Shown: piece after piece, positions 1 to 64,000 of the stretch
How positions within the stretch are numbered: the stretch's first letter is position 1
How the letters are laid out: each line of letters starts with the position of its first letter
Assembly: GCA_017547755.1 (NCBI GenBank)
Contig: JAFYOX010000107.1
Coordinates: forward strand, 22,040-86,039
From: Clostridia bacterium
GTDB taxonomy: Bacteria > Bacillota > Clostridia > Oscillospirales > CAG-272
DNA length: 64,000 bases
Reading direction: 5' to 3'
Program-made: the position numbers and the translations under genes
Notes under the pieces: model-generated
Database searches by the model: none
Told to the model about the DNA's origin: nothing
What the model saw: the letters and a program-made list of their open reading frames with translations, nothing else

Positions 1-2434
1 CGATCTTGACCGTGAAATCGTGACCGATCTCTTTGACCATCTTGGAGATGTAAACGTCCCCGAGTTCGCCTTCCTTGGTGTAGACGATGTGCAGACCGTG
101 GTAATCGAATTTCCGTTCCACAGAACCTTTGACGTTGTACGCGTCGAATACAAGAACGATTTCGCGGCCCGTGTACGCCTGATAGTTCGCGAGAATGTCG
201 CACAGGTTCTGACGTGCTCCTTCAAGGTCCGTCTGTGCCAGTTCCGCCAGCTCGTCCCACGCGAAAATAACGTTGTAGCCGTCGACGATATAGAGCGATT
301 TCTTGAATTTCTGAGGGCTGACGTTGACGGTTTTCGGGACTTTCGGATCGCTGTAGACCCGGCGCTTGATCGGCCCGAATTCACGTTCCATGATCGCTTC
401 CAGTTCTTTTTCGTCGATGTTGAGATTCTGACGGATGACCTGCGGTTCTGGGATCTGCAGGTCTTCGGCCTTATCGAGCTTCAGCCCTTCCAGGTGCATG
501 TATTCCGGAACGCGGTCCCACGGAACGATGAACCCCGCACCGTGCGAGCAGAAGACCGAGTCGGGGGAATTGTCCATGTCCGCGGTCGGATCGTAGGAAA
601 ACTGTGCCAGAACTTCGTCCGTATTGTGGCAGGGGAAGTATCCTTCCACACGGCAGGAGAATTTCCCGCGTCCGTGGGTATAGGCTACCACTTCGCGGGC
701 ATAGCCGCCGATGGTCGCGACCGGTGCGCGTCCGCTGAGGACGGACGTACCGGGTTCCGCTTCATGTTCGTCAAAGGTACCGTCTCTCGCGAGAATGTCT
801 GAAATGGCACGTCCGACGCATTCGCCGGGCAGTTCCAGTCGGAAGGTATAATACGGTTCGAGAAGGACGGTCTTTTTCCTCGACAGCGCGGTCATGAGTC
901 CCTGACGGACGGCACGGTAGGTCGATTCGCGGAAGTCGCCGCCGACCGTATGCTTGAGATGTGCACGTCCGGAGACGAGGGTGATCTTCATGTCCGTGAG
1001 TGCCGAACCGGTCATGACGCCGAGATGCTGCTTTTCCTCCAGATGCGTAAGGATCAGCCGCTGCCAGTTGCGGTCAAGGAAGTTTTCGCTGCAGACGGTG
1101 TCAAAGACCAGTCCGCTGCCCGGTTCCAGCGGCTCCAGAAGCAGGTGGACTTCCGCGTAATGCCGCAGGGGTTCGAAATGTCCGATACCCTCGACAGCTT
1201 CCGTGATCGTTTCGCGGTACATGATCCGTCCGTCGTCAAAGCGTACATCCACGCCGTACCGTTCGGAGATCAGGCTGACAAGAACTTCCGTCTGCACCTG
1301 TCCCATGATCTGCGCGTGGATCTCGCCGTAGCGTTCGTTCCAGACGATGTGCAATAGCGGTTCTTCTTCCTCAAGCTGCTGCAGCTTCGGGAGAACCGTG
1401 CGTGCATCCACCTCCATGGGAAGCGCGATGCGGTAACTGAGGACGGGTTCGAGATACGGATGTCCCGCACTTTCCTCCGCACCGAGACCCTGACCGGCGT
1501 ACGTTCCGGAAAGTCCGGCGACGGCGCAGACATCTCCTGCTTCCGCGCGTTCGAGATTTTCGAATTTTGCACCGGAATACAGACGGATGCCGGTGATTTT
1601 TTCTTCTACAGGGTCCGCAGAGGCAAGCGGATGATACGTCAGAGGCTGACGGACACTCAGCGAACCGCCCGTGATCTTGAGATAGGTCAGGCGGACGCCG
1701 CTTTTGTCATGCGCAATTTTATAGACTTTTGCACCGAACTCTTCCGGCGGATAGTTTTTTTCGATCGTATACTGTTCCAGTGCGGACAGCAGAGCGTCGA
1801 CGCCGTCGAGTTTCAGACCGCTGCCGAAGAAGCAGGGGAAGAGTTTTCGTTCGGCGATCAGGCGTGCAATGTCGGCACCCCCGACGGCACCGGTCTCGAG
1901 ATAGGCTTCGAGAACGTCTTCGTCGGTCATGGCGATGCGTTCGGCGCGGCTGTCTTCGTCGGGATCGGTGAAATTGACGCATCCAGCGCCGAGATCGGCG
2001 TTCAGACCGCGCATGACCTCATCCGCCGTCCGGACGGCGAGGTCCATCTTCGTGACGAAGACGAAGGTCGGAACGTGATAGCGTTCCAGGAGATGCCAAA
2101 GAGTCTCCGTATGCGCCTGCACGCCGTCGGTGCCGCTGATCACGAGGATGGCACAGTCGAGAACGGAGAGCGTACGCTCGGTTTCCGCGGAAAAATCGAC
2201 GTGTCCGGGAGTGTCGAGCAGGGTGATGCGGAGTTTATCCGATTCGATGACCGCCTGCTTTGAGAAGATCGTGATCCCGCGTTCGCGTTCGAGCTCGTGC
2301 GTGTCGAGGTAGGTGTTTTTCCAGTCGACGCGCCCGAGTTTTTTGATTTTTCCGGTCGTATATAATAAGGCTTCGGACAGAGTCGTTTTTCCGGCGTCGA
2401 CGTGCGCCAGAATTCCGATGACTTGTTTTTTCAT
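1..2434 (-). CDS. Tet(M)/EF-G-like translational GTPase fused to a C-terminal YacP/Rae1-like NYN domain (3' end runs off the window)
   Basis: Absent from the ORF track because no stop codon lies in the window. Reverse translation from the ATG at 2434 gives MKKQVIGILAHVDAGKTTLSEALLYTTGK...LLDTPGHVDF...VTKMD (G1/G3/G4 motifs, colinear with the Tet(M) N-terminus). EF-G-like domains II-V follow. From about nt 300 downward the sequence reads KSLYIVDGYNVIFAW..ARQNL..YTGREIVLVFDAYNVKG..IVYTKEGELGD, which matches the YacP/Rae1 NYN pattern. No SD precedes the ATG; a TATAAA box lies 4 nt upstream, so the mRNA may be leaderless. Confidence 0.85.
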   Translation of the reverse strand, partial: MKKQVIGILAHVDAGKTTLSEALLYTTGKIKKLGRVDWKNTYLDTHELERERGITIFSKQAVIESDKLRITLLDTPGHVDFSAETERTLSVLDCAILVISGTDGVQAHTETLWHLLERYHVPTFVFVTKMDLAVRTADEVMRGLNADLGAGCVNFTDPDEDSRAERIAMTDEDVLEAYLETGAVGGADIARLIAERKLFPCFFGSGLKLDGVDALLSALEQYTIEKNYPPEEFGAKVYKIAHDKSGVRLTYLKITGGSLSVRQPLTYHPLASADPVEEKITGIRLYSGAKFENLERAEAGDVCAVAGLSGTYAGQGLGAEESAGHPYLEPVLSYRIALPMEVDARTVLPKLQQLEEEEPLLHIVWNERYGEIHAQIMGQVQTEVLVSLISERYGVDVRFDDGRIMYRETITEAVEGIGHFEPLRHYAEVHLLLEPLEPGSGLVFDTVCSENFLDRNWQRLILTHLEEKQHLGVMTGSALTDMKITLVSGRAHLKHTVGGDFRESTYRAVRQGLMTALSRKKTVLLEPYYTFRLELPGECVGRAISDILARDGTFDEHEAEPGTSVLSGRAPVATIGGYAREVVAYTHGRGKFSCRVEGYFPCHNTDEVLAQFSYDPTADMDNSPDSVFCSHGAGFIVPWDRVPEYMHLEGLKLDKAEDLQIPEPQVIRQNLNIDEKELEAIMEREFGPIKRRVYSDPKVPKTVNVSPQKFKKSLYIVDGYNVIFAWDELAELAQTDLEGARQNLCDILANYQAYTGREIVLVFDAYNVKGSVERKFDYHGLHIVYTKEGELGDVYISKMVKEIGHDFTVKI

Positions 2435-2456
2435 GAAATTTATAACAAAAATAATA

Positions 2457-2534
2457 GGGGAAAACTTTTTGAAAAAAGTTTTCCCCTTGAGACTTCCGGC
2501 GGAAGTCTCGTCCCTTCTTCAAAAACTTTTATAC
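2457..2534 (+). repeat. Dispersed intergenic palindromic repeat, copy A (core + inserted GC hairpin + tail)
   Basis: Core GGGGAAAACTTTTTGAAAAAAGTTTTCCCC at 2457-2486. Perfect hairpin GAGACTTCC-GGC-GGAAGTCTC at 2489-2509. Tail CCCTTCTTCAAAAACTTTTATAC ends at 2534. Confidence 0.85.
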
Positions 2535-2603
2535 TGGATGAGATAAATTACATTTATTATACCATAAAAAAGCGGGAAAAGGGAGAGTTTTTGAAATATT
2601 CTT

Positions 2604-3605
2604 TTATACGGGTTTGCAGAGGTCGAGAACGTCGTTCAGGTCGGCGGTCGCAAGACGGAGGATCGCGTCGCCTGCGCTGTGGTAGATGCGGAGTTTCCCT
2701 TCGTCATCCACAAGTGCCGCGCACGGGAAGAGAGCGTTTGTACGCATGCCTTCTTCCACTTCCCAGTATCCTTCCGGAGCCATCAGCGGCTCGTCCATTT
2801 TTCCGATGACCTTCCACGGCTTTTCGAGGTCGAGCAGGCACGCGCCGATGGTGTAGCGCTTTTTCCATGCCGCTTCCCAGCCGTTTTTGCCGCGCGACGG
2901 GTCGAAGTCGACGGCGTGATAGATCATGAGCCAGCCGCGGTCGGTCTTGATCGGCGGTGCGCCGGGACCGATCTTGTTGTTGGCGAACGGAACGTCTTCC
3001 ACACCGAGGACGAAACGGGATCTGCCCCAGTAGATGCAGTCCGGGGATTCGGACAGCCAGATGTCGAAGCGGTCGCCGCCGCGGGAGTATACGGGCATCG
3101 GACGTTCGAGACGGACGAACTGACCGTTGATTTTTTCAGGGAAGAGGACCATGTTCCGGTTGTCCGGAACAACAACGGACAGCGGCTCGTAGTTGTGGAA
3201 ATCGTCCGTGACGGCAAAACCGCCGCAGACGCCGTGGCGCGTGTCGATGGCGAAGCTGACGTAGAAGCGTCCGTCCATCGGTGTGATGCGCGGGTCGTAC
3301 AGACGGACGACTTCGCCGGGTTCGAACGTGTCGCCGAACCATTTGCCGTCGAGGACCGGTTCGGGTTCGACGTTCCAATGGATGCCGTCGTCACTGAACG
3401 CCAGACCGATGTTGGTGCCGTCGAGACGCTGTTCCTCATAGGAGCCGTAGTCGTTGCGGAACAGCATGATGTATCTGCCTTCGTGACGCACGATACCGGC
3501 GTTGAAGGTCAGTGCTGACGGATAGGGCACGTCGTGCCGGCTGAGGATGGTGTCCGGATACCGTGTGATGACCGGACTGGTCTTAAGATTACCGATAAGT
3601 TCCAT
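2604..3605 (-). CDS. GH130 family glycoside phosphorylase/hydrolase (beta-mannoside-type, DUF377 fold)
   Basis: 333-aa ORF. Five-bladed propeller GH130-type motifs (FNAGIV..EGRYIMLFR, YDPRITPMDGRFYVSF, IGPGAPPI, GWLMIYHAV). SD GGGAGA lies inside the upstream gene. Confidence 0.8.
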   Translation of the reverse strand: MELIGNLKTSPVITRYPDTILSRHDVPYPSALTFNAGIVRHEGRYIMLFRNDYGSYEEQRLDGTNIGLAFSDDGIHWNVEPEPVLDGKWFGDTFEPGEVVRLYDPRITPMDGRFYVSFAIDTRHGVCGGFAVTDDFHNYEPLSVVVPDNRNMVLFPEKINGQFVRLERPMPVYSRGGDRFDIWLSESPDCIYWGRSRFVLGVEDVPFANNKIGPGAPPIKTDRGWLMIYHAVDFDPSRGKNGWEAAWKKRYTIGACLLDLEKPWKVIGKMDEPLMAPEGYWEVEEGMRTNALFPCAALVDDEGKLRIYHSAGDAILRLATADLNDVLDLCKPV

Positions 3606-3606
3606 G

Positions 3607-4608
3607 TCAGTCTCCCATGTATTCTTTCGCCGTGTCGATCAGGGCGATGAGGTTTTCGTACGGGACGTCGGGCATGATCTCCTGCGACGGTGCAGTGATA
3701 TAACCGCCGTTTTTGCTCATCAGCTCGACGACGCGGCGGGTTTCACGGCGGACTTCGTCCGGAGTTCCGTTCGGAAGGATCCGCTGGGTGCTGATGCCTC
3801 CGAAATACGTGAGTTTATGCCCGTATTTTTCCTTGAGTTCGGCGAGATCCATGCATTCCGGCTGAACGGGATTGAGACCGTCCACGCCGATCTCGCACAG
3901 ATCGGGAAGGATCGCGTCGATCTTGCCGCAGGAATGGACGAAGACGTCCTTCTTCATGCTGTGGACAAGTTCGTATTCCATGCGTTCGCCTTCGCGGATG
4001 AGATTTGTCCACGACTGCGGCGACATCAGCAGACCGCGCTGGGTACCCCAGTCGGAGCCGAGAAGAACGCCGTCGATGTCGGGCGAAACGAGGAAGTTTT
4101 CGAGCATGACCATATTTTTGCGGATGATCATATTGAGAAGGCGCGCGGCGAATTCCGGTTCCCCGGCGATGTCGGCGAGGAAGTTTTCAAGACCGCGTGC
4201 GAAATAGGCTTTTTCGAAGTGGCTGCCCCAGATGGTGACCAGCTGATAGGCGTCGAAATTTTCGCGGAGGTATTTCCAGTGATTGAAGGAATCGCCGTAG
4301 GAACCGTAGCCGGCGGTGTACGGCAGAAGCGTCGGAGCTTCTTCGGTCGAATAATCTTCCGGGAAGGAATGCCATCCCCACCACGGCGCGTTGACGTAGA
4401 GCATGCAGTTGCCGATGGCGAGGGAGTAGGCTTCCACGAGATTCAGACGTCCGGCTTCGAATTCTTTTTTTACGTTGGCATCGCCGTAGCGTTCGATCAG
4501 CTTCGGACCGTAGAGGTCGTTGCTTTCGGGCGCGAGGATGATGGTGTAGGGCACTCTGCCGGTATTTTCGTGCGCGAGCGCCTGTTTGAGAATTTCACGT
4601 CTTGTCAT
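3607..4608 (-). CDS. Uroporphyrinogen decarboxylase (URO-D)-like family protein, function unknown in this context
   Basis: 333-aa ORF. The C-terminal half (VFVHSCGKI..LPDLCEIGVDGLNPVQPECMDL..GGIST) resembles the URO-D/MtaA TIM-barrel family. There is a 1-nt gap to the GH130 gene. Confidence 0.65.
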   Translation of the reverse strand: MTRREILKQALAHENTGRVPYTIILAPESNDLYGPKLIERYGDANVKKEFEAGRLNLVEAYSLAIGNCMLYVNAPWWGWHSFPEDYSTEEAPTLLPYTAGYGSYGDSFNHWKYLRENFDAYQLVTIWGSHFEKAYFARGLENFLADIAGEPEFAARLLNMIIRKNMVMLENFLVSPDIDGVLLGSDWGTQRGLLMSPQSWTNLIREGERMEYELVHSMKKDVFVHSCGKIDAILPDLCEIGVDGLNPVQPECMDLAELKEKYGHKLTYFGGISTQRILPNGTPDEVRRETRRVVELMSKNGGYITAPSQEIMPDVPYENLIALIDTAKEYMGD

Positions 4609-4617
4609 GGGGACTCC

Positions 4618-6180
4618 TTATCTTTTTGCGGATTCCAGACCTTCTTTGTAATTTTCGATGTACTTGGCAAATCCGGCCTTTCCGGATTCGGTCGGCGCAA
4701 GGGTCTTCACTTCCATGCCGCCGAAGACGTTTTCATCGAGGAAGTCGGGCAGGGACTTGCCGTTTTTCTTCATCATGTATGCCGCGAGGATCGCCATACC
4801 CCACGCACCGCCTTCTCCGGCGGTCTTCATGACGGAGATCGGCGTGTCGAACGCGTCGGCAAGGATCTGCTGTGCCACGCCTTCGCACTTGAAGAGGCCG
4901 CCGTGACCGGTGAACTTGTCCGCCGTGACCTTTTCGTTTTCGAAGAGGAGATCGTTGCCGATCTTCAGTGCCGCAACGGCGGTGCAGATCTGTGCGCGGA
5001 AGAAGTTTGCGAGGTTCATATTGCCGCCGAGCAGGCGGAAGTAGCTCGGAACGCCGACGTTCACACCGATGACGGGTTCGGCAGAAAGGAAGTTGTAGGA
5101 AACTACGCCGCCGCAGTCCGCGTCACCGTTGAGCGCATTGCTGTAAAGTGCCGCGTAAACGTCGGATTTGTCCATCGGATGTCCGCTGACTGCCGCGAAT
5201 TCGCCGAAGATCTTCGCCCATGCGTCGATTTCAGCGCAGCAGTTGTTGCAGTGTACCATCGCAACGGGAGCGCCGTCGGGGGTGGTGACCATGTCGATCT
5301 CGGGATAATAGGTTGAGAGGGACTTGTCGAGAACGAGCATGGAGAAGATCGACGTACCTGCGGAGACGTTGCCGGTACGCGGACGGACGCCGTTGGTCGC
5401 AACCATGCCAGTGCCTGCGTCGCCTTCGGGAGGACAGAGCGGAATTCCGGCTTTGAGCGTGCCGGTGGGGTCAAGCAGCTTTGCACCCGCTTCGGTGAGG
5501 ACTGCGCCGGTGTCGCCGGCGTTCTTGACTGCCGGAAGAACGGTGAGGATATCCTGTGCGAAGCCGTGTTCCTTCAGCTTTGCGGCGGTTTTTTCGATCA
5601 TTGCCGCGTCGTAATCGCCGGTGACGGAGTCGATCGGGAAAATACCGGACGCTTCGCCGACACCGACTTCACGGTGTCCGGTGAGGAGGTAGTGGATGTA
5701 GCCCGCGAGCGTGGTGATGTGGTCGATGTCGCCGATGTGATCTTCGCCGGAGAGGATCGCCTGATAAAGATGGGAAATACTCCAGCGCTGGGGAATGTTG
5801 AAGTTCAGAAGTGCGGAGAGTTCGTCCGCCGCTTCGCCGGTGGTGGTATTGCGCCATGTACGGAAGGGAACGAGCAGATTGTCGTTTTTATCGAACGCGA
5901 GGTAGCCGTGCATCATGCCGGAGATGCCGATTGCCGCCACGGTATCGAGAGGTTTTTCGTACTTTTCCAGAACATCCGCTGCGAGAGATGCAAAGCATCC
6001 CTGCATACCGGCGATAAAATCGTCGGCGGAATAGGTCCAGTAGCCGTTTTCGAAGCGGTTTTCCCAGTCGTACGCGCCGGACGCGACCGGGTTGAAATTT
6101 TCGTCGATGAGAACGCCCTTGATACGGGTCGAGCCGAACTCAATGCCGAGGAAGGTGTTCGCAAGGTTGAGGTCTGTCAT
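4618..6180 (-). CDS. FGGY-family carbohydrate kinase (xylulokinase-like)
   Basis: 520-aa ORF. N-terminal FLGIEFGSTRIKGVL ATPase motif and a GGLF...AWGMAILAAY C-terminal FGGY signature. Confidence 0.8.
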   Translation of the reverse strand: MTDLNLANTFLGIEFGSTRIKGVLIDENFNPVASGAYDWENRFENGYWTYSADDFIAGMQGCFASLAADVLEKYEKPLDTVAAIGISGMMHGYLAFDKNDNLLVPFRTWRNTTTGEAADELSALLNFNIPQRWSISHLYQAILSGEDHIGDIDHITTLAGYIHYLLTGHREVGVGEASGIFPIDSVTGDYDAAMIEKTAAKLKEHGFAQDILTVLPAVKNAGDTGAVLTEAGAKLLDPTGTLKAGIPLCPPEGDAGTGMVATNGVRPRTGNVSAGTSIFSMLVLDKSLSTYYPEIDMVTTPDGAPVAMVHCNNCCAEIDAWAKIFGEFAAVSGHPMDKSDVYAALYSNALNGDADCGGVVSYNFLSAEPVIGVNVGVPSYFRLLGGNMNLANFFRAQICTAVAALKIGNDLLFENEKVTADKFTGHGGLFKCEGVAQQILADAFDTPISVMKTAGEGGAWGMAILAAYMMKKNGKSLPDFLDENVFGGMEVKTLAPTESGKAGFAKYIENYKEGLESAKR

Positions 6181-6275
6181 TGGAATTTCTCCTTTGCGTT
6201 ATGTAATTGTTTTCATTATATCATATCAATTGGAAAAAGAAAAGACGCCGGAGAAAATTAATTCGCCGTTTCCAC

Positions 6276-6304
6276 TTTACAAACTGCCCGAAATCATGTA
6301 TACT
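6276..6304 (+). promoter_or_regulatory. Candidate sigma-70 promoter for the 6347 operon
   Basis: TTTACA, 17-nt spacer, TATACT. Confidence 0.45.
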
Positions 6305-6346
6305 GAAGACAAAATACTGTCAGAAAACAACAAAAAGGAGAGCATT

Positions 6347-7303
6347 ATGAAAAACATTCGTTTCGGCATCATCGGCGCGGGCAATATCGCAAACAAGTTC
6401 TGTGATGCGGCGAAGCTTGCAGACGGCGCGGAAGTCTGCGCGGTGGCGAGCAAATCCATGGAACGTGCACAGGCATTCGCGGAAAGAAACGGCATTGCAA
6501 AGGCGTACGATTCCTACGAAGAAATGCTGAAGACGGAGGACATCGACGCGGTCTATATCGCGACGACGCACAATTTCCACATGGAAAACATCCGTCTCTG
6601 CTTCGAATACGGCAAGCACGTCCTCTGCGAAAAGGCAATGGTGCTGACCGCGGACGACGCAAGGGAAATTTTCCGTCTGGCAAAGGAAAAGAATCTGTTC
6701 TGCATGGAAGCGATGTGGTCGAATTTCCTTCCGCAGACGCAGAAGGCAAAGGAATGGATCACCTCCGGCGCGATCGGGGAAATTCAATCGGTCAGCGCGG
6801 TCATCGGCTTCAACGGCGGCGAAAATCCCGAAAGCCGTCTGTATAATCCCGCACTCGCGGGCGGCGCGATGTACGATATCGGCGTATATCCCGTAGAGAT
6901 CGTTTCCTATCTCGTCGGAGAACCGATCGAAGACTGCATCGGCGTATGGCGTCCGCATGCTGTCACGGGTGTGGACGAACGTGTTTCCTTCATCGTCCGC
7001 TACGCATCCTGCGACGCGGCGATCCAGACGGTGCTGACCTCCAATGCGCGTGAATATACGATCATCAACGGAAGCAAGGGATGCATCGAACTTCCGTGGA
7101 GCAGCAGCGGCTACGTTGCCAAGCGGTATGACGGCCGCCGTCAGCTTGCGGAAACCTATGAAGACCGCTTTGAAAACGGCTTTGTTTTTGAAATCGAAGA
7201 AGTCGTCCGCTGCATCAACGAAGGAAAGATCACTTCCGACATCATGCCGCCGGAAGCAACGATCCAGTGCGCGGAACTCTTCGACAAACTTCTGAGAGGC
7301 TGA
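6347..7303 (+). CDS. Gfo/Idh/MocA family NAD(P)-dependent oxidoreductase
   Basis: MKNIRFGIIGAGNIANKF Rossmann start preceded by AAAGGAG. The track ORF (6092) is an upstream extension that overlaps the kinase gene. EKAM motif present. Confidence 0.85.
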   Translation: MKNIRFGIIGAGNIANKFCDAAKLADGAEVCAVASKSMERAQAFAERNGIAKAYDSYEEMLKTEDIDAVYIATTHNFHMENIRLCFEYGKHVLCEKAMVLTADDAREIFRLAKEKNLFCMEAMWSNFLPQTQKAKEWITSGAIGEIQSVSAVIGFNGGENPESRLYNPALAGGAMYDIGVYPVEIVSYLVGEPIEDCIGVWRPHAVTGVDERVSFIVRYASCDAAIQTVLTSNAREYTIINGSKGCIELPWSSSGYVAKRYDGRRQLAETYEDRFENGFVFEIEEVVRCINEGKITSDIMPPEATIQCAELFDKLLRG

Positions 7304-7305
7304 TC

Positions 7306-8508
7306 ATGAAAAATTTTGAAATTACATTCGACGTGACCGCCGGGACAGCATCTTTCGGTTCTTCCATGACGGCGGCATATGAAGAAAAACTGACCGTAAA
7401 ACTGACCTACGATTTCCGCGAACGTCCGCTGACCCTGACGGCGGATGCGGAAATCGGGGATAAGGTATCCCTGATCGTCCGTCCGCACCGGATCGAACTG
7501 CGCGTCAACGGTGCTCTTCTCGACGAAGAATGGCCGTGCGGAGATCACGGGATCACGGCGGATTCCGCCGTATCCGGCGATTTTGCGCTGACGGTTGCGG
7601 AGATCGCGCCCGAATGTCCGGCAGAACTGCCGTTTGTCACCCGTGCAGGGATCACAACGGACGAGATCCGTCTTCCCGGCGTGAATATCGGCGACACCAT
7701 CCCGTTCTCCGATGATTCCGCGGACAGCGATGGACGGTACCATCTCTTCTATCTCTACGACCGTCACCATCACGGAAGCAAATGGGGACTCGGCGCGCAT
7801 CAGTGGGCACACGTTTCCACGGCGGATTTTGTGACCTGGGACGAACATCCGATGGCGGTCGGCATCACCGAACCGTGGGAAGGCTCGATCTGCACCGGAT
7901 CTATCGTCCGTGCAGGCGACAAATTCTACGCATGGTACGCAGTCCGGATGTCCGACGGTTCCCCGGCGCGCATGACCTGCGCGGTTTCCGAAGACAACGC
8001 GCATTTTGTGAAGTCCGGAAAATACTTTACACTTCCCGCAGGCTATGAACCGTCAAGCGCACGCGACCCGAAGGTGGTCGAAATGGACGGAAAATTCCAT
8101 ATGTTCGTAACGACCACCCGTCTGGAAAGCGGCAGCGGATGTCTCGCTCACCTTGTTTCCGATACGGCGGATTTTGCACAGTTTGAAGACTGCGGCACGA
8201 TCCTCGAGTGGAACGACGGCAATCAGCCGGAATGTCCCGACTGGTTCGCGATGGGCGAATATTATTACCTCATCTATTCCATCCACGGAACTGCGCGGTA
8301 TCTGTATTCGAAGTCTCCGTTCGACGGCTGGATCAGGCCGGCGGAAGACAACATTCCCTGCGGACGTGTTCCGAAGGCGGCATGTCTCGGTGAAAAACGT
8401 ATTTTCGCAGGTTTCGTCACCGATCACGGCTACGCGGATGACGTGATTTTTGTCGAAACCATCCAGAAGGAAGACGGAACGCTCGATTTTGTTCCGTTTG
8501 CCCGATAA
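7306..8508 (+). CDS. GH32-like (clan GH-J) five-bladed beta-propeller glycoside hydrolase with an N-terminal ~130-aa extra domain
   Basis: YHLFYLY..WGLGAHQWAHVSTADFVTWDEHP, RDPKV and ECPDWF motifs. Start moved to the ATG at 7306 (MKNFEITF), 2 nt after the upstream stop. Confidence 0.6.
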   Translation: MKNFEITFDVTAGTASFGSSMTAAYEEKLTVKLTYDFRERPLTLTADAEIGDKVSLIVRPHRIELRVNGALLDEEWPCGDHGITADSAVSGDFALTVAEIAPECPAELPFVTRAGITTDEIRLPGVNIGDTIPFSDDSADSDGRYHLFYLYDRHHHGSKWGLGAHQWAHVSTADFVTWDEHPMAVGITEPWEGSICTGSIVRAGDKFYAWYAVRMSDGSPARMTCAVSEDNAHFVKSGKYFTLPAGYEPSSARDPKVVEMDGKFHMFVTTTRLESGSGCLAHLVSDTADFAQFEDCGTILEWNDGNQPECPDWFAMGEYYYLIYSIHGTARYLYSKSPFDGWIRPAEDNIPCGRVPKAACLGEKRIFAGFVTDHGYADDVIFVETIQKEDGTLDFVPFAR

Positions 8509-8511
8509 GCT

Positions 8512-9315
8512 ATGGGAAAATACAGCGGAATCCTGCTCGCGAGCGATTACGACGGAACGCTGGCGGCGTCCGACGGAACCATTCCGGAGAGGGTACGGCA
8601 GGCGATTCGTGAATTCATCGCGGAAGGCGGATATTTTACCGTTTCGACCGGACGGACGCTTCTCGGCTTCCATGCCTACGAGCCGGAGCTCATCAATGCT
8701 CCCGCCATTCTCGCAAACGGCGGCATGATTTACGATTATTCCACCCGTACGGTCACGGCGATGTTCGGTCTGGACGAAACGTGCATCCCCGATCTGCGGA
8801 AGGTACGTGACCGTTTTCCGGATCTTGCGATCGAGATGTACGCGCCGGACGATACCTGCTGCATCCATCTCAACGAACGTTCGCGACGCCATTTCGCCCT
8901 GCACCGGATCATTCCGCGCGAGATTGACGATCCGGCGGAGGCATCCTTCCCTTGTGCGAAGGTGATGTTCGGCGGAAGCGCGGACGATATCCTTGCGGCG
9001 CAGGCGTTTCTTTCGGAAAACTGTCCGACGCTCGGCTTTGTTCCGACGGACGGAACGTTATTGGAGGTTCTCCGTCCCGGTACAGGGAAGGGAACGACCC
9101 TTCTGCGGCTGGCGGAACTTCTCGGCATCGCACCGGAAAACGTTTATGCGGTCGGCGACGGTGACAACGACATCGATATGCTGAACGCCGCATCCGCCGC
9201 GTTTGTACCGGCGAACGGACATCCGGCGGCGAAGGCCTGCGCGTCCTGTATCGTCTGTTCCAATGACGACGGAGCAGCTGCCGAGGTGATTGAGATCCTC
9301 GCAAAAAATCGATAA
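8512..9315 (+). CDS. Cof-type HAD-IIB family hydrolase (sugar phosphatase-like)
   Basis: LLASDYDGTL motif I, VSTGR, and GDGDNDIDML motif IV. Confidence 0.85.
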   Translation: MGKYSGILLASDYDGTLAASDGTIPERVRQAIREFIAEGGYFTVSTGRTLLGFHAYEPELINAPAILANGGMIYDYSTRTVTAMFGLDETCIPDLRKVRDRFPDLAIEMYAPDDTCCIHLNERSRRHFALHRIIPREIDDPAEASFPCAKVMFGGSADDILAAQAFLSENCPTLGFVPTDGTLLEVLRPGTGKGTTLLRLAELLGIAPENVYAVGDGDNDIDMLNAASAAFVPANGHPAAKACASCIVCSNDDGAAAEVIEILAKNR

Positions 9316-9328
9316 CACAGCAAAAGGT

Positions 9329-9362
9329 GGGAGCCGGCAGGAAAATGCCGGTTCCCGTTTTG
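9329..9362 (+). terminator. Rho-independent terminator after the HAD gene
   Basis: 11-bp stem GGGAGCCGGCA/TGCCGGTTCCC followed by a GTTTTGATTATTTTTT tract. Confidence 0.7.
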
Positions 9363-9393
9363 ATTATTTTTTAGCGTTGTTTGAGAAAAAATC

Positions 9394-9422
9394 TTGCAAT
9401 TCCTCAATATACATGGTATAAT
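9394..9422 (+). promoter_or_regulatory. Candidate sigma-70 promoter for MBOAT operon 1
   Basis: TTGCAA, 17-nt spacer, TATAAT with an extended -10 TG (TGgTATAAT). Confidence 0.55.
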
Positions 9423-9456
9423 GTCCTAAATTCAGTCCGAAAAACGGGAGATTTTT

Positions 9457-10905
9457 ATGCTTTTTAATTCCATTGAGTTTCTGATTTTCTTCCCCATTGT
9501 CATTCTCGGATTTTTCGCACTTCCGCATCGGTTCCGGCGGTACTTCCTGCTGGCCGCAAGCTGCTATTTCTATATGTCCTTCATCCCGAAGTACATACTG
9601 ATCCTCCTCTTTACAACGCTTGTGGACTTCTTCGGTGCGCTCGGCGTCGAAAAAGCGCGGGAAGCGGGGAACAGGAAACTGAGTAAAACCTGTTTCCTGG
9701 TGGCCGTCTGTCTGAACGTCGGCCTGCTCGTTTTCTTCAAGTATCTCGGTCTTCTGGAAGATACCATCAATTTCTTCGGTCACATGATCGACATGAAGAC
9801 CGTTGTCCTTCCGGAAGTGGTTCTTCCGATCGGTATCTCCTTCCACACGTTCCAGAGCATGGGCTACCTCATCGACGTGTTCATGGGCAAGGAAAAGGCG
9901 GAAAAGAGCTTTATCGACTTTGCGCTCTTCCTGATGTTCTTCCCCCAGCTTGTTGCGGGGCCGATCGAACGAAGCGCCAACCTGTTCTCCCAGCTCAAGG
10001 CAGAACATTATATCCATTACGAAAACTTCTCCTACGGCGGCAAGATGATGCTCTGGGGGATGTTCAAGAAGGTCGTTGTTGCGGATAACCTTGCGATGTT
10101 CGCGGACGCAGTGTTCAACAATGTCCACGAGTACTCCGGCGGCGGTCTGATCATCGGGATCCTCGCGTTCACGATCCAGATCTACTGTGACTTCTCCGGC
10201 TACTCCGACATCGCCATCGGTGCGGCGCGCTGCATGGACATCCGTCTCATGAAGAACTTCGACACCCCGTATTTCTCCAGAAATGTCCCCGAATTCTGGC
10301 GCAGATGGCACATTTCGCTGTCCACATGGTTCAAGGACTACGTTTATATCCCGATGGGCGGCAACCGCGTCAGCAAGCCCCGCTGGATCTTCAACCAGAT
10401 GGTAACGTTCACCATCTCCGGTATCTGGCACGGCGCGGCGTTCACCTTCGTTGTATGGGGGATGCTCAACGGTGTGTACATCGTGATCTCCCGTTTCGTC
10501 AAGCCGATCCGTGACAAGATCAAGGAAGTGATCGGTCTTGCGAAGGCAAAGTGGATCGGCGACGGCATCGATATGATCGTGACCTTCTGCCTGATTTCGG
10601 TAACATGGGTCTTCTTCCGTGCGAACAGCTTCGCGGACGCGTTCTATGTGTTCGGCAATCTGTTCTCCGAAACGGTGGTCGACTTCCCGCACATCGCGGA
10701 TTTCCGAGGCTACATCGCACTCGGCGCACCGGTCCTGCTTCTCGCAGTCGATGCACTTACCAAGTTCCCGAAGGTTGCCGCATGGTATACGAAGCGCACG
10801 ATCCCGATGCAGTTCGTCCGCATCGCGTCCTATGCGATCATGCTCTTCATCATCGTCATCTTCGGCGCGTACGACAACAAGTCCTTTATCTACTTCCAGT
10901 TCTGA
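9457..10905 (+). CDS. MBOAT family O-acyltransferase (AlgI/DltB-like)
   Basis: 482 aa and polytopic. MLFNSIEFLIFFP start. FW(R)RWHISLS..W..DYVYIPMGG with the conserved His motif. Confidence 0.9.
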   Translation: MLFNSIEFLIFFPIVILGFFALPHRFRRYFLLAASCYFYMSFIPKYILILLFTTLVDFFGALGVEKAREAGNRKLSKTCFLVAVCLNVGLLVFFKYLGLLEDTINFFGHMIDMKTVVLPEVVLPIGISFHTFQSMGYLIDVFMGKEKAEKSFIDFALFLMFFPQLVAGPIERSANLFSQLKAEHYIHYENFSYGGKMMLWGMFKKVVVADNLAMFADAVFNNVHEYSGGGLIIGILAFTIQIYCDFSGYSDIAIGAARCMDIRLMKNFDTPYFSRNVPEFWRRWHISLSTWFKDYVYIPMGGNRVSKPRWIFNQMVTFTISGIWHGAAFTFVVWGMLNGVYIVISRFVKPIRDKIKEVIGLAKAKWIGDGIDMIVTFCLISVTWVFFRANSFADAFYVFGNLFSETVVDFPHIADFRGYIALGAPVLLLAVDALTKFPKVAAWYTKRTIPMQFVRIASYAIMLFIIVIFGAYDNKSFIYFQF

Positions 10906-10938
10906 TCCCCAACACTTTTACGGAGGTAACACATCCTT

Positions 10939-12303
10939 ATGACAGAAAAACATGAACTGCGCAGTCTGCCGATCATTTTCATCAAAGGTTTGATCGTGGT
11001 CGCTCTCGCTTTTCTGATGGCATTCGGACTCAACAGCGCGATGCAGTCCTTCCTGGACGATGAAGTTGCGGTCGTACAGGCGGCAGCGGAACGTGCGGCG
11101 AAGATCGAGGCGGCACTGGCGGCTGCCGAAAACGAAGCGCAGGCGAAGCGTCTTGCGGCGGAACTGGCGGTCAAGGAAGCGGAGCAGTACGAAGAATTCT
11201 ATCAGAAGTACAAGACCCGTCACTGCTACCACTACTACGGTCAGTTCTACGAAATGTTCGAAAATATGTATAATGCCGATACCATTTTCATCGGTACGTC
11301 CCATACGGCGCACGGCGTCAATCCGCTGTATATGGAAGAAGTCATGCCCGAAAAATCGTGGTTCAACTTCGCCCTGAACGGCTCCAACCCCCAGTACTAT
11401 CTCGACTGGTGGAAGGTTTTCCTGGAATCCGGTTATCCGATCCCGGAAACCATCGTCTACTGTGTCGACTGGTTCATGTGCGACGACGGCTGGCTCTGGC
11501 GCCGCATCGACTTTGACACCAACCCCGACTGCCCGGTCGATATCATGCGCAAGATCAAGACCGCGGAAAAGCGCAAGGAAGCTGTGGAAAATCACAACGC
11601 CAAGGTGGAAGGCGGAACCGTGACGACGGAAACCGAAACGGTTGAAAAGACGGAAACGCCCGAAAAGATCAACTGGTTTGACATCGACGAAGCGACCACC
11701 TACCTGTTCAGCCGGATTCCGATCATCTATTCCCGTGACCGTATCCCGGAAATGATCGAATACTACCGAAACGGCGGCACGTTCGAAACCGAGGAAGAGG
11801 AAGTCGACCTCGACGCCCTTCTTGCCGCGACCGATGACGAAGCACCGCTTCCGGAAGTTCCGGTTTATAAACACGAACATCAGGCGGACCAGGACAACAA
11901 CATCACCAGCTCCTACTACAAGGGATATATTCCGTGGGAACGCGGCTACAACGGCGGCACCGTAGCACAGATGTGCAACGACCGCGAATCCCAGTGGCAG
12001 GCGTTTGAAAAGCTTCTCGACATCTTCAAGGAAAACGACATCCATGTCGTCTTCGTGGAAGTTCCGGAATACGTCAACGGACGCCGCGAAAACAAGATGG
12101 AAAAAAACAATGACCGCATCGAAGAAATTGCCGAAAAGTATGGCATTACCTTCTACAACTACAACGAAGAACTGTACGGCGAAATCAACGAAAGCCCGAC
12201 CAACTTCTCCGACTGGGGTCACATGAACACCAAGGGAAGCACCGCCTTCTCCAAGCTCCTCGCACAGGACCTGAAAGAATATTTTGATAATCTGGAAGAT
12301 TGA
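10939..12303 (+). CDS. MBOAT-associated extracytoplasmic SGNH/DltD-AlgX-like protein (N-terminal TM + Ala/Glu coiled coil)
   Basis: 454 aa. One N-terminal TM segment, an AAAERAAKIEAALAAAENEAQAKRLAAELAVKEAEQ coil, IFIGTSHTAHG (block I-like), and a C-terminal SDWGHMNTKG (D..H block). Lies immediately downstream of the MBOAT gene. Confidence 0.6.
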   Translation: MTEKHELRSLPIIFIKGLIVVALAFLMAFGLNSAMQSFLDDEVAVVQAAAERAAKIEAALAAAENEAQAKRLAAELAVKEAEQYEEFYQKYKTRHCYHYYGQFYEMFENMYNADTIFIGTSHTAHGVNPLYMEEVMPEKSWFNFALNGSNPQYYLDWWKVFLESGYPIPETIVYCVDWFMCDDGWLWRRIDFDTNPDCPVDIMRKIKTAEKRKEAVENHNAKVEGGTVTTETETVEKTETPEKINWFDIDEATTYLFSRIPIIYSRDRIPEMIEYYRNGGTFETEEEEVDLDALLAATDDEAPLPEVPVYKHEHQADQDNNITSSYYKGYIPWERGYNGGTVAQMCNDRESQWQAFEKLLDIFKENDIHVVFVEVPEYVNGRRENKMEKNNDRIEEIAEKYGITFYNYNEELYGEINESPTNFSDWGHMNTKGSTAFSKLLAQDLKEYFDNLED

Positions 12304-12311
12304 TTTTTCTC

Positions 12312-12401
12312 GGGGAAACCTTTTTTGAAAAAAGGTTTCCCCGAACCCTTTCCAAAAAACTTTATACTATGAAAAAAGACAAAGTAAGTGCAAATTTGAA
12401 G
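12312..12401 (+). repeat. Dispersed palindromic repeat, copy B (core + tail + distal box)
   Basis: Core GGGGAAACCTTTTTTGAAAAAAGGTTTCCCC at 12312-12342. Tail GAACCCTTTCCAAAAAACTTTATAC at 12343-12367. Distal box GACAAAGTAAGTGCAAATTTGAAG at 12378-12401. Confidence 0.9.
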
Positions 12402-12437
12402 AAATAAAACGGCTGTATAGTTTACAGAATTTTATAA

Positions 12438-12552
12438 CTTCAAATCTGCACAAACTTTGTCTGTCATTTTTGTTTGAATGTTTTTGAAAAGGGGGGCAGC
12501 TCCGATTTGCGGAGCAAATCGGGGAAAAACTTTTTTCAAAAAGTTTTTCCCC
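12438..12552 (-). repeat. Dispersed palindromic repeat, copy C (inverted relative to B; has an inserted GC hairpin)
   Basis: Distal box at 12438-12461 (reverse complement GACAAAGTTTGTGCAGATTTGAAG). Reversed tail GTTTTTGAAAAGGGG. Hairpin GCTCCG-ATTTG-CGGAGC at 12499-12515. Core GGGGAAAAACTTTTTTCAAAAAGTTTTTCCCC at 12521-12552. Confidence 0.9.
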
Positions 12553-12564
12553 GGAAAACTCCAT

Positions 12565-13449
12565 TCAGCAAAGACCGGCGAGCTTGTCGGCGGGTGCTTC
12601 TTCGGGCGTGAAGCCGCTGTAGCCGAGCTGGGGCATTGCTTCGATTGCCGCGCGGTCTTCGGCGGAGATTTCGAAATCGAAGACTTCAGCGTTCTGGGTG
12701 ATGCGTTCCGCGTTTGTGGACTTCGGAAGGGGAAGGATGCCGTAGTCGAGGGAGAGACGGATGCAGAGCTGAGCAACGGACTTGTTGTACTTTGCCGCGA
12801 TCTTTGCAAGGGTTTCATCCTTCAGAACGGTGCCGCTTCCGAGCGGGCTCCATGCTTCCACGAGGATGCCCTTCTTCTGGTTGTAGCGGATGTTGTCGAG
12901 CTGCATATAGCCGGGGTGGAATTCGAGCTGGTTGACCATCGGCATGATTTCCGCGGTCTTTGCGAGCGCTTCGATCTGCTTTTCTTCGTAGTTGCTGACG
13001 CCGATCGCTCGGAGCTTGCCGGCCTTGTACATCGCTTCAAAGCCGCGCCACGTGTCCGCGTTGATTTCCGCCCATGCCGGATTGCTCAGTTCCACGCACG
13101 GCCAGTGAACGAGGTAGAGGTCGATGTAGTCGAGCCCGAGGTTTTTCAGGGATTCGTCCACCGCTTCGACGGTCTTCTGATAACCGCGGAAGGTGACCCA
13201 GTGCTTGGTCGTTACGAAAATATCTTCGCGCTTTACGCCGGACGCACGGATACCGTCGCCGACGCCGATTTCGTTGGCGTAGCCCCATGCGGTGTCCACG
13301 TGACGGTAGCCGAGATCGATTGCGGTCTTTACGAGATCCGCAGTCACATCGTTCGGAGTCTGCCAGGTACCGTAGCCGATCGCGGGGATCTTCACGCCGT
13401 TCGACAGGGTGTAGCAGTCGGTCAGAGAGGTAGGAAGATAAATGCTCAT
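12565..13449 (-). CDS. Aldo/keto reductase (2,5-diketo-D-gluconate reductase-like)
   Basis: 294 aa. GYGTWQ, GYRHVDTA, LDYIDLYLVHWP and IPKS-type motifs. Confidence 0.9.
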   Translation of the reverse strand: MSIYLPTSLTDCYTLSNGVKIPAIGYGTWQTPNDVTADLVKTAIDLGYRHVDTAWGYANEIGVGDGIRASGVKREDIFVTTKHWVTFRGYQKTVEAVDESLKNLGLDYIDLYLVHWPCVELSNPAWAEINADTWRGFEAMYKAGKLRAIGVSNYEEKQIEALAKTAEIMPMVNQLEFHPGYMQLDNIRYNQKKGILVEAWSPLGSGTVLKDETLAKIAAKYNKSVAQLCIRLSLDYGILPLPKSTNAERITQNAEVFDFEISAEDRAAIEAMPQLGYSGFTPEEAPADKLAGLC

Positions 13450-13607
13450 AATAGGAATTTCCTTTCTGGATGTTCAGTTTTGTTAAAGTAAGTTTACCAT
13501 ATACACACGCGAATTTCAATGCAATTTCCGGAAAATAAAAATTTCTGAGGAAATTTCCGAACCGTTTTCGTTTTTCCGACACTATATGGATGAAAGGGGG
13601 ATGCAGT

Positions 13608-15005
13608 ATGAACCGATCCGAACAGATTCTTGAAACGTATATGCAGCCGGTGTTTTATTTCGCCCTGCGGAAAACTTCCAGCCGGGAAGAGGCGGAAGAT
13701 TTTACCCATAATGTGATGCTCGACGTTCTCACCGCGCTCGGCAGAGGCTTCACGCCGGACAATGAGCGCGCGTGGGTGTGGAAAATTGCACGGAATCACT
13801 ACGCAAAATGGGCGGCACGGCAGACGAATGTGCGGCAGACGCTCGACGCGGACGAGATCCGCGAGACCGTATCCGACGGTTCCCTTGTGGAAGACGGACT
13901 TCTTCGGGAAGAGGAGACCGCACTTCTCTACCGGGAACTCGCGCTTCTGTCCCGGGATTACCGCACCATTGTCTGCGAATACTACTTCAAAAACCGGACG
14001 CTGGCGGATATTGCAGAGTCGCTCGGACTTCCCCACGGAACCGTAAAACGAAAAATTTCCGAATGCCGGAAACATCTGAAGGAGGCAATCAACATGGCAA
14101 GAACTTACGGAAAACGCAGTTTCGCACCCGAACTCATCGAATTCGGACAGAACTGGGATCCCACGACCGGAAAGGACGGAAGACGCTACGTCGAGCACCT
14201 GCTGGCGCAGAACATCCTGCTCGAAGCGTACGACAACCCCAGTACGGCGGAAGACCTGTGTCTCGCGCTCGGCATTGCGATGCCGTACATGGAGGACGAG
14301 CTGAATTTCCTCATGGAAGGCGAACTGCTGACCTGTGAAAGCGGGAAGTATCGCACGAATATCGTGATCCTGTCGAAGGAAGTACAGGAAAACATTTACG
14401 CGCTTGCGCTGGAATATGTGGACGAAATGGCGGAACTCGTGAAAAAAGCCGTCACGGAAGTTTATGAAAAGCCCGAATGTCCGAAAAAATTGTCGTTTGA
14501 CGACATGAAACTTACGCTCGTCGAACGTGTGATGAACGTCCGCGTGAAGGAAGATGTGAAAAATTTAAGCGGACCTCACATGATCAGACATAAAGACGGC
14601 AGCAAATGGGCACTCGCCGGATTCGAAAAGACGGATGTCAGTCAGGTGTGGCTGGAAGTCTGGGGATGGGATTATACGCAGATCATTATCCTTGGCAACC
14701 GTGGGAACTGGGATGAATTCGAATTCGACTGGTCGAAGGTTCCTGTTTTTGCAGAAGACAGTCTGGAAAACCTGTTTGTCACCACGCACAGTTTAGCGGT
14801 TGACGACCTGTACGACGACTACCTCGCCCGCCGTCACGCGCTTCTCATGGCGGATATCCCGACGTATCTTCACGGCAAAACGACCATCATGAGCAACGTC
14901 GATTTCCGCAAACTGGTGATCGACCGCCTGATCGAAACCGGCTGGATCACGCTTGCGCCCGACATGAACAAATCCGAAATGGGCGTGTGGAAGTACGCGG
15001 AATAA
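13608..15005 (+). CDS. Sigma-70/ECF-like sigma factor with a ~290-aa C-terminal extension (paralog of 60086..61627)
   Basis: Region 2 (EAEDFTHNVMLDVL, WVWKIARNHYAKW) and region 4 HTH (RTLADIAESLGLPHGTVKRKISECRKHLK), followed by a long soluble extension. The ATG at 13608 has an AAAGGGGGA SD. The track start at 13590 lacks one. Confidence 0.8.
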   Translation: MNRSEQILETYMQPVFYFALRKTSSREEAEDFTHNVMLDVLTALGRGFTPDNERAWVWKIARNHYAKWAARQTNVRQTLDADEIRETVSDGSLVEDGLLREEETALLYRELALLSRDYRTIVCEYYFKNRTLADIAESLGLPHGTVKRKISECRKHLKEAINMARTYGKRSFAPELIEFGQNWDPTTGKDGRRYVEHLLAQNILLEAYDNPSTAEDLCLALGIAMPYMEDELNFLMEGELLTCESGKYRTNIVILSKEVQENIYALALEYVDEMAELVKKAVTEVYEKPECPKKLSFDDMKLTLVERVMNVRVKEDVKNLSGPHMIRHKDGSKWALAGFEKTDVSQVWLEVWGWDYTQIIILGNRGNWDEFEFDWSKVPVFAEDSLENLFVTTHSLAVDDLYDDYLARRHALLMADIPTYLHGKTTIMSNVDFRKLVIDRLIETGWITLAPDMNKSEMGVWKYAE

Positions 15006-15007
15006 AG

Positions 15008-15034
15008 AAAATCCCCTCACCGAGAGGGGATTTT
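15008..15034. terminator. Bidirectional Rho-independent terminator between convergent genes
   Basis: AAAATCCCCTC-ACCGA-GAGGGGATTTT. Confidence 0.8.
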
Positions 15035-15037
15035 TGC

Positions 15038-16543
15038 TTACATCTTATTAAAAATCGGTTCCAGTGCGTGGTAGCATTCGTCGAAGCGTGCCTGCATTTC
15101 CCGATAGACCGCGCGGTCAGCGCCGCACGGTTCAAACCGGCTGACATTCTGCAGGAATTTATCGATCACGCTGAAATCCGCGAAGGCTCTGATGCCGACG
15201 CCTGCCGTGATCGCGGCACCCATCGACGCGGCTTCCTCGAGATAATTCGGCACGTTCAGCGGGAGTCCGAAAATGTCCGACAGGATCTGCAGCCATGCCG
15301 GATTGCGTGCGCCGCCGCCGAGGACGATCAGCTCGGAGATCCGTTTTTCGGATCGGTTGAAGGCTTCGAGGATCATGTTGAGGTTGTAGCCGACCCCTTC
15401 CATGACCGCGCGGATCATATCCTCGCGGGTATGTTCGAACGTCAGACCGATGTAGGCGCCCTTGGCGTGATTGTTCCAGCGCGGACTGCGTTCGCCGAGC
15501 AGGTACGGCAGGAACATCAGCCCCTTCGCACCGGCAGGGGATACTCCTGCACAGCGGTTGACGTCCGCATAGACGGCGTTTTTGTCGTCCGTGCGGTCCT
15601 TGTACAGTTCCCGCACCGCCCAGCTCATCGAACCGCCGCCGCACTGCATCGGACCGCACGGCATATAGTACCCCGGCACGATGTGCGCGAGGCTGAACGA
15701 GATCATGCCGTCGTTCACGATCGGATCGCGGGAGGCAAACGATATCCACGACGATGTGCCGAGGGAAAGATTTGCAACGCCTTCCTTTGTGATGCCGCTG
15801 CCGACCGCCGCACAGGGACCGTCCCCGCCGCCGGTGACAACGGGCGTTCCTGCTGGAAGTCCGCATTGTGCCGCCGCTTCCGCCGTGACATGTCCGGCGA
15901 CCGAAACGGACGGGACGATGTCGGGATATTTTTCACGATCGAGACCGCAGATCTCCAGCAGTTCGTCCGACCACTGCAGTTTTTTGATGTCCATCAGCCC
16001 GACGCCGGATGCGTCCGAGGGATCGGTCAGGAATTCGCCGGTCAGCCGGAGGATGATATAGTCCTTCGCGTTGAGCGTTTTGTAGGTTTTCCGGTAGGTT
16101 TCCGGTTCGTGTTCCTTCAGCCACATCAGCTTCGGCGCGCTGTAGGACGCACTGAGACGCTGTCCGGTGAGGTAATAATACGCTTCATCGGAAATCTGCC
16201 GGCGGATGCGTTCTTCCTCCGCAGAGGATCGGAGATCCGCCCAGATCAGCGAATCTCGCACCGGAACGCCGTCCCGGTCAACGCAGAGACAGCCCATCAT
16301 ATGGCCGCTGAACGAGACCGCTTCGATGTCCGACGGCACGATCTTTGCCTTTTCGATGAGCTGACGGGTGGTTTCGCAGACGGCGCGCCACCAGTCGTCC
16401 GCATTCTGCTCGGCGCGGTGTCCCGCAGAGACGTTCAGACCGTAGGAATACACGGTACTTTCCACAAGTACGCCGTCCGTTGTGAACAGCGTCGCCTTGT
16501 TGCCGGAGGTACCGAGGTCGTGTGCAAGCAAATAGGATGCCAT
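15038..16543 (-). CDS. FGGY-family carbohydrate kinase (xylulokinase/glycerol kinase-like)
   Basis: MASYLLAHDLGTSGNKATLF start preceded by AAGGATGGAG. The track start at 16639 reads through repeat copy D. GGGARN..W motif near the C-terminus. Confidence 0.85.
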   Translation of the reverse strand: MASYLLAHDLGTSGNKATLFTTDGVLVESTVYSYGLNVSAGHRAEQNADDWWRAVCETTRQLIEKAKIVPSDIEAVSFSGHMMGCLCVDRDGVPVRDSLIWADLRSSAEEERIRRQISDEAYYYLTGQRLSASYSAPKLMWLKEHEPETYRKTYKTLNAKDYIILRLTGEFLTDPSDASGVGLMDIKKLQWSDELLEICGLDREKYPDIVPSVSVAGHVTAEAAAQCGLPAGTPVVTGGGDGPCAAVGSGITKEGVANLSLGTSSWISFASRDPIVNDGMISFSLAHIVPGYYMPCGPMQCGGGSMSWAVRELYKDRTDDKNAVYADVNRCAGVSPAGAKGLMFLPYLLGERSPRWNNHAKGAYIGLTFEHTREDMIRAVMEGVGYNLNMILEAFNRSEKRISELIVLGGGARNPAWLQILSDIFGLPLNVPNYLEEAASMGAAITAGVGIRAFADFSVIDKFLQNVSRFEPCGADRAVYREMQARFDECYHALEPIFNKM

Positions 16544-16599
16544 GATTTTTCTCCATCCTTGTATGTTTTTTTCCATTATAGCATATTTGAAGAGACGTT

Positions 16600-16651
16600 G
16601 GGGGAACTTTTTGAAAAAAGTCGGAGCCAAATTCCGCAATAACTTTCAGTC
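16600..16651 (+). repeat. Dispersed palindromic repeat, copy D (degenerate, right arm replaced by a small hairpin)
   Basis: GGGGGAACTTTTTGAAAAAAGT, then CGGA-GCCAAAT-TCCG, then CAATAACTTTCAGTC. Confidence 0.6.
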
Positions 16652-16764
16652 GGAAAGGAAATCAACGGTTACTGGATTATTATACAAGGAATTGATAATT
16701 GCTTCTGCAGGATACGCGTGCTATAATGGGGGCACACCGGTGATATTTTATTTGGGAGGCAATT

Positions 16765-17928
16765 ATGCAGATTAAAATCGGCGACAAGATCCGTGAACTG
16801 CGGCGCCGTGACGGACGGCGTCAGGAAGACCTTGCGAATGCGCTCGGCGTGACCTGTCAGGCGGTCTCGCGCTGGGAGGCAAACGGCGGATATCCGGACA
16901 TGGAGATGATCCCGGCGATCTCGAATTATTTCGGGATCACGATCGACGAGCTGTTCGGTTATCACAGCGACCGCGAAACAAAAATCGATGCGATTCTCCG
17001 GAGGGTGGACGCGTACGATCTGAAGCACGACGGTGACGACGGCTGGGTGGACGACTGTCTTGCCATCCTTCGGGAAGGACTGGCGGAATTTCCCGGCAAT
17101 GAGCGGCTCCGGATCACCCTTGCGGAAACGCTGTGGGAAGCCGGATGGCGGCGGCACAGGGACTGGATCGGGTACGATGAAGACGGATTCATCCGGTACT
17201 GCTACGACCGGGAACGGAAAAACAGATACTGGGCGGAAGCGGAGAAGCTCTGCTGTCAGCTGATCGAAGAAAGCGGGAACAATGCGGTCTTCAGCCGGGC
17301 GGTGGCGGTGCTGGTGCCGCTGTACCGGAATTACGGGGAGTACGAAAAGGCGATCTCTCTTGCGAAGCGGATGCCGGGACTGGAACACAGCCGGGAATAT
17401 CTGCTCACCGAAGCGACGGACGGCCGTGCGGAAGCCGGATACATCGGAGAATTCCTTCTGAAAACAGCGAAGGAATTTTCCGAACAGATGATTTTCTCCC
17501 TGATCTCCGACCTCGGAAATTTCGAAAGCGATCTGCCTCTGGAAAAGGTAAAGGGAGCGATCGCGCTTTTCGATCTGATCTGCGACGACGGGAATCTGGG
17601 GATCTATCACGATTTTGTCCTCAAGCTCTGGCTGTATCTCTCGCGCCTGCAGTGGGAACGCGGGTACCGTGACGACGCGTTTGTTTCCCTTGACGAAGCA
17701 TTGAAGCACGCGAAGGCATACGTATCCGCAGCCGACGGCGAAGAACACCGGCTCACGGCGCCGCTCGTCCGCTATGTGGAATACCGCGCGGATCCCGGAC
17801 GGAATATTGTCAGACAGCTTCCGGACGAATGGCCCTTCTGGTGCAATCCCGACTGCAGCCGTGCCGCAAAAGAGATCCGTGAGGATCCGCGCTGGCACGA
17901 CTGGGTGCGTCGGACTGGGGAGGAATGA
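16765..17928 (+). CDS. XRE-family HTH transcriptional regulator with a helical/TPR-like C-terminal domain
   Basis: N-terminal IRELRRRDGRRQEDLANALGVTCQAVSRWEANGGYPDMEMIPAISNYFGITIDELF. SD GGGAGG. Confidence 0.85.
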   Translation: MQIKIGDKIRELRRRDGRRQEDLANALGVTCQAVSRWEANGGYPDMEMIPAISNYFGITIDELFGYHSDRETKIDAILRRVDAYDLKHDGDDGWVDDCLAILREGLAEFPGNERLRITLAETLWEAGWRRHRDWIGYDEDGFIRYCYDRERKNRYWAEAEKLCCQLIEESGNNAVFSRAVAVLVPLYRNYGEYEKAISLAKRMPGLEHSREYLLTEATDGRAEAGYIGEFLLKTAKEFSEQMIFSLISDLGNFESDLPLEKVKGAIALFDLICDDGNLGIYHDFVLKLWLYLSRLQWERGYRDDAFVSLDEALKHAKAYVSAADGEEHRLTAPLVRYVEYRADPGRNIVRQLPDEWPFWCNPDCSRAAKEIREDPRWHDWVRRTGEE

Positions 17929-18002
17929 GCGTACAATCCTCTTTACAATGCCTCCGTTTTCCTGTATAATAAAGGCAGAATTACAAAAACGGAGGTAGGA
18001 TC

Positions 18003-19544
18003 ATGACTGTAACCGAAAAAATGTCGCGTGACCGCGTGGACGGCTTTCTGACTGCCAAAAACGGAAAGATGTACAACGGACGCGGAGAAGAAATTCTGCT
18101 CTGCGGGATGGGCGTCGGCAACTGGCTGCTGCCGGAAGGCTATATGTGGCGTTTCGGCGGACGATACAACCGCCCGCGCACCATTGAAGCGCTTGTGAGG
18201 GATCTCTGCGGCAGTACGTTTGCCGATTATTTCTGGAAACGCTTCCGCGAGGAGTACATTACCGAGTCCGACATCCGCGCGATGGCGGAAAACGGATTCA
18301 ATTCCGTCCGTCTGCCGGTCAACTGGCGTGTGGTGATGGAAGACGAACCGGGGGTCCGCTGGAAAGAAGACGGATTCCGTGCGATCGACCGTTTCATCGA
18401 TCTCTGTGAAAAGTACCGGCTGTACGTCTGTCTGGATCTGCACGGAGCACCCGGCGGTCAGACCGGACATAATATCGATGATTCCATTGACGATATCCCG
18501 CGCCTGTTTACCGATACCGCATCCGACAGCCGGGAAAAAACGCTTGCGCTGTGGTGCGAGTTCGCACGCCGTTACCGTGACCGCTGGATCGTCGGGATGT
18601 ACGACCTGCTCAACGAACCCGTACGTTCGCCGCAGGACGGTGCGCCTGCGCTGGATTATCCGGTCCTGCGCGAACGATTGAAGCAGTTCTACCGCGACTG
18701 CATCGCGGAGATCCGCAGAATCGACGGCAGACACATGATTTCGATCGAGAGCGACATCTGGGCAAGCCGCGCGGACTTCTTTGATGAAAAATTCGACGAC
18801 AATATGTGCGCGCATTTCCACCGCTACTGGTGTCCGCCGCGCCGTTTCATGTACGACGAATTCACCGCCAAGCGGGAGGAACTGGATATGACGCTCTATC
18901 TCGGCGAAACTGGAGAAAACAATATGCTCTGGTTTGCCGCCATGTATCCTCTTGCCGCGGAACTGGACATCGGCTATAACATCTGGCCGTGGAAGAAGAT
19001 GGCGACCGATTCGTCTCCCTGTTCGATCCGCATGCCGGCGCTGTGGCAGAAAATCATGGATTACACGAAGGGCGGCGACCGGCCGTCCTATGCGGAAGCA
19101 CAGGCGGCGTTTGACGAATATCTCGACAACATCCGCTTTGAAAACTGCGACTGGGTGAAGAACGTGATCCCGTCGATTTTCCGGAGACCGGGCTGTTCGT
19201 TCCGCGCGTGTGATTACAGTACCGCGAACGACGGCGTCCGCTGGGTGGACAAAGACGGCGAGACGATCTACGAATGGGAGAAAACGCTCACCGAATTCAC
19301 GGGTGGCGGTGCCGCGGAATACCGGCTGTATTCGGACGGCGAACCCGGCGTGATCGAATTCACGTCCGATTTTGAAAATGCGACGCTGGAAATTTCCGCG
19401 GACGGCGAAACTCTGCTGCGTACGACCTTGTCCGGACGGCGGGACATTGCGGTCCGTCTGAACGGCGGTCATGACTGCACGCTGGGGATCGCCTGCGTAA
19501 AGGGCAGCTTCACACTCGACACAATCTCATGGAAGAAAGCGTAA
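18003..19544 (+). CDS. GH5 family glycoside hydrolase (cellulase superfamily)
   Basis: 513 aa. GFNSVRLPVNW, LDLHGAPGGQ and the YDLLNEP catalytic acid/base motif. Confidence 0.85.
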   Translation: MTVTEKMSRDRVDGFLTAKNGKMYNGRGEEILLCGMGVGNWLLPEGYMWRFGGRYNRPRTIEALVRDLCGSTFADYFWKRFREEYITESDIRAMAENGFNSVRLPVNWRVVMEDEPGVRWKEDGFRAIDRFIDLCEKYRLYVCLDLHGAPGGQTGHNIDDSIDDIPRLFTDTASDSREKTLALWCEFARRYRDRWIVGMYDLLNEPVRSPQDGAPALDYPVLRERLKQFYRDCIAEIRRIDGRHMISIESDIWASRADFFDEKFDDNMCAHFHRYWCPPRRFMYDEFTAKREELDMTLYLGETGENNMLWFAAMYPLAAELDIGYNIWPWKKMATDSSPCSIRMPALWQKIMDYTKGGDRPSYAEAQAAFDEYLDNIRFENCDWVKNVIPSIFRRPGCSFRACDYSTANDGVRWVDKDGETIYEWEKTLTEFTGGGAAEYRLYSDGEPGVIEFTSDFENATLEISADGETLLRTTLSGRRDIAVRLNGGHDCTLGIACVKGSFTLDTISWKKA

Positions 19545-19549
19545 AACGT

Positions 19550-19966
19550 ATGAAGAGTCTGAATGTATGTGCGGTCTGGTCACCGGACCGCGAAAAGATT
19601 CTGATGTGTCTGCGCCGGAAGGATCCGTACCGCGGAAAATACAACATGCCCGGCGGACACGTGGAGGAAGGGGAGGATTCCCTGGATGCGGCGTACCGGG
19701 AACTGTACGAAGAAACGGCGATCACGCGGGATGACATCGAACTCACGCGGTTCATGGATTTTGTCTACCATCAGCACGGATTTGTGATCGAGGTATATTT
19801 CGGGATCCTCCGGCACGAAGTGGATGTCCGCGGGGAAGAAAACGATCTGTACTGGATCCCGCTGACGGAAAATTTCTTTGATTACGGAAAATTTGCGGGA
19901 GACGGGAACATCGGACACATTCTCCGGCTGATTTCCATGTGGGCAGCGGAACGCGAAAACGGCTGA
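19550..19966 (+). CDS. NUDIX hydrolase
   Basis: Nudix box GGHVEEGEDSLDAAYRELYEETAI. The start is either the ATG at 19550 or at 19529 (which overlaps the GH5 3' end). Confidence 0.85.
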   Translation: MKSLNVCAVWSPDREKILMCLRRKDPYRGKYNMPGGHVEEGEDSLDAAYRELYEETAITRDDIELTRFMDFVYHQHGFVIEVYFGILRHEVDVRGEENDLYWIPLTENFFDYGKFAGDGNIGHILRLISMWAAERENG

Positions 19967-19997
19967 CAGCGATATAAGCGATAGATTGGACAGAAAA

Positions 19998-20031
19998 ACA
20001 GGACTTCCGGTCATACCGACGGAAGTCCTGT
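19998..20031. terminator. Bidirectional terminator between convergent genes
   Basis: 12-bp stem ACAGGACTTCCG/CGGAAGTCCTGT flanked by an A-run and a T-rich tract. Confidence 0.75.
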
Positions 20032-20038
20032 TTATTGT

Positions 20039-20515
20039 TTATTTCTGATTTTTGTCCGCTTTTCTGCAGAGGAATCCGTCGATGATAAAGTGGATGATCG
20101 ACGGTCCGGAGGATAGATCGGGCTCTTTTTCTTTCCGGTGGTCGAGGTGGCGGTAGATGAGCAGATCGTCCGGGGAAGGCTCAAGCGGTTCCGATGGATG
20201 GGTATGAGCGGTGAAGAGGACGCCCTTCTTTTTTCGCGGCGTTCTTTTGGGTTTCGGCGGGGTTGGATTTTCCTCGCCGAGCCGGAGGTCACCGAGGGCT
20301 TTCTTCATGGATTTCCGGTCGAGGATGATCGGTTCCGGTTCGTCTTCGAAGTTGCAGATACTGTCGCGTCCCGGACGTCCGAGCGGATTCTGCGTATACC
20401 ATGTTGCGAAAACGGAGGCGCCGTCCTCATCCAGAGTTTCGGGATTCATACTGCGGATTTTTGCGTAACGGATGATTTCCGGAAGGAGAAGGTCGTGGTA
20501 ATAATCCTTTGCCAT
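20039..20515 (-). CDS. Hypothetical protein (158 aa), co-oriented 21 nt downstream of marR
   Basis: Intact ORF with a central basic Pro/Lys stretch (PTPPKPKRTPRKKKG). I recognise no family. Confidence 0.55.
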   Translation of the reverse strand: MAKDYYHDLLLPEIIRYAKIRSMNPETLDEDGASVFATWYTQNPLGRPGRDSICNFEDEPEPIILDRKSMKKALGDLRLGEENPTPPKPKRTPRKKKGVLFTAHTHPSEPLEPSPDDLLIYRHLDHRKEKEPDLSSGPSIIHFIIDGFLCRKADKNQK

Positions 20516-20536
20516 ACGGATCTGCGGTCCTGCGGA

Positions 20537-21040
20537 TCAGTCGCCGTCCGTGGAAACAGGCTTCGGAGCGATGCCGCGTTCGAGGCAGTTTTCGGCATCA
20601 CGGCGCATGAGGGAAGACATGATTTCCGAACATTCGGCGATTTTTACCTTATCTTCCTCGGAGAATCCGGAAAGCGTCGAGAGAATTTCGTGAACGATTT
20701 CCCCGAGCATTTTTTCGAGGTGCTGGACCCCGCGGTCCGTGATTTCAATATAGACCTTCCGGCGGTTTTCCTTATTATGAGACCGGACAACATACTGCTT
20801 TTCTTCGAGATCGTTGACTAGCTTGGTGAGCTGCTGTTTCGTGATCCCCATTTCGTTCGCAAACTCCGTCATCGTTACCGGGCAGTTCCGGTACGCACGG
20901 AGTGCGTACAGCGTCGAAAATCCGTGCGAGTGCATCCGGTACTCATTCGCGTCCACCAGATGCCGCCGCATCATCGCATAATAATCAACCATAAAATCAA
21001 GAAATTTCCGCGCAATCGCTAAATCGTTTGCCTCTGTCAC
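20537..21040 (-). CDS. MarR family transcriptional regulator
   Basis: 167 aa. Winged-helix pattern FSTLYALRAY..VTMTEFANEMGITKQQLTKLVNDLEEKQYVVRSHNKENRRKVYIEITDRG. GTG start with a GGAGGG SD. Confidence 0.85.
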   Translation of the reverse strand: MTEANDLAIARKFLDFMVDYYAMMRRHLVDANEYRMHSHGFSTLYALRAYRNCPVTMTEFANEMGITKQQLTKLVNDLEEKQYVVRSHNKENRRKVYIEITDRGVQHLEKMLGEIVHEILSTLSGFSEEDKVKIAECSEIMSSLMRRDAENCLERGIAPKPVSTDGD

Positions 21041-21106
21041 TTACAATTCCCTCCGTTTCCTCCGCGTCTTCATTCGCCACGGCTGTCAAAATTCTTCATT
21101 TCTTTA

Positions 21107-21135
21107 ATTATATCATACTTTTCGGAAACTGTCAA
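21107..21135 (-). promoter_or_regulatory. Candidate consensus sigma-70 promoter for marR
   Basis: Minus strand: TTGACA, 17-nt spacer, TATAAT. Confidence 0.55.
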
Positions 21136-21283
21136 TCAGATAAACTATAATCATGTGTGAATTGTTTATACATGGAAAGGGTATGTTTTGTGCGGATTTT
21201 TTAAAAAGCGACCGTCTCCCCATTCCGCCACCTTTGCACAAACTTCCCCAAGCAGGAAAAAACAAATACAAAAATTCTTTCTA

Positions 21284-21312
21284 TTGCAAAATCAGATAGA
21301 GCGAGTTATAAT
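21284..21312 (+). promoter_or_regulatory. Candidate sigma-70 promoter for the 21365/21497 transcript
   Basis: TTGCAA, 17-nt spacer, TATAAT. Confidence 0.5.
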
Positions 21313-21364
21313 AGAGATACAGCAACCGGTGCTGAAATCCTCGAAGAAAAGGAGGTAATGTGAG

Positions 21365-21397
21365 ATGACAATTGCTATGGAGGTGGCTGTACTCTGA
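21365..21397 (+). CDS. Candidate 10-codon leader ORF (MTIAMEVAVL)
   Basis: AAGGAGG SD 9 nt upstream. Lies about 45 nt downstream of the predicted -10 and upstream of hairpin 21455..21481. Confidence 0.3.
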   Translation: MTIAMEVAVL

Positions 21398-21454
21398 CGG
21401 GATCCGGAGACGGAGACGTCGGTGTACCCACTTTGAGACAACGGGATAGGTGCT

Positions 21455-21481
21455 CATGGCAGGGGACTGCCGTGGGCTTTT
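21455..21481 (+). promoter_or_regulatory. Terminator-like hairpin in the 5' leader of the CD3324-like gene
   Basis: CATGGCAG-GGGA-CTGCCGTG (8 bp, one G-U pair) followed by GGCTTTTCCCG. Ends 16 nt before the ATG at 21497, which has no visible SD. Confidence 0.35.
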
Positions 21482-21496
21482 CCCGCGTTCTGACGA

Positions 21497-21814
21497 ATGG
21501 AGTCGTGCATTACGAAAGGCGGTACACCTATAGGCTACATAAATGCGGAGGAAGTTCTGCCGAAGGAACTTCTGGCACAGATCAGATTGTATATTGAGGG
21601 CGAAGCGATCTATATTCCGAAGGAAACGACGGAGAAGCGGAAGTCGTGGGGCGGCAAGACCGGAACCCGCGCCGAGTACGACCGCAGGAACCGCGCGATC
21701 GCTGAAGAATACCGCGGCGGACGGTCTGTGAACGACCTCGCCGAGAAATACTGTCTCTGCCCGGACAGCATCCGGAAGATTCTCCGGAACCGTATGGAGG
21801 AGGAAACGACATGA
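21497..21814 (+). CDS. CD3324/Mor-like small HTH protein
   Basis: 105 aa. YINAEEVLPKELLAQIRLYIEGEAIYIP plus a C-terminal SVNDLAEKYCLCPDSIRKIL HTH. Confidence 0.6.
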   Translation: MESCITKGGTPIGYINAEEVLPKELLAQIRLYIEGEAIYIPKETTEKRKSWGGKTGTRAEYDRRNRAIAEEYRGGRSVNDLAEKYCLCPDSIRKILRNRMEEETT

Positions 21815-22050
21815 AATGCCCGTTCTGCGGAAAAGATATGGAAAAAGGTTACATTCAGTCCCGTGACGGCGTCATCTGGCGGAAAAAGAAAAGTGCGGTG
21901 TCCGCACTTGCCTGTTTTGCGTCCGATGCGGTGGATCTCGGCACATCCGACGGGAACCCGTTCGGCGGCAGTTTTGCTGTCGTCTACCGCTGTGCGGACT
22001 GCGGAAAATTCCTCATCGATACCCAAAACGGAAACCATACGGAATCATAA
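21811..22050 (+). CDS. Small zinc-ribbon protein (DUF6487-like)
   Basis: 79 aa. CPFC..(50 aa)..CADCG. ATGA overlap with the upstream gene. Confidence 0.6.
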   Translation: MKCPFCGKDMEKGYIQSRDGVIWRKKKSAVSALACFASDAVDLGTSDGNPFGGSFAVVYRCADCGKFLIDTQNGNHTES

Positions 22051-22064
22051 TTTCCACGAAATAC

Positions 22065-22093
22065 AAAAAGGACTGTCCGAACAGTCCTTTTTT
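22065..22093. terminator. Bidirectional terminator
   Basis: AAAAAGGACTGT-CCGA-ACAGTCCTTTTTT. Confidence 0.8.
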
Positions 22094-22104
22094 CTGTTTT
22101 CCGT

Positions 22105-22644
22105 TTATTTTCGCATTTCCGCGAGTTTCCACAGTGTATCTTCAACGATGCGGTAACGCTTCGCCGCGTGACCGACGAACGCCGGAGATGCGATGAAAGC
22201 ATCCGCCGTGCCGCGCTCCAGCCAGATGTGATCGACGGTCTCGCCTTCCTGATAGATGACTTCCGGGCACGGTTCGTCGTCCGGAAGAATCAGCGCGTAG
22301 GCGTCCATCCGCCAGAGGTGACCGCCGCGCGCGATCCGGAGAAGGGACGAGATCGGCAGAAATTCCGACGGATCCCGCACGATCCCCGTTTCTTCCGCAA
22401 GTTCGCGGGAAGCACCGGTCAGGCTGTCTTCCCCGGCAACCACCGAGCCGCCCGTGTATTCCCACAGACCGCCGTACGGCTTGCGGGAATCCCGCTTCGT
22501 CAGCAGAAGTTTGCCGCGGTGGATGGTGTAGATCTCCACAACGATGTGGAATTTGTCCTGCGGGAACGGTTCGTCGCTGTCGCGGACGAATTTTTCGTCC
22601 GTGAGATTGCCGTGCAGGTCGTATAAATCCCAGAGTTCCGCCAT
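22105..22644 (-). CDS. NUDIX hydrolase
   Basis: Nudix box GGSVVAGEDSLTGASRELAEETGI. Confidence 0.85.
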   Translation of the reverse strand: MAELWDLYDLHGNLTDEKFVRDSDEPFPQDKFHIVVEIYTIHRGKLLLTKRDSRKPYGGLWEYTGGSVVAGEDSLTGASRELAEETGIVRDPSEFLPISSLLRIARGGHLWRMDAYALILPDDEPCPEVIYQEGETVDHIWLERGTADAFIASPAFVGHAAKRYRIVEDTLWKLAEMRK

Positions 22645-22645
22645 T

Positions 22646-23746
22646 TTATTCGTCTTCCTCCGTCTCTGAAAGTTCGTCCGTGATATCGGCTACCAGAGAG
22701 ATCTGTCCAGAGCCAACGGATGCGTCGTTTTTCGCACGGTACGGGATGCCGAGATGTTCGTAGCCCATCCGCGTGACCATGCGTCCGCGCGTTGTCCGCG
22801 CGAGGAATCCGATCTGCAGGAGATACGGCTCGCAGACGTCTTCGATCGTGATCGCTTCTTCGCCGATGGTTGCCGCCAGCGTTTCCAGACCGACCGGACC
22901 GCCGTCGTAGGAGCGGATGATCGTTTCGAGCATCCGGCGGTCGGTCAGGTCAAGCCCAAGTTCGTCGATCTCGAGCATCTTCAGTGAGCTCTGTGCCATT
23001 TCCAGCGTGATCCGTCCGTCGCCCTTGACCTGCGCGTAGTCGCGGACACGCTTCAGAAGACGGTTGGCAATACGCGGCGTTCCGCGGGAACGGGAGGCGA
23101 TTTCCATCGCGCCTTCTTCGTCGATCGGAACGTCCAGGATCGACGCGCTGCGCTTGACGATGATCGCCAGTTCTTCCGGAGTGTACAGTTCCAGGCGCTG
23201 CTGTACGCCGAATCGGTCGCGCAGAGGCGTGCTGAGCTGACCGGCACGGGTAGTCGCGCCGATGAGCGTGAAGTGCGGGATGTCGATCCGGATGCTTCGC
23301 GCGGAAGGTCCTTTGCCGAGGAAAATATCGATGGCGAAGTCTTCCATGGCGGAGTAGAGGAATTCTTCCGTGTTTCGGGTGATCCGGTGGATTTCGTCGA
23401 TGAAGAGGACATCGCCTTCGCTGAGATTGGTGAGAAGCGCGACGAGGTCGCCGCCCTTTTCCAGCGCGGGACCGGAGGTGATCCGGAGATTGACCCCCAT
23501 TTCGTTGGCGATGATTGCGGACAGCGTGGTTTTGCCGAGTCCGGGCGGGCCGTAGAGAAGGACGTGGTCGATGGTGTCGCCGCGAAGTTTGGCAGCGCCG
23601 AGAAGGATCTTCAGATTTTCCTTCGCACGTTCCTGCCCGATGTATTCGTCCAGCGAATGCGGACGGAGGCTGGCTTCGCCGTCCCCGTCTTCGCGCGTGA
23701 ATTCCGTCGTCACGATCCGGTTTTCAAAATCAAATTCTTCAAACAT
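22646..23746 (-). CDS. ruvB: Holliday junction branch migration helicase RuvB
   Basis: [19 protein letters not shown], Walker [15 protein letters not shown]. The start is the ATG at 23746 (MFEEFDF). The track start at 23809 reads through repeat copy E. Has an acidic C-terminal tail. Confidence 0.95.
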
Positions 23747-23763
23747 TATATGTGTATATTTTC

Positions 23764-23821
23764 CCGGGGGAAACTTTTTTGAAAAAAGTTTCCCCCGGAC
23801 CCCTTTCAAAAAACTTCAATC
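23764..23821 (+). repeat. Dispersed palindromic repeat, copy E (between ruvA and ruvB)
   Basis: Core CCGGGGGAAACTTTTTTGAAAAAAGTTTCCCCCGG and tail ACCCCTTTCAAAAAACTTCAATC. Confidence 0.9.
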
Positions 23822-23851
23822 TGTTATGGGTATTAAGTTGGGTTCAAATCG

Positions 23852-24508
23852 TTAGTTTTTCATCAGGACGGCGAGCGCCTGTTTGATGATGGTTTCGGTG
23901 GACTTTGTGGTGTCGACATTCTTCATGGCGGCGGTGACTTCCGAACGGGAGTAACCGAGGACGACGAGGGCATCACGCGCATCTGCGAGACTGCCGGATT
24001 TCGCCGGTTTTTCGGCTGCGGCGGGTGCGTCCGGTTCCGCGGTATTGTCGGCGGTGAACTGCGGGAAGTTTTTCGCAACTTTTTCCTTCAGCTCCAGAAC
24101 AACGCGCGCGGCGGTCTTTGCGCCGACGCCGGGAGCACGGGAAATGGCTTTGGTGTCTTCCGACGCGATGACAAGCGCGAGTTTTTTCGGCGTGAGAAGG
24201 GAAAGGATCGACATTCCCGCCTTCGGGCCGACGCCCGATACGCTGATGAGCAGGCGGAACATATCCAGTTCTTCGCGGCTGTAGAAGCCGTACAGTTCCA
24301 CGCCGTCTTCGCGGACCGCCATATGTGTGTAGATGCGGACCGGTTTTCCGGAGATCTGCGTGCCGTCCGGTTCGTATTCCGGCGCGGGAAGCTGGGCGAG
24401 TGTGTTTGCGGTCACCGAAACTTTGTAGCCGACACCCGCACATTCGATGATCGCGGTGCAGGCGAGGGCGTCGGTTTCAAAAATTCTTCCGTATAAGGTT
24501 TCGATCAT
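23852..24508 (-). CDS. ruvA: Holliday junction DNA helicase RuvA
   Basis: 218 aa. MIETLYGRI.., an HhH region (LLISVSGVGPKAGMSIL, ISRAPGVGAKTAARVVLEL) and a C-terminal domain III. Confidence 0.95.
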   Translation of the reverse strand: MIETLYGRIFETDALACTAIIECAGVGYKVSVTANTLAQLPAPEYEPDGTQISGKPVRIYTHMAVREDGVELYGFYSREELDMFRLLISVSGVGPKAGMSILSLLTPKKLALVIASEDTKAISRAPGVGAKTAARVVLELKEKVAKNFPQFTADNTAEPDAPAAAEKPAKSGSLADARDALVVLGYSRSEVTAAMKNVDTTKSTETIIKQALAVLMKN

Positions 24509-27258
24509 TGCTGTATATCCTCGTGTTGATGATGGATGGATTCTTCGGGAACGGCGGATCTCCTGCGTTTTTCGAGAAGCTCAAACGCACAGGCACCGGC
24601 AAAAATGAGAAGACCGGTGAAGGTCAGCAGAAGTCCGTACTTCACGCAGTCGGGCTTGTAGCGCAGCTCCAGTTCGTGTTCTCCGGGCGTGATCCGGAAG
24701 GCAAGGAGCGTTTCGTTCAGAACGGGAAGGGGCTCCGCTTTCTGTCCGTCCACGGTGACTTCCCATCCGGCATCGTAGGGGATGGTCGTGAAGACGACGC
24801 TGTCGCCTTCCGGCACGGTGATGGTGCCTGTGATGCGGTCATCCTTTTCGGAATACGCGTCCATATTGCCGTCCCGCAGTTCTTCGACCGCCTCGCGGAA
24901 GGCTTCTTCATCGAAATGCCAGAAGTACTGACAGCCGGACTGGAGGTACAGGTCGTTCTCTTCCGGATACAGACGGAAGTCGACCTGTTCGTCGACTTCA
25001 AACGAGCCGAGTTCGCGGATTGCGAAATTCTGGGAGTCGAAGAATGTGCCGATCTCGCGGTCGTTGACCTTTATCGTGCATTCCCGCGGCCAGTCGGACG
25101 GGAAGTAGACGTACAGCAGATCGTCGGACTGGATGTCGAGAATGTACTGCAGTTTCGGTGTAAGTTCGCCGTTGACCTCGTAGCCGCGGTGATTGGGCGA
25201 AAATGCCATGTCCACGCCGTAAACTTCGGAATTTTCGACGCGGCACGCGTGCCAGATCCTGACGTCGCGTCCGAGAAGAGCAGACATCATCTTGTTCATA
25301 TAGGTGAACGGATCGACGGGAACGTCGTCGTCCGGATCTTCCGGCGGAGCGTCGTAGGACAGGATTTTTTCGTTCGCGGAATACGCGACGGAAAGCGCGA
25401 AGGGATTTTCGTAGATATCGAGGTGTCCGTAGGTGGAGTCGTAATGCTCATACATCTGATGGATGTATTCCATGACCGGCTTGTCGTCCGTTTCGTCGAC
25501 GATGACATACTTTACGCCGAGCAGGGCGTCGGTCACGGCGGTCGCGCCGATGTACATCGACCAGTGAGACTGTGCCGCGTAGCCGAGCTGATGCATGAGA
25601 TCCACTGCACGTGCGTTGAGCGTGGAGGTGGAGTTGGAAAGACCGTTGAGGTCAAGCGCGAAATTGTCGTTTTTCCGGCGGTGAACGAGTTTTTCCACAC
25701 GGTAGAGCGCATTTTCCTCGTTTGCGGGGAGTTTTTCGACGGCTTCATCGTAGGTGTCGATCATCTGACGGTACGAATTCCGCTTGGAATAGGAAACGTC
25801 CGCGTCAAACTGATAGACCATTGCAAGCGCGTTGAGAAGCATTTCCGCCGTCACGACGGCAGCGAGAACGCCCGGCAGGATTTTTGAGGATGTCCGCACA
25901 GCCGTGGTCGGAACCAGCGCACCGTAAACGGCGAGCAGGAAGAGCCCGCCCCAGATCACGATGAAATCGTGCAGGAAATCGTAGTCCATTTTCTGGAGGA
26001 TCACCAGCATCGCACACCAGAACACGCCGGAGGAAAGGATCGTCCGGCGGTCGAAATGGCGGAGATTCTCCAGAACATCCGCGGTCAGAACGATCAGCAG
26101 GGCGACGAACATATAGGCAAAGCGGGAATTGAGCCAGTTCGGACGCTGCATTCCGTGCCAGAGAATATCGAGAAGGCTGAAATTGAAGCTCGCCGCGAGG
26201 ATCAGAAGAATGGCGGCATAGCCGACCTTCTTCCGCGTCGGGAAGCGGTCGCTGAAGAAATACAGCGGCGCGAGGATGAGCGCGAGCGTTCCGCCGAACA
26301 GGAAGGGCATTCCGGTCGGGCGGACGGTATCGTAGGAACCGAAGAACGCCTTGGTCAGGAGATCGGCGAAATCAAAGAGCTGTTCCGCCGTGTATTCGGG
26401 ATCGGAGAATTCCAGTTTCCCGAAGGAAAGCGAATAGTACACCGGCAGGATGATGATCGCCGAGATCGAGAGGGCGATGAGCGACCAGAACGCGATCCGG
26501 CAGAGCGTACGGAGAAAGTGCTTTGTTTCGCCGGACGGATTGCGTTCTTCCGGCGCGAACATGAAGTAGCGGATGAAGAACCAGATCAGCGTAAACAGGC
26601 ATGCCATGTAGCCGATGTAGAAGTTCGACATCATCGCGTAAACGAGCGAGAGGACATACAGCTTGTATTTCCCGTGACAGATCAGCGCGTCGATCCCCAG
26701 CAGAAGAAGCGGGAACGCGATGAGGTTGTCCGTCCACATGACGTTGTGCTGCATGACGACGGCGTACGACGACAGGGCGTACATCACCGAAAGCATCACG
26801 CGGTACGGCGGCTTCAGCCGGTGTTTTTGTGTGAGATAATACCCGAAGGTCAGTCCGCAGAACCCGCATTTCAGCACGAGAATGAGGTACATCGCCTCGG
26901 TGATGTTCTGCCGCGGAAACAATGCGACGAGGACGGAGAACGGGCTCGACAGATAGTACGCGAAAATGCCGAGAAACTCTCCGCCGAGCGCACGCTCGAA
27001 GGAGTACAGGATCGATTCTCCGGACAGGAGGATCTCGCGGAGCTGTTCAAAATAATAGATGTACTGCGCGTTGAGGTCAAGAACCAGGACGGAATTTTTT
27101 CCGACCGGATATACCTGCAGGCAGCAGTAGATGACGACCGTCAGAAACGCGGGCAGGAAAAAGCACCACAGGAGGGTCTTTGCGTTTTCCGACAGCGGGA
27201 TTTTCCGGAGAAAATGCCGCTCTTTTTTGTCAGTTTTTTCTTCCGTGATCGTGTCCAT
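24505..27258 (-). CDS. YfhO family polytopic membrane protein (glycosyltransferase-like)
   Basis: 917 aa. More than 12 TM segments in the N-terminal two-thirds plus a large C-terminal extracytoplasmic domain and a final TM. Its stop overlaps the ruvA start by 4 nt. Confidence 0.8.
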   Translation of the reverse strand: MDTITEEKTDKKERHFLRKIPLSENAKTLLWCFFLPAFLTVVIYCCLQVYPVGKNSVLVLDLNAQYIYYFEQLREILLSGESILYSFERALGGEFLGIFAYYLSSPFSVLVALFPRQNITEAMYLILVLKCGFCGLTFGYYLTQKHRLKPPYRVMLSVMYALSSYAVVMQHNVMWTDNLIAFPLLLLGIDALICHGKYKLYVLSLVYAMMSNFYIGYMACLFTLIWFFIRYFMFAPEERNPSGETKHFLRTLCRIAFWSLIALSISAIIILPVYYSLSFGKLEFSDPEYTAEQLFDFADLLTKAFFGSYDTVRPTGMPFLFGGTLALILAPLYFFSDRFPTRKKVGYAAILLILAASFNFSLLDILWHGMQRPNWLNSRFAYMFVALLIVLTADVLENLRHFDRRTILSSGVFWCAMLVILQKMDYDFLHDFIVIWGGLFLLAVYGALVPTTAVRTSSKILPGVLAAVVTAEMLLNALAMVYQFDADVSYSKRNSYRQMIDTYDEAVEKLPANEENALYRVEKLVHRRKNDNFALDLNGLSNSTSTLNARAVDLMHQLGYAAQSHWSMYIGATAVTDALLGVKYVIVDETDDKPVMEYIHQMYEHYDSTYGHLDIYENPFALSVAYSANEKILSYDAPPEDPDDDVPVDPFTYMNKMMSALLGRDVRIWHACRVENSEVYGVDMAFSPNHRGYEVNGELTPKLQYILDIQSDDLLYVYFPSDWPRECTIKVNDREIGTFFDSQNFAIRELGSFEVDEQVDFRLYPEENDLYLQSGCQYFWHFDEEAFREAVEELRDGNMDAYSEKDDRITGTITVPEGDSVVFTTIPYDAGWEVTVDGQKAEPLPVLNETLLAFRITPGEHELELRYKPDCVKYGLLLTFTGLLIFAGACAFELLEKRRRSAVPEESIHHQHEDIQQ

Positions 27259-27266
27259 GATAGGTT

Positions 27267-27476
27267 TTATGAATGTTCCTCATTATTTTCGGCGGGATAG
27301 ATCTTCCGGATGGCGTGTTCAAGCTTTTCACGCGGCAGAACCATGTCCCGTCCGCAGCCTTCGCAGACGATGCGGATGTCGCTGCCGATGCGGAGAACCT
27401 TGAAGCGGAGGGAGCCGCACGGATGCTTTTTTTTCAGTTCCAGTACGTCGCCGACCAGTATTTTCGGAATGTTCAT
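27267..27476 (-). CDS. DUF951 family small protein
   Basis: 69 aa. VGDVLELKKKHPCGS..F.VLRIGSDIRIVCEGCGRDMVLPR. Confidence 0.75.
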   Translation of the reverse strand: MNIPKILVGDVLELKKKHPCGSLRFKVLRIGSDIRIVCEGCGRDMVLPREKLEHAIRKIYPAENNEEHS

Positions 27477-27507
27477 GAGACTCTTCCTTTCAAAATCGTT
27501 ACATTAT

Positions 27508-27536
27508 ATTATAACACGGAAAGACGGTTTTGTAAA
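27508..27536 (-). promoter_or_regulatory. Candidate sigma-70 promoter for the DUF951-yfhO-ruvAB operon
   Basis: Minus strand: TTTACA, 17-nt spacer, TATAAT (tandem TATAATATAAT). Confidence 0.5.
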
Positions 27537-27573
27537 CCGTTTCCGGGGAGCACACAAAAAATCGGACAAAGAA

Positions 27574-27609
27574 CGTGGGAAAAACTTTTTGAAGAAAGTT
27601 TTTCCCACG
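27574..27609. repeat. Dispersed palindromic repeat, copy F (core only)
   Basis: CGTGGGAAAAACTTTTTGAAGAAAGTTTTTCCCACG, 6 nt past the symporter stop. Confidence 0.75.
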
Positions 27610-27615
27610 AAAACA

Positions 27616-29190
27616 TTATTTTTTATCCCTCGTATCCTCCAGCGAGGTCGAGGCACGGACGGTGATGGTGCGGTCGTAACATTCGAACATATCGTCGACC
27701 ATCTTGCTGTCCATCTTTTTCGTGAAGAGGCTGACGACCGGAACGACGATCAGACCGGTGACCATAGAGAGAACGCCCGCGTTGATCGGAGAGGAGAAGT
27801 ATGCGCTGATAAAGGGAACGCCTGCGAAGGTACATGCCATGTTTGCAAGCATGATGCCGACGCCGGTCACGAAGCTTGCCCATACGGCGGATTTCGTGAT
27901 CTTCTTTGAGTACAGACCCCAGAGGAAGGGCGCAAGGAACGCACCTGCAAGGGCACCCCACGAAATACCCATGAGCTGTGCGATGAATGTGACCTGCGAT
28001 TTTGCCTGAAGGATCGCAATTGCGGCGGAGATCACGATGAAGAATACGATCAGCACGCGGATGCAGAGCATTTTCTTCTTTTCGTCCATGGACTTTTTCG
28101 CCAGCGGAACGATCATGTCGAGCGTGAGGGTCGAAGAAGACGTCAGAACGAGCGAAGACAGGGTGGACATGGACGCGGAAAGAACAAGAATGATGACAAT
28201 TGCAACGATGACGTCCGGAAGACCGGAGAGCATCTGCGGAACGATGGAGTCGTAAACGGGTGCGCCGTTTGCGCCGTAGGTGATGGAATCGCCGTAGAGT
28301 CTGCCGAACCCGCCGAGGAAGTAGCAGCCGCCCGCGACAACGATTGCGAAGAACGTGGAAATGATGGTGCCCTTGGCGATGGCATCTTCGTTCTTGATGG
28401 CGTAGAACTTGCCGACCATCTGCGGAAGTCCCCATGTACCGAGAGAGGTCAGAAGGACAACGCCGAAGAGTTCAAGCGGCTTCGGACCGAGGAAGGAAAC
28501 GAACGCACCGGAGAGACCGGGATTGGTTTCCGCTTCGATCTTTGAGAGGGCGGCGACGGCTTCCGTGAAACCGCCGTTGGCGTTCAGAACCGCCGCAATG
28601 ACGGCGACGATGCCGAAGAGCATGACGATGCCCTGAATGAAGTCGTTGACCGCGGTTGCCATGTAGCCGCCGGCAATAACGTAGATCCCGGTCAGGATGC
28701 TCATGATAAGGACGCACCATGCGTAGTCGATGCCGAACGCGGATTCAAACAGACGGGAAAGTCCGTTGTAAAGGGAAGCGGTGTAAGGAATGAGGAAGAT
28801 AAACACGATGGCGGATGCGGTGAGCTTGAGAGCCCTGGAGTCAAAGCGCTGACCGAAGAATTCGGGCATCGTGCGGGATTCGAGCTTCTGGGTCATAAGG
28901 CGGGTACGTCTGCCGAGGATGACCCACGCGAGCAGAGAACCGATGAGCGCATTGCCGATGCCGATCCAGGTCGATGCAATGCCGTATTTCCAGCCGAACT
29001 GTCCGGCGTAGCCGATGAAGATAACGGCGGAGAAGTAGGATGTACCGTAAGCGAAGGCGGTCAGCCACGGACCGACACTGCGTCCGCCGAGGACGAAACC
29101 GTGAACGTCGGTGCTGCTCTTGCGGCACATAAAGCCGACCGTAATCATTACGGCGAAGAAAACGAGCAGGAATGAGATTTTGATAAGCAT
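27616..29190 (-). CDS. Sodium:solute symporter (SSS) family transporter, substrate unknown
   Basis: 524 aa and about 13 TM segments. SSS-type N-terminus (GFVLGGRSVGPWLTAFAYGTSYFSAV). SD AAAGGAG. Confidence 0.85.
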   Translation of the reverse strand: MLIKISFLLVFFAVMITVGFMCRKSSTDVHGFVLGGRSVGPWLTAFAYGTSYFSAVIFIGYAGQFGWKYGIASTWIGIGNALIGSLLAWVILGRRTRLMTQKLESRTMPEFFGQRFDSRALKLTASAIVFIFLIPYTASLYNGLSRLFESAFGIDYAWCVLIMSILTGIYVIAGGYMATAVNDFIQGIVMLFGIVAVIAAVLNANGGFTEAVAALSKIEAETNPGLSGAFVSFLGPKPLELFGVVLLTSLGTWGLPQMVGKFYAIKNEDAIAKGTIISTFFAIVVAGGCYFLGGFGRLYGDSITYGANGAPVYDSIVPQMLSGLPDVIVAIVIILVLSASMSTLSSLVLTSSSTLTLDMIVPLAKKSMDEKKKMLCIRVLIVFFIVISAAIAILQAKSQVTFIAQLMGISWGALAGAFLAPFLWGLYSKKITKSAVWASFVTGVGIMLANMACTFAGVPFISAYFSSPINAGVLSMVTGLIVVPVVSLFTKKMDSKMVDDMFECYDRTITVRASTSLEDTRDKK

Positions 29191-29220
29191 GATGAGTCTC
29201 CTTTGCTGGGATGAAGATAT

Positions 29221-29255
29221 AAAAAAGCTGCACGCCGTGATTTGGCGTGCAGCTT
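29221..29255 (-). terminator. Strong intrinsic terminator inside the symporter 5' leader (attenuator candidate)
   Basis: Minus strand: AAGCUGCACGCC-AAAUCAC-GGCGUGCAGCUU followed by a U-run. Ends about 30 nt before the symporter ATG. Confidence 0.75.
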
Positions 29256-29317
29256 ATGGACGGAATGTATATGGAAACGATCCGGTTCCGTTTTCGTAAT
29301 TGCATCACAAATCACTA

Positions 29318-29374
29318 TTACCTTTGGAAAAAGTAATAGTAATAATATGCAAATACGAAATTACGGTTTGCCAT
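29318..29374 (-). CDS. Candidate 18-codon Tyr/Phe-rich leader peptide MANRNFVFAYYYYYFFQR
   Basis: Verified codon by codon on the minus strand. AAAGGAG SD 9 nt upstream. Five consecutive Tyr codons plus 4 Phe. Ends in in-frame TAA-TAG-TGA. Confidence 0.55.
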   Translation of the reverse strand: MANRNFVFAYYYYYFFQR

Positions 29375-29407
29375 GTCGTTTTACTCCTTTGTTTGATGTT
29401 GTGGCAC

Positions 29408-29436
29408 ATTATAGCACCGCGTTAAAGCGTTGTCAA
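29408..29436 (-). promoter_or_regulatory. Consensus sigma-70 promoter for the leader-symporter transcript
   Basis: Minus strand: TTGACA, 17-nt spacer, TATAAT (both hexamers perfect). Confidence 0.6.
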
Positions 29437-29568
29437 GAGGGTTTTGAAAAGTTTTTTAAAAATATTGCGGAATTGTGATGGGACTGAAACATTATGCGGA
29501 ACGGTTGCATAAATAAGGGAAATGTGGTAGAATGGAATTGCGGAAATCGAACGACGGAGGTGCGGGGG

Positions 29569-29910
29569 ATGGATTTTGGAGATGTTTTTCTGGGATTGCT
29601 GGATACTCTGACAGATTCACGATGCAAAGCAGAATGGGATGAGGAACTCCTGATGCTCGGTATATTTCTGATCTTTGGTGTGATCCAGTGGCTGATGCTG
29701 AGATGCCGCAGAAGATGGATTCGCTATATCCCTGTGATTCTGATGACGTTTTTATGGATACTGACTGAATATATGGTTGCATCCGAACCCAGCATGGGGG
29801 CGATTCTTGCGGCGGTGATCGTGGGCTATCCCGTGGTTCTGGGATGGACGGGAACGCTTTTTGCCTGCCTTGTCTGGCACATCCGGAAGATTTTTCGCAA
29901 AACTGGATAA
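29569..29910 (+). CDS. Small membrane protein (113 aa, ~3 TM), hypothetical
   Basis: The ATG at 29569 is preceded by GGAGG. Hydrophobic segments LMLGIFLIFGVIQWL, IPVILMTFLWIL, ILAAVIVGYPVVLGW. Confidence 0.5.
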   Translation: MDFGDVFLGLLDTLTDSRCKAEWDEELLMLGIFLIFGVIQWLMLRCRRRWIRYIPVILMTFLWILTEYMVASEPSMGAILAAVIVGYPVVLGWTGTLFACLVWHIRKIFRKTG

Positions 29911-29916
29911 AAAACA

Positions 29917-29950
29917 AGCGGGTACTTTTTGTGAGTACCCGCTGAATTTT
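29917..29950. terminator. Bidirectional terminator
   Basis: AGCGGGTACT-TTTTGTG-AGTACCCGCT flanked by an A-run and a T-run. Confidence 0.8.
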
Positions 29951-29968
29951 TATTCATGCGCGAAGAAT

Positions 29969-32095
29969 TCAATCCGCTTGCGGATGAAATAATTCATCCG
30001 CTGTGCGGATGTCGGTATTTTTCAGGAAACGGATCATTTCCGCGACTTTCGCGCCGTCGTAATCCTCGCGGCGGTGTCCGTCGAATCCTACGCTGATGTA
30101 CATTCCCGCATCCCGTACAATCGCCTGTTTTTCCGGATCGTTCACAAAATCTGCGACGTACGGATGTTCTCTGTACCGGTGAATGCTGTCGTAACTGACG
30201 TTCATTTCCCAGAAGATCCCGCGTTCCGCCAGTTTTCCGAAGAATTCGCGCCGGTCGTATCCGCGGCTGTCGCAGTACGCGAACAGGTCGGTGTGCGCGA
30301 TGCCGCACCGGATGCCGAGTTTTTCGATGAATCCGAAGAGATCGTCTCTGGTCAGGCTGTCCGGATGGTCGATGTGTTCGAGCAGGCAGTAGTCGTATTC
30401 CGCGATTTCCGCCGGATCGGCAATGTCAAAGTTTCCGGGGATCGTTGCGATCTCGATCCCGCAGAGGATGCGCAGACGTTCGGCGTTGTCTGCGGCGAGC
30501 TGCCGCATTTCGCGGAGATACTGTGCTTTCCGCTTGCCGATGCCGTAGTTGTGGTCGGTGATGCCGAGCAGACGGACGCCGTTTCGCACCATCGTATCGA
30601 CCAGCTTCTGCGGCAGATCGCGTCCGCAGAAGCTGTAATGCGTGTGCGAATGGAGGTCGAACATCGGCACCGCCCGATCGAGCAGATCAAAGGTCACTTG
30701 ATATCCGTCTTCCGGACGGATCTCGAGAATCACCGGAGCCTTGGCAAGCTGACCGTTCTGCCATGCACGGAAGAACGAAGCGTACGAGATGTATTTTCCG
30801 TACCAGTCCCCGATCGGCTGATGATTTTCCGGAACACCGGCGGCGTTGAGGGCGTACTGATGGATGTGATAGCCGACGATTTCGCTGCCGACTTCCGCGT
30901 ACCATGCGCCGCTGGTGTAGTTCTGACTGAACGGAGCATTGTTCCGCGCATGACCGGTATCAAGGTGGATGCCGGTCTTTTTGGCGGTATGCTTCCGCAG
31001 GATGGCAAGGAATCGCAGGCATTCTTCCGGAAGATAACCGAAGCGGTGATTTTCCGGCGTATCCTTCGCGGTCATGTGCATATTTTCGATCCCGAGGACA
31101 AGGGAATCCGGCAGATCCGACAGAATTCTGTCAAGAAATCCGGCAATTTCGCCGAGAAATCCGTCCGTCACCGTATGTGCCGGGACGTTCGGAACGTGGA
31201 TCGTCAGGCGGTCGGCGGATACTTTTTCAGCGAATTCCGCGAACGATCTCCATCCGTCCGTGTTGAGCTGTCCGTTCATGACCAGTTCCGGTGCGTGCAG
31301 GGACAGCGTGTGACCTCCGGCATCACGCCAGCGCGCGAGCAGAGGAAGAACGGATTCCGTCAGAAGTTCGCCGCGCAGTTCGATACAGCCGAGACGGCGG
31401 TCCGCGGCGTATCCGATGTCCGCCGTACGGCGGCAGGACAGCCCCAGATATTCCGCAAAATCGTACGGGACGGGACAGTAATACTGCGTCTGACGCAGTT
31501 CTTTGGTATCCGTATCGTAATAAACGATCGCAGGGGAAGCGCCGATATTCTTGTCCGGATCGGCGGCCGGAAGGAGGCAGCTGCCGTCGTTCTGCCATCC
31601 CGCAAGGTGCAGATGCGCGGTGAACAGCGGCACATCCGGATGGGATTCCCGCCATTTTTTCAGCCGTGAACGGTGCGGCTCGGGAAAACAGCCGAACGGA
31701 TGATGCGCACAGACGACGGTGTTCTCATCCGCCGTTTCGAGCAGGGTATACGTTTCTTCGGTGAGCGCCTGCTCGCCGTCATTGAGGGAAAGAATACGGA
31801 TCCCGCCGGTCTCCGTGACAGTTCCGGAAGCCATGGCGCGGACTTCGGCGGCAGTCTCCGGCGTACGGAAGTCGGAATTCCCGGGGATGATGATGACGGG
31901 AACCGGGAACCCGTCAAGTTTTTCGCGGAAACGGCGGAGTGTGTCGGGGTGTCCGTTGGCGGTAAAGTCACCGGCGAAAACGACCGCGTCCGCCTGTTTT
32001 TTCTGCAGATCCTGCAGGGCCCAGGCAAAGACATCGTAATGCACGGCGTCGGGATGATAGGGCAGATGCAGGTCGGCAATCAGACAAAGTTTCAT
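29969..32095 (-). CDS. Three-domain fusion protein: metallophosphoesterase + xylose-isomerase-like TIM barrel + PHP phosphoesterase
   Basis: N-terminus MKLCLIADLHLP..VVFAGDFTANGH..PGNSD (calcineurin-like). Middle region ~240-500 with TIHVPN/..GIENMH..IHLDTGH (sugar phosphate isomerase/epimerase-like). C-terminus MFDLHSHTHYS..ITDHNYG..AHTD (PHP). An alternative upstream start lies at 32158. Confidence 0.75.
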   Translation of the reverse strand: MKLCLIADLHLPYHPDAVHYDVFAWALQDLQKKQADAVVFAGDFTANGHPDTLRRFREKLDGFPVPVIIIPGNSDFRTPETAAEVRAMASGTVTETGGIRILSLNDGEQALTEETYTLLETADENTVVCAHHPFGCFPEPHRSRLKKWRESHPDVPLFTAHLHLAGWQNDGSCLLPAADPDKNIGASPAIVYYDTDTKELRQTQYYCPVPYDFAEYLGLSCRRTADIGYAADRRLGCIELRGELLTESVLPLLARWRDAGGHTLSLHAPELVMNGQLNTDGWRSFAEFAEKVSADRLTIHVPNVPAHTVTDGFLGEIAGFLDRILSDLPDSLVLGIENMHMTAKDTPENHRFGYLPEECLRFLAILRKHTAKKTGIHLDTGHARNNAPFSQNYTSGAWYAEVGSEIVGYHIHQYALNAAGVPENHQPIGDWYGKYISYASFFRAWQNGQLAKAPVILEIRPEDGYQVTFDLLDRAVPMFDLHSHTHYSFCGRDLPQKLVDTMVRNGVRLLGITDHNYGIGKRKAQYLREMRQLAADNAERLRILCGIEIATIPGNFDIADPAEIAEYDYCLLEHIDHPDSLTRDDLFGFIEKLGIRCGIAHTDLFAYCDSRGYDRREFFGKLAERGIFWEMNVSYDSIHRYREHPYVADFVNDPEKQAIVRDAGMYISVGFDGHRREDYDGAKVAEMIRFLKNTDIRTADELFHPQAD

Positions 32096-32260
32096 AACAG
32101 CCTCGGAAGTCATAGAATAGATGCTTTGATTATAGCGCAAAATCGCGGCGGTGTCCATAGAAAAATCATACTCTTTGGAAAGAATTCCTAAAAATCCATT
32201 CCCAAAATGAAAAAATTATGCTATAATGGAATCAACTTTATTACACGAAAGGATAAAACC

Positions 32261-33640
32261 ATGATAACCAAAGCATTGCTGGAAGAAGTTCTCGCGAAAG
32301 CCATGTCCACCGGCGCGGATTTTGCCGAAATTTTCGTTGAGAACACCCGTTCCAACTCCATTTACATGATCGACGGCCGTGTCGACAGCATCACGGACAA
32401 CACCATCGCCGGTGTCGGTATCCGTGCGCTTCTCGGCGTACGCTGTGTCAGCGCGTCCACGATCGACCTTTCCAGAGAGGGTCTGCTCCGCTGTGCGGAA
32501 CAGGTAGCGGACGTCATCGGCGATCACCCGACCGCACTGGACATCCACCTCACCGAACGCATTTTCCCCGACATCCACGCGGTAAAGATCGTTCCCGATA
32601 CCGCAAAGAAGGCGACCAAGATCGACCTGCTCAAGGCAGGCTACTTCGCCGCAAAGAATTACAGCGACGATATTTCCCAGGTCTCCGCAAACCTTCTTGA
32701 CGTTGACCACAACATCCTCATCGCCAATTCCGACGGTCTGTACACCGAAGACCGCCAGATCCGTACCCGTATGGGTGTCAGCGCGATCGCAAGCCGCGGC
32801 GGTGAAACGCAGTCCGGCGGCATGAGTCCCGGACGCCGCATGGGTCTGGAAGTGTTCGATCTCTTCCCGCCGGAAGAAATCGGTAAGGAAGCGGCGCGTC
32901 ACGCGCTCGTCAACCTCAGCGCAGGCTACTGTCCCGCAGGCAAGATGCCCGTTGCCATCGAAAACGGCTTCGGCGGCGTTATTTTCCACGAAGCGTGCGG
33001 ACATTCCCTTGAAGCAACGTCCGTTGCAAAGAATACTTCCCAGATGGCGGGCAAGCTCGGTCAGAAGATCGCCAACGAAAAGGTCACCGCGATCGACGAC
33101 GGCACCATCCCGAACGGTTGGGGCTCCATCAACATCGACGACGAAGGCACGCCGTCCCAGCGCAAGGTGCTCATCGACAAGGGCGTCCTCAAGTCCTACA
33201 TGATCGACAAGCTCAACGGCCGCCGCATGGGTATGCAGGAAAACGGCTCCAGCCGCCGTCAGAGCTTTGCACATTCTCCGACCTCCCGTATGACCAATAC
33301 CTTCATTGCTCCCGGCGAAGACAAGAACGAAGACATCATCGCGTCCATTGAATACGGTCTGTATGCGAAGAAGATGGGCGGCGGTTCCGTCAACCCGATC
33401 AGCGGCGCGTTCAACTTCGCGGTCAGCGAAGCATACATCATCCGCAACGGCAAGATCTGCGAACCGGTGCGTGCAGCGTCCCTCATCGGTACGGGTTCCG
33501 AAATCCTGCAGAACATTGACATGGTCGGTTCCGATATGCAGACCGGACAGGGTATGTGCGGCTCCGCATCCGGCTCCATCCCGACCGACGTCGGTCAGCC
33601 TCTCATCCGCGTCAGCGAAATCACGGTCGGCGGACGATGA
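32261..33640 (+). CDS. tldD: TldD family metalloprotease
   Basis: 459 aa. HEACGH zinc motif. Start MITKALLEEVL (track start 32207 is an extension). Confidence 0.9.
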   Translation: MITKALLEEVLAKAMSTGADFAEIFVENTRSNSIYMIDGRVDSITDNTIAGVGIRALLGVRCVSASTIDLSREGLLRCAEQVADVIGDHPTALDIHLTERIFPDIHAVKIVPDTAKKATKIDLLKAGYFAAKNYSDDISQVSANLLDVDHNILIANSDGLYTEDRQIRTRMGVSAIASRGGETQSGGMSPGRRMGLEVFDLFPPEEIGKEAARHALVNLSAGYCPAGKMPVAIENGFGGVIFHEACGHSLEATSVAKNTSQMAGKLGQKIANEKVTAIDDGTIPNGWGSINIDDEGTPSQRKVLIDKGVLKSYMIDKLNGRRMGMQENGSSRRQSFAHSPTSRMTNTFIAPGEDKNEDIIASIEYGLYAKKMGGGSVNPISGAFNFAVSEAYIIRNGKICEPVRAASLIGTGSEILQNIDMVGSDMQTGQGMCGSASGSIPTDVGQPLIRVSEITVGGR

Positions 33641-33752
33641 GTGTGAATGTTTAGAGAGTGCAAGTCAATGTGAAGCGGATTCACACTCGAAAGAATTCCT
33701 TGAAAAATGGGACCAGCCATTTTTCATTGCCTTCGGCAACCGGAATTCTTTC
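33639..33752 (+). ncRNA. Highly structured intergenic RNA/DNA element between tldD and pmbA (4 perfect helices)
   Basis: H1: GAGTGTGAAT (33639-48) pairs with ATTCACACTC (33679-88). H2: GAAAGAATTCC (33689-99) pairs with GGAATTCTTTC (33742-52). H2 encloses H3, GAAAAATGG/CCATTTTTC (33702-25), and H4, TTGCC/GGCAA (33727-39). Confidence 0.5.
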
Positions 33753-33780
33753 AAGAATCTTGTGATTTTTAGAGGTAACT

Positions 33781-35133
33781 ATGGAAAAATTTGATATTCT
33801 GAAGAAAATCGTAAAGGAATGCTCCGAAAAACTCGGCATTGCCGAATACGAACTGTATTATTCCGAAAGCTCCGGCATCCGCGCGGAAACCTTCCGCGAC
33901 GAGATCAGCGCGTTCTCGTCCAGTGTGGGCGGCGATCTGCTCTACCGCTGCATCGTGAACGGCAAGCTCGGCTACGCAAGCACGCAGTACCTTGACGAAT
34001 CCGAAATGGAAAAGCTCGTTGCACGCGCGGCGGAAAACGCTTCCGTCATCGAAAAGGATGAAGAAGCGATCATCTACGGCGGTGCGGCACCGGAAGCTTA
34101 CCGCAAGGTTCCCGAATGCAAGTTCACCATGCCGAGCGCGGCATTTATCCGCGAACGTGCGATGAAGAACCGCAATCTTCTTTACGCGGCAGACGGACAG
34201 ATTGCGGACGGCACCGCATCCGGCGCATCCGCGGGACAGAGCCGTACCTTCCTGTTCAACTCCAACGGGCTGGATCTCTCCAGCTTTACCGGAAGCGAAG
34301 GCGAATTCTTCCGCGTTGTTCTTGACAACGGCGAAGAAAAGCAGACCGGCGGCGAATATCTCCCGAACGGCTTCGAAAAGTCCGACGACGAACGTACGGA
34401 AAAGATCGAAAAAGCGATCAAGGAAGCACGCGCAAAGTTCGGCGCGGGTACCGTGAAGACCGGCAAATACAATATCGTATTCAAGAACGACCAGATGGAA
34501 GCGATCCTCTCCACGTTCCTCTCCGCATTCTATGCGGACAACGTACAGAAGGGTCTGTCCCAGCTGAAGGGCAAGCTCGGCGAACAGATCGCGTCCGACT
34601 GCATTACCATCACGGACGACCCGTTCGCGGAAGACAATACCGTACAGGTACCGTTCGACGGCGAAGGCGTTCCGACGTACTGCAAGAACGTTGTGGAAAA
34701 CGGTGTGCTGAAGACCTATCTCTACAACCTCATGACCGCAAAGAAGGACGGCGTCGAAACCACCGGCAACGCATCCCGCGGTTCCGCGTCGATCGGCACG
34801 AGAGTTTACACCTTCTACATCAACAAGGGCGAAATGACCCGTGAAGAACTCCTGAAGAAGGCCGGAAACGGTATTTACGTCACCGGAATGAAGGGCTTCC
34901 ATGCTGGCGCGAACGCTGTCACGGGCGACTTCTCCATCGAAAGCGAAGGCTTCCTTCTTGAAAACGGGGAAATCGGCGCACCGGTCAAGTCGTTCACCGT
35001 TGCGGGCAACTTCTTCGAACTTCTGAAGCAGATCACCGATCTCGACAACGAACTCGACTTCGGCGGTCCCGGCGGTACGAGAATCGTCGCACCCGACGCC
35101 CTTGTACCCGGAATGTCCGTTGCAGGGGAATAA
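33781..35133 (+). CDS. pmbA: PmbA/TldE family protein (TldD partner)
   Basis: 450 aa with TldD/PmbA fold signatures and no HExxxH motif. SD AGAGG. Confidence 0.85.
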   Translation: MEKFDILKKIVKECSEKLGIAEYELYYSESSGIRAETFRDEISAFSSSVGGDLLYRCIVNGKLGYASTQYLDESEMEKLVARAAENASVIEKDEEAIIYGGAAPEAYRKVPECKFTMPSAAFIRERAMKNRNLLYAADGQIADGTASGASAGQSRTFLFNSNGLDLSSFTGSEGEFFRVVLDNGEEKQTGGEYLPNGFEKSDDERTEKIEKAIKEARAKFGAGTVKTGKYNIVFKNDQMEAILSTFLSAFYADNVQKGLSQLKGKLGEQIASDCITITDDPFAEDNTVQVPFDGEGVPTYCKNVVENGVLKTYLYNLMTAKKDGVETTGNASRGSASIGTRVYTFYINKGEMTREELLKKAGNGIYVTGMKGFHAGANAVTGDFSIESEGFLLENGEIGAPVKSFTVAGNFFELLKQITDLDNELDFGGPGGTRIVAPDALVPGMSVAGE

Positions 35134-35144
35134 ACGTCTGTATT

Positions 35145-35250
35145 CCTCAGATCTGCACCCGACATTGTCAATAAAATAGTATAAAAGTTTTTGAAAAGGG
35201 GTCCGGGGAGAAACTTTTTTCAAAAAGTTTCTCCCCGGAAACTCCATTTT
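35145..35250 (-). repeat. Dispersed palindromic repeat, copy G (distal box + tail + core, reverse orientation)
   Basis: Distal box at 35145-35169 (reverse complement GACAATGTCGGGTGCAGATCTGAGG). Reversed tail GTATAAAAGTTTTTGAAAAGGGGTC. Core CGGGGAGAAACTTTTTTCAAAAAGTTTCTCCCCG at 35204-35237. Flank GAAACTCCATTTT is shared with copy C. Confidence 0.9.
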
Positions 35251-35268
35251 ATAAAGGAGGACAGAACG

Positions 35269-36123
35269 ATGTTACAGCAGTTTCCCAGAACAATGGTCGG
35301 CGGCGTATCGCTGCCGAGAATTCTGATCGGTACGAACTGGCTGCTTGGCTGGAGCCATACCGGCGCGGCGGCAGACAAGGCGATCCAGGAACGGTACCAG
35401 AAGCCGGAGGATTTCTATCCGGTCTTCCGTGCATATCTGGATCACGGGATCAATGCCGTCATGGGGCCGATCAGTTCCATTCCGCTCGCGCTGAACGCGG
35501 TGCGCTATGCGGAACAGAAGTACGGTCAGAAGATCATCATCATTGACACGCCGGCGCTCGATGTAGACGACACGCCGGAAGCGCGTGCAAAGGCAAACGC
35601 CACGGTGAAGAACAGCGCGGCGTCCGGATGCACTTTCTGCCTGATCCACCACACCAGCCAGGAACAGCTCGTCAACAAGAACAAGGAAGAGATCACCCGT
35701 CTGCCGGACTATCTTGCGATGATCCGTGACGCCGGGCTGATCCCCGGTCTGTCCGCGCATATGCCGGAAGCCATCCTTTACAGCGACAAGAACGGCTACG
35801 ACGTGGAAACGTACATCCAGATCTTCAACTGTATGGGCTTCCTCATGCAGGTCGAAGTAGAAGCTGTTGCGAAGATCATCCGCAATGCGAAGAAGCCCGT
35901 TATGACCATCAAGCCGTTTGCGGCAGGACGCACCACGCCGTTCATCGGTCTCAACTTCAACTGGAACGTCCTCCGTCCGTGCGACATGATCACCATCGGC
36001 GCAGGCACCGAGCTTGAGGCACGCGAAGATATCGAATATTCCTTCGCCGCACTCGAACGCCGTGCTCCCGACGTCGAAGGCCGCGGTTCTCCCGTCAATC
36101 AGGAAGTCCTCGGTCATATGTAA
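35269..36123 (+). CDS. Conserved hypothetical protein (284 aa), family not recognised
   Basis: The ATG at 35269 follows AAAGGAGG. The track start at 35191 reads through repeat G. Alternating beta/alpha-like pattern. No diagnostic motif recognised. Confidence 0.6.
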   Translation: MLQQFPRTMVGGVSLPRILIGTNWLLGWSHTGAAADKAIQERYQKPEDFYPVFRAYLDHGINAVMGPISSIPLALNAVRYAEQKYGQKIIIIDTPALDVDDTPEARAKANATVKNSAASGCTFCLIHHTSQEQLVNKNKEEITRLPDYLAMIRDAGLIPGLSAHMPEAILYSDKNGYDVETYIQIFNCMGFLMQVEVEAVAKIIRNAKKPVMTIKPFAAGRTTPFIGLNFNWNVLRPCDMITIGAGTELEAREDIEYSFAALERRAPDVEGRGSPVNQEVLGHM

Positions 36124-36143
36124 ACGGAATTGTCTTTCATCTA

Positions 36144-36201
36144 TGGGAACCCTTTTTGCAAAAAAAGGGTTCCCAAAACTCTTTTCCGGAAACTTTATGC
36201 C
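36144..36201 (+). repeat. Dispersed palindromic repeat, copy H (variant core + tail)
   Basis: TGGGAACCCTTTTTGCAAAAAAAGGGTTCCCA plus AAACTCTTTTCCGGAAACTTTATGCC. Confidence 0.75.
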
Positions 36202-36254
36202 GGAAAAAACAGAATTAGAAATAAAAATAGTTCACATATATTTACAATCACCTA

Positions 36255-36283
36255 TTGACAAACAAAGATAAATATGGTATGAT
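36255..36283 (+). promoter_or_regulatory. Consensus sigma-70 promoter for the fab operon
   Basis: TTGACA, 17-nt spacer, TATGAT with an extended -10 TG. About 150-nt AT-rich leader follows. Confidence 0.55.
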
Positions 36284-36435
36284 AGTTCCCGGTATGAAAA
36301 GTAAGCGTATATTTACAGTAAACTTGCGGTTCGTACAAAGGGCATCATGCCTTTTCTTTACCGATGAACATTAGATATTAAAATAATAATCTATTATTTA
36401 AGGTATGCATAAGATAACGATAAAAGGAGGACGGA

Positions 36436-37392
36436 ATGAGTTTCAGAATCATCGGAACCGGAAGCGCAGTACCGTCAAAAATTATCACCAACGATGATCT
36501 GTCGGAAATGATGGATACGAACGATGAGTGGATCCGGACACGTGTCGGCGTGGCGGAACGCAGAATTGCCGTCACGGAAAGCACGGCGGATCTCGCGCTG
36601 GAAGCGGCGGAAAAAGCGCTGGAAATGAGCGGAGTATCCGCGGATTCCATCGACCTCATCCTTGTCGCAACGATCACTCCCGACCGGATCTGTCCCACCA
36701 CGGCAGGGACGGTGCAGGCACGTCTCGGTGCCTCGTGTCCCGCGTTCGACATCAGCTCCGCCTGCAGCGGATTCCTGTTTGCGCTGGAAACGGCGGCCGG
36801 ATTCTTCGCACGCGGGACCGTGAAGCGAGCGCTTGTCATCGGTGCGGAACGGATCAGCAGGATCATCGACTGGAACGACCGCAGTACGGCGGTCATCTTC
36901 GGCGACGGCGCGGGTGCGGCGGTGCTGGAGACCGGTGACGGCTGTCTCTGCTCGGAGATCTGTACGATCGGCGGAGATGAAGTCATCCGGATCCCCGCAT
37001 TCGGCGGAACCTCCCCGTTCACGGAGATCGAAAAAGAGGATCCCGTAATTTTCATGGAAGGGCAGGAGACCTTTAAGTTTGCGGTCGGCGCTTTCGTGAA
37101 TCATATCCACAGCATGGCGGAAAAAGCCGGCATTTCCCTCGATGACATCGATCACATCGTTCCCCATCAGGCGAACGAACGGATCATCCGGATGGCGGCG
37201 CGCCGTCTGAGAATGCCGGACGAAAAATTCGTCATGAACATTGACCGCTGCGGCAATACGGCGGCGGCAAGCGTACCGATCGCGCTCGACGAACTCAACC
37301 GCTCGGGAAAAATCAAACCCGGCGATCTCGTCGCAATGACCGCGTTCGGCGGCGGACTTTCCAGCGCAGGCTGTCTGATCCGCTGGGGCTGA
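36436..37392 (+). CDS. fabH: 3-oxoacyl-ACP synthase III
   Basis: 318 aa. SSACSGF active-site Cys context, VPHQAN and GNTAAAS motifs. Confidence 0.95.
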   Translation: MSFRIIGTGSAVPSKIITNDDLSEMMDTNDEWIRTRVGVAERRIAVTESTADLALEAAEKALEMSGVSADSIDLILVATITPDRICPTTAGTVQARLGASCPAFDISSACSGFLFALETAAGFFARGTVKRALVIGAERISRIIDWNDRSTAVIFGDGAGAAVLETGDGCLCSEICTIGGDEVIRIPAFGGTSPFTEIEKEDPVIFMEGQETFKFAVGAFVNHIHSMAEKAGISLDDIDHIVPHQANERIIRMAARRLRMPDEKFVMNIDRCGNTAAASVPIALDELNRSGKIKPGDLVAMTAFGGGLSSAGCLIRWG

Positions 37393-37459
37393 GCCCGGAC
37401 ATTTTCTTTGAAAAACATCAAACATATTTTTTAACTTACATTATCTGGAGGATACTACC

Positions 37460-37681
37460 ATGACGATCGACAAGATCAAGACCATTATCGCAGACCATTC
37501 CGGCGAAGACGAAGCAAATATCACCGCAGAAACCACCTTTGAGGAACTCGGCGTAGATTCTCTCACCACCGTGGAAGTTCTCATGGACATCGAAGACGAA
37601 TTCGGTGTGACCATCGAAGCCGCACAGGTCGGCAAGACCGTCGGCGACCTCGTCCGTGCCATCGAGGAGGCACAGAAGTGA
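37460..37681 (+). CDS. acpP: Acyl carrier protein
   Basis: 73 aa. LGVDSL phosphopantetheine attachment motif. Confidence 0.95.
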   Translation: MTIDKIKTIIADHSGEDEANITAETTFEELGVDSLTTVEVLMDIEDEFGVTIEAAQVGKTVGDLVRAIEEAQK

Positions 37682-38622
37682 TCCGGACATCCCTTTGTGA
37701 TCTCTGCGGGATCCGGTATCCCATTTTTCAGGGCGGCATGGCGCACGTGTCCGACGCACGTCTTGCCGCTGCCGTGACAAATGCGGGCGGACTCGGTATT
37801 ATCTCGGCAATGAGCCGAGACGGTGCCTATGTCCGGGAACAGATCCGTCTGGCGAGAACCCTCACGGCCGGTCCTGTTGGTGTGAACGTCATGCTGATGA
37901 GCCCGTACGTCGGAGAGGTCGCCGCCGTGATCGCCGAAGAAAAAGCGGAAGTGGTCACGACCGGTGCCGGAGATCCGTCCGCGTATGTGAATCTGTGGAA
38001 AACTGCGGGATGCCGTGTCATTCCCGTGGTTCCGTCTGCGGCACTGGCCAAACGCATGGAACGTGCGGGCGCCGATTCCGTGATCGCCGAAGGCGGCGAA
38101 TCCGGCGGACATATCGGCGAACTTGCTACGATGCCCCTTGTTCCGCAGGTCACCGACGCGGTTTCGATCCCCGTTCTCGCCGCCGGCGGGATCGGTGACG
38201 GACGCGGCGTTGCGGCGGCATTCATGCTCGGTGCATCCGGCGTTCAGCTCGGCACACGTTTTCTCGCGGCAGAGGAATGCGGCATCCATCCGCATTACAA
38301 GGAACTTGTGCTGAAAGCATCCGATACGTCCACCATCGTCACCGGACGCCGTCTCGGTCATCCGGTGCGCAGTCTCAAAACGCCGTATTCCCGCAATTAC
38401 GCGAAGCTGGAATACACCGATATTTCCGCAGAAGAGCTGGAAGCCCTCGGTGTCGGTTCTCTTCGTAAAGCGGCGGTGGACGGCGACGAAAAGGAAGGCT
38501 GCTACATCGCCGGTCAGATCGCCGGCATGGTGAACCGCGTGCAGACTGCCGCGGAAATCATTGAGGAAATCATGGCGGAAACCGAACAGGTTCTGAGAAA
38601 CGCCGTGAATTTTCTTGTATAA
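37678..38622 (+). CDS. fabK: Enoyl-ACP reductase II (FMN-dependent, nitronate monooxygenase family)
   Basis: 314 aa. YPIFQGGMAHV. GTG start overlapping the acpP stop, with a GGAGG SD. Confidence 0.9.
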   Translation: MIRTSLCDLCGIRYPIFQGGMAHVSDARLAAAVTNAGGLGIISAMSRDGAYVREQIRLARTLTAGPVGVNVMLMSPYVGEVAAVIAEEKAEVVTTGAGDPSAYVNLWKTAGCRVIPVVPSAALAKRMERAGADSVIAEGGESGGHIGELATMPLVPQVTDAVSIPVLAAGGIGDGRGVAAAFMLGASGVQLGTRFLAAEECGIHPHYKELVLKASDTSTIVTGRRLGHPVRSLKTPYSRNYAKLEYTDISAEELEALGVGSLRKAAVDGDEKEGCYIAGQIAGMVNRVQTAAEIIEEIMAETEQVLRNAVNFLV

Positions 38623-38658
38623 AGTTTTTTGAAAGGGGTTCGGAAAAACCTTTTCCGG
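38617..38658 (-). repeat. Dispersed palindromic repeat, copy I (tail + collapsed core; overlaps the fabK stop)
   Basis: GTATAAAGTTTTTTGAAAGGGGTTC followed by CGGAAAA-ACC-TTTTCCG. The fabK TAA (38620-22) lies inside the tail box. Confidence 0.7.
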
Positions 38659-38679
38659 TTTTTCACGAGATACTTCGTT

Positions 38680-39597
38680 TTGTCCAAAATCGCTTTTGTA
38701 TTCGCGGGACAGGGGGCACAGTATCCCGGAATGGGAGAGAATCTGTGCGAAAATTTCCGTTCCGTAAAAGAATTATACGATGCAGCCGATGCACACCGTC
38801 CGGGAACAAGCGGACAGTCCTTTTTGGGAACAGAGGCTGAACTGAAACAGACCATCAATACCCAGCCGTGCGTTTTCCTTGCGGATCTCGCCGCGGCTCT
38901 TGCCCTGGAGGAATCCGGGATTCACGCCGATCTCTGTGCGGGCTTTTCGCTCGGCGAACTTGCCGCACTTGCCTACAGCGGCGTATTCACACACAGTGAC
39001 GCTTTTGCCGCCGTCTGCGAACGGGCGAAGTGTATGGAAAAAGCGTCAAAGGAAATGGACGGCGAACCTGCCATGGCCGCCGTTATGAAGATCACCGCAG
39101 AAGAAGTCGAAGAACTCTGCCGCGGTCTTGACGGTATTTATCCCGTCAACTACAACTCCCCCGGTCAGACGGCCGTTTCCGGCACGAAAACCGGACTGGA
39201 AGCCTTCTGCGAAAAGGCGAAGGGCGTACGCGTGATGCCGATCCCGGTCAGCGGCGCGTTCCACTCCCCGTATATGGCGCAGGCTTCCGCTGAATTTGAA
39301 AATACGCTTGAAAAGATTACCATACATACCCCTTCCGTTCCCGTATACGCCAACCTTACCGGCGAACCTTATCCCGGAGATGTCGTATCCTGCCTCGCGG
39401 CACAGATGAAGAGTCCCGTGCGCTGGCAGACGTCGATCGAACGCATGATCGCGGATGGTGCGGATATTTTCATCGAATGCGGTCCCGGCAAGACCCTTGC
39501 GGGACTGATCCGGCGCATTGACAAAAACGTAAAGGTGTATTCCGTACAGGATACGGATTCCCTGAACGCCGTCCTTGCGGAACTCAGAGGAGAATAA
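38680..39597 (+). CDS. fabD: Malonyl CoA-ACP transacylase
   Basis: KIAFVFAGQGAQYPGMG and GFSLGE active-site Ser. The start is uncertain: TTG at 38680, or the track's TTG at 38629, which lies inside repeat I. Confidence 0.9.
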   Translation: MSKIAFVFAGQGAQYPGMGENLCENFRSVKELYDAADAHRPGTSGQSFLGTEAELKQTINTQPCVFLADLAAALALEESGIHADLCAGFSLGELAALAYSGVFTHSDAFAAVCERAKCMEKASKEMDGEPAMAAVMKITAEEVEELCRGLDGIYPVNYNSPGQTAVSGTKTGLEAFCEKAKGVRVMPIPVSGAFHSPYMAQASAEFENTLEKITIHTPSVPVYANLTGEPYPGDVVSCLAAQMKSPVRWQTSIERMIADGADIFIECGPGKTLAGLIRRIDKNVKVYSVQDTDSLNAVLAELRGE

Positions 39598-39598
39598 C

Positions 39599-40351
39599 AT
39601 GAACATTTTTCAGACAGACCTGCTTGCCGGACAGACGGCGATCGTCACCGGAGGATCCCGCGGGATCGGTCGTGCCATCGCGCTGTCCCTGGCTTCCGCC
39701 GGTGCGGATATCGCCATTCTCGACCTTTGCTCTCCCGAAATGGCGGCGGATGCCGTGGAAGCTGTCACTGCGCTCGGAAGACGTGCGGTCAGCTATACCT
39801 GCAACGTCGGCGAATCCGATCAGGTAAAGGAAACCGTCGCGCAGATCGTGAAGGATTTCGGACGGATCGATATCCTTGTCAACAATGCGGGCATCACCCG
39901 CGACGGGCTGATCATGCAGCTGACCGACGACAATTTCAATGATGTCATCAACACAAACCTGCGCGGCAGCTTCAACATGATCCGCGCGGTGAGCCGGACG
40001 ATGCTCCGGCAGAAGAGCGGACGCATCTGCAATATTTCGTCCGTTTCCGGTCTGATGGGCATTGCCGGACAGACCAATTATTCCGCATCCAAGGCCGGTG
40101 TGATCGGTCTGACCAAATCCGCCGCGCTGGAGCTTGCCGGACGCGGCATCACCGTGAATGCGGTAGCCCCCGGCTTTGTCGAAACGCCTATGACGAAAGA
40201 CCTCGCGGACAGTCCGCTTCTCGGAAGGATCCCGCTTGGACGCATCGCACAGCCGGAAGAAATTGCGGGAATGGTGACTTTCCTCTGTTCCCCGGCCGCC
40301 GCGTATATTACCGGCGAAGTCATTCGCGTCGACGGCGGAATGGCGATGTAA
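39599..40351 (+). CDS. fabG: 3-oxoacyl-ACP reductase
   Basis: 250 aa. TGGSRGIG, NNAG and YSASK SDR motifs. Start MNIFQ. Confidence 0.95.
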   Translation: MNIFQTDLLAGQTAIVTGGSRGIGRAIALSLASAGADIAILDLCSPEMAADAVEAVTALGRRAVSYTCNVGESDQVKETVAQIVKDFGRIDILVNNAGITRDGLIMQLTDDNFNDVINTNLRGSFNMIRAVSRTMLRQKSGRICNISSVSGLMGIAGQTNYSASKAGVIGLTKSAALELAGRGITVNAVAPGFVETPMTKDLADSPLLGRIPLGRIAQPEEIAGMVTFLCSPAAAYITGEVIRVDGGMAM

Positions 40352-40375
40352 ACGTATTATATCACTGGAGAAACT

Positions 40376-41611
40376 ATGGAACACAGAGTTGTTATCACCG
40401 GGATGGGGATCGTTTCCCCGATCGGTTCCAACATGGAAATTTTCCGTCAGAACCTTCTCAATGGGGTCTGCGGTATCGATTATATTTCAAGAATTGACGT
40501 CAGTGATCTCAAAGTGAAGGTAGCGGCGGAAGTCCGCGACTTCACAGCGACCGATTACATGACGAAGATCGAAGCGAACAAGAACGACCGCTTCACCCAG
40601 TTCGGGATCGGCGCGGCGGCACAGGCTGTGGAAGACAGCGGGATTTCCGGAAAGGTCGATCCGTTCCGGTTCGGCGTGTATTTCGGTTCCGGCATCGGCG
40701 GCTTCAATACCTTTGTATCCGAATACGATGTGATGAAGAACCGCGGTCCGCAGAGAGTTTCGCCGCACTTTGTCCCGAAGATGATCTCGAACATCGCGGC
40801 GGGACAGATCGCGATCAGATTCGGCGCGAAGGGACCGTGCATCAGCGCGTCCACCGCATGTGCGACCGGTACGACCTGCATCGGTGAAGCGTTCCGCGCG
40901 ATCCGTTACGACTATGCCGACGCGATCATCGCGGGCGGTACGGAAGCCTCGATCGAACCCCTCGCCATTGCCGGATTTACCAACTGTATGGCGCTCACCC
41001 AGACCGACGACCCGATGCGCGCGTCCATTCCGTTCGATAAGGATCGCAGCGGATTTGTTATGGGGGAAGGTGCGGGCGCACTGATCCTGGAATCCTACGA
41101 ACACGCGAAAATGCGCGGTGCGAAGATCTACGCGGAAGTGGTCGGTTACGGCAGTACCTGCGACGCGCACCACGTGACCGCCCCTGATCCGGATGGAGAA
41201 GGCGGCGGACGTGCGATCCGTCTGGCTCTGGAAGAAGCGGGATATATCGGCGAAGAAAAAGTCTATATCAACGCACACGGCACCAGCACGCTGATGAACG
41301 ATCCCACGGAAACCAAGGCGATCAAGTACGCGCTCGGCGAAGCGGCGTACCGTGCCAAGGTCAGCTCGACCAAGTCCATGACCGGACATATGCTCGGTGC
41401 GGCAGGTGCTGCGGAAGCGATCGCATCCGTGATCGCGCTGGAAACCGGTATGATCCCGCCGACGATCCATTATCAGAATCCCGATCCGGAATGTGACCTC
41501 GACATCACGCCGAACGAAGCGGTATCGTTTGATCCCGAACTTGCGCTGTCGGTTTCTCTCGGCTTCGGCGGTCACAATGCGTGCATCGCCGTCCGACGGT
41601 ACAGAGGCTGA
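40376..41611 (+). CDS. fabF: 3-oxoacyl-ACP synthase II
   Basis: 411 aa. ACATG active-site Cys, NAHGTST and GHMLGAAG. Confidence 0.95.
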   Translation: MEHRVVITGMGIVSPIGSNMEIFRQNLLNGVCGIDYISRIDVSDLKVKVAAEVRDFTATDYMTKIEANKNDRFTQFGIGAAAQAVEDSGISGKVDPFRFGVYFGSGIGGFNTFVSEYDVMKNRGPQRVSPHFVPKMISNIAAGQIAIRFGAKGPCISASTACATGTTCIGEAFRAIRYDYADAIIAGGTEASIEPLAIAGFTNCMALTQTDDPMRASIPFDKDRSGFVMGEGAGALILESYEHAKMRGAKIYAEVVGYGSTCDAHHVTAPDPDGEGGGRAIRLALEEAGYIGEEKVYINAHGTSTLMNDPTETKAIKYALGEAAYRAKVSSTKSMTGHMLGAAGAAEAIASVIALETGMIPPTIHYQNPDPECDLDITPNEAVSFDPELALSVSLGFGGHNACIAVRRYRG

Positions 41612-41623
41612 GGATCGGACGCC

Positions 41624-42064
41624 ATGAACAAAAACGAACTTATGAATATTCTCCCGCACCGTGACGCGATGCTTCTGGTCGATGAAGCGGAACTGCGTGA
41701 CGGTACGGCGTACGGTAAAATCACGATCCGCGGGGACGAATGGTTCCTGCAGGGACATTTTCCGGGTCGCCCGGTGGTTCCCGGCGTGATCCTCTGTGAA
41801 ATGATGGCGCAGTCCGCGTGCGTCTGCCTGATGGACGAAATGAAAGACGGCATCCTGCCGTTTTTCAGCGGACTCGACAAGGTGAAGTTCCGTATTCCGG
41901 TCACTCCCGGCGACGTTCTGGAGACCGAATGCAGCATCACCCGCGTGATGAAGCCATTCTATTTTGCAAAAGGGATCGGACGTGTGGACGGAAAAGTGGC
42001 TGTGGAAGCGAATTTTTCCTTCGTCCTGACCGAAAACGGAAACGGGGAGGGAAACAATGGCTGA
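41624..42064 (+). CDS. fabZ: 3-hydroxyacyl-ACP dehydratase
   Basis: 146 aa. LPHRDAMLLVD..HFPGRPVVPGVILCEMMAQ. Confidence 0.95.
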   Translation: MNKNELMNILPHRDAMLLVDEAELRDGTAYGKITIRGDEWFLQGHFPGRPVVPGVILCEMMAQSACVCLMDEMKDGILPFFSGLDKVKFRIPVTPGDVLETECSITRVMKPFYFAKGIGRVDGKVAVEANFSFVLTENGNGEGNNG

Positions 42065-42860
42065 AACGATGATCAGGTGTAAAAAATGCGGACAGGAAAC
42101 GGCAGATGCACAGCTTCTGAAAAACGGACGCATCTGTCCCTGCTGCGGCAATTATTTCCGGATGAGTGCCAGAGAACGCATTGCGCTTGTCACCGACCAC
42201 GGGACTTTCCGCGAACATGACGGCGAACTGAAAAGCAGAAATATCCTCCGTTTCCCGGAATACGACGAAAAACTGGAAAAAGCGGTCGAAACGACCGGAG
42301 AAAACGATGCCGTGATCACCGGATACGCGAAGATCGGCGGCGTTCCGACGGCTCTGTTTGCCATGGATTCGAATTTCATGATGGCAAGCATGGGCACGGT
42401 CGTCGGCGAAAAGATCACCCGCCTGTTCGAATACGCGGCGGAAAACCGCCTGCCGGTGGTCGGATTCATCTGCTCCGGCGGCGCAAGAATGCAGGAAGGT
42501 GTGCTGTCCCTCATGCAGATGGCAAAAGTAAGCGCGGCGGTGCGCTGGCACAGCGACGCGGGACTGTTCTATCTTCCCGTGCTGACCGACCCCACGACGG
42601 GCGGCGTTACCGCAAGCTATGCCATGGAAGGGGATATCATCGCCGCCGAACCCGGTGCGCTGATCGGATTTGCCGGACAGCGCGTGATCGAGCAGACGAC
42701 CGGGGAAAAGCTGCCGAAAGGCTTCCAGTCGGCGGAATTCCAGCTGGAACACGGATTTGTGGACCTTCTTCTGGAACGCCGTTCGTCCGGAACCGTGATC
42801 GGACGTCTGCTGACTGCCAATACCGCTGCGGAAAGGAGAGGAATGTATGAACGCGTATGA
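42057..42860 (+). CDS. accD: Acetyl-CoA carboxylase carboxyltransferase beta subunit
   Basis: 267 aa. N-terminal Zn ribbon CKKCG..CPCCG, and GGARMQEG. Confidence 0.9.
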   Translation: MAETMIRCKKCGQETADAQLLKNGRICPCCGNYFRMSARERIALVTDHGTFREHDGELKSRNILRFPEYDEKLEKAVETTGENDAVITGYAKIGGVPTALFAMDSNFMMASMGTVVGEKITRLFEYAAENRLPVVGFICSGGARMQEGVLSLMQMAKVSAAVRWHSDAGLFYLPVLTDPTTGGVTASYAMEGDIIAAEPGALIGFAGQRVIEQTTGEKLPKGFQSAEFQLEHGFVDLLLERRSSGTVIGRLLTANTAAERRGMYERV

Positions 42861-43623
42861 AAAAGTTGCTTTGGCACGTGCCTCCGACCGTCTGATGGGG
42901 AACTGGTACATCGGGCAGATCATTGACGATTTCACCGAACTCCACGGCGACCGGCGTTACAGCGACGACGGCGCGATCGTCGGCGGGATCGGGTTTCTTG
43001 ACGGAATGCCCGTGACCTGCATCACGATGAACCGCGGCGGAAGCATTGAGGATCGCATCAAGCGCAATTTCGGCTGTCCGTCGCCGGAAGGCTACCGGAA
43101 AGCACTCCGCCTGATGAAGCAGGCGGAAAAATTCCGCCGTCCGGTGATCTGCTTTGTCGGAAGTCCCGGTGCGTACTGCGGTATCGGTGCCGAAGAACGC
43201 GGACAGGGACAGGCGATCGCGGAAAATCTCTGGGAGATGTGCGCGCTGAAGACGCCGGTGATCAGTGTGGTCGTCGGTGAAGGCGGCAGCGGCGGTGCGC
43301 TTGCACTGAGCGTGGCGGATAAGATCCTCATGTTCGAAAACGCCGTGTATTCTGTGATCTCTCCGGAAGGCTGTGCGAGCATTCTCTACAAGGATTCCGC
43401 GAAGGCACCCGAAGCGGCGGAAGCTCTCCGTCTGACGGCGGCCGATCTTTACCGCATGAAGGTTGCGGATGCGATCATTCCCGAAACGTACAGAACTTCC
43501 GAGGAAACGGCGCGGATTCTGAAAAAGAGGCTCGTTTCTGAACTGACGGCGCTGAAAAAAGTGTCCGTTCCGAGACTGCTGGCATCCCGTTATGAAAAAT
43601 TCCGTGCCATCGGTGCGATGTAA
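42847..43623 (+). CDS. accA: Acetyl-CoA carboxylase carboxyltransferase alpha subunit
   Basis: 258 aa. FVGSPGAYCGIGAEERGQGQAIA and VVVGEGGSGGALAL. Confidence 0.9.
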   Translation: MNAYEKVALARASDRLMGNWYIGQIIDDFTELHGDRRYSDDGAIVGGIGFLDGMPVTCITMNRGGSIEDRIKRNFGCPSPEGYRKALRLMKQAEKFRRPVICFVGSPGAYCGIGAEERGQGQAIAENLWEMCALKTPVISVVVGEGGSGGALALSVADKILMFENAVYSVISPEGCASILYKDSAKAPEAAEALRLTAADLYRMKVADAIIPETYRTSEETARILKKRLVSELTALKKVSVPRLLASRYEKFRAIGAM

Positions 43624-43636
43624 AACCAGAAGATAA

Positions 43637-43668
43637 ATGACTGTCCGATTTCGGGCGGTCATTTTTTT
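43637..43668 (+). terminator. Rho-independent terminator of the fab/acc operon
   Basis: ATGACTGTCCG-ATTT-CGGGCGGTCAT (with G-U pairs) followed by a 7-T run. Confidence 0.75.
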
Positions 43669-43678
43669 CTGCAAACCC

Positions 43679-43707
43679 TTTACATCGCCGGATGCTTCTG
43701 TTATAAT
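43679..43707 (+). promoter_or_regulatory. Candidate sigma-70 promoter
   Basis: TTTACA, 17-nt spacer, TATAAT. Confidence 0.5.
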
Positions 43708-43747
43708 GAATCTATACAAGAAATTCCGGCGGAAAGGAAGATTTTTT

Positions 43748-44377
43748 ATGATAAAATGGCAGGATTTTGCTCCCTCTTCCACATCGAGAGTGCGGGAAGG
43801 GATCGAATGGAGCATTACCTATTCGTACAACGCCACGCAGAACGGCTGTCCGCGCGTGCTGCTGATCGGCGATTCCATCTGCAACGGCTACAACGGAAAA
43901 GTCCGCGAATTCCTTGACGGTGGCGTCAATGTCTCCTTCTGGGCGTCGTCGAAATGTGTGACCGACCCGGACTATTTCCGTGAACTCGATTTCATGCTGG
44001 ACGCGTATCCGTATGAGGCGGTCTGCTTCAACAACGGTCTGCACAGCCTCACGACCGACCGTGCGGAATGGGATGCGGCTTACCGTGCGGCGGTGGAATT
44101 CATTCAGGCGAAACTGCCGCAGACGAAACTTTCCCTGACCCTCAGTACGCCCTTGAAGGATGCGTCGCTGACCGCGGTTTCCGCGTCGCTGAACGGGACC
44201 GTTCTTGCGCTGGCGGCGGAAAAGGAGCTTCCCGTGATCGATCTGTTCGCCGCAATGGACGGACTCGACAGAGAAGAATACTGGTCGGATACCTATCACT
44301 TCCGTGCTCCCGCGATCGAAATGCAGGCGAAGATAATCTCGGCGCACGTACGGAAGCAGCTCGGAGTAGGAGAATGA
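43748..44377 (+). CDS. SGNH/GDSL hydrolase family protein
   Basis: 209 aa. LLIGDSICNGY block I, FNNGLH block III, and a C-terminal D..H (SDTYHF). Confidence 0.8.
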   Translation: MIKWQDFAPSSTSRVREGIEWSITYSYNATQNGCPRVLLIGDSICNGYNGKVREFLDGGVNVSFWASSKCVTDPDYFRELDFMLDAYPYEAVCFNNGLHSLTTDRAEWDAAYRAAVEFIQAKLPQTKLSLTLSTPLKDASLTAVSASLNGTVLALAAEKELPVIDLFAAMDGLDREEYWSDTYHFRAPAIEMQAKIISAHVRKQLGVGE

Positions 44378-44384
44378 GGACGAT

Positions 44385-44861
44385 ATGACAGAGTTTGAAT
44401 ACCGTTTTGCCGGAGAAAACGACGTCGGCACGATTCTGGAATTCATCCGTCAGCTCGCGGTTTACGAGAAGATGGAGGATCAGGTGGTCGCGACGGAGGA
44501 ACTCCTGCGCGAATGGATTTTTGAAAAGGGAAAGGCGGAAGTCCTGTTTGCCCTCGAAGACGGCAGGGAAGTCGGCTTCGCGCTGTTCTGCAACAATTTC
44601 TCGACGTTCCTCGGACGTGCGGGCATCTGGCTCGAAGACCTGTTCGTTCTGCCGGAATTCCGCGGAAAGGGTTACGGCAAGGGGCTTCTGAAACAGCTGG
44701 CGAAGATCGCCGTGGAACGCGGCTGCGGACGGCTCGAATGGTCGTGTCTCGACTGGAACAAGCCGAGCATCGATTTCTACCGTTCTCTCGGCGCGGTGCC
44801 GATGGACGAATGGACGACATATCGTCTCACCGGGGATACTTTGAAAAAAATGGCGGAGTGA
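44385..44861 (+). CDS. GNAT family N-acetyltransferase
   Basis: 158 aa. LFVLPEFRGKGYGKGLL acetyl-CoA binding motif. Confidence 0.9.
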   Translation: MTEFEYRFAGENDVGTILEFIRQLAVYEKMEDQVVATEELLREWIFEKGKAEVLFALEDGREVGFALFCNNFSTFLGRAGIWLEDLFVLPEFRGKGYGKGLLKQLAKIAVERGCGRLEWSCLDWNKPSIDFYRSLGAVPMDEWTTYRLTGDTLKKMAE

Positions 44862-44895
44862 ATCCGTGAAATTATACAAAAACAAGGAGTAAATT

Positions 44896-47505
44896 ATGGT
44901 AACAAAGACAATGTTTCCGCTTCAGGATTTTGCACGTCCGGAATGGCTGAACCTGAACGGACCGTGGGATTTCTCGTTTGACGAACCCAGGTATGATTCT
45001 GTCATCGAAGTGCCCTATCCGTGGGGCTCTCCGCTGTCCGGCATCGCGGAATCGAAGGACGGCACCGGCTTCTACCGCCGCAGCGTGCAGTGGAATCCGA
45101 AGGGTGAAAAGATCTTCCTCTGCTTCGGTGCAGTGGATTACACCTGCGAAGTTGCCGTCAACGGCAAGGCGCTCGGCGGACACAAGGGCGGTTACGCAAA
45201 GTTCGAATTTGACGTGACCGACGTATGGAACCGCGAAGGCGACAACGAAATCACCGTTTCCGCGACCGACACCGGCGCGAGAAACCAGACCTATGGCAAG
45301 CAGGGCTACGGCGACGCACGCGGGATCTGGCAGACCGTATGGATGGAAGCACGTCCGGCGGCGTATATTAAGTCCTTCTTCGTAAAGACGAAGCTCGACG
45401 GTTACGTCACCTATGACGTGGAACTGAACGAGGAAGCCGAAGGAATGATTCTTACGGCGGATTTTGCGGGCATTCATTCCGAAGTGCGTGTGGAAAACGG
45501 TCGTGCGCTAGTGGAAATGAACATCGAAAATCCCAAGCTCTGGACGCCCGAAGAACCGAATCTCTACGACGGCACGCTGACGCTCGGCGATGACGTGGTC
45601 TCCACGTATTTCGGTATCCGAGAAATCGGTACCGGCAAGTTCGGTAAGAACAACCGCAATTACATCACCCTCAACGGCAAGCCGTACTACATCAACGGCG
45701 TTCTCGACCAGTCCTTCAACCCGAAGGGATTCTTCACCCTTCCGACCGACGAAGACTGCCGCGACGAGATCCTCCGTCTGAAGCGCATCGGCATCAACAT
45801 GGCGCGTATCCATATCAAGGCGGAAGAACCGCTGAAGCTGTACTACGCCGACCGTCTCGGTATGCTCATTATGGAAGACATCCCGTGCTTCTGGGGCAAT
45901 CCCGAACCGGATACGCAGGCGCAGTACGAAATCGAAATGGAAGAACAGATCCTCCGCGACCGCAACCATCCGTCGACGTTCTATTGGGTCGTCTTCAACG
46001 AAACCTGGGGCCTCTTCACCAAGTGGAAGGATGAAGATGGCAATGATCGCCGCGAATACAAGAAGGAAACCGCGGAATGGGTGGAAAAGTGCTTCCGCCG
46101 CGCGAAGGAACTCGACCCGACCCGTCTCGTGGAAGACAACTCCGTCTGCAACCGCGACCATACCATCACGGACGTCAACACATGGCACTTCTACTCCAAC
46201 GGCTACGAACGCGTGAAGGGTGTCGTTGACGGCTTCTGCAACGGTGCATACGTCGGTTCTCCGGAAAACTATAAGGAAGGCTACACCATGCAGGATGTAC
46301 CCTGCATGAACAGCGAATGCGGCAATGTCTGGGGCATCAAGGGCAACGCCGGCGAAAGCGATATTTCCTGGCAGTACAAGTACATGATGAACGAATTCCG
46401 TCTGCACGACAAGCTCTGCGGCTTCGTCTTCACGGAATTCCACGATGTTGTCAACGAATTCAACGGCTACTACAAGATCGACAATTCCGACAAGGACTTC
46501 GGCTACGACGCATACGGCATGAGTCTCCGCGATCTCCATTCGCAGGACTACCTCGGCGCGGACTATGCTCCGATGACCACCGTCAAGGCGAGCGATACCG
46601 TGACCCTTCCGATGTTCGGCTCCAGCTTCACGGATGCCCGTCACGGCAAGGTGCTCGATATCGTATGGCAGCTGACCGCATCCGATCCGATGAACGGCGG
46701 TCTGGCGGAAGTCTGTGATTTCGGTGAATACAGCATCGTATGGGAAGGCTACGGCACCTTCAACGCAGGCGCGATCCGCGCAGTCATGCCCGAGATCGAC
46801 GGTCCGGCAGTGCTGTCCTGGCAGCTCATGGACGGCGATGAAGTCATCATGACCAACGCCGTCATGTTCGACGTACAGGCGGAACGTGACGACGTTCTTG
46901 CGATCGCTCCGGCATCTCTCACCGGCGAAGGCTTCGCACGTGCGTTCACCGCGCAGGAAGGCAATAAGATGAACGGTCTCGAAAGCGGTACGTTCTCCGT
47001 TACCGTGAAGACCGCGGACATCCCGAACTTCGCGGATGCGGATGATCTCCGGATCCTCTTCGAAGCGTCCACGAGAGCGCCGATGACCCATGACTTCCCG
47101 AAGGAAGAAGCGAACATCAAGGTCGATATCAGCTATATGCTCGGCTACCGCTGTGACCCGGGCGAAAACCGCAACTCCTTCCCGCAGACGGACGAAGTTC
47201 CGAATCCGGGCAATGTTACGGTTGCGGTCGACGGCGTACCGTGCGCGAAGGTTCTCCTGCCCGACTGTCCGGCAGACTCCCGCGGCGCACTGTCCCATCA
47301 CTATCAGATCGTGGACGATCTCCTCGACGAAGCGGGTACCTACGGTTACCTCTGCGACGTCCGCGTACCGTCCGCAGTCCTGCTCGGCATGAAGTATAAG
47401 GATGAAGTTACCCTCACCTTCTCCACCGACAGCGGAAACGGTCTCTCCCTCTTCGGCAGAAAGAGCGGTAGATACGGTGTGGATATCGTGCTCAAGGCAG
47501 AATAA
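44896..47505 (+). CDS. GH2 family glycoside hydrolase
   Basis: 869 aa. N-terminal sugar-binding domain (FYRRSV..FGAVDY.CEV.VNG..GGHKGGY..FEFDVT), TIM barrel with NHPSTFYWVVFNETWG and WHFY. Confidence 0.85.
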   Translation: MVTKTMFPLQDFARPEWLNLNGPWDFSFDEPRYDSVIEVPYPWGSPLSGIAESKDGTGFYRRSVQWNPKGEKIFLCFGAVDYTCEVAVNGKALGGHKGGYAKFEFDVTDVWNREGDNEITVSATDTGARNQTYGKQGYGDARGIWQTVWMEARPAAYIKSFFVKTKLDGYVTYDVELNEEAEGMILTADFAGIHSEVRVENGRALVEMNIENPKLWTPEEPNLYDGTLTLGDDVVSTYFGIREIGTGKFGKNNRNYITLNGKPYYINGVLDQSFNPKGFFTLPTDEDCRDEILRLKRIGINMARIHIKAEEPLKLYYADRLGMLIMEDIPCFWGNPEPDTQAQYEIEMEEQILRDRNHPSTFYWVVFNETWGLFTKWKDEDGNDRREYKKETAEWVEKCFRRAKELDPTRLVEDNSVCNRDHTITDVNTWHFYSNGYERVKGVVDGFCNGAYVGSPENYKEGYTMQDVPCMNSECGNVWGIKGNAGESDISWQYKYMMNEFRLHDKLCGFVFTEFHDVVNEFNGYYKIDNSDKDFGYDAYGMSLRDLHSQDYLGADYAPMTTVKASDTVTLPMFGSSFTDARHGKVLDIVWQLTASDPMNGGLAEVCDFGEYSIVWEGYGTFNAGAIRAVMPEIDGPAVLSWQLMDGDEVIMTNAVMFDVQAERDDVLAIAPASLTGEGFARAFTAQEGNKMNGLESGTFSVTVKTADIPNFADADDLRILFEASTRAPMTHDFPKEEANIKVDISYMLGYRCDPGENRNSFPQTDEVPNPGNVTVAVDGVPCAKVLLPDCPADSRGALSHHYQIVDDLLDEAGTYGYLCDVRVPSAVLLGMKYKDEVTLTFSTDSGNGLSLFGRKSGRYGVDIVLKAE

Positions 47506-47520
47506 AAAGTGAATAACTGA

Positions 47521-47554
47521 AAAATCCCACGTCTTTCGGCTGACGTGGGATTTT
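47521..47554. terminator. Bidirectional terminator
   Basis: AAAATCCCACGTC-TTTCGGCT-GACGTGGGATTTT. Confidence 0.85.
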
Positions 47555-47563
47555 TGCTATGGA

Positions 47564-48916
47564 TTAAATTTTGAAAATTCCGAGGACATCGAGGATGGAG
47601 GAGATCAGAATCAGAACGATGAACACCGGGGCAACATACTTGATGATGACGGTGAAGAGCTTCTTTGCCTTGAACGGTGCGGAAACTTCCAGTTCGTCGA
47701 TGATCGCCTGCGGCTTGAGAACGTAGCCGATGAAGATACAGGTGAGGAACGCAACAATCGGCATGAGAACGCTGTTGCTGACGAAGTCGAACATATCGAG
47801 GATGGAAAGTCCGAGAACGCTGATGTTTCCGAGAACGCCGAATCCGAGAGAGGACGGGATGCCGAGGATGAACGTGCCTGCGAGAACGAGGAGACAGGTC
47901 TTCTTGCGGCCGAAATTCAGCTTGTCTTCGAAAATGGAAACGATGGTTTCCATCAGGGAGATGGCGGAGGTCAGAGCCGCGAAGAGAACGAGAAGGAAGA
48001 ATGCCGCGCCGATGATGGAACCGCCGGGCATGCTGTCGAATACCTTCGGGAGAGTGATGAACATCAGGCCGGGGCCCTTGCCGAGTGCGGCTTCGTCACC
48101 GCCGGAGAAGGCGAAGACTGACGGGATGATCATCATACCGGCGAGGAAGGCGATGCCGGTATCGAAGATTTCGATCTGATGAACGGAAGATTCGAGATTG
48201 ACGTCCTTTTTCATGTAGGAACCGTAGGTGATCATGATACCCATCGCAAGGGACATGGAGTAGAAGAGCTGACCCATGGCTGCGAGAACGGTCGTTGCGG
48301 AGAAGTGGCTGAAGTCGGGGGTGATGTAGTAGAGGAAGCCTTCCATGGCACCCGGGATGAACAGACCGTAGATGGCGATGAAGAGCGTGAGGATGACAAG
48401 GATGGGCATCATCAGCTTGCTGACCTTTTCAACCCCCTTTTCAACGCCGAGCATAACGACAACCGCGGTGATGCCGATGAAGACGGCAAACCATACCAGC
48501 GGTTCCGCAGGCTTTGCGATGAAATCCGTGAAGTAAGAATCGTTTGCTGCCGCCTTTGCGCCGCCGGAAACGAAAACGGCGAGATACTTGGTAACCCAGC
48601 CGCCGATGACGGAGTAGTAGGGGAAGATGATGATCGGGATGATCGCCGCGATCACGCCGACAAACTTGAATTTCTTGTTCAGCTTATTGAACGCACCGAT
48701 CGCGGAGAGACCGGTTTTGCGTCCGAGTGCGATTTCGGCAACCATGAGAGAGAAACCGAATGTGACTGCGAGAATGAGATAGACGAGCAGGAAGATCCCG
48801 CCGCCGTATTTTGCTGCAAGGTAGGGGAAACGCCAGATGTTTCCGAGACCGACCGCAGAACCGGCTGCCGCAAGAACGAATCCGAGCTTACCGGTGAAAC
48901 TGCTTCTGTTTTCCAT
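47564..48916 (-). CDS. Neurotransmitter:sodium symporter (NSS/SNF) family transporter
   Basis: 450 aa. GFVLAAAGSAVGLGNIWRFPYLAAKYGGG signature. Confidence 0.9.
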   Translation of the reverse strand: MENRSSFTGKLGFVLAAAGSAVGLGNIWRFPYLAAKYGGGIFLLVYLILAVTFGFSLMVAEIALGRKTGLSAIGAFNKLNKKFKFVGVIAAIIPIIIFPYYSVIGGWVTKYLAVFVSGGAKAAANDSYFTDFIAKPAEPLVWFAVFIGITAVVVMLGVEKGVEKVSKLMMPILVILTLFIAIYGLFIPGAMEGFLYYITPDFSHFSATTVLAAMGQLFYSMSLAMGIMITYGSYMKKDVNLESSVHQIEIFDTGIAFLAGMMIIPSVFAFSGGDEAALGKGPGLMFITLPKVFDSMPGGSIIGAAFFLLVLFAALTSAISLMETIVSIFEDKLNFGRKKTCLLVLAGTFILGIPSSLGFGVLGNISVLGLSILDMFDFVSNSVLMPIVAFLTCIFIGYVLKPQAIIDELEVSAPFKAKKLFTVIIKYVAPVFIVLILISSILDVLGIFKI

Positions 48917-49020
48917 AGAGAATGCTGTGACTCCTTTGATGATAAATATACATATATGATATGTTATTATATTATGCCATAAAAAATCGTAAAAAGCAAT
49001 AACTATACGGAATTTAAAAC

Positions 49021-49049
49021 AAAAAGGACTCCGGAAGAAGTCCTTTTTT
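49021..49049 (-). terminator. Terminator downstream of the GH20 gene
   Basis: AAGGACT-(8 nt)-AGTCCTT flanked by A/T runs. Confidence 0.65.
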
Positions 49050-49063
49050 GCTGTTTGGGGGAT

Positions 49064-50470
49064 TTAACCGCGCAGCATCCGGGTGAGGACGGCGTCGGTG
49101 TGCGCATAGTATGACGCAAGTTCGTCCGCAGTGATGTCGGAATGAACGTTCCACGTTTTTTCCGCAAGAGCCGGGATGCGTTCGCGGATCAGGGCAAATT
49201 CGGTTCTGCACGCTTCTTCGTTGGACGGGATATTTCCCATGCCGTCGCCCCAGGCGCAGATCTGTCCGCCGAGGACCGGTGCGGTGTCCGGTACGACGAT
49301 CTCCTGCTTGCTTGCGATGGAGTTCGGCCACCAGTGCTGCCAGGTGTAGATGTTCCAGTTCAGGATTTCCGCCGGCGTCCAGTGCGTGTTCGGCGTGACG
49401 ATGTACAGCGGCTTCCACGAGCAGTTGAAAATGGTGAATCCGCCTTCGAGCAGATCGGGCGCGAGCTGATAGTACGATTCCCACGCGATGACGATGACGT
49501 CCTTGGAGATGAGATGGTTGTATTCCCTGGAGAAGCCTTCCCAGATGACCGGGGTTCTGCCCATGGCGAGGACCATGTCGGTCACGCGCTGCAGGAAGTG
49601 CGCATAGGTCGCGTGGACATTTTCGAGACCGTGTTCCGCCATATACGCGCGGCAGCCTTCACAGTTGTTCCAGCGGTCGATGGCAGCTTCGTCGCCGCCG
49701 AGATGGATGTACGGCGAATCGGGGAAGATCTCGATGACTTCACGGAGAATTTTTTCCAGTCCGTCAAATGCCTTGTCTTCCGCACAGATGATGCCGTGGG
49801 AGCCGAAAACTTCCGGGTATTTCTGAAGGAACTGCGTGCAGTGACCGGGCATATCCACTTCCGGAACAAGCGTGACATGACGGCTTGCCGCATAGTCGCG
49901 GAGCGCTTCGAGTTCCGCGTAGGTATAGTGACGGTTTTCCGAAGGAAGGTCCGGGAACGCCCTGCAGGGAAGGGTATAGCTCTGGTCGTCCGTGAAGTGG
50001 AGCTGGAGACGGTTGATCTTGTAGAGCCAGCAGAGGTCGACCGCGTCAAAGAGATACTTGACCGGATGCCATCTTCTCGCAAGGTCGATCATCAGTCCGC
50101 GCCATGTTCCTTCGGGATGATCCTGCCATTCGCCGATCTTCGGCAGGGTCACGCCGCTGTCGGATTTTTCCATCAGTAGGAGAAGGCTTGCCAGCGCGTA
50201 AGACAGCGCGGTGCCGTCCTTGACGCGGATGTCCGCTTCGCCGCCGGCAAAGGAGAGCGTGTAGCCGCCGTCGGCAAGGCTTTCGTCGGTGGTGATGACG
50301 ATGCCGCCTTCTCCGCGCGTGAAGATCACGCCGAACACACGGTCGGCATAGTCGGTGAACGTGCGGATCACTTCGGGATATCCGATGCCGTCGGCATAGC
50401 GGTAATGCAGGGCAAGTTCTGCGGAAGGTTCTTCCGCAAAGGCGATTTTCGGTCTGGGAAGTACGTTCAT
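49064..50470 (-). CDS. GH20 family beta-N-acetylhexosaminidase
   Basis: 468 aa. RGLMIDLARRW, HFTDDQ, EVDMPGH and the HLGGDE catalytic pair. Confidence 0.85.
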   Translation of the reverse strand: MNVLPRPKIAFAEEPSAELALHYRYADGIGYPEVIRTFTDYADRVFGVIFTRGEGGIVITTDESLADGGYTLSFAGGEADIRVKDGTALSYALASLLLLMEKSDSGVTLPKIGEWQDHPEGTWRGLMIDLARRWHPVKYLFDAVDLCWLYKINRLQLHFTDDQSYTLPCRAFPDLPSENRHYTYAELEALRDYAASRHVTLVPEVDMPGHCTQFLQKYPEVFGSHGIICAEDKAFDGLEKILREVIEIFPDSPYIHLGGDEAAIDRWNNCEGCRAYMAEHGLENVHATYAHFLQRVTDMVLAMGRTPVIWEGFSREYNHLISKDVIVIAWESYYQLAPDLLEGGFTIFNCSWKPLYIVTPNTHWTPAEILNWNIYTWQHWWPNSIASKQEIVVPDTAPVLGGQICAWGDGMGNIPSNEEACRTEFALIRERIPALAEKTWNVHSDITADELASYYAHTDAVLTRMLRG

Positions 50471-50499
50471 GATTGGATTCCTTTCGCTGAATGACAGTG

Positions 50500-51378
50500 T
50501 TACAGATAAAATTTCAGAGTGTCCTCGATCCAGTAGAGAAATTCCGCTTTCGGCAGGAGACGTTCGTATTTTTTCAGTTTCCGGTAAGCCGTCACACCGT
50601 CGGACGGATCGTGCCAGATATCGGCAAAGACGAAGTCGTATTTTCCGGCTTTCATGCGTTTTTCCGCGTACTGATACGCGTCGTCATGCAGGACGGTGAT
50701 TTTGTCCGCACACGGAAGCTGCGGACGGATGTACGTTTCAAACAGCCGGATCACATTCCGGTCACGCTCCACGACAGTGACGGACGGTACGTCCGGTTTC
50801 CGAGCCGCCATGAACGCGAAGTAGCCGAGCCCAAGTCCGAACGTCAGCACCTTTCCGTGCGCACGACGGATCGGTTCGCGCATGGTGACGATCTCGTTCG
50901 GCGTGATGAGCATCCACTCGCGTCCGTTTTCGAGAACGGCGGGATAGCGGAATTCCCGGTCGAAAAAGCCGATCTGCGGAATGACCCGTCCGTCGGAAAA
51001 TCCGCGGAGATCACCGCAGGCGAAGGCTTCATATGGCTTGTACGTTTCGTATTTCAGCTCCCATGTTCCTTCGGTTCTTTCCGGGACGGTGACGGTGCGG
51101 AGATACGGATCTCCTGCGAATTCGTCATAGTCGAGCCGCCGGAGCATCGCGGGAAAATACCGTTCGAACAGTTCGCGTGCGTCGGGATCGTTTTCCGTAT
51201 CCATCTCGACGGCGGCCGCAAGAACGAACGCAAAGGCTTCCTCATCCGTGAGTCCGCAGTCCGTGCAGAGTTCATCGATGATTTCCTTCTGCACAAAATC
51301 CGGCTCACAGTTGAGGAAAATGCTCATTTTTTCGAGGAGAATGTGGTTGTACCGGTCGAATTTTTCGTTGGCAGTCAT
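50500..51378 (-). CDS. Class I SAM-dependent methyltransferase / spermidine synthase-like protein
   Basis: 292 aa. VLTFGLGLGYF (motif I), VVERD and FADIW. Confidence 0.6.
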   Translation of the reverse strand: MTANEKFDRYNHILLEKMSIFLNCEPDFVQKEIIDELCTDCGLTDEEAFAFVLAAAVEMDTENDPDARELFERYFPAMLRRLDYDEFAGDPYLRTVTVPERTEGTWELKYETYKPYEAFACGDLRGFSDGRVIPQIGFFDREFRYPAVLENGREWMLITPNEIVTMREPIRRAHGKVLTFGLGLGYFAFMAARKPDVPSVTVVERDRNVIRLFETYIRPQLPCADKITVLHDDAYQYAEKRMKAGKYDFVFADIWHDPSDGVTAYRKLKKYERLLPKAEFLYWIEDTLKFYL

Positions 51379-51381
51379 GGT

Positions 51382-53151
51382 TTACCGTGCGTCAAACGCG
51401 AACAGGTGCACCTTGTCCGCCGTGTCGTTGTTCCAGAGAGCGTTTACCGTGATTGACAGCGCAGTGAATTCCCCGGTGACGGGAAGGTTCACGCAGTGGC
51501 GGAGATTGCAGTCATCCGCGTATAGCGTGACGGCTTCGCCGTCCGCTTTTACTGCGGTGACGACATAGCTTTTAGCAAGTGTCGCAGGCATTGCCATGGT
51601 CGGGGATTCCGGGACGATGTTTGCACGCATGGAGTGACGGCGTTCGCACCAGTCGCCGGGAACGGTCGTACGGTCGAGGTCGGAGTCAAAGACGATGTGG
51701 ATGTTTTCGAGCTTCTGCGGTTGTGCGAAGGTATAGCCGACCGGCTGACCGAGAGGGAAGAACACACCCTGATCTTCGGGACCGTAGGTGTGGTTCGTCC
51801 GGTCGATGCCGCTCCGGAGGTTGTCGAGTCCTTCCGGGATCGCCGCTTCCCTGAGGAACGCGGGGATCTCGCGTTTGTTGTACGGCAGAAAACAGCCGTT
51901 TTCCATCAGGCGCGCTTTAAGAAGGGAAAGCTGTTCTTCATAAACGCCGCGCGGACTCAGTTCAAATTCCCGTGCGATGTTCGCCGCCGTACCGACCGCT
52001 TCGCCGAGGGTTGCGCAGGTCGCCATGACGCGCGCACTGCTCATTGCCGCGTGGGTGAGGGAGATATTTCTGCCCGCGAAGAACAGATTACCGATATTTC
52101 TGGAGTACAGACAGCGGTACGGGATACCGTACGGTGCGGGGGTTTTTCCCCAGACGTTCGGATTGCCGTAGTGATAGAATCCGTCGGGATGGTGATCGTC
52201 GAGCGGCCAGCCGCCGAACGCTGCGATGTCGTCGAAATGACCGCCGGAGAGCACGTCGCCCTGCGTCATGATGTAGTCGCCGACCATGCGGCGGGATTCC
52301 CGTTTGCCGGGAAGGAACGCGAGGAAGTCAAGCTGCCAGAAATCCGCGTCTTCCACTTCGCCGCTGTTTTTGATATAGTCGAACATCCCGTAGGCGAGGG
52401 AAACGAGTTCGTCGCGCAGTTCTTCGGTGTCACCGATGGAGTCGCGGTTTCCGCCGAGTTCGAGATACCAGAAATTTTCCGAAGAAGACTTCATATTCGG
52501 CTTGCGGAGCGCGATTTCTTCGGGAGTCAGGCGTTTTGCCCACGACGGCAGGATGAATTCGGATTTCCGGTCGCTTTTCCGGCACTGGATGAGACAGCTC
52601 ATGCCCATCGTCTGACGGTCAGCTTCCGTCTGCGAGGTTTTTTCGCCGAATTCTTCGCAGGATTCGCGTCCGACGCGGTATTCGGCGCCGGTCAGCGGCG
52701 CAAGGATGCTGTCGCCGGAGCAGTCCGCGAAATATTTTGCTTCGACCCTGTGCCACTTCTGCGTGGTGGTCTGCCAGCCGGTGATGCTTTTGATGATGCC
52801 GTCTTCGGTCACGGCGTCACAGCAGGAGCAGTTGAGCAGATAGGTGATGTTTTCTTCTTCACGGATCTTGCCGTAGAGAAGACCGTCCCAGATGCCGTAG
52901 ATCTTGTCGGGATTGCGGTAGATGGATTCGAGCTGGATCTCCTCGATGATGCCGGTCTCTCGGTTGTTTTCGCCGTCGGAGCCGCAGACCCACATCCGGA
53001 TCTCGGACGACGCGTTGCCGCCGAACATGGGACGGTCCTGCATGATGACGACTCTGGAACCGCCGCGTGCCGCCGCGATGGCCGCGCACATTCCGGCGAG
53101 ACCGCCGCCGACCACGCAGAGATCACAGGTATGGAGAATGGTTTCGAGCAT
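51382..53151 (-). CDS. FAD-dependent oxidoreductase (GlcNAc/glycan-cluster associated type)
   Basis: 589 aa. CDLCVVGGGLAGMCAAIAAAR dinucleotide motif. The ATG at 53151 follows AGGAAATGAGG. The track start at 53283 is an extension. Confidence 0.8.
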   Translation of the reverse strand: MLETILHTCDLCVVGGGLAGMCAAIAAARGGSRVVIMQDRPMFGGNASSEIRMWVCGSDGENNRETGIIEEIQLESIYRNPDKIYGIWDGLLYGKIREEENITYLLNCSCCDAVTEDGIIKSITGWQTTTQKWHRVEAKYFADCSGDSILAPLTGAEYRVGRESCEEFGEKTSQTEADRQTMGMSCLIQCRKSDRKSEFILPSWAKRLTPEEIALRKPNMKSSSENFWYLELGGNRDSIGDTEELRDELVSLAYGMFDYIKNSGEVEDADFWQLDFLAFLPGKRESRRMVGDYIMTQGDVLSGGHFDDIAAFGGWPLDDHHPDGFYHYGNPNVWGKTPAPYGIPYRCLYSRNIGNLFFAGRNISLTHAAMSSARVMATCATLGEAVGTAANIAREFELSPRGVYEEQLSLLKARLMENGCFLPYNKREIPAFLREAAIPEGLDNLRSGIDRTNHTYGPEDQGVFFPLGQPVGYTFAQPQKLENIHIVFDSDLDRTTVPGDWCERRHSMRANIVPESPTMAMPATLAKSYVVTAVKADGEAVTLYADDCNLRHCVNLPVTGEFTALSITVNALWNNDTADKVHLFAFDAR

Positions 53152-53243
53152 AATGGGTACCTCATTTCCTGAGATATTTTTTTCATTATACCATACAAAC
53201 AGAAGCGATTCAAGAAAAGCCCGCATTTTATCGAAATCCACGT

Positions 53244-53272
53244 TTGACAATCCACGGTGCGGGGTATATAAT
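53244..53272 (+). promoter_or_regulatory. Consensus sigma-70 promoter for the HAD phosphatase gene
   Basis: TTGACA, 17-nt spacer, TATAAT. Confidence 0.55.
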
Positions 53273-53303
53273 AAGGACATCAATTATCTGCCGGAGAATT
53301 ATC

Positions 53304-53963
53304 ATGAAGTATAAAGCAGCCATTTTTGACCTGGACGGCACCCTTCTCGACACGCTCGACGACCTTGCGGATGCCGTGAATCATACCATGGACGCCTACG
53401 GTTTTCCGCGCCGTACGCGGGACGAAGTCCGCGCGTTTGTCGGCAACGGCGTCGAACGCCTGATCGAGCTTGCGATGCCGCAGGATGATGCGTGCAGTCA
53501 TCCGCAGTTTGCTTCGGTCGTTGCGGATTACCGTGCATATTATGCCGCCAATTCCGAACATAAAACCGCGCCTTATGCCGGCGTGACCGCTCTGATCCGC
53601 AGACTGCTTGCGGAAGGGATCGCCGTTTCCGTGGTTTCCAACAAGCCGCACGGCGCGACGGTAACTCTGTGCGCGAAGTATTTCCCGGAAATTTCCGTTG
53701 TCTGCGGGGAACGGGAAGCTGAAGGCATCCGCCGCAAGCCGTATCCGGATACCGTATTCAAGGCGGTGGCGGAGCTCGGATTCGACGTGAAGGACTGCGT
53801 CTACATCGGAGACTCCGAAGTGGACATCAAAACCTCGGAAAACGCCGGAATGGACTGCATTTCCGTTCTCTGGGGCTTCCGTGACGAAGCGGAACTGCGG
53901 GAAGCCGGAGGTACGGTATTTGTTCGTACCGCAGACGAACTGTACGGCGCGATTGTAAAATAA
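53304..53963 (+). CDS. HAD-IA family hydrolase (phosphoglycolate phosphatase-like)
   Basis: 219 aa. AAIFDLDGTLLDT, VVSNK and YIGDSEVDI. Confidence 0.85.
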   Translation: MKYKAAIFDLDGTLLDTLDDLADAVNHTMDAYGFPRRTRDEVRAFVGNGVERLIELAMPQDDACSHPQFASVVADYRAYYAANSEHKTAPYAGVTALIRRLLAEGIAVSVVSNKPHGATVTLCAKYFPEISVVCGEREAEGIRRKPYPDTVFKAVAELGFDVKDCVYIGDSEVDIKTSENAGMDCISVLWGFRDEAELREAGGTVFVRTADELYGAIVK

Positions 53964-53970
53964 TGGACAA

Positions 53971-53999
53971 GGGACACCGGGAGACGGTGTCTCTTTTTT
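53971..53999 (+). terminator. Rho-independent terminator
   Basis: GGGACACCG-GGAGA-CGGTGTCTC followed by TTTTTT. Confidence 0.75.
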
Positions 54000-54019
54000 G
54001 CTTTTTTGTCGAAATCTTG

Positions 54020-54048
54020 TTTACAAAGACGACGGAAAATGCTATAAT
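54020..54048 (+). promoter_or_regulatory. Candidate sigma-70 promoter for MBOAT operon 2
   Basis: TTTACA, 17-nt spacer, TATAAT. Confidence 0.5.
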
Positions 54049-54103
54049 AAAACCGAAACAGCGTACATCGTTTTTTCCTATTTTTTACCCAAAGGATTAC
54101 ATA

Positions 54104-55510
54104 ATGGTTTTCTCGAATCTGTTTTTTCTGTACATCTTTATGCCGGCGTTGTTTCTGGCGTATTTTATTATAAAAAACAACACTTACCGCCGCATCGTGC
54201 TTCTGGCGTTCTCCCTTCTGTTCTATGCGTGGGGTGAGCCGATCGCGATCTTCCTGATGATCGGGCTGGTGCTCGGGGACTATCTGTTCGGGCGCCTGAT
54301 CGATCACGTGTATTCCGCCGGCGCCAAAAAGCTATGGCTCGTGCTGGCGATCATATTCAATCTGAGTATCCTCGGCGTATATAAATATCTCGGATTCTTT
54401 ACCGAGACGTTCAACACGATTTTCCGTGCGCAGGTTCCCGTACTGACGCTGACCATGCCGATCGGGATCAGCTTCTTCACCTTCCAGACGATGTCCTATG
54501 TCATCGACGTTTACCGTGAGGATGCAAAGGTGCAGAAGTCGTTCTTCAGTCTCCTGCTGTACGTTTCGTTCTTCCCGCAGCTGATTGCCGGTCCGATCGT
54601 ACGCTACAAGGACATCGAGGAACAGCTCCCCGACCGCCATGTGGATCTTGCGGATTTCAACGAAGGTCTGTTCCGCTTCTCGGTCGGTCTTGCCAAAAAG
54701 GTGCTGATCGCCGACTGCTGCGATACCGTGGTCACGTCGCTTTACGGACTGACGGACGTTACCTTTGCCGCACGCTGGGCGGGTGCGCTGTTCTTTACAC
54801 TGCAGCTCTACTTTGACTTCTCCGGGTATTCGGATATGGCGATCGGGCTCGGCAAGATGTTCGGCTTCCGATTCCTTGAAAACTTCAACTATCCGCTGAT
54901 CTCCCGCAGTGCCACCGAATTCTGGCGCAGATGGCATATGTCCCTCGGTACCTTCTTCCGGGATTACGTGTATATTCCGCTCGGCGGCAACCGTCACGAC
55001 CAGCAGAGAAACATCCTTGTGGTATGGTTCCTGACGGGGATGTGGCACGGTGCGTCGTGGAACTTCATCCTGTGGGGTCTGTATTATGCCGTGCTTCTGA
55101 TGTGGGAAAAGTCCTCCCTTCTCAAAACCTTCGAAAAAATGCCGAAAGCGGTATCGTTTGTCGTATCACACGCATACACGCTGTTTATTACCGTGTTCGG
55201 CTTCGCAATTTTCTATTTCGACAAAAATCTCCTGAAGAATCTCGGCTACCTGTTCGGCTTCGGCTGTACGGGTGTGACCGACCTCTTCACCAATTCCGTA
55301 ATTTTCGACAACATTCTTCTCCTTGCGGCTGCGCTGTTCTTCGCGGTACCCGTCATTCCGACGCTGTGGAACCGTCTGAAGGAACGCGGCATGCTCCCCT
55401 ACACGGCGGAACGGATTCTCAAGACGCTGGTGCTGATCGCGTTCATCACGCTCGCATCGGTTCGTCTGGTCGGCAATTCCTACAGTGCCTTCCTGTACTT
55501 CCGTTTCTGA
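54104..55510 (+). CDS. MBOAT family O-acyltransferase (second copy)
   Basis: 468 aa. MVFSNLFFLYIFMP start. FWRRWHMSLGTFFRDYVYIPLGGNR. Paralog of 9457..10905. Confidence 0.9.
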   Translation: MVFSNLFFLYIFMPALFLAYFIIKNNTYRRIVLLAFSLLFYAWGEPIAIFLMIGLVLGDYLFGRLIDHVYSAGAKKLWLVLAIIFNLSILGVYKYLGFFTETFNTIFRAQVPVLTLTMPIGISFFTFQTMSYVIDVYREDAKVQKSFFSLLLYVSFFPQLIAGPIVRYKDIEEQLPDRHVDLADFNEGLFRFSVGLAKKVLIADCCDTVVTSLYGLTDVTFAARWAGALFFTLQLYFDFSGYSDMAIGLGKMFGFRFLENFNYPLISRSATEFWRRWHMSLGTFFRDYVYIPLGGNRHDQQRNILVVWFLTGMWHGASWNFILWGLYYAVLLMWEKSSLLKTFEKMPKAVSFVVSHAYTLFITVFGFAIFYFDKNLLKNLGYLFGFGCTGVTDLFTNSVIFDNILLLAAALFFAVPVIPTLWNRLKERGMLPYTAERILKTLVLIAFITLASVRLVGNSYSAFLYFRF

Positions 55511-55537
55511 TCCTCTGCAACGAAAGGGCTTTGTATT

Positions 55538-57436
55538 ATGAAACATAAAGTTGTAGACATCGTATGTCTTTCTCTGGCTGCTGCCATGTTCGGCAGCGTT
55601 GCGCTTCTCAATCTTGTTCAGCCGAACCGTCCGACGGAATCGGCGATGGAACAGCGCAAACTTGCGGAGATGCCGGCGTTTTCGCTGAAATCTCTTGCGG
55701 ACGGTTCGTTCTTCTCCGGAACCTCCGTCTTTGTGTCCGACACCTTCCTGTACCGCGACCAGCTGGTCGGACTTTCCAAGAAAATGGATACGCTCCGCGG
55801 CATCGATTACTCCGTCGGCGGCGAAGAGGACAGTTTTGTTCTTCTTGATAACGCGACCGGTGCGTCTGCCGGAGACGATGAAGCGGCAAACGCGGCTGCG
55901 GATCAGATCGCGGCGGCGTTCGACAGCCTTCTGAACCAGACGCAGACGGAATCCCCTGCGGAAGAAACTCCGGCGGTTCCGGAACTCACTGCGGAAGAAG
56001 AAATTGCTGATGAAGTGATCACGGAAGAAGCGGTGGTTCCTGCAGGCGAAATCACCGAAGAACCCGAACCGGAACCGACACCCGAGCCGGAAATTCCGGC
56101 GGAAGCGGTCGTCGATATCCCCGATGAAAATCCTGCGGAGAAAACTCCTGAGGCTCCCGCACCGGAAGTTCCCGCAGAACCCGCGGAACCCGCAGAACCG
56201 GAAGTTCCTGCAGAACCCGAAGCTCCCGCGGAACCGGTGGTTACCGCGATCCATCTGACGAAAAACAATCTCAAGCTGACCGTCGGCAGCGGTGCCGTGG
56301 TCAATGCGACGGTGGATTCCAACGGACATTCCGGAGCGAAGGTACGCTGGTCCATTTCCGATAAAAATGTTGCGACCATTGCAATGAATCCGAACGGCGG
56401 CATCGACGTCAAGGCAGTTGCGGAAGGCACCTGCACGCTGACCTGTTCCGCCGGAGAAGGGGATGCGAAGATCCAGCAGAAATGCGAGATCACGGTCAGC
56501 GCGGTCATTGCCCAGACGCCCGCAGAAGATGCCGGTCTGACGGCGGACTTCCTGCCGGACGGTCTGTTCATCTACGGTGACGGCGTTTACACGCAGGCAT
56601 ATTATTCCGCGACCAACTCGCAGAACTACGCCCAGACAGCGGCATATTACAAGACCCTGTTCGGCGCGGATACCCGCGTGAGCATGGTCATTGCACCGGT
56701 TTCCGCGATGGTGATCGACAATCCGACGGTCACGTCGAAGATCCCGGATCAGAAGGACATTCTCGACAAGATGGCGGCGTTCGTGGATCCCTCGGTCAAT
56801 TTCGTTGACGCATACACGGAAATGTACGAACACCGCGACGAATACCTCTTCTTCAAGAGCGACCACCACTGGACGGCGCGCGGCGCGTACTACGCGTACT
56901 CCGCGTTTGCGAAGTCCATCGGTCTCGAACCGACGCCTCTGGACGGCTTTGACTACAATGTCATGAACGACAGCTATCACGGCAGTATGTACAACTACAC
57001 GTATGACGCCCGTGTAAAGAATTTTGTGGACACCATCGAAGCATTCTTCCCGCGCAAGGCGCATACGATGACGATATCCGCGATCGGCGGTGCGACGTAC
57101 AATTACAACACCTCCATCGTCAGCACGAACAAGACGTACGTGACCTTCATCGCCGGAGACAACCCGTACACGGTCATCAACGTTCCGGAAAATCCGCAGG
57201 ACTTCAACGTACTGGTTCTGAAGGACTCCTTCGGCAACGCGTTTGTCCCGTTCCTGTGCGAACATTACGGCAACATCATCGTTGTGGACACCCGCCATTC
57301 CGGCATGAACGTCTATGAACAGCTGAAGGATTACGGTCTGTCCGACATTATTTTCGTGAACAACATTCAGGCGGCGAACTCGGCTTCGTGGTACAGTATG
57401 TACATGAAGGCGGTCGGCGTGAACATCGGCGGATGA
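55538..57436 (+). CDS. DHHW family protein with N-terminal TM, Pro/Glu-rich linker and Big_2 Ig-like domain
   Basis: 632 aa. FFKSDHHWTARGAYYAY motif and VLKDSFGNAF. Big_2-like segment ITAIHLTKNNLKLTVGSGAVVNATV...CTLTCSA. Confidence 0.8.
   Translation: MKHKVVDIVCLSLAAAMFGSVALLNLVQPNRPTESAMEQRKLAEMPAFSLKSLADGSFFSGTSVFVSDTFLYRDQLVGLSKKMDTLRGIDYSVGGEEDSFVLLDNATGASAGDDEAANAAADQIAAAFDSLLNQTQTESPAEETPAVPELTAEEEIADEVITEEAVVPAGEITEEPEPEPTPEPEIPAEAVVDIPDENPAEKTPEAPAPEVPAEPAEPAEPEVPAEPEAPAEPVVTAIHLTKNNLKLTVGSGAVVNATVDSNGHSGAKVRWSISDKNVATIAMNPNGGIDVKAVAEGTCTLTCSAGEGDAKIQQKCEITVSAVIAQTPAEDAGLTADFLPDGLFIYGDGVYTQAYYSATNSQNYAQTAAYYKTLFGADTRVSMVIAPVSAMVIDNPTVTSKIPDQKDILDKMAAFVDPSVNFVDAYTEMYEHRDEYLFFKSDHHWTARGAYYAYSAFAKSIGLEPTPLDGFDYNVMNDSYHGSMYNYTYDARVKNFVDTIEAFFPRKAHTMTISAIGGATYNYNTSIVSTNKTYVTFIAGDNPYTVINVPENPQDFNVLVLKDSFGNAFVPFLCEHYGNIIVVDTRHSGMNVYEQLKDYGLSDIIFVNNIQAANSASWYSMYMKAVGVNIGG
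55949..56236 (+). repeat. Coding low-complexity Pro/Glu/Ala-rich linker (imperfect tandem PAEP/PEPE units)
   Basis: Translates to ..EEPEPEPTPEPEIPAE..APAPEVPAEPAEPAEPEVPAEPEAPAEP inside the DHHW gene. Confidence 0.8.
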
Positions 57437-57486
57437 ATTTCCGGGGATTTTCGCGAGGAAACCCCACGTTATAAAAGGAGAACGCT

Positions 57487-58311
57487 ATGAAACTTGGTAT
57501 TATCAACGGCTGGAGCGAAGACAGCTTCGCTTATGTGGCGCAGAAGGGACTGCACGCAGTCGAATTCTGCTGCAACCACAACTACGACAGCATGGAAGTT
57601 GCCGGACATGTGGACGAGATCCGGGAACGGATGGCAAAGTACGATGTTGTGGTCGGTTCCATCGGCCGCTGGGGTCAGCGCAGAATCGATGAAAACGGAA
57701 ACATCATCGAATCCGCATTCCAGCACGACAAGAACCTGATCGACGCAGCGTCCGCGCTCGGCTGTCCGGTCTTCAACACCGGCTGCAACGCGGTGGAAGG
57801 CAAGACCTTCGAAGAAAACTGCAGGATCGCGATCGATTATTTCGGCAAGCTGCTCGACTACGCGAAGGGCAAGAACGTCAGGATCGCGGTTTACAACTGC
57901 TCCTGGGAAAACTTTGTTGTGGAAGATCCTGCATGGGAAATCGTTCTCGGCGCACTGCCGGATCTCTGGCTGAAGTATGACACGTCGCACTGCCTCGGCC
58001 GCGGCGGCGATTACATCAAGGAAATGTACAAGTGGGGCGAACGCATCGCGCACTTCCACCTCAAGGGTTCGATGTACATCGACGGCCGTCACTACGACGA
58101 CCCGCCGGCAGGCCTCGACCAGGTCAACTGGGGCGCCGTCATGAACCTTCTCTACACGAAGGGGTACAACGGCATGATCTCCATCGAGCCGCACTCCGGC
58201 CGCTGGATGGGCGTACGCGGTCAGTGGGGCGTCGACTTCACGATCAAGTTCATCACTCCCTACATCATGCCCGAAGACTACGAATGGAACGGCAACCCGT
58301 ACATGCCGTAA
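57487..58311 (+). CDS. Sugar phosphate isomerase/epimerase (xylose isomerase-like TIM barrel)
   Basis: 274 aa. HFHLKG, ISIEPH and a YDTSH metal-ligand pattern. Confidence 0.8.
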   Translation: MKLGIINGWSEDSFAYVAQKGLHAVEFCCNHNYDSMEVAGHVDEIRERMAKYDVVVGSIGRWGQRRIDENGNIIESAFQHDKNLIDAASALGCPVFNTGCNAVEGKTFEENCRIAIDYFGKLLDYAKGKNVRIAVYNCSWENFVVEDPAWEIVLGALPDLWLKYDTSHCLGRGGDYIKEMYKWGERIAHFHLKGSMYIDGRHYDDPPAGLDQVNWGAVMNLLYTKGYNGMISIEPHSGRWMGVRGQWGVDFTIKFITPYIMPEDYEWNGNPYMP

Positions 58312-58329
58312 GGAAAAATGGAGATTATT

Positions 58330-58420
58330 GGGGAAACCTTTTTTTCGAAAAAGGTTTCCCCAAACCCTTTCCAAAAAACTTCAGACAAAAAAGAATGATA
58401 AAGTTTGTGCAGATTTTTCG
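58330..58420 (+). repeat. Dispersed palindromic repeat, copy J (core + tail + distal box)
   Basis: Core GGGGAAACCTTTTTTTCGAAAAAGGTTTCCCC at 58330-58361. Tail AAACCCTTTCCAAAAAACTTCAGAC ends at 58386. Distal box GATAAAGTTTGTGCAGATTTTTCG at 58397-58420. Confidence 0.9.
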
Positions 58421-58437
58421 TAAAAGGAGATATAATT

Positions 58438-59355
58438 ATGTTTGTTGTGGACTCGCATTGTGACAGCATCGCGATGGTTGGAAATCAGCCGCTCGTGAAT
58501 CCGTACAATTACAGTAAGAAATATCAGCAGCTGCAGATGGTGGCGATGTTTTGCGCGCATCCGAAGGATACAAAGCAGGATTCGTGGGACCGTGCGCAGC
58601 ATTACATCAATGTTTTCAATCAGGCGATGATCGATGAAGCGGACGTTGTTCTTCCCGTACGGACGTACGCGGACATCGAAGCGGCATTTGCTGCCGGAAA
58701 GCACGCCGCGCTTCTGACCGTGGAAGGCGGTCTCGGCTTCAATACCGTGGAAAATTTCCGTGCGGTATGGGAAGCCGGCGTCCGTGTGTTCGGCGTGACC
58801 TGGCTGAGCAACGATATGGCAAAGAGCAACCGTGACAACGGTGCGGAAGATACGGGACTTTCCGATCTCGGACGTGAAATCGTCGCGGAAGGCAACCGTC
58901 TCGGCATGATTTTTGACGTATCCCACATTTCCGACAAGAGCTTCTGGGATCTCGCGGAAATCGCGGAAAAGCCGATCATTGCGACGCATTCGAATTTCCG
59001 TACGCTCTGCGGACACACGCGCAACCTGACCGACGACATGGCACGTCAGATCGTGAAGGGCGACGGCATGATCGGTCTGAACCTCTGCACGGGATTCGTT
59101 CATGACGATCCGGAACAGCAGACGATCGAAAATTTCTTCCGTCATCTGGATTACTGCCTCGAAAACTTCGGCGAAGATCACATCGGCTTCGGCGGCGACA
59201 TCGACGGTGTTGGCGGAGAATATCCGAAGCCGGTCAACGAAGGCTCGTCCATCCACGATCAGCTCATCGAATTCATGGAAAAGCATTATTCCGCGTCCGT
59301 GATCGAAAAGGTCGCGGGTGTGAATTACCTGAACTTCCTGAAGAAGTATCTGTGA
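58438..59355 (+). CDS. Membrane dipeptidase (peptidase M19 family)
   Basis: 305 aa. VVDSHCD, DVSHISDKSF and ATHSN. The ATG at 58438 follows AAAAGGAG. Confidence 0.85.
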   Translation: MFVVDSHCDSIAMVGNQPLVNPYNYSKKYQQLQMVAMFCAHPKDTKQDSWDRAQHYINVFNQAMIDEADVVLPVRTYADIEAAFAAGKHAALLTVEGGLGFNTVENFRAVWEAGVRVFGVTWLSNDMAKSNRDNGAEDTGLSDLGREIVAEGNRLGMIFDVSHISDKSFWDLAEIAEKPIIATHSNFRTLCGHTRNLTDDMARQIVKGDGMIGLNLCTGFVHDDPEQQTIENFFRHLDYCLENFGEDHIGFGGDIDGVGGEYPKPVNEGSSIHDQLIEFMEKHYSASVIEKVAGVNYLNFLKKYL

Positions 59356-59368
59356 GCGGGAGGATGTC

Positions 59369-59929
59369 TTGAATATTGCCGGACATCTGAAAACCGTCAC
59401 CCGTCACCGGATGCTGGTGCTGAAGCACTGCGTTCTCTGCGGGATCCCGTTCCGGGGACTGGTGCATGACCTGTCGAAATACTCGCCGGCGGAATTTCTC
59501 GCCGGAGCGAAGTATTACGAACAGGGCGGACGCAGTCCGAATGAGCATGAACGTGAAGTGAAGGGATATTCCTCCGCGTGGATGCACCATAAGGGACGCA
59601 ATCCGCACCATTACGAATACTGGTACGACGTCAGTCCGAAATCCCGGACGTACGAACCGGTGCCGATGCCGCTCGAATATCTGAAAGAGAGCTTCTGCGA
59701 TCGGGTTGCCGCGAGCAAGATCTACAAAGGGGATGCGTACACGGATTCCGTCGCGTACGACTATTTCAAAAGCCGTCCGTCGGAAAAGCTGATGCACCCG
59801 TGCACGGCGTGCATTCTCGAATCGTGGCTGAAAATGCTTGCCGAGGAAGGCGAAGAGAAGACCTTCGCCCATATCCGGAAGATCGACGAAATCAAATACT
59901 GCTCGGACTGTAAAAAACGCACAGACTGA
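59369..59929 (+). CDS. DUF5662-like (HD-related) protein
   Basis: 186 aa with a TTG start. HDLSKYSP..HH..NPHHYEYW His-rich pattern. Confidence 0.55.
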   Translation: MNIAGHLKTVTRHRMLVLKHCVLCGIPFRGLVHDLSKYSPAEFLAGAKYYEQGGRSPNEHEREVKGYSSAWMHHKGRNPHHYEYWYDVSPKSRTYEPVPMPLEYLKESFCDRVAASKIYKGDAYTDSVAYDYFKSRPSEKLMHPCTACILESWLKMLAEEGEEKTFAHIRKIDEIKYCSDCKKRTD

Positions 59930-59951
59930 TGTCCGTGCGGAAAGACTCGCG

Positions 59952-60005
59952 GGAGAATCTTTGAAAGAGGTTCTCCCCGATATTTTTTTGAGATTTTTTC
60001 GGAAA
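59952..60005 (+). repeat. Possible divergent copy K of the dispersed repeat
   Basis: GGGAGAATCTTTGAAAGAGGTTCTCCCC, then GATATTTTTTTGAGATTTTTTCGGAAAA, which resembles the distal part of copy J. Confidence 0.4.
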
Positions 60006-60085
60006 ATACAAAAATCATCTTAACCGTTTTCTCCTTCCGGCGACTATATATACGAAGGTACCTGAAAACGGAAACGGAGAAACCA

Positions 60086-61627
60086 ATGGATCGTGTAAAA
60101 CTGGAACAGCGGATCACCGAGAATATGAAATCGGTGTTCGGCTTTGCCCTGACAAGGCTTGGAAATGTAAAGGAAGCGGAGGAACTCGCCAGCGATATTC
60201 TGTATGCGCTTCTCCGGTCGGCGGAAAATCTGAAAGACGAAGAGCGTTTTTACGGATTCCTGTGGAAAATCGCGGAGAATGTCTGCGCGGATTATCTGCG
60301 GAAAAAATCCAGAAGCGCATCCCGCACCGGAGAACTCGACGGGACGATCGCCGGAGAAGGGGATACAGTTTTGGAAGAGATCGTCCGGAAGGAAGAACTC
60401 AATCTTCTGCGCAGGGAACTGTCCCTGCTGTCAAAGCAGTACCGCGACGCGACGGTTTTATACTATATCGAAGGTCTCTCATGTTCCGAAACGGCGGAAA
60501 AATTACAGATCAGCACGGAAATGGTGAAATATTATCTGTTCCGTGCGCGAAAAATTATCAGAGAGGGTATGAATATGGAAAGAGCATACGGCGAAAAAAG
60601 TTACAGTCCGTGCGGATTCGAGATCGATTACTGGGGGCTTGTCCGGTTTGATCCGCATGAATATGAGGATTTCAAAAATCGGAAGATCAAGGGCAACATT
60701 CTGCTTGCGGCGTACTACAGTTCGGTGACGATCCAGGAAATCTCCGTGGAACTCGGTGTGGCGCTGCCTTATCTGGAAGACGAGATCCGCCTTCTGGAGA
60801 AAAGTCAGTATCTCGTCTGCAGAAACGGAAAATATCTGACGAATATTCCGATCTTTACCATGGAATGCACGGAGAACATCGACGAAAAGCTGAAAGAAGC
60901 AACGGCGGCTGCCGCAGAAAAATTTATCGCCGCGGCGGATACCTTTGAAACCCGCTTCGGAGACCGGTTTGCGGATGAAAATCTTGCACGCTGGCAGAAA
61001 CTTCTGCTGAGCCTGCATTTTTCCCTGATGGAAACCGAGGGCGAGCTGAAGAACACCTACGGGGAATCCACCGAAAACGGACTCGGCGTTGTCTGGGGCA
61101 GAAGTTTTGAAACGCCCAGAGAGGGCGGACCGGAAGGAATTCTGGGCTTCTATAACGGCTGTGAATCCTCGGATGACCGCGGAAGCGTGATCGCGATCAA
61201 TTTTGAACAGACGCTGAATGCACAGATGTTCGAATACAGTATGACCGATCCCGTGGTCTGCACGGCGGTGGACTGCTTTGAATATCTGCCGGAAAACTGG
61301 AAAAATGATCTCGGCGGTCTCGGATATGCGAAAGACGGGAAGGCGAATTTCGCCGTCTGGACGAAGGCGGAATATGAGGAACTGCGGACGATTCTCAGGG
61401 AGTGCATTTCCGTGGTATCCGAACTGAACCTCCGAACCTCCGGCATTGCAGCGAATATCACGGCGGATCTTGCACCCGCACATCTCCGCAAAACGGCGGA
61501 ATACGTTGGAGCGTCGGTCTATCGCTTCCGTTCACTGGAACATTTTGTGAATGCCCTGTATGCCGCGCACTGGGTAAAAGACGTTGACGATACGGACAAG
61601 CCCGCCGTCTGTGTTGTGAAAAACTGA
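60086..61627 (+). CDS. Sigma-70/ECF-like sigma factor with a ~330-aa C-terminal extension (paralog of 13608..15005)
   Basis: EAEELASDILYALL, FLWKIAENVCADYLRK, and region 4 LSCSETAEKLQISTEMVKYYLFRARKIIRE. The extension shares NM.R.YG..S, N.LL.AY and LG.A.PY.EDE..L....L.C..GKY.TNI blocks with the paralog. Confidence 0.8.
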   Translation: MDRVKLEQRITENMKSVFGFALTRLGNVKEAEELASDILYALLRSAENLKDEERFYGFLWKIAENVCADYLRKKSRSASRTGELDGTIAGEGDTVLEEIVRKEELNLLRRELSLLSKQYRDATVLYYIEGLSCSETAEKLQISTEMVKYYLFRARKIIREGMNMERAYGEKSYSPCGFEIDYWGLVRFDPHEYEDFKNRKIKGNILLAAYYSSVTIQEISVELGVALPYLEDEIRLLEKSQYLVCRNGKYLTNIPIFTMECTENIDEKLKEATAAAAEKFIAAADTFETRFGDRFADENLARWQKLLLSLHFSLMETEGELKNTYGESTENGLGVVWGRSFETPREGGPEGILGFYNGCESSDDRGSVIAINFEQTLNAQMFEYSMTDPVVCTAVDCFEYLPENWKNDLGGLGYAKDGKANFAVWTKAEYEELRTILRECISVVSELNLRTSGIAANITADLAPAHLRKTAEYVGASVYRFRSLEHFVNALYAAHWVKDVDDTDKPAVCVVKN

Positions 61628-61635
61628 AGAAAAAT

Positions 61636-61670
61636 CCGCCGGAAGGTATTGCTTCCGGCGGTAAGTTTTT
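61636..61670. terminator. Terminator between convergent genes
   Basis: CCGCCGGAAG-GTATTG-CTTCCGGCGG followed by TAAGTTTTTT. Confidence 0.8.
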
Positions 61671-61681
61671 TATGCGTGATT

Positions 61682-62827
61682 TTATACGTGATCCGCGCTT
61701 TCCATATAGAGCGGGAGCGGGAACCATGCGCGCATGGCGGGAGAGAGCTTGCGGGTGTAGGGAGAATGGATGCCGAAGAGGAACTGCATTGCTTCCATGT
61801 GGGAAAGTTCGAAGTCGCATTCGCCGTCGTAATCTTCCACGGATGCGGTATTGTTTTCTACGGTAAGTTTGATCTTGCAGTCGCCGGCGTAGCCGTGGAT
61901 GAACAGGGTGAGCGTGCCGTCTGCGAGGGTATCGAGCGTGGTCTTGAACTTCAGGAATGCGTTCGTCACGTTCTTGTAGTTCAGAATGTTGAACATATCG
62001 CAGGACCCGATGTCCCAGTGTTCGCAAAGCTGCATTGCCGCTTCGTAGGTTTCATAGTCCCATGCCGCCACATTCAGTCCGACATTGCCGTACTTCTGGA
62101 CGTAATTGCGGATGACGTCGTTGAAGTATGCGCGGTCGGTCAGGGTCAGTTCGTTCAGATCGCCGCAGAAATAACCGATGAATTCGCCGTCCTTCAGGAT
62201 CGCACGGACGGGCTTGCGCCAGGAACGGGCGATGTCGAGGAACTTTTCGCGGGGACGGTTGACGCGGAGCGGACGGGTGTTGTGGAGTTCGTACATCTTG
62301 TCGATCAGTTCGGTGTCGCAGTCGTTCACATCGCGGATCTCCAGTTCGGTGAAGGGAACATCGCGGAAGATGTGGCGCATATTGGTGGTGTCGATCGAAA
62401 CATTGTACTGCATACCGGTATGGTCATAGCCGAAATAGCCGTAACGCTGACGTCTGCCGCCGAGAACGGAGAAGTCCACGCCGTCGCGGATCATGTCGGA
62501 GAGTGCCATGTTCATGCAGTCGATCATGTAGCCCTTGGAACGGGAGTACGGATGAACCGCTACGTTGCCGATGCCGCGGGACTTGAGTTCCACGCCGTTT
62601 ACGTTCAGAATAGCGTCAAACGCGCCGATGGCTGCCTTGAGCTTGCCGTTTTCCGTGACAACGTAATTGTTGTAGCAGGGATCGCAGTCCTTGTTGTAGA
62701 GCTTCGGCAGAAGCTTCTTGAAGTCGGAACTGGTGCCGTTGAAACCGAAGACGTAGTTCATGAAGTCCATGAGGTCGTCGTACATTTCCGGATAGCCGCG
62801 GCCTTTGTAGATGATGGGATCGTTCAT
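61682..62827 (-). CDS. GNAT family acetyltransferase, Eis-like two-domain type
   Basis: 381 aa. IGNVAVHPYSRSKGYM acetyl-CoA motif plus a C-terminal SCP2-like segment. Confidence 0.7.
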   Translation of the reverse strand: MNDPIIYKGRGYPEMYDDLMDFMNYVFGFNGTSSDFKKLLPKLYNKDCDPCYNNYVVTENGKLKAAIGAFDAILNVNGVELKSRGIGNVAVHPYSRSKGYMIDCMNMALSDMIRDGVDFSVLGGRRQRYGYFGYDHTGMQYNVSIDTTNMRHIFRDVPFTELEIRDVNDCDTELIDKMYELHNTRPLRVNRPREKFLDIARSWRKPVRAILKDGEFIGYFCGDLNELTLTDRAYFNDVIRNYVQKYGNVGLNVAAWDYETYEAAMQLCEHWDIGSCDMFNILNYKNVTNAFLKFKTTLDTLADGTLTLFIHGYAGDCKIKLTVENNTASVEDYDGECDFELSHMEAMQFLFGIHSPYTRKLSPAMRAWFPLPLYMESADHV

Positions 62828-62854
62828 ATTGTATATCCTTTCGTAGGAATAAAA

Positions 62855-63733
62855 TTATTTGATCTTTTTGATGACCGGTTCGCACGGCATGGCGAGGATC
62901 CCCTTCATGTCGAACGCGGCTTTTGCACGGTCGCGTGCTTCCGCATCAGTGAACAGACCGAAGACGGACGGACCGCTGCCGCTCATCAGGGAGATTTCCG
63001 CACCGAGTGCGAGCATATCCCGGCGGATCTGAGATGCTTCGGCGTGTTCGGGAAGGATCACGCGTTCGAAGGAATTGTAGAGATTCCGCGGCATTTCACC
63101 GTTCTGAATGGATGTCAGAACATCCTGCATGGACGGTACCGGTTCCGTAACCGGGGTTTCGTCCAGTTTTGCGTACGCCTGCGGCGTCGATACGCCGTGA
63201 CCGGCGTTGCAGATGAGGATATGATAGGGAAGTACCGGCGTTTTCACGGGAGTCAGGATTTCGCCGATGCCGGACGCCGTGCAGGTACCGCCGATCAGGC
63301 AGAACGGGATGTCCGCACCGAGCTTTGCGGCGATCGCGCACAGTTCGTCCATCGGTGCATTCACGTCAAAGAGGGAATTCATGATGGCGAGAACCGCCGC
63401 GCCGTCCGTGGAACCTCCGGCAAGACCGGCTGCTACGGGGATGCGCTTGTCGATGCTGACGGAAACTTCGCTGTCGATGCCGTACTTGTCGAGGAACGCC
63501 ATCGCACATTTTGCCGCAATGTTGCGGTCGTCGGACGGAACCAGACGGTCAGTGCAGGTGATCTTCACACCGCGCACCGTGGTATCCGTATCACGCAGAA
63601 CAGTCACATAGTCGAACAGCGTCACCTGCTGCATCACGCTTTCCACATCGTGATAGCCGTCCGGACGCTTCGCACCGACGTTCAGATAAAGATTGATTTT
63701 GGCATAGGATTTGATGGTTTTTGTTAAAATCAT
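62855..63733 (-). CDS. ispE: 4-diphosphocytidyl-2-C-methyl-D-erythritol kinase
   Basis: 292 aa. AKINLYLNV, the GHMP kinase motif IPVAAGLAGGSTDGAA, and SGSGPSVFG. Confidence 0.9.
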   Translation of the reverse strand: MILTKTIKSYAKINLYLNVGAKRPDGYHDVESVMQQVTLFDYVTVLRDTDTTVRGVKITCTDRLVPSDDRNIAAKCAMAFLDKYGIDSEVSVSIDKRIPVAAGLAGGSTDGAAVLAIMNSLFDVNAPMDELCAIAAKLGADIPFCLIGGTCTASGIGEILTPVKTPVLPYHILICNAGHGVSTPQAYAKLDETPVTEPVPSMQDVLTSIQNGEMPRNLYNSFERVILPEHAEASQIRRDMLALGAEISLMSGSGPSVFGLFTDAEARDRAKAAFDMKGILAMPCEPVIKKIK

Positions 63734-63748
63734 GGATGATACCTGTTG

Positions 63749-64000
63749 TTAATGAATCAGTTTGATGAGAAAATTCTGTTTCGTATCCACCGCGCCGATC
63801 GGGCAGAGTTCCTGACAGCAGTAGCATTTGATGCAGTCTTCGCGGAGGATCACGGCGATCTTTTTGCCTTTTTCTCCGCGTCGTCCGATGCGGATGGTCT
63901 TTTTCGGGCAGGAATCCGCACAGCGTCCGCAGCCGACGCACTTCTTTTCGTTGATGACCGGACGTGCGCTGAAGACATCGACAAGTTTTCCGCCGAGGAA
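63749..64000 (-). CDS. 4Fe-4S ferredoxin-domain protein, C-terminal part (5' end outside the window; DUF362-type C-terminus)
   Basis: Not in the ORF track as a full ORF. The reverse strand reads ..FSARPVINEKKCVGCGRCADSCPKKTIRI..EDCIKCYCCQELCPIGAV..LIKLIH* with two CxxCxxCxxxCP clusters. Stop at 63749-63751. Confidence 0.75.
   Translation of the reverse strand, partial: FLGGKLVDVFSARPVINEKKCVGCGRCADSCPKKTIRIGRRGEKGKKIAVILREDCIKCYCCQELCPIGAVDTKQNFLIKLIH

Follow-up and report, generated by a model that had tools for sequence, protein, structure and literature searches.

When ribosomes stall or collide, Rae1 (YacP), the ribosome-associated endoribonuclease of Bacillus subtilis, cuts the mRNA on them and feeds trans-translation (PMC12407103; PMC13622287). 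The stand-alone enzyme finds ribosomes without a GTPase, and how it recognises stalled or collided ribosomes is a stated open question; because the interaction is transient, there is no ribosome-bound structure (PMC13622287). For the NYN_YacP family to which it belongs, a role in rRNA or tRNA maturation was predicted at first, since the gene shares an operon with mrnC and rlmB (PMC5499597). Fusions of a Tet-like GTPase to an NYN_YacP domain were reported in Clostridia by Atkinson 2015 (BMC Genomics, PMC4342817), who placed them in the Tet subfamily and discussed the general role of domain IV loops in Tet proteins, and also appear in Matelska et al. 2017 (NAR, PMC5499597). These papers gave them one or two sentences, mentioned 'ten species of clostridiales' and left function open (PMC4342817; PMC5499597). 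The initial annotation of the locus studied here implied that the architecture was new. It was published in 2015 and 2017, while experimental work on the fusion was not found in the literature searched, the main Rae1 discovery and distribution papers being outside reach.

The window, the whole 64-kb stretch of DNA analysed, carries such a gene at its edge. On the minus strand, an 811-codon frame is open from an ATG at 2434-2432 to the window edge (2434..1). It is missing from the ORF listing because the frame runs off the window end, and it represents the first 811 of approximately 866 codons of an edge-truncated trGTPase-NYN fusion, judged from relatives of 866 aa. Two of these (P0001 and P0002), 98% identical to the window protein, continue colinearly for 55 codons beyond the edge to a stop. 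The reverse complement of window positions 1-4700 was colinear with contig L004 at 93% DNA identity, and there the same gene runs for 866 codons and then stops. An uninterrupted ORF of 834-952 aa, extending from the G1 motif through the NYN domain, was present at more than 65 species-level genome loci. The initial annotation described one gene fusing a GTPase to a YacP/Rae1 domain; the frame is open, the peptides it quoted match the translation, and neither L004 nor the 98%-identical relatives show a stop or frameshift just past the window. An artefact, in which two neighbouring genes were joined by sequencing or assembly error or the gene has decayed to a pseudogene, might be suspected where the window cuts off the ORF end from direct view. 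However, more than 65 independent assemblies, together with thousands of metagenome proteins, show the same unbroken ORF, and the functional residues of both halves and the linker are under strong purifying selection, leaving this explanation almost no probability. A frameshift, stop or two-gene artefact was ruled out by the relatives' intact ORFs and the L004 colinearity. With the architecture already in the literature and databases and this copy truncated, the window's own value is limited.

Pfam matches, taken at curated thresholds, bore out the domains assigned initially. A five-domain translational GTPase is complete in the window (residues 1-604, minus strand). The G domain with its G' insertion spans residues 5-223 (1766..2422; GTP_EFTU, E = 2e-51), followed by domain II at residues 234-311 (1502..1735), which scored 20 bits with EF-G_D2, below the cut-off, and was modelled by AF2 as a beta-barrel with pLDDT of about 90. 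Domain III occupies residues 329-399 (1238..1450; EFG_III, 29 bits vs a cut-off of 27), domain IV residues 402-516 (887..1231; EFG_IV, E = 9.5e-15) and domain V residues 523-604 (623..868; EFG_C, E = 1.2e-15). G1 reads AHVDAGKTT, G3 DTPGH (with H78) and G4 TKMD in the window protein. Across 199 family members, G1 and G3 were conserved at 97-100%, and G4 took the form [T 62% / N 35%]KxD, in which K and D were conserved at 100%. By motif comparison, these agree with the signatures of an active translational GTPase (G1 GxxxxGKT, G3 DxxGH with the catalytic histidine, G4 NKxD), and the GTPase half is complete and predicted to be catalytically competent.

The tip of domain IV is unusual. Loop I (residues 416-426; 1157..1189, minus strand) carries a family-specific motif, G-x-G-H-F-E-P-L-R-H-Y, in which G416, G418, H419, E421, P422 and L423 were invariant in 27 members down to 39% identity and R424, H425 and Y426 were at least 90% conserved in the same set. 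The aligned EF-G segment, which contains GGRGQYG, is longer by 4 residues and is replaced here by GHFEPLRHY. A second tip loop, G-R-A-H-L-K-H-T-V-G-G-D-F-R (residues 489-502; 929..970, minus strand), lies at the position of Tet(M) loop III. There Tet(M) has Y506-Y507-S508-P509-V510, presumably, from Tet(M) cryo-EM work, the individual residues that contact and dislodge tetracycline; these align with A491, H492, L493, K494 and H495. The resulting AHxKH motif was conserved at 89-100% over its four fixed positions in the family alignment (H492 95%, K494 96%, H495 100%), and H492 aligns with H573 of Thermus thermophilus EF-G. Outside the G domain, few segments of the protein are as conserved as the tip loops, suggesting that contact with the decoding centre is under selection. 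When domain IV alone was searched against the PDB, only EF-G chains and no Tet protein were recovered at E <= 1e-3. By sequence, domain IV is nearer to EF-G than to Tet.

PGAP already annotates the fusion proteins, under the product name 'TetM/TetW/TetO/TetS family tetracycline resistance ribosomal protection protein'. If that name is taken literally, the fusion would be a true tetracycline ribosomal protection protein with an RNase acquired as an accessory. The curated HMM with the best score was indeed tet_protect (NF012153), at 404.4 bits and ahead of the best EF-G model (304 bits); Tet(M) was the top PDB sequence match at 230.6 bits, and Atkinson 2015 had placed these proteins in the Tet subfamily (PMC4342817). 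However, the tet_protect score is about half of the 775-bit cut-off, and scores also fell under the cut-offs of NF033148, NF012154, NF012155 and NF000120; the protein is far below every Tet-class threshold. EF-G nearly equalled Tet(M) in the PDB search (222 vs 231 bits), domain IV matched only EF-G, and YYSPV has given way to the conserved AHxKH. The best 50 Foldseek matches to the whole AF2 model were all EF-G or EF-2, a result uninformative on the extension or tether. The family is also vertically inherited and chromosomal in hundreds of species, outside any mobile-element context, and we consider a resistance function quite improbable. Nor does the protein score as EF-G, with 262.5 vs 659 bits for TIGR00484 and 303.8 vs 583 bits for NF009381. 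The initial annotation had argued against tetracycline resistance, and this is probably right, given 404 vs 775 bits, the replaced YYSPV and the chromosomal position among housekeeping genes. On the grounds of sub-cut-off score, replaced loop III and chromosomal inheritance, we argue that the PGAP Tet label is wrong for the family; it probably inflates resistome counts in gut metagenomes.

The C-terminal part of the protein begins with an ordered extension (residues 602-650; 485..631, minus strand), modelled by AF2 as helix, beta-hairpin and helix at pLDDT of about 80-90 (H605-612, E626-630, E633-637, H639-645). It contains the conserved block YDPxxDxxNxPDSVFCxHGAGFxVPW..YMHL and conserved C602, H603, C629, H631 and H647. 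No Pfam family matched the 116-residue region between domain V and NYN. Residues 651-711 (302..484, minus strand) form a putative flexible tether, with pLDDT below 50 at 651-678 and 690-709 and a helix at 675-686; a conserved helix motif, ELEAIMEREFGPIKRR, lies at residues 677-692 (359-406, minus strand). Across the family, the interval from domain V to NYN (605-716, including the ordered 602-650 extension) measured 106-238 residues, with a median of 116. The AF2 model had a mean pLDDT of 85, and its disordered stretch at 651-709 separates two well-folded parts; the underlying alignment consisted mostly of members with more than 40% identity, and the inter-domain geometry is uninformative. According to the model, the NYN domain is not rigidly placed but is attached through a disordered tether some 60 residues long.

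The first 100 residues (712-811) of a Rae1/YacP-type NYN domain lie within the window (2..301, minus strand). A profile search for the NYN domain that the initial annotation expected from about residue 710 found NYN_YacP (PF05991) at 716-805 (E = 9e-30, 104.2 bits vs a gathering cut-off of 24.6); the match spans profile positions 2-92 of 166, the rest being cut off by the window edge. Over the 92 residues within the window, identity to B. subtilis Rae1 is 40%, and the complete NYN domain of P0001 was colinear with residues 3-146 of crystal structure 5MQ8 (E = 2e-25). D718, D764 and D793 are inside the window; D815 and the C-terminal helix lie beyond its edge, and D815 is present in P0001. All four, which correspond to Rae1 D7, D53, D81 and D104, showed no variation among 27 diverse members reaching down to 39% identity. 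In published work, Rae1 carrying D7N/D81N is catalytically dead (PMC10351889). From these residues, the Rae1-type endoribonuclease domain is predicted to be catalytically intact.

Short matches of 200-290 aa in the exhaustive homologue search that resembled a stand-alone 'linker helix + NYN' family were rejected as contig-end gene calls; they begin at an internal methionine inside conserved blocks and are therefore truncated. Neither the 64-kb window nor 0.94 Mb of flanking sequence, which cover only a fraction of the genomes, contained a second NYN gene. Two chromosome-like Oscillospiraceae records deposited as plasmids, neither known to carry the fusion, were examined for the canonical mrnC-rlmB-rae1 locus and contained no NYN gene within 5 kb of mrnC: in Pusillibacter an NFACT (RqcH-type) gene follows mrnC, and in Subdoligranulum other genes do. 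The fusion itself is not a stand-alone protein of about 170 aa downstream of mrnC-rlmB, and its neighbours are unrelated to that operon.

A nuclease of this type could be directed at rRNA, with immature, damaged or surplus ribosomes as the docking target of the GTPase and rRNA as the target of the NYN domain, in maturation proofreading or ribosome decommissioning. The first prediction for NYN_YacP was rRNA or tRNA maturation (PMC5499597), rRNA surrounds the factor-binding site, and the conserved basic domain IV tip could recognise rRNA instead of mRNA. However, all Rae1 substrates defined by experiment are mRNAs whose cleavage depends on translation, the disorder of the tether speaks against a precisely placed cut in rRNA, and no conserved ribosome-biogenesis neighbours were seen at the loci examined. 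We consider an rRNA target unlikely.

The family comprises at least 221 clusters at 50% identity and occurs in at least 582 species genomes. The best 120 homologues were all 848-894 aa and all contained PF05991; the best named genome match, at 90% identity, was a Clostridia MAG from goat caecum. The gene is chromosomally inherited in gut Clostridia (Oscillospirales, Lachnospirales and Monoglobales), and its distribution looks vertical. Neighbours vary between loci and are ordinary metabolic or housekeeping genes, with no mobile-element or defence-island context at the loci examined. A plasmid or mobile origin was rejected, the two full-length 'plasmid' matches being chromosome-like replicons with secA and prfB. 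A phage origin was likewise set aside: the sole phage matches were two faecal 'Bacteriophage sp.' contigs, flagged 'UNVERIFIED' and unannotated.

Nuclease-NTPase fusions are common in defence systems, and the fusion might be a toxin or anti-phage abortive-infection effector in which the GTPase senses infection and releases a ribosome-targeted RNase. The Rae1 authors speculate on action against phage mRNAs (PMC13622287), and the module is found on the two 'Bacteriophage sp.' contigs. Against this, there was no PADLOC match (PADLOC-DB, none at E <= 0.01), no defence-island or mobile-element context was seen at the loci examined, one copy sits among housekeeping genes, the phage records are unverified, and the distribution looks vertical. 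The defence role raised in the initial annotation found no backing in PADLOC, and we regard such a function as very improbable.

In 13/82 loci (~16%), a ylmH-family gene lies immediately downstream on the same strand (PF17774, 36.6 bits vs a cut-off of 23), and in 8 loci the fusion ORF overlaps it by 11-17 nt. The overlap is seen in one Oscillospiraceae sub-clade, and the linkage has been kept between fusion proteins that are only 49-79% identical to one another. The window's own lineage has no ylmH linkage, and its downstream genes encode a sortase or are of unknown function. YlmH is a partner of RqcH in RQC (PMC11317155). We counted the linkage in favour of a role on stalled ribosomes, as a tie to ribosome quality control; set against that, it may reflect one sub-clade.

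The ylmH operon also bears on a coupled cut-and-rescue activity, in which the NYN domain would be the primary sensor and cutter, as in stand-alone Rae1, and the EF-G-like module, rather than being a targeting device, would then do its mechanical work on the ribosome at which the cut was made, be it splitting, back- or forward-translocation, or A-site clearing. The operon points to 50S-peptidyl-tRNA products, which arise after subunit splitting (PMC11317155), and stand-alone Rae1 reaches ribosomes unaided by a GTPase (PMC13622287). Full conservation of the GTPase catalytic residues suggests that the module turns over GTP and performs work instead of simply binding, and domain IV is EF-G-like down to its tip histidine. 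Nevertheless, the EF-G loop I segment with GGRGQYG is replaced, scores are far under the EF-G cut-offs, and no RRF-equivalent partner was encoded near the fusion genes at the loci examined; we judge this division of labour rather unlikely. Sequence alone does not separate it from GTPase-delivered cleavage, the explanation we prefer.

Upstream of the gene, the initial annotation had noted that the ATG lacks an SD sequence and is preceded at 4 nt by TATAAA (2444-2439), as we also found. The box reads as an extended -10-like TGT-TATAAA element (2439..2447, minus strand); the A at the sixth hexamer position keeps it from being called in the promoter scan. A terminator-like hairpin of 14 bp with a T-tract (2446..2487, minus strand) ends 12 nt before the ATG and is kept in L004 and L005. 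A second, GC-rich intergenic hairpin, GAGACTTCCGCCGGAAGTCTC (2489..2509, minus strand), has its single occurrence in the window here. Approximately 122 nt upstream of the ATG is a consensus extended -10 box, TGGTATAAT (2556..2564, minus strand), which in L006 sits 30 nt upstream of the ATG. This box would be an alternative promoter giving a structured 5' leader; the leader 2556..2425 folds at -40.1 kcal/mol (z = -5.9, very stable). No Rfam match was found in the whole window, the structured upstream region included, and the window contained no tRNAs. From the sequence, a leaderless fusion mRNA is plausible. Against that reading stand the spacing of TATAAA, just 4 nt, the A at hexamer position 6, and the upstream TGGTATAAT box with its stable structured leader.

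Taken together, the preferred reading is that the fusion, rather than conferring tetracycline resistance, uses its GTPase to deliver Rae1 to stalled or collided ribosomes, where the mRNA is cut; we give it about an even chance of being correct. The ribosome-rescue or mRNA-surveillance role suggested initially is the best supported of those considered. The shared A-site docking of Rae1 and Tet(M) that had been offered for it rests on a model since withdrawn by its authors. In the proposed mechanism, the GTP-bound GTPase module would bind the factor-binding site of a ribosome that is no longer elongating, and the His/Arg/Lys-rich family-specific tip of domain IV would probe the decoding centre. 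Docking may give the Rae1 domain a very high local concentration there, and the tether could let it reach mRNA at its own docking site, which stand-alone Rae1 has at the trailing edge of a stalled ribosome or at the collision interface. Cutting would yield truncated messages to be cleared by tmRNA or an RQC pathway, and GTP hydrolysis would release the factor. We infer which RNA is the target (mRNA or rRNA), which ribosome state is recognised and what GTP hydrolysis does. The current cleavage site of Rae1 is on the 30S face opposite the factor-binding site, which we set against this mechanism. The tether would need to span roughly 100 Å, and a disordered chain of 60 residues could do so.

A bolder proposal, possible but doubtful, is that the fusion is the cell's only Rae1 in Oscillospirales and Lachnospirales and acts in a GTP-gated pathway resembling no-go decay, where the unique domain IV tip reads the stall and licenses the tethered cut, and the products pass to tmRNA and RqcH/YlmH. 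If this is true, no earlier bacterial translational GTPase would be known to deliver an mRNA-surveillance nuclease directly. The fusion offers a direct test of whether GTPase sensing of ribosome state can gate mRNA cleavage. A GTPase-locked form should bind stably and would therefore be a natural tool to trap the elusive Rae1-ribosome complex for structure: a complex lockable with GDPNP or H78A is on offer for cryo-EM, from a protein found in hundreds of abundant gut Clostridia.

Comparison with described systems places the protein in the Atkinson/Matelska family, with which it shares, within one polypeptide from Clostridia, a TetM-like GTPase at the N-terminus and a YacP-like NYN domain at the C-terminus. 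To that description the present analysis adds an extent of at least 582 species, the departure from Tet score and motif thresholds, retention of the catalytic residues, the disordered tether and the ylmH operon in a sub-clade. Like Tet(M)/Tet(O), the fusion has the five-domain plan and G' insertion, but it carries about 260 extra C-terminal residues, lacks the loop III tetracycline-dislodging motif, and is chromosomal and vertical where Tet proteins are found on conjugative transposons. With EF-G and the EF-G2 paralogues it shares the overall fold, the domain IV sequence and the tip histidine aligned with T. thermophilus H573; it differs in scoring below all EF-G cut-offs, in the change of the loop I GGRGQYG segment to GHFEPLRHY, and in the added tether and nuclease. 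Relative to B. subtilis Rae1 (5MQ8/5MQ9), the NYN domain is about 40% identical and colinear across the entire 145-residue structure, the long C-terminal helix included, and all four acidic active-site residues are kept. Rae1, however, stands alone, with about 170 aa and a gene that follows mrnC-rlmB, whereas in the fusion it forms the C-terminal quarter of an 866-aa GTPase. SmrB, Cue2/NONU-1 and the GTPase-delivered Dom34-Hbs1 surveillance pathway are collision or stall systems recruited by other means. The logic proposed for the fusion is shared with Dom34-Hbs1, in that a translational GTPase reads ribosome state, and with SmrB of E. coli and eukaryotic Cue2/NONU-1, in that a nuclease acting on stalled or collided mRNA triggers rescue (PMC13622287). 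The folds of the nucleases are unrelated (SMR in SmrB/Cue2/NONU-1, NYN here), and the fusion, known from sequence alone, differs from all four in that none of them is covalently joined to an EF-G-type GTPase.

The fusion gene starts at an ATG at 2434-2432 on the minus strand and translation remained open over 811 codons, as far as the window's first base. It was missing from the ORF listing because that listing drops ORFs running off the source. Translation of minus-strand frame 2434..1 reproduced all of the peptides quoted in the initial annotation. Pfam searches of the 811-codon translation at curated thresholds identified GTP_EFTU (residues 5-223, E = 2e-51), EFG_III (329-399), EFG_IV (402-516), EFG_C (523-604) and NYN_YacP (716-805; 104 bits against a gathering score of 24.6), together with an EF-G_D2 match under its cut-off at residues 234-311. 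The window edge cuts the NYN_YacP match off at profile position 92 of 166. The NYN segment inside the window was 40% identical to B. subtilis Rae1, and the NYN domain of the full-length relative P0001 (866 aa, 98% identical) was colinear with residues 3-146 of the Rae1/YacP crystal structure 5MQ8 (E = 2e-25).

Judged from a relative's contig (L004) and other assemblies, no stop or frameshift follows just past the window edge, and the initial reading of a single gene held. Reverse-complemented, window 1-4700 matched L004 colinearly (93% DNA identity), with two upstream genes also in common, and the L004 copy of the ORF continued for 55 further codons past the edge before a stop. More than 65 species-level genome assemblies encode the G1 motif, the NYN domain and all that lies between in a single unbroken ORF of 834-952 aa. 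The GTPase-NYN fusion gene is confirmed; set between an ORF that runs off the window and these intact copies, the possibility of an artefact is negligible.

The GTPase/NYN_YacP architecture is already in the literature and databases, and hence is not a discovery. Fusions of a Tet-like trGTPase with NYN_YacP were reported earlier (Atkinson 2015, PMC4342817; Matelska et al. 2017, PMC5499597), and PGAP names for relatives include "NYN domain-containing protein" and "translation factor GTPase family protein". Full-text literature searches found no experimental characterisation of the fusion, which also goes unmentioned in the latest Rae1 papers. The Rae1 census in those papers used hmmsearch with no size filter, and the fusions were therefore probably counted as Rae1. 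Work from 2025-2026 on Rae1 and ribosome collisions gives this functionally uncharacterised fusion new relevance.

A word-indexed search yielded over 8000 relatives of the fusion protein, the best 120 of which were all 848-894 aa long and all carried PF05991. When only the linker and NYN part served as query, an exhaustive HMMER search (clusters at 50% identity, E <= 1e-30) matched 221 cluster representatives; nearly all were proteins of 830-1070 aa aligned from about residue 590 on, or contig-end fragments thereof. Scanning one genome per species, we found the fusion in at least 582 genomes. Those listed included Oscillospiraceae, Ruminococcaceae and Acutalibacteraceae, Lachnospiraceae (Blautia, Coprococcus, Faecalimonas), and Intestinimonas butyriciproducens, Agathobaculum, Oscillibacter and Dysosmobacter; Agathobacter rectalis and Monoglobus pectinilyticus were carriers too. 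The closest named genome among the matches listed was a goat-caecum Clostridia MAG (L006), which matched the C-terminal part at 90% identity.

Outside the fusion gene, the window is unremarkable chromosomal DNA from a carbohydrate-degrading anaerobe. It carries GH130, a URO-D-like gene, an FGGY kinase, GH2 and YfhO, and gave no tRNA, Rfam or mobile-element signal. True plasmids were essentially without the module: both full-length 'plasmid' matches were replicons, of 252 and 518 kb, with secA, prfB and similar genes. Several PLSDB 'plasmid' records of 250-520 kb from gut Clostridia carried core genes such as secA, prfB, methionyl aminopeptidase and mrnC (L086, Agathobacter rectalis NZ_CP143948.1; L087, Monoglobus pectinilyticus NZ_OY725736.1; L091, Subdoligranulum OY725877.1), and look like pieces of chromosome that were given a plasmid label. 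Two unannotated human-faeces contigs filed as 'UNVERIFIED: Bacteriophage sp.' (L088, MT835563.1, and MT835514.1) held the full linker and NYN module at 39% identity; both are probably bacterial contigs misfiled as phage. A defence or toxin role, for which a nuclease half and phage-labelled records might be cited, is highly improbable beside this chromosomal setting, and no PADLOC model matched the fusion protein.

Neighbours of the fusion gene varied by lineage, with no operon conserved family-wide. The fusion gene was followed directly, on the same strand, by a gene of about 247 aa at 13 of 82 loci (L015, L019, L025, L026, L034, L035, L036, L041, L045, L049, L050, L054 and L060), and at 8 of those 13 the two ORFs overlapped by 11-17 nt. 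This gene belongs to the S4/RNA-binding YlmH family (PF17774, 36.6 bits against a cut-off of 23). YlmH partners RqcH in ribosome-associated quality control (RQC; PMC11317155), and the overlap suggests translational coupling to an RQC factor. The ylmH-linked fusion proteins were only 49-79% identical among themselves; the linkage has therefore outlasted considerable divergence. It was absent in the window's own lineage, and no earlier report of it was found in the literature searched. In Pusillibacter faecalis (L090, NZ_AP023421.1, 4971-7120; Oscillospiraceae), the Mini-III gene mrnC was followed by an abutting NFACT/RqcH-type gene, whereas Bacilli have the rlmB-rae1 pair after mrnC. This is another juxtaposition of RNA-processing and RQC genes.

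The initial annotation had also proposed a leaderless mRNA, and the sequence facts behind that proposal were correct: the start has no SD, and TATAAA (2444-2439) lies 4 nt from the ATG. The hexamer is preceded by TG at 2447-2446, and a strong hairpin resembling a terminator, T-tract included, extends to 12 nt before the ATG; any promoter after the hairpin would therefore have to be leaderless. Among 73 related loci, 9 (L009, L016, L022, L035, L043, L048, L049, L051 and L054) had a textbook promoter, with canonical -35 and extended -10, within the 40 nt upstream of the fusion start, ending 5-8 nt before the ATG without an SD and often reading TTGATT, 17 nt, TGnTAnAAT. Such an arrangement is of the leaderless type. 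Against a leaderless start, the 4-nt spacing of the window's own gene is short, position 6 of its hexamer is A, and an SD was present at the fusion start in 53 of the 73 relatives. A consensus TGGTATAAT box also lies about 122 nt upstream of the ATG (window 2425-2564 region, minus strand). A leader from TGGTATAAT would fold into a pair of hairpins (-40 kcal/mol, z = -5.9), of which the second is terminator-like, and this layout was the same in L004 and another relative's contig, L005; in L006 the box was 30 nt from the ATG. No Rfam family matched the structured region. The second hairpin could be the terminator of the upstream GH130 operon or a transcription attenuator of the GTPase gene, and for the window's own gene there are points both for and against a leaderless mRNA.

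An AF2 model of the fusion protein (mean pLDDT 85) showed an ordered helix/beta-hairpin/helix element at residues 602-650 (window 485-631), a flexible stretch at 651-709 with pLDDT below 50 save for one helix at 675-686, and a well-folded NYN domain, long C-terminal helix included, at 712-866. Domain V is followed by two highly conserved blocks, YDPxxDxxNxPDSVFCxHGAGFxVPW…YMHL and ELExIMEREFGPIxRR. The interval from domain V to the NYN domain (residues 605-716) varied from 106 to 238 residues across the family and matched no Pfam family. C602, H603, C629, H631 and H647 were conserved (80% to >95%) around the beta-hairpin of the extension, and look like a possible metal-binding (zinc) site. D718, D764, D793 and D815 are the equivalents of Rae1 D7, D53, D81 and D104, and were invariant in 27 members down to 39% identity. 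The catalytic-dead Rae1 mutant is D7N/D81N (PMC10351889). From its sequence, the nuclease half is Rae1-type and active-looking.

Among 199 full-length members, G1 (AHVDAGKTT) and G3 (DTPGH, with catalytic H78) were 97-100% conserved, and K and D of the G4 motif [T/N]KxD were invariant; this conservation points to an active-looking GTPase. Many family members carry the NCBI name 'TetM/TetW/TetO/TetS family tetracycline resistance ribosomal protection protein'. The top curated model was indeed tet_protect, at 404 bits against a cut-off of 775, and a PDB sequence search gave a near tie between Tet(M) (231 bits) and EF-G (222 bits). Class-specific Tet models and EF-G models all fell far under their own cut-offs, domain IV searched alone matched only EF-G chains, and the 50 best Foldseek matches of the AF2 model were all EF-G/EF-2. 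Members named Tet scored about half of the family cut-off and did not have the loop III motif. On these comparisons the GTPase would not be a bona fide Tet protein, and a true tetracycline protection function is very unlikely; the Tet naming probably leads resistome surveys of gut metagenomes to over-call tetracycline resistance systematically.

Overall, the evidence shows an EF-G-type GTPase and a Rae1 nuclease, both active-looking, on either side of a flexible tether; the gene is inherited vertically on the chromosome and has a partial operon link to RQC. On collided ribosomes, Rae1 makes substrates for trans-translation (PMC12407103, PMC13622287). The initial interpretation is partly supported: the GTPase-NYN fusion as a single gene stands, and the case for a shared A-site docking of the two halves is outdated, since it rests on an earlier Rae1 docking model that its authors have replaced (PMC12407103). 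We suggest that the GTPase targets a stalled, non-elongating ribosome, using the factor-binding site together with its special domain IV tip, that the tether would allow the nuclease to reach mRNA, and that GTP hydrolysis would reset the factor; taken as a whole, this mechanism has about an even chance of being right. The nearest rival swaps the roles, with the nuclease locating the ribosome and the GTPase performing mechanical rescue work; we consider it unlikely. Cleavage of rRNA by the tethered nuclease is rather improbable beside the mRNA-directed activity of Rae1.

The targeting step proposed for the GTPase would depend on a domain IV tip that differs from those of Tet proteins and EF-G. 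Loop III of Tet(M), Y506-Y507-S508-P509-V510, aligns with A491-H492-L493-K494-H495 of the fusion, within a family motif, G-R-A-H-x-K-H-T-x-G-G-D-F-R, whose fixed positions were 82-100% conserved. In the alignment, H492 falls opposite the tip histidine of EF-G. At the second tip loop the family has an invariant G-H-F-E-P-L-R-H-Y; the EF-G segment aligned with it, which contains GGRGQYG, is 4 residues longer. These motifs and alignments indicate a domain IV tip that is strongly constrained and unlike that of both Tet proteins and EF-G.

Follow-up and report, generated by a model that had tools for sequence, protein, structure and literature searches.

A dispersed intergenic repeat with a perfect hairpin and a mirror-image tail in a Clostridia genome

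Eleven intergenic sites in a 64,000-nt stretch of a Clostridia genome (the window) were marked in an initial annotation as copies of one palindromic repeat. This raised the question of whether the sites belong to a single family, and of what kind of element such a family would be. Our analysis revealed that the window holds a genuine dispersed non-coding repeat family, far beyond chance. The repeat unit is about 60 nt long, intergenic and non-coding, and combines a perfect hairpin with a mirror-image tail behind it. On the left, a C-poor (A/T-rich) flank with weak conservation leads into a perfect 17-bp palindrome with a GC-rich base and an AT-rich centre, which is separated from the tail by a single base, usually A. 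The tail is G-free (CCCC-TTT-C-AAAAAA-CTT-TATAC) and mirrors the 3' arm of the palindrome; with the 3-nt centre between them, this arm and the tail make up a mirror repeat. The conserved blocks are the G-run, the A-run and the T-run, and conservation stops within about 7 nt beyond the tail.

The junction pattern CCCNNNNCCCTTTYMAAAAAMYT occurred at five window sites with at most 2 mismatches, against 0.02 expected, and a repeat search of the window grouped seven palindrome copies as one family. An nhmmer profile was built from 115 copies in other genomes and applied back to the window. It recovered A, B, C, E, G, H, I and J as hairpin with tail, and F as hairpin only. The literal consensus proposed initially fitted just two sites at 3 or fewer mismatches, because the run lengths vary. 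The family was present at the places first marked, except that F lacks the tail, D is a decayed relic and K is not a member, which leaves eight hairpin-and-tail copies. The features are as follows.

2457 to 2534, plus strand: copy A, with palindrome 2457-2486, self-complementary GC insert 2489-2509 and tail 2512-2534 (profile span 2455-2534, E=3e-7).
12310 to 12552, plus strand: copies B and C, a single foldback doublet of about 245 bp with convergent genes on either side.
Within it, the B half: hairpin 12310-12344, tail 12346-12367, distal box 12378-12401 (profile span 12309-12367).
12402 to 12437: centre of the B and C doublet.
The C half: distal box' 12438-12461, tail' 12472-12495, GC insert 12496-12520, hairpin' 12521-12552 (profile span 12557-12474).
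16600 to 16651, plus strand: copy D, a decayed relic in a divergent intergenic region.
23764 to 23821, plus strand: copy E, with hairpin 23764-23798 and tail 23800-23821, between ruvA and ruvB, both on the minus strand (profile span 23763-23822, E=3e-16).
27574 to 27609, no strand assigned: copy F, a solo family-consensus palindrome without tail (profile span 27575-27610).
35148 to 35238, minus strand: copy G, with distal-box-like segment 35148-35169, tail 35179-35201 and hairpin 35203-35238 (profile span 35240-35180, E=2.5e-17).
36144 to 36200, plus strand: copy H, with variant hairpin TGGGAACCC...GGGTTCCCA at 36144-36175 and degenerate tail 36179-36200 (profile span 36145-36200, E=7e-5).
38617 to 38666, minus strand: copy I, with tail 38617-38638 and degenerate hairpin 38641-38666 (profile span 38656-38616, E=8e-8).
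58328 to 58416, plus strand: copy J, with hairpin 58328-58363, tail 58365-58386 and distal-box core 58397-58416, between two plus-strand genes (profile span 58326-58386, E=1e-13).
59951 to 59977, plus strand: site K, an intrinsic-terminator-like hairpin followed by CGATATTTTT.

Copy A is flanked by two minus-strand genes, with the stop of a GH130 gene at 2604 and the start of an EF-G-like gene at 2434, and in transcript order its tail comes before its hairpin. The GC-rich hairpin inserts described for A, C and D proved self-complementary in A and C. In D, the middle of the unit has been replaced: what remains is the 5' arm, the loop and the end of the tail, and CGGAGCCAAATTCCG stands in place of the 3' arm and the tail start; this relic was found by the window repeat search and was not significant in the profile search. 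Copy F follows the stop of an SSF transporter gene, is 97% complementary to copy C, and on the minus strand is followed by TTCTTTGTCC. The distal box ascribed to B, C, G and J is solid in B and C, reduced to a 17-nt core in J and present as a looser version in G. Copy G lies upstream of the gene at 35263-36123. The divergent copy H, with compensatory arm changes, follows the stop of that gene, ahead of the fab promoter. Copy I, also divergent, lies within the fab operon ahead of a Pfam Acyl_transf_1 gene (called fabD). All copies were intergenic on the gene map, as first claimed, except that the tail of I runs with its last 6 nt into the end of the upstream Pfam NMO gene (called fabK), including its stop codon. 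Site K was rejected as a family member, being an ordinary hairpin and T-run terminator without a profile match. Other ordinary terminators in the window are at 9324-9361, 22065-22092, 49021-49048 and 61636-61661.

Many more copies were found beyond the window, with at least 117 stretches carrying the repeat in other genomes. The window and 106 of the scanned genome loci together contained at least 212 hairpin-and-tail copies, and the extra copies occurred about once per 8 kb (~7.8 kb) in the scanned loci. This density is consistent with hundreds of copies per genome, as extrapolated from scattered loci. The same module was present in many Clostridia MAGs and, judging from the record titles of the matched loci, in Thermodesulfobacteriota, Desulfovibrionaceae, groundwater Deltaproteobacteria, Verrucomicrobiota and Nitrospirota; the hosts are anaerobic bacteria of several phyla. 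Among the copies we counted 37 tails-inward doublets and six two-tailed palindromes, and about one-third of all copies were members of tails-inward doublets. The doublets often lay inside lineage-specific foldbacks of 165-245 bp with their own outer and central sequences. Such composites carried terminal inverted repeats in three lineages, as in the groundwater deltaproteobacterial unit, whose ends are CTATAGT...ACTATAG. The entire B and C unit was 83-86% identical to loci L033 and L034 of other genomes, with unrelated flanks, and was predicted to fold as DNA into one long hairpin (-72 kcal/mol, z=-10.7).

In close relatives, orthologous sites were filled in some cases and empty in others, and there were old copies with compensatory stem changes. 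Site G was filled in the window and in relative L203; it was empty, with a 42-nt gap, in L201 and L202, which are closer relatives. A doublet of about 215 nt between the fabG-like and fabF-like genes occurred in L203 only. The ortholog of copy E in L201 had an identical tail and two fully compensatory double changes in the stem. Site I was occupied in all four relatives, with stems that differ and still pair. At site H, orthologous hairpins were present in L201 and L202, and an ordinary terminator stood at the same place in L203.

Across copies, 92.8% of the cells of the 17-bp hairpin were paired and 11 of the 17 pairs were changed on both sides; this was reached by none of 500 shuffles, and slid controls gave 42-76%. 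The two base pairs outside the G-run were paired in 87 of 87 and 78 of 87 copies, whereas shuffles gave 64.6 and 35.5. The perfect arms came in at least 14 different sequences. The tail had been regarded as a one-sided mark of orientation; it is one-sided, but, besides mirroring the 3' arm, it changes in concert with the stem. Arms and tail co-varied in three respects, as regards both length and register. C-runs of stem and tail had lengths (1,1) in 58 copies, (2,2) in 27 and (2,1) in two, the arm was longer than the tail by exactly one base in 82 of 87 copies (four length classes, six lineages), and the stem T-run equalled the tail A-run in 64 of 87. Tails fitted their own stems at 0.882, compared with 0.851 +/- 0.003 for swapped tails (0 of 500 permutations reached the former), although the copies are related and ectopic gene conversion could move stem and tail jointly, so that these coupling statistics are not phylogenetically independent. 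Stem variants with G in the A-run (GGGGAGAAC) were not tracked by the tail. The inserts between hairpin and tail, 21-25 nt long, are self-complementary, and thus hairpin and tail stay adjacent only in the folded single strand.

We compared the family with known repeats. The BoxC/PIT (potential intrastrand triplex)/TMECO repeats were reportedly also treated in work by Hoyne and Maher from 2000. These repeats, which occur in E. coli and in further bacteria (Holder et al. 2015, PMC4666352), share with our family the order of blocks: an arm, a loop, the complementary arm, a 3-nt linker and a third block mirroring the second arm. Both kinds are always intergenic without strand or orientation bias, reach tens or more copies per genome, include inverted (palindromic) doublets, have no linked transposase, integrase, phage or plasmid, and differ in presence among close relatives while occurring in several distant lineages. 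However, the sequences are unrelated, and the TMECO pattern CCCTCNCCC-N3-6-GGGNGAGGG-N3-GGGNGAGGG was absent from the window. The TMECO blocks are 9-nt homopurine/homopyrimidine stretches (a pure purine motif), whereas our arms are mixed, 15-17 nt long, and go over from purines to pyrimidines at mid-length, so that any third strand would need to swap both its motif and its partner strand at the C/CC junction. The third strand is also one base shorter than the arm, the units are embedded in larger MITE-like foldbacks, and the hosts differ (anaerobic Bacillota, Desulfobacterota, Verrucomicrobiota and Nitrospirota). A triplex has been shown in vitro for TMECO; in our family it is a putative fold.

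REP/BIME/REPIN elements, mobilised by RAYT/TnpA-REP, are likewise short extragenic palindromes without coding capacity, with high copy number, both orientations, frequent inverted doublets, variants coexisting in one genome and compensatory changes that maintain the hairpin. In contrast to REPs, the stem of our family is a long and perfect palindrome whose apex is AT-rich, a mirror tail of 22 nt stands on one side only, and GTAG or CGTC tags were absent from the foot of the stem in all 87 copies; REPs are usually species-specific, whereas this module is nearly the same across phyla, and no RAYT gene was seen in the scattered loci. Bacterial MITEs (Correia/NEMIS, RUP, ERIC, Chunjie, Nezha and others, reviewed in PMC10969869 and PMC3184786) resemble the 165-245 bp non-coding foldbacks with terminal inverted repeats, such as B and C, the groundwater unit and a Thermodesulfobacteriota unit, and also show insertion polymorphism at orthologous sites, operons included. 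Unlike MITEs, most of our copies are single half-units, no consistent target-site duplication or cognate IS with matching ends was found, and what is conserved is a module, internal or subterminal in position, that otherwise unrelated composites have in common. In H-DNA-forming repeats a mirror repeat is likewise the sequence requirement for a fold-back triplex, but our repeat is not a homopurine/homopyrimidine tract, and its mirror repeat overlaps an inverted repeat, so that hairpin or cruciform and triplex share one arm. The sequence family is new, with no Rfam match even at relaxed thresholds and no paper, plasmid, phage or transposase found matching it; its kind (BoxC or "intrastrand-triplex" repeats) is already published (PMC4666352) and is poorly understood.

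Rho-independent terminators also have a stable GC-based hairpin, often a few bases past a stop codon, and the repeat might be a host-selected RNA hairpin with an accessory tail. In the manner of the REP hairpins of E. coli operons, it would then serve for termination without a U-tract or with the help of a factor, for stabilising mRNA at the 3' or 5' side, or for processing. Hairpins frequently start 3-30 nt past a stop codon, the RNA fold is very stable (-25 to -35 kcal/mol, z -3.0 to -6.4), E and I persist with pairing maintained inside the ruvAB and fab operons, the palindrome at site H is matched by an ordinary terminator in L203, and A, F, H and I satisfy a lenient terminator rule on one strand. 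Nevertheless, we consider this reading unlikely. B, C, E, G and J have no T-run directly after the stem, as first noted, most copies lack a U-tract, and ordinary hairpin and T-run terminators are used elsewhere in the genome. Flanking genes of 159 classified copies were 51 (++), 46 (--), 32 divergent and 30 convergent, without clear bias and with antisense copies equally frequent, and therefore the design of the repeat is not that of a terminator or promoter. Its conserved primary sequence, mirror tail, stem coupling, doublets and cross-phylum spread would stay unexplained, and tested PIT/BoxC elements had no terminator or promoter activity (PMC4666352).

The initial suggestions of a protein-binding site or a structured RNA module are both disfavoured, because the stem changes in sequence without losing its pairing and the copies have no preferred orientation with respect to transcription. 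The perfect dyad, the many intergenic copies and the conserved runs would suit a duplex site array for a dimeric protein (a nucleoid-associated protein, recombinase or global regulator) reading the palindrome, but we regard this as improbable: the varied perfect arms, with both-side pair changes, indicate that pairing and not a recognition sequence is conserved, a mirror repeat, neither inverted nor direct, is not an equivalent duplex half-site, the inserts would break duplex spacing, and one specific regulator is unlikely to be common to all these phyla. A structured non-coding or cis-regulatory RNA, with its own or a neighbour's promoter, could act for example as a translational element through the SD-like tail complement GAAAGGGG, which presumably could pair with the 16S 3' end. 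Besides the stem covariation, several genes begin 12-27 nt beyond a copy in tail-then-hairpin order, and no obvious Shine-Dalgarno lies between (the EF-G-like gene at A, ruvB at E, and others at L016, L067, L091 and elsewhere), and the fabD-like gene after I and its L201 counterpart also lack one. The Rfam result, the missing conserved promoter, the use of all four gene contexts without orientation bias, the many copies between convergent genes and the abrupt end of conservation make such an RNA very improbable. Low-complexity chance similarity or an assembly or binning artefact might be suspected, as every source is a metagenome assembly and homopolymer runs abound; this is refuted by zero expected matches in shuffles, a window region identical in three independent assemblies, copies on 100-400 kb contigs of different phyla and orthologous copies in four related genomes. 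Overall, the repeat is not a recognisable gene-control signal.

We therefore favour, as the probable explanation, a non-autonomous REP/MITE-like dispersed repeat of the REP/BoxC kind that depends on a folded single strand; a modular, non-coding palindromic repeat in both orientations was also the initial view. The active form would most likely be ssDNA exposed in replication or transposition, a state in which the palindrome folds into its hairpin and a match between tail and stem is required. In the simplest physical terms, the tail may occupy the major groove as the third strand, with putative G.G-C and A.A-T, then T.A-T triads on the G-rich strand and C+.G-C and T.A-T, then A.A-T on the C-rich strand, a "potential intrastrand triplex" architecture as has been described for E. 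coli BoxC/TMECO. The junction C would form a non-canonical triad, and a row of four C+.G-C triads is unfavourable at neutral pH, both of which count against a triplex. The TMECO triplex itself was seen only in vitro with single strands, and in vivo footprinting was negative (PMC4666352). No target-site duplication could be defined at the compared sites. As noted initially, the window contains no transposase, and neither an autonomous element nor a RAYT-like gene was found across about 1 Mb of scattered loci; with no enzyme encoded nearby, any mobilisation must act in trans, probably through ssDNA. Gain and loss at orthologous sites imply that the repeat behaves as a non-autonomous mobile or recombinogenic element. 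The long retention of E and I in operons, and of H where a relative has a normal terminator, hints at some host-level role, and the effects of a very stable hairpin after stops or within operons on host transcripts would be side effects rather than a designed function.

A repeat search of the window revealed one family of seven palindromes (at 2455, 12310, 12520, 23764, 27575, 35204 and 58329) with mutual inverted matches. A 23-nt pattern over the palindrome end and the tail start occurred in the window at five sites with at most 2 mismatches, against 0.02 expected. An nhmmer profile made from 115 copies of other genomes recovered copies A, B, C, E, G, H, I and J as hairpin plus tail, and copy F as a hairpin without tail. 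The initial annotation had treated 11 sites as one repeat. Nine of these were the copies recovered by the profile, while D was a decayed relic and K was rejected as a member, being an ordinary terminator of hairpin and T-run, a type used elsewhere in the genome.

Sites of the module and an associated gene in the window
2457-2534, copy A
12310-12552, copies B and C, a doublet
16600-16651, copy D, decayed relic of the module
23764-23821, copy E, between ruvA and ruvB
27574-27609, copy F
35148-35238, copy G
36144-36200, copy H
38617-38666, copy I, in the fab operon
Upstream of copy I, a gene with its product in Pfam NMO, called fabK here; its stop codon lies within the overlap with I
58328-58416, copy J
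59951-59977, site K, an ordinary terminator outside the family

The window thus had nine copies in 64 kb, and the 17 kb of flanking contig contributed one partial copy. While the family itself was upheld, the literal consensus first proposed for it fitted just two sites (at most 3 mismatches), because the homopolymer runs differ in length. The asserted intergenic location held on a codon-usage gene map for every copy except I, whose final 6 nt fall within the end of the upstream gene. The module also had the features of a REP-type repeat, namely a palindrome of 20-40 bp, an extragenic position and a high copy number. We are highly confident that the repeats form a genuine dispersed family whose sequence is undescribed in the libraries searched.

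The anatomy of the unit was obtained by parsing 87 well-preserved copies. A C-poor (A/T-rich), weakly conserved left flank leads into two variable yet paired bases and a 5' arm of the form GGGG-A(3-5)-C(1-2)-T(5-6). The loop of 1-8 nt is followed by the exact complement as 3' arm, the two partner bases, one base that is usually A, and then a tail without G, C(3-4)-T(3-4)-C(1-2)-A(5-6)-C-TT-(T)ATAC. In terms of blocks, the unit consists of an arm of 15-17 nt, the loop, the second arm, a 3-nt linker and a 14-nt mirror block, and the arms (GGGGAAAA-C-TTTTTT) pass from a purine half to a pyrimidine half. Conservation ended about 7 nt past the A-run and about 11 nt upstream of the stem. RNAalifold on a MAFFT alignment returned a weak, register-shifted consensus, and an explicit 17-bp structure with block-wise parsing was used instead.

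The 17-bp hairpin was strongly maintained. In an 81-sequence alignment, 92.8% of cells were paired, and 11 of the 17 pairs had changed on both sides (142 cells). None of 500 shuffles reached this covariation, and slid controls gave 42-76%. The tail was coupled to the stem as well. Followed outward from the 3-nt linker, it is a mirror image of the 3' arm in which C stands for G. The C or CC of the stem was matched by C or CC in the tail in 85 of the 87 copies (58 and 27, with 2 discordant), and the T-run of the stem equalled the A-run of the tail in 64. In 82 copies the arm, counted over its G, A and C runs, was exactly one base longer than the C, T and C part of the tail; the resulting length classes (8/7, 9/8, 10/9 and 11/10) occurred in six lineages. 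Genome RGIG1778 alone contained at least six arm variants, each with its matching tail.

Base triads were scored as canonical when they were C.G-C or T.A-T on the purine half, and A.A-T or T.A-T on the other half. The fit of each copy to its own tail was 0.882, compared with 0.851 +/- 0.003 when tails were exchanged among copies (0 of 500 permutations reached the observed value), and such coupling statistics are not phylogenetically independent, as the copies have common ancestry and gene conversion can make them alike. All tail bases apart from the junction C were canonical in 67 of the 87 copies. The junction C forms a non-canonical triad, G-for-A variants within the purine run were untracked by the tail, and the position of the skipped base was not fixed. 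The tail is the parallel, not the antiparallel, complement of the 5' arm; therefore, a continuous Watson-Crick helix cannot explain the coupling. The idea that the tail forms Watson-Crick pairs with the hairpin or the left flank was accordingly rejected: RNAfold gave just short outer helices in some copies, and the left flank was weakly conserved. A mirror repeat beside a duplex is the classical mark of a fold-back third strand.

Larger arrangements were built from the unit. Among 212 hairpin-plus-tail copies, neighbours formed 37 tails-inward doublets, 6 single palindromes tailed on both sides and 3 tandem pairs. Oscillospiraceae-type genomes add a distal box (GACAAAGTTTGTGCAGATTTGAAG) and a small hairpin at the centre, which make the arrangement a foldback of about 245 bp. 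Copies B and C constitute one such foldback, which folds into a single long hairpin and showed 83-86% identity to copies in two other genomes with unrelated flanks; ViennaRNA folding represents just the hairpin. In the groundwater deltaproteobacterium the module lay in an element of about 165 bp, CTATAGT...hairpin, tail, 8 nt, inverted tail, inverted hairpin...ACTATAG. Thermodesulfobacteriota loci (L017, L029, L054 and L115) carried it in a foldback of about 225 bp, with a central hairpin about 60 nt after the tail. This central hairpin was hypervariable among copies, with largely complementary arms and a constant apex CTTCC...GGAAG; arms of this sort would be expected were one arm the template for the other when the element is copied. 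Terminal inverted repeats were present in the composites (the B and C unit, the groundwater unit and the Thermodesulfobacteriota unit) and absent from single units.

Self-complementary GC-rich inserts were located exactly at the hairpin/tail junction in A, C and one copy of L203, a syntenic relative of the window. In C, a second small GC-rich self-complementary module occupied 12496-12520 between hairpin and tail, and D held a related piece, CGGAGC...TCCG, at 16622-16636. A hairpin of this GC-rich kind took the place of the palindrome's apex in the relatives L201 and L202 (L201 12240-12265), and stood for the entire palindrome in a copy just outside the window (L210 4300-4350). Most of these inserts have CGGAG...CTCCG in common. 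The insert of A (2489-2509) is a GC-rich hairpin in the same position, with a sequence unlike the others (GAGACTTCC...GGAAGTCTC). The insert may be a nested, separate palindromic element or a variable arm that is tolerated.

Four syntenic relatives, L201-L204, were found through FabH homologues (91, 89, 86 and 82% identity) by protein search and contig look-ups; a metagenome scan with FabH gave just one short close relative and many relatives at 50% identity or below. Site G was filled in the window and L203, and was a 42-nt gap in L201 and L202. The gap between the fabG-like and fabF-like genes held a tails-inward doublet of about 215 nt in L203 alone and measured 23-24 nt in the other four genomes. 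A further insert of L203, 495 nt long, separated the accD-like gene from the accA-like gene and ended in an inverted tail, a GC hairpin and a hairpin. Site E, between ruvA and ruvB, was common to the window and L201, with an identical tail and a stem containing two fully compensatory double substitutions. Site I in the fab operon was occupied in all five genomes by stems that differ yet pair. Site H was a palindrome in the other genomes and an ordinary terminator in L203. These filled, empty and kept sites indicate that copies come and go on a short time scale, and that some persist with their hairpin. Beside site H, a control region of the fab operon (36200-36430) was conserved in the window and L201-L204. 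It contains a promoter, TTGACA-17-TATGAT with a TG extension (36255-36283). Repeated TAGTTCACATATATTTAC-like boxes on either side of this promoter resemble a fatty-acid regulator's operator.

No machinery for such movement was linked to the module. The window contained no transposase, as initially stated, and no transposase, integrase or RAYT-like gene was found in the window, its 17-kb extensions or the four related loci. Among 2809 ORFs near copies elsewhere there was no recurrent transposase; the recurrent families were housekeeping ones, such as ABC ATPase, solute-binding protein, XRE regulators and sigma factors. Target-site duplications were not definable: identical 3-bp flanks were present in just 2 of 6 groundwater copies, and none was clear at the fabG-fabF and site G junctions.

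The region of the window was found with identical sequence in three assemblies of this uncultured organism. A junction-pattern scan of one genome per GTDB species matched at least 117 stretches, and among the matches listed about 90% had the full palindrome directly upstream, though the pattern needed just three C of it. By record title, many hosts among the matches listed were gut and rumen MAGs of Clostridia, Oscillospiraceae or 'Eubacteriales'. The same matches included two Thermodesulfobacteriota MAGs, several Desulfovibrionaceae, a groundwater deltaproteobacterium with at least 8 copies, a verrucomicrobial MAG and Candidatus Magnetomicrobium (Nitrospirota) with 3 copies each, and one MAG each of Dissulfuribacterales, Desulfobacterales and Desulfomonilales. 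Contigs of 100-400 kb exclude mis-binning for several of these hosts. The loci from the matches listed provided the 212 hairpin-plus-tail copies, with about one further copy per 7.8 kb beyond the seed copy; hundreds of copies per genome would be plausible. The module was absent from GenBank phages, PLSDB plasmids and IMG/VR viral contigs. BLAST of the B and C unit gave no match in PLSDB plasmids or INPHARED phages, and the junction pattern had 4 chance matches in IMG/VR, none with the palindrome, so carriage by phage was unsupported. A full-text literature search with the exact tail strings had no match, and the REP/RAYT and MITE literature did not cover the module. With several phyla and a three-way covariation, the finding is somewhat wider in scope than the initial annotation held.

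The module had a precedent in kind. BoxC of E. coli received a new description, first as a 'potential intrastrand triplex' (PIT) and later as TMECO (Holder et al. 2015, PMC4666352), with the pattern CCCTCNCCC-N3-6-GGGNGAGGG-N3-GGGNGAGGG, that is, arm, loop, complementary arm, 3-nt loop and mirror third block. These elements are always intergenic, unbiased in orientation and unlinked to mobility genes, also occur as palindromic doublets, vary between close strains and lack promoter and terminator activity (PMC4666352). They were found in more than 260 proteobacterial genomes, and earlier work cited there recorded them in Synechocystis and H. influenzae as well; the TMECO single strand formed a stable triplex in vitro and none detectable in vivo (PMC4666352). 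The module shares the three-block layout with short loops, the intergenic position, the unbiased orientation and the lack of linked mobility genes. Its sequence is unrelated, and the TMECO consensus had 0 matches in the window. Unlike BoxC, it has no single homopurine or homopyrimidine blocks; its arms are longer and turn from purine to pyrimidine, so that, at the C/CC junction, a third strand would need to change both its motif and the strand it pairs with. By the classes of the published scheme (PMC4666352), one strand would nest class III with class II, and the other class I with class IV. It also differs in sitting in MITE-like composites and in its hosts, which are anaerobes of other phyla. 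Because of this precedent the module is less novel in kind: the sequence family is new, but the kind is already known.

Other repeat classes were matched in part. Inverted doublets are frequent, as in REPINs, but GTAG or CGTC at the stem foot, as in REP/REPIN-RAYT systems, was found in 0 of 87 copies. The composites resemble MITEs in being short, non-coding and bounded by terminal inverted repeats, without a clear target-site duplication. It is also MITE-like that orthologous sites are filled in some genomes and empty in others, as seen for G, the fabG-fabF doublet and the accD-accA insert.

The module did not correspond to a curated RNA family: Rfam had 0 matches at gathering thresholds, and relaxed searches (E up to 5) gave just spurious sub-threshold miRNA and SmY matches, in line with the earlier claim of novelty. 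The statement that it is not a canonical terminator was also borne out. Most copies had no T-run directly 3' of the stem; the stem was followed by N-N-A-CCCC on one strand and by a varied, C-poor sequence such as GAGAAAA on the other, and a lenient terminator rule was passed by A, F, H and I alone. Both orientations were used. In 51 contexts a gene read into the hairpin with the next gene leading away from the tail, in 46 the reverse applied, and 32 were divergent and 30 convergent, which gave no clear bias by gene context. Together with the ordinary terminators that coexist in the window, these features excluded a design as terminator or promoter. A sigma-70 promoter in the tail and distal box was rejected because hexamers and spacing were not conserved by inspection (the sites in A, G and J were weak 9-of-12 matches), and sigma-54 or ECF promoters were rejected by eye. 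The alternative of a protein-binding site, raised initially, was disfavoured: the arms comprised at least 14 different perfect sequences, with stem pairs changing on both sides and pairing kept, and a mirror repeat offers no equivalent half-site to a duplex-binding dimer.

The main rival is an RNA hairpin selected by the host for termination, stability or processing. The ordinary terminator at site H in L203 and the long retention of operon-internal copies support it, while the orientation statistics and the presence of the tail speak against it, and we consider it improbable. Mimicry of the Shine-Dalgarno (SD) or anti-SD sequence by GAAAGGGG/CCCCTTTC may be a minor possibility. It is suggested by about ten genes that start 12-27 nt after a tail-then-hairpin copy without a recognisable SD between, but the spacing is too long and the orientation unbiased. 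Starts of this sort in the window were those of ruvB (23746), an EF-G-like gene (2434) and a fabD-like gene (about 38680), and others followed copies in L016, L067, L091, L108 and further loci. The tail complement GAAAGGGG is SD-like, yet it lies on the hairpin's far side from these starts. The EF-G-like gene downstream of copy A (window 2-2434, minus strand; in full L209 11172-13811) begins at 22 nt from the palindrome, and the stretch between shows no obvious SD. It encodes an 879-aa protein with EF-G/TetM-like GTPase domains (GTP_EFTU, EFG_III, EFG_IV and EFG_C) and a C-terminal NYN_YacP nuclease domain.

Several other features of the window were observed. Bidirectional terminators at 22065-22092 and 49021-49048, 27 kb apart, were near-identical in sequence (AAAAAGGACT...AGTCCTTTTT). 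Two long non-coding gaps (20993-21586 and 29191-29968) each contained terminator-like hairpins and one perfect promoter-like site on the minus strand, TTGACA-17-TATAAT with a TG extension (21135-21107 and 29436-29408). Rfam returned nothing in either gap at gathering score and, when relaxed, a far-sub-threshold microRNA-model match at 29904-29956 alone. Seven tandem 9-nt units (ACCGGAAGT/TCCCGCAGA-like) at 56161-56250 lay within the span of gene 55586-57436, whose product matched Pfam DHHW, Big_2 and ALGX; they probably encode a repetitive peptide linker.

On balance, we lean toward a non-autonomous element akin to REP, BoxC and MITEs, one that must fold as a single strand in order to propagate or be retained. 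The hairpin and its matching tail would be needed in this folded form, some enzyme would copy the element in trans, and effects on transcripts would be secondary by-products. As to the form of the fold, a triplex would most simply account for the mirror coupling and for linker inserts that fold on themselves; it is possible and somewhat doubtful. In such a fold the tail would lie in the major groove and change arms, pairing first with one arm's purine half and next with that of the opposite arm. A naturally selected alternate-strand intrastrand triplex is thus put forward for the module only tentatively. If this were true, the arm-arm-tail covariation would be the first comparative evidence of selection on a triplex-compatible fold in bacteria, and selection could act via the element-copying machinery or via processes of the host, replication pausing or recombination among them.

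Palindromic repeats of the dispersed kind, REP, BoxC and MITEs included, affect how stable bacterial genomes are and how their operons are expressed. To our knowledge, most such repeats are known just from Proteobacteria and a few pathogens. In practical terms, the module marks intergenic insertion and deletion, and is likely to cause assembly breaks and annotation errors. The latter are expected because spurious ORFs pass through it, and gene callers may extend N-termini or invent small proteins at its copies. Long spurious ORFs began in or crossed the repeat at 23809, 12478, 35247, 35191, 38629 and 58374, with translations such as MEFPGRNFLKKVSPRTPFQKLL. The stem-tail covariation provides a sequence-based handle on whether PIT repeats adopt a three-stranded fold in vivo, which was left undecided for E. 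coli BoxC (PMC4666352). Within operons (ruvAB and fab) the module also supplies very stable hairpins. It would be the first such family described for uncultured gut Oscillospirales-type Clostridia, and its recurrence in sulfate-reducer, verrucomicrobial and Nitrospirota lineages makes it far more widespread than any REP family. Should the triplex reading prove true, a deep family of triplex elements would be defined across phyla.

Follow-up and report, generated by a model that had tools for sequence, protein, structure and literature searches.

Does the stretch between a strong promoter and a sodium:solute symporter (SSS) gene act as a switch that reads amino-acid supply through a translating ribosome? 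The question is raised by a region on the minus strand of the window, by which we mean the whole 64-kb stretch of DNA that was analysed. There, a short open reading frame (ORF) with a run of Tyr codons and an intrinsic terminator lie between the promoter and the SSS gene. The original prediction read this layout as classical amino-acid attenuation, in which the leader would respond to tyrosine or phenylalanine. The features of the locus on which the argument is built are the following, with coordinates of the window.

29408..29436, minus strand: promoter; TTGACA at 29436-29431, 17-nt spacer, TATAAT at 29413-29408; sigma-70-type consensus with a TG extended -10
29384..29390, minus strand: SD sequence of the leader ORF, AAAGGAG, 9 nt before the ATG
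29318..29374, minus strand: leader ORF including the TAA; ATG at 29374, 18 codons, peptide MANRNFVFAYYYYYFFQR
29333..29347, minus strand: five consecutive Tyr codons (UAU UAU UAC UAU UAC); proposed ribosome stall site
29288..29366, minus strand: hairpin P1 (segments 1:2), leader nt 9-87, from minimum free energy (MFE) folds
29301..29315, minus strand: antiterminator strand 2, GUGAUUUGUGAUGCA; post-hairpin segment and best partner of the terminator 5' half
29237..29251, minus strand: antiterminator strand 3, UGCACGCCAAAUCAC; 8 nt of the terminator 5' arm and the whole loop
29221..29255, minus strand: intrinsic terminator (segments 3:4); 12-bp stem, 7-nt loop, U tract
29198..29204, minus strand: SD sequence of the SSS gene, AAAGGAG; 3' of the terminator and not sequestered
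27616..29190, minus strand: SSS gene; ATG at 29190, 524 aa, sodium:solute symporter family

The original prediction had named five elements in this order (promoter, SD sequence, 18-codon ORF, terminator, and the SD sequence and ATG of the SSS gene), and each was recovered in its place. The TTGACA-17-TATAAT promoter at 29436-29408 obtains the full score of 12/12 in a consensus scan, with the TG extended -10 in addition. It lies 34 nt 5' of the leader ATG, and the transcription start predicted from it falls near 29401. A TTGACA-like -35 and a TATAAT-like -10 are found at the same position before the leader ORF in related loci (L161-L171, L001, L002, L008 and L010). By the predicted promoter, the short ORF is in the 5' untranslated region (UTR) of the regulated SSS gene. 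This ORF (29374-29318) has the five Tyr and four Phe codons that had been read in it, and its codons are followed by the in-frame stops TAA-TAG-TGA (29320-29312). It is the sole short ORF with at least four Tyr in six codons in the six frames of the 64-kb window. SD-like sequences also precede the leader ATG in other Firmicutes-type leaders. The 221-nt 5' UTR folds with an energy of -68.8 kcal/mol, compared with -38.4 kcal/mol for shuffled sequences (z = -7.0), and in this fold a long hairpin precedes the terminator.

Rfam scans led to the rejection of three readings of this locus: a T-box, a leader family already described and a riboswitch already described. In a covariance-model scan of the region (4227 families, E <= 10), all matches were at chance level, for example mir-96 with E = 0.12, and no Rfam family reached its gathering score anywhere in the 64-kb window. 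A T-box match is absent from 28900-29700 even at E <= 10 and is absent across the whole window, and the element has neither a Stem I specifier loop nor a T-box sequence. Likewise, it does not belong to the curated Rfam leader families (Trp, His, Phe, Leu, Thr and leu/phe).

The leader RNA is predicted to form three alternative structures, the first of which is hairpin P1. According to the original prediction, the Tyr codons pair with the stop-codon region in a hairpin of 11 bp. The pairing is present, but the hairpin is larger: its upper stem of 15 bp joins leader nt 32-46 with 50-64 (AUUACUAUUACUUUU with AAAGGUAAUAGUGAU), and lower stems prolong it to leader nt 9-87. The 5' arm of P1 holds the Tyr codons, while the 3' arm holds the stop codons, GUGAU and AUGCA; GUGAU is present twice, 2 nt apart. 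MFE folds predict P1 in 14/14 sequences of the leader architecture to which the window belongs (type A, described below), in which P1 and GUGAUUUGUGAUGC are very highly conserved by nucleotide. MAFFT misaligned the terminators when it was run on full leaders, and covariation was thus assessed on sub-regions and by folding each sequence separately. RNAalifold on the P1 region found 16 consensus pairs, three of them with compensatory double changes. One P1 compensatory change turns a Tyr codon into a Ser codon in L008 and L010 and is matched on the 3' arm.

The second structure is the 12-bp terminator, which was found with its U run at 29255-29221 as had been described. The hairpin itself spans 29255-29225 and has 8 G-C among its 12 pairs; the U run extends to 29221. 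It reads AAGCUGCACGCC-AAAUCAC-GGCGUGCAGCUU, followed by U's, with a hairpin energy of -22.4 kcal/mol, and is the one terminator-like site found in a 900-nt stretch in which shuffles give 0.4. Among close relatives, six pairs of the stem show compensatory changes and the loop is invariant. The loop motif AUCAC is the same in 14/14 type-A sequences despite their differing stems (GCUGCACGCC, GCCGCACGUC, ACUGCACAUC, CUGCACGA, ACGCACAG, GCCGCACAG and CCCCCACAG).

The third structure is the antiterminator. The complementarity that had been proposed between the octamer GUGAUUUG (29315-29308) and CAAAUCAC in the terminator apex (29244-29237) is correct, and it reaches further, into the terminator 5' arm. 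When the sequence 3' of the Tyr run was paired with the terminator 5' arm and loop, the best duplex fell at the same site in all type-A sequences. This conserved duplex joins (A)GUGAUUUGUGAUGCA with UGCAC..CAAAUCAC, with energies of -12.8 to -15.7 kcal/mol. Much of the antiterminator pairing is with the terminator loop and not with the stem, which is unusual. In single sequences the duplex is modestly significant against shuffles (z from -0.8 to -5.4), and most of its bases are invariant, so that no covariation is possible at them. Since the single-sequence shuffle tests are weak, the case for the antiterminator is based on covariation and on the constancy of its position. At one position, a three-way covariation links segment 1 (N-GCAU), segment 2 (AUGC-N) and segment 3 (N-GCAC). 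U/A/U is the combination in most sequences, against C/G/C for L169 and L171 and C/G/U for L001; L165, L167 and L168 are exceptions. This pattern is as expected if segment 2 pairs alternately with segments 1 and 3, and supports such an exchange of partners.

A further claim was that a ribosome at the stop codon would mask the antiterminator strand and that a ribosome stalled on the Tyr codons would leave it free. The conserved pairing site, the geometry of the leader and constrained folds all support this claim. Across type A, the last Tyr codon is 16-23 nt from GUGAU, and the strand would therefore be free during stalling; the stop codon is -8 to +13 nt away from GUGAU, so that the strand would be covered at termination. 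The constrained folds assumed a ribosome footprint reaching 14 nt beyond a Tyr codon and a transcript that stops at the terminator loop. With the ribosome on a Tyr codon, the antiterminator was the MFE structure in 14/14 type-A sequences, while a footprint at the stop codon masked GUGAUUUG. In an untranslated leader, strand 2 is predicted to pair within P1, and by footprint geometry it is covered when the ribosome is at the stop codon. For the full-length transcript, thermodynamics favours the terminator in every state, that of the stalled ribosome included; thus, the switch must be kinetic, as in trp. Folding of the alternative leader structures, together with the conserved site, the geometry and the covariation, predicts P1, terminator and antiterminator as mutually exclusive 1:2, 3:4 and 2:3 pairings.

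These pairings suggest how the switch may work. Transcription would begin from the strong promoter near 29401, and the 18-codon leader would be translated while RNA polymerase advances. When Tyr-tRNA is ample, the ribosome would get to the stop codon at 29320, where its footprint would lie over GUGAUUUG, and P1 would re-form after its release. With strand 2 blocked by either the footprint or P1, the 12-bp terminator would form and transcription would end near 29221. When Tyr-tRNA is scarce, we infer that the ribosome halts within the run of five Tyr codons (29347-29333) and thereby keeps the 5' arm of P1 open. The segment GUGAUUUGUGAUGCA, which starts 20 nt past the last Tyr codon and thus outside the footprint of the stalled ribosome, would pair with UGCACGCCAAAUCAC as the latter emerges, sequestering the terminator 5' arm and loop. 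The polymerase would then read through and the SSS transporter would be made, which in turn would supply tyrosine or the aryl-acid precursor 4-hydroxyphenylacetate.

Recurrence of the leader was assessed in 171 orthologous loci: 80 genome loci (62-83% identity), 80 metagenome loci (60-71% identity only) and 11 close relatives (79-91%). The 300 nt upstream of each orthologue were scanned for ORFs of 8-50 codons with at least four Tyr in six codons. Such ORFs were found in 29 of the 156 non-redundant upstream regions, where 0.25 were expected, an enrichment of about 117-fold, although these counts are not independent by descent, many of the type-A sequences being close relatives. The remaining 1.69 Mb of the same loci, with 9 matches on both strands, served as background.

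The Tyr-run leaders fall into about eight sequence architectures, found in Clostridia, Bacteroidota and Desulfovibrionaceae. Type A comprises the window and 13 other distinct sequences, such as MTQFSVYAYYYYYYYFTRR and MRNIVSMACEYYYSYYFRNNKSDL. Type B (MKHSPYYYYYICDCLFSLSKR) occurs at 9 loci, and type C reads MSDARRYYYYFTATVCAENG. L006 and L022 represent separate types. The other architectures are those of a Bacteroidota pair (L007 and L082), of Desulfovibrionaceae (L018) and of L078, where the Tyr leader precedes a ligase-SSS operon. In every architecture, a start codon and a Tyr run are followed by an intrinsic terminator ahead of the regulated gene, and the Firmicutes examples have an SD sequence too; beyond this layout, the Tyr run and the downstream terminator are the sole features common to all of them. 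The Tyr runs are 4-9 codons long across the leaders and 5-9 in type A, in which differences in run length are always multiples of 3 nt. The leader peptides are 16-33 aa long and show no conservation between architectures outside the Tyr run, while the pattern F-x-F-A-Y(n)-F recurs within type A. Both the leader ORF and the covarying stems, whose conservation the original prediction had left to be searched for, were thus recovered in relatives.

Of the two amino acids that had been proposed as the signal, tyrosine is borne out by the conservation of its codons, but phenylalanine is not. Phe codons number 0-4 among type-A leaders (often 2-4) and 0 or 1 in the other architectures, and the T-box specifiers described below are UAC. 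Because the Phe codons are not conserved, a role in Phe sensing was set aside. The closest of the genome-contig orthologues (L003, 83% identity) has a leader with two Tyr codons only and no GUGAU. Two regulatory codons suffice in E. coli trpL.

The orthologues also link the SSS gene to tyrosine by another route. At 14 orthologous loci there is a T-box above the Rfam gathering score (RF00230), and several more were found by motif. The specifier loop is GAA-UAC-A in nearly all of these, and a few variants read UUAC(U/G) or GAAUACC; the specifier is UAC (Tyr) in every case. The same transporter family is thus switched on by uncharged tRNA-Tyr in other lineages, and the UAC T-boxes tie the regulated gene to the very amino acid whose codons fill the leader, as a member of a Tyr regulon. 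In a neighbour-joining tree of 158 orthologues, leader-controlled genes, T-box-controlled genes and others are intermixed. By this tree, leader and T-box sensors are exchanged within one gene family. Every computationally testable feature of a classical leader-peptide attenuator has thus been found at or around this locus.

Might the same observations be explained without a ribosome that senses charged tRNA-Tyr? The conserved RNA could be a protein- or ligand-binding attenuator, with P1 and the GUGAU repeats as the sensor and the short ORF incidental. Such an element would agree well with the very high nucleotide conservation of P1 and GUGAUUUGUGAUGC in type A, with the spacing of the two GUGAU copies by 2 nt, and with a fold far stabler than its shuffles. 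Yet what unrelated architectures have in common is only a translatable Tyr run and a terminator, the indels in the Tyr run preserve the reading frame, an SD sequence and an ATG are always present, and the stop codon is always within a ribosome footprint of the antiterminator strand. The element matches no Rfam family, and the Tyr T-boxes of the orthologues point to tRNA-Tyr charging as the physiological signal. We therefore regard a binding attenuator as very improbable. A shade less probable still is that the product of the short ORF is a functional micropeptide rich in aromatic residues, or that the ORF is a mere translational uORF followed by a leaky terminator, with no sensing of amino acids. 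That the type-A peptide pattern recurs would fit a functional product, as would the possibility that Tyr- and Phe-rich peptides insert into membranes. However, outside the Tyr run the peptide is unconserved between architectures and varies in length from 16 to 33 aa; the conserved nucleotides match the RNA pairing and run past the stop codon; and the frame of the stop codon in L008 and L010 differs from that in the rest while the RNA motif is unchanged. A translational effect on the SSS gene is also disfavoured, as its ribosome-binding site is not sequestered.

Finally, the leader could respond to a signal other than Tyr supply: a joint limitation of Tyr and Phe, the queuosine state of tRNA-Tyr, or general stress on translation of the kind read by antibiotic-responsive leaders. 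Bacterial tRNA-Tyr does carry queuosine, and the window leader has four Phe codons beside its five Tyr codons, as type-A leaders often have two to four. Against these signals, the number of Phe codons varies from none to four in type A and does not exceed one elsewhere, whereas Tyr runs of 4-9 codons are universal. The T-boxes of the orthologues are nearly all GAA-UAC-A, the few variants having UAC in a different loop context, and what a T-box senses is aminoacylation; it does not report on queuosine or on drug stress. The leader peptides show no evident stalling motif of the antibiotic type, of which Arg-Leu-Arg is an example (PMC8632094). Such signals have, in our judgement, a very small probability. 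In conclusion, the region is, with high likelihood, a ribosome-mediated transcription attenuator that senses charged tRNA-Tyr.

What, then, would the attenuator supply to the cell? The SD sequence and ATG of the symporter gene were confirmed, and its product matches PF00474 (E = 2.5e-56; 191.8 bits against a cut-off of 22.8; residues 32-439). The score with the TIGR00813 superfamily model is slightly below the cut-off (181.1 against 184). Two equivalog assignments were rejected by their scores: PutP (TIGR02121; 200.8 against a cut-off of 515.5) and PanF (TIGR02119; 158.6 against 328). The protein is nearer to PutP and PanF than to the carboxylate carriers ActP and MctC. It is 98% identical to proteins of Clostridia MAGs, and its close homologues in gut and rumen metagenomes number in the thousands.

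Control by tRNA-Tyr charging implies that the SSS protein supplies tyrosine, directly or indirectly, and the neighbours of the orthologues suggest an indirect route. A gene for an AMP-forming acyl-CoA ligase (best NCBIfam match PRK06187, 400 bits, below the cut-off) adjoins the SSS gene in 39 loci. In at least 27 loci, iorA follows the SSS gene on the same strand, directly in most; in L021 it comes after the ligase gene. The IorA of L060 scores 708 bits with TIGR03336 (cut-off 651), and its IorB scores 281 bits with NF005325 (cut-off 230). Ligase/SSS/IorAB operons are preceded by Tyr T-boxes in L038, L052, L056, L060 and L066. In the 64-kb window, tblastn found no ligase, IorA or IorB. An AMP-forming ligase that is induced by Tyr starvation points to the anabolic direction, from arylacetate via arylacetyl-CoA and arylpyruvate to the amino acid. 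The opposite, catabolic direction was dismissed for the ligase-IOR cluster on the grounds of the AMP-forming ligase and of the induction of the operon by uncharged tRNA-Tyr. For the route from arylacetate to amino acid, the physiology is known in rumen bacteria and the genetics in methanogens. A literature search for reductive carboxylation in the rumen returned metabolomics papers only. The ligase beside the IOR of Bacteroides is an arylacetate-CoA ligase, for which a biosynthetic role was suggested in 2026 (PMC13285125).

The SSS protein may thus carry the Tyr precursor 4-hydroxyphenylacetate in place of tyrosine, and we consider the two substrates about equally likely. Similarity to PutP and PanF and the lack of a ligase or IOR in the window argue against import of 4-hydroxyphenylacetate. 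The expectation that the transporter imports tyrosine or phenylalanine therefore holds in part: tyrosine remains one option, but Phe is unconserved in the leaders and the operon context fits 4-hydroxyphenylacetate equally well. A broader reading, which we put forward tentatively and judge to be somewhat short of even probability, is that the Tyr leaders and Tyr T-boxes define a tyrosine-starvation regulon for aryl-acid salvage, comprising a Na+-coupled 4-hydroxyphenylacetate importer, the ligase, IorAB and transamination. Under this salvage reading, arylacetate-CoA ligase would activate 4-hydroxyphenylacetate, IorAB would reductively carboxylate the product to 4-hydroxyphenylpyruvate, and transamination would yield tyrosine. 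The attenuator in the window would then be an on-switch for precursor scavenging and not for amino-acid uptake, in a previously unrecognised regulon of gut and rumen anaerobes.

We found no description of a Tyr-responsive leader peptide in the full-text literature, nothing relevant there on Tyr T-boxes together with SSS transporters, and no family in Rfam 15 that matches the window element. The original prediction knew of no leader-peptide attenuation linked to an SSS transporter, and no earlier description of such a link was found in the literature. The mechanism proposed for the switch is a classical one, very probably applied in this gut Clostridia bacterium to tyrosine and to the SSS family, a use for which we found no earlier description. 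If the attenuator is real, tyrosine would be a new amino-acid specificity for leader-peptide attenuation, and T-boxes and leader peptides would have been exchanged repeatedly on one gene family across three phyla. It would also offer a first clue to the function of a so far uncharacterised SSS transporter that is very abundant in gut and rumen bacteria, placing it in a tyrosine-limitation regulon. The physiology of aryl-acid assimilation has been known in rumen bacteria for decades and is genetically poorly defined; the linked ligase and IorAB would point to the missing steps of uptake and control in the assimilation of aryl acids into aromatic amino acids.

Parts of this arrangement have counterparts in known systems. 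A route to aromatic amino acids through arylacetate-CoA ligase and IOR is known in methanogens, and PMC13285125 proposes it for Bacteroides. The gene pair described there, an AMP-forming ligase beside iorAB, is the same pair that flanks the SSS orthologue in many loci; that paper makes no mention of a transporter, symporter or T-box, and the window has no ligase or IOR within its 64 kb.

The classical amino-acid leader-peptide attenuators of Proteobacteria include E. coli trpL, pheL of pheA, the pheST leader and hisL (PMC11802643). Like these, the region in the window combines a promoter, an SD sequence, a short ORF carrying consecutive cognate codons and an intrinsic terminator ahead of the structural gene, and the predicted 1:2, 2:3 and 3:4 pairings are mutually exclusive, with stalling favouring the antiterminator. 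Unlike these, its regulatory amino acid would be tyrosine, and its target is an SSS transporter in place of a biosynthetic operon or an aminoacyl-tRNA synthetase. The hosts of the Tyr leaders are Clostridia, Bacteroidota and Desulfovibrionaceae, in contrast to the Proteobacteria of the classical leaders. The antiterminator of the window also differs in that it engages the terminator loop and part of the 5' arm, and the element has no sequence or Rfam similarity to the classical leaders.

The nearest case to a Tyr-responsive leader is the aroR leader upstream of aroF in the Gram-positive Corynebacterium glutamicum, with the codons Phe-Tyr-Phe (Neshat 2014, as cited in PMC11802643). As outlined in that review, it resembles the window element as a leader peptide with aromatic codons, Tyr included, that acts by ribosome-mediated attenuation. 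In the same outline, aroR reportedly responds to the availability of Phe and not of Tyr, has one Tyr codon compared with the run of 5-9 here, and has DAHP synthase as its target in place of a transporter. The exchange of sensors has a parallel in Bacilli, where His leader peptides precede hisS and hisZ (Naville and Gautheret 2010, PMC2965389): there too an ordinary leader peptide of Firmicutes replaces a T-box on the same gene family, and the two alternate between lineages. Those leaders involve His, other genes and unrelated sequences, whereas here a Tyr T-box and a Tyr leader are swapped on a transporter gene or a ligase-SSS-IorAB operon.

The Tyr T-box itself, of the B. subtilis tyrS type (RF00230), has uncharged tRNA-Tyr as its signal and antitermination as its output, as proposed for the window element, and in at least 14 loci it precedes the orthologous SSS gene at the position that the leader has in the window. 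The T-box works with no translation, its Stem I specifier and T-box sequence binding the tRNA directly, whereas the element in the window would read the same signal through a translated ORF.

The antiterminator strand proposed to pair with the terminator 5' arm and its loop motif AUCAC, upstream of the sodium:solute symporter (SSS) gene of the window, contains a direct repeat, GUGAU-UU-GUGAU (window 29301-29315, minus strand), and the loop motif could pair with either GUGAU copy. The second copy is the less conserved one, reading GUAGU in the orthologous loci L001 and L002 and GUGGU in L004. A variant leader, MIINDFVFVHYYRSFGQIQS, with only two Tyr codons, was found in front of an orthologue that is 83% identical (L003:136-281). 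This leader lacks the GUGAU segment, its terminator loop is AAAUCAU, and it may represent a decayed or minimal form of the attenuator. When the whole window (1-64000) was scanned, no Rfam family reached the gathering score, be it a T-box, riboswitch, tRNA-like or rRNA match.

The SSS gene and its leader are flanked in the window by the following genes:

window 29969-32158, minus strand: gene for a 729-aa fusion protein, 5' of the leader and SSS gene
window 24505-27476, minus strand: 69-aa ORF and gene for a membrane protein of the YfhO family (917 aa; PF09586 at E = 1.2e-181), 3' of the SSS gene

The domains of the fusion protein are Metallophos, AP_endonuc_2 (a TIM barrel of the xylose-isomerase-like kind) and PHP, and L167 and L168 show synteny for its gene. 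The 69-aa ORF is identified as DUF951 by its synteny with L162-L168; the order SSS, DUF951, YfhO is kept among close relatives.

Six orthologues from Lachnospiraceae (L071, L075, L067, L077, L023, L057) lack both leader and T-box. All six carry two to three CTTTAA-N3-5-TTAAAG palindromes around the promoter, approximately 60-150 nt 5' of the SSS start, which may serve as an operator for a transcription factor. The promoter spacer of the window holds only a half-site, GCTTTAACGCG (29426-29416).

Elsewhere, SSS orthologues were found in operons preceded by a T-box with a Tyr (UAC) specifier, or by a leader, and an Amidohydro_2 gene recurs next to SSS loci:

L060:1027-6881: conserved operon of Tyr T-box, AMP-forming acyl-CoA ligase, SSS orthologue, IorA and IorB
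L066:4629-5675: Peptidase_M19 membrane dipeptidase gene, directly 3' of SSS in a ligase-SSS operon under a Tyr T-box
L078:1129-1194: additional Tyr leader ORF, MFDNRVFAYAYYYYRSYYCCG, 5' of an acyl-CoA ligase gene that is itself 5' of SSS
L013:2122-2937, minus strand: Amidohydro_2 (PF04909) gene, divergent from the SSS gene or ligase-SSS cluster
L069:412-1212, minus strand: Amidohydro_2 (PF04909) gene, likewise divergent

The L060 arrangement recurs in L032, L033, L038, L044, L046, L052, L056, L061, L069, L076, L080 and others. The ligase lies 3' of SSS, in the order T-box, SSS, ligase, in L021, L087-L089, L107, L113 and L155, and in L021 IorA comes next after it. Since the L078 leader ORF precedes the ligase gene, leader-type control is found on a ligase-SSS operon too. 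The divergent Amidohydro_2 gene was also seen in L020, L044, L058, L064 and L073; this family includes reversible aromatic-acid decarboxylases. The T-box/ligase/SSS/IorAB operon looks like a module induced by tyrosine starvation, for the uptake, activation and reductive carboxylation of aryl acids.
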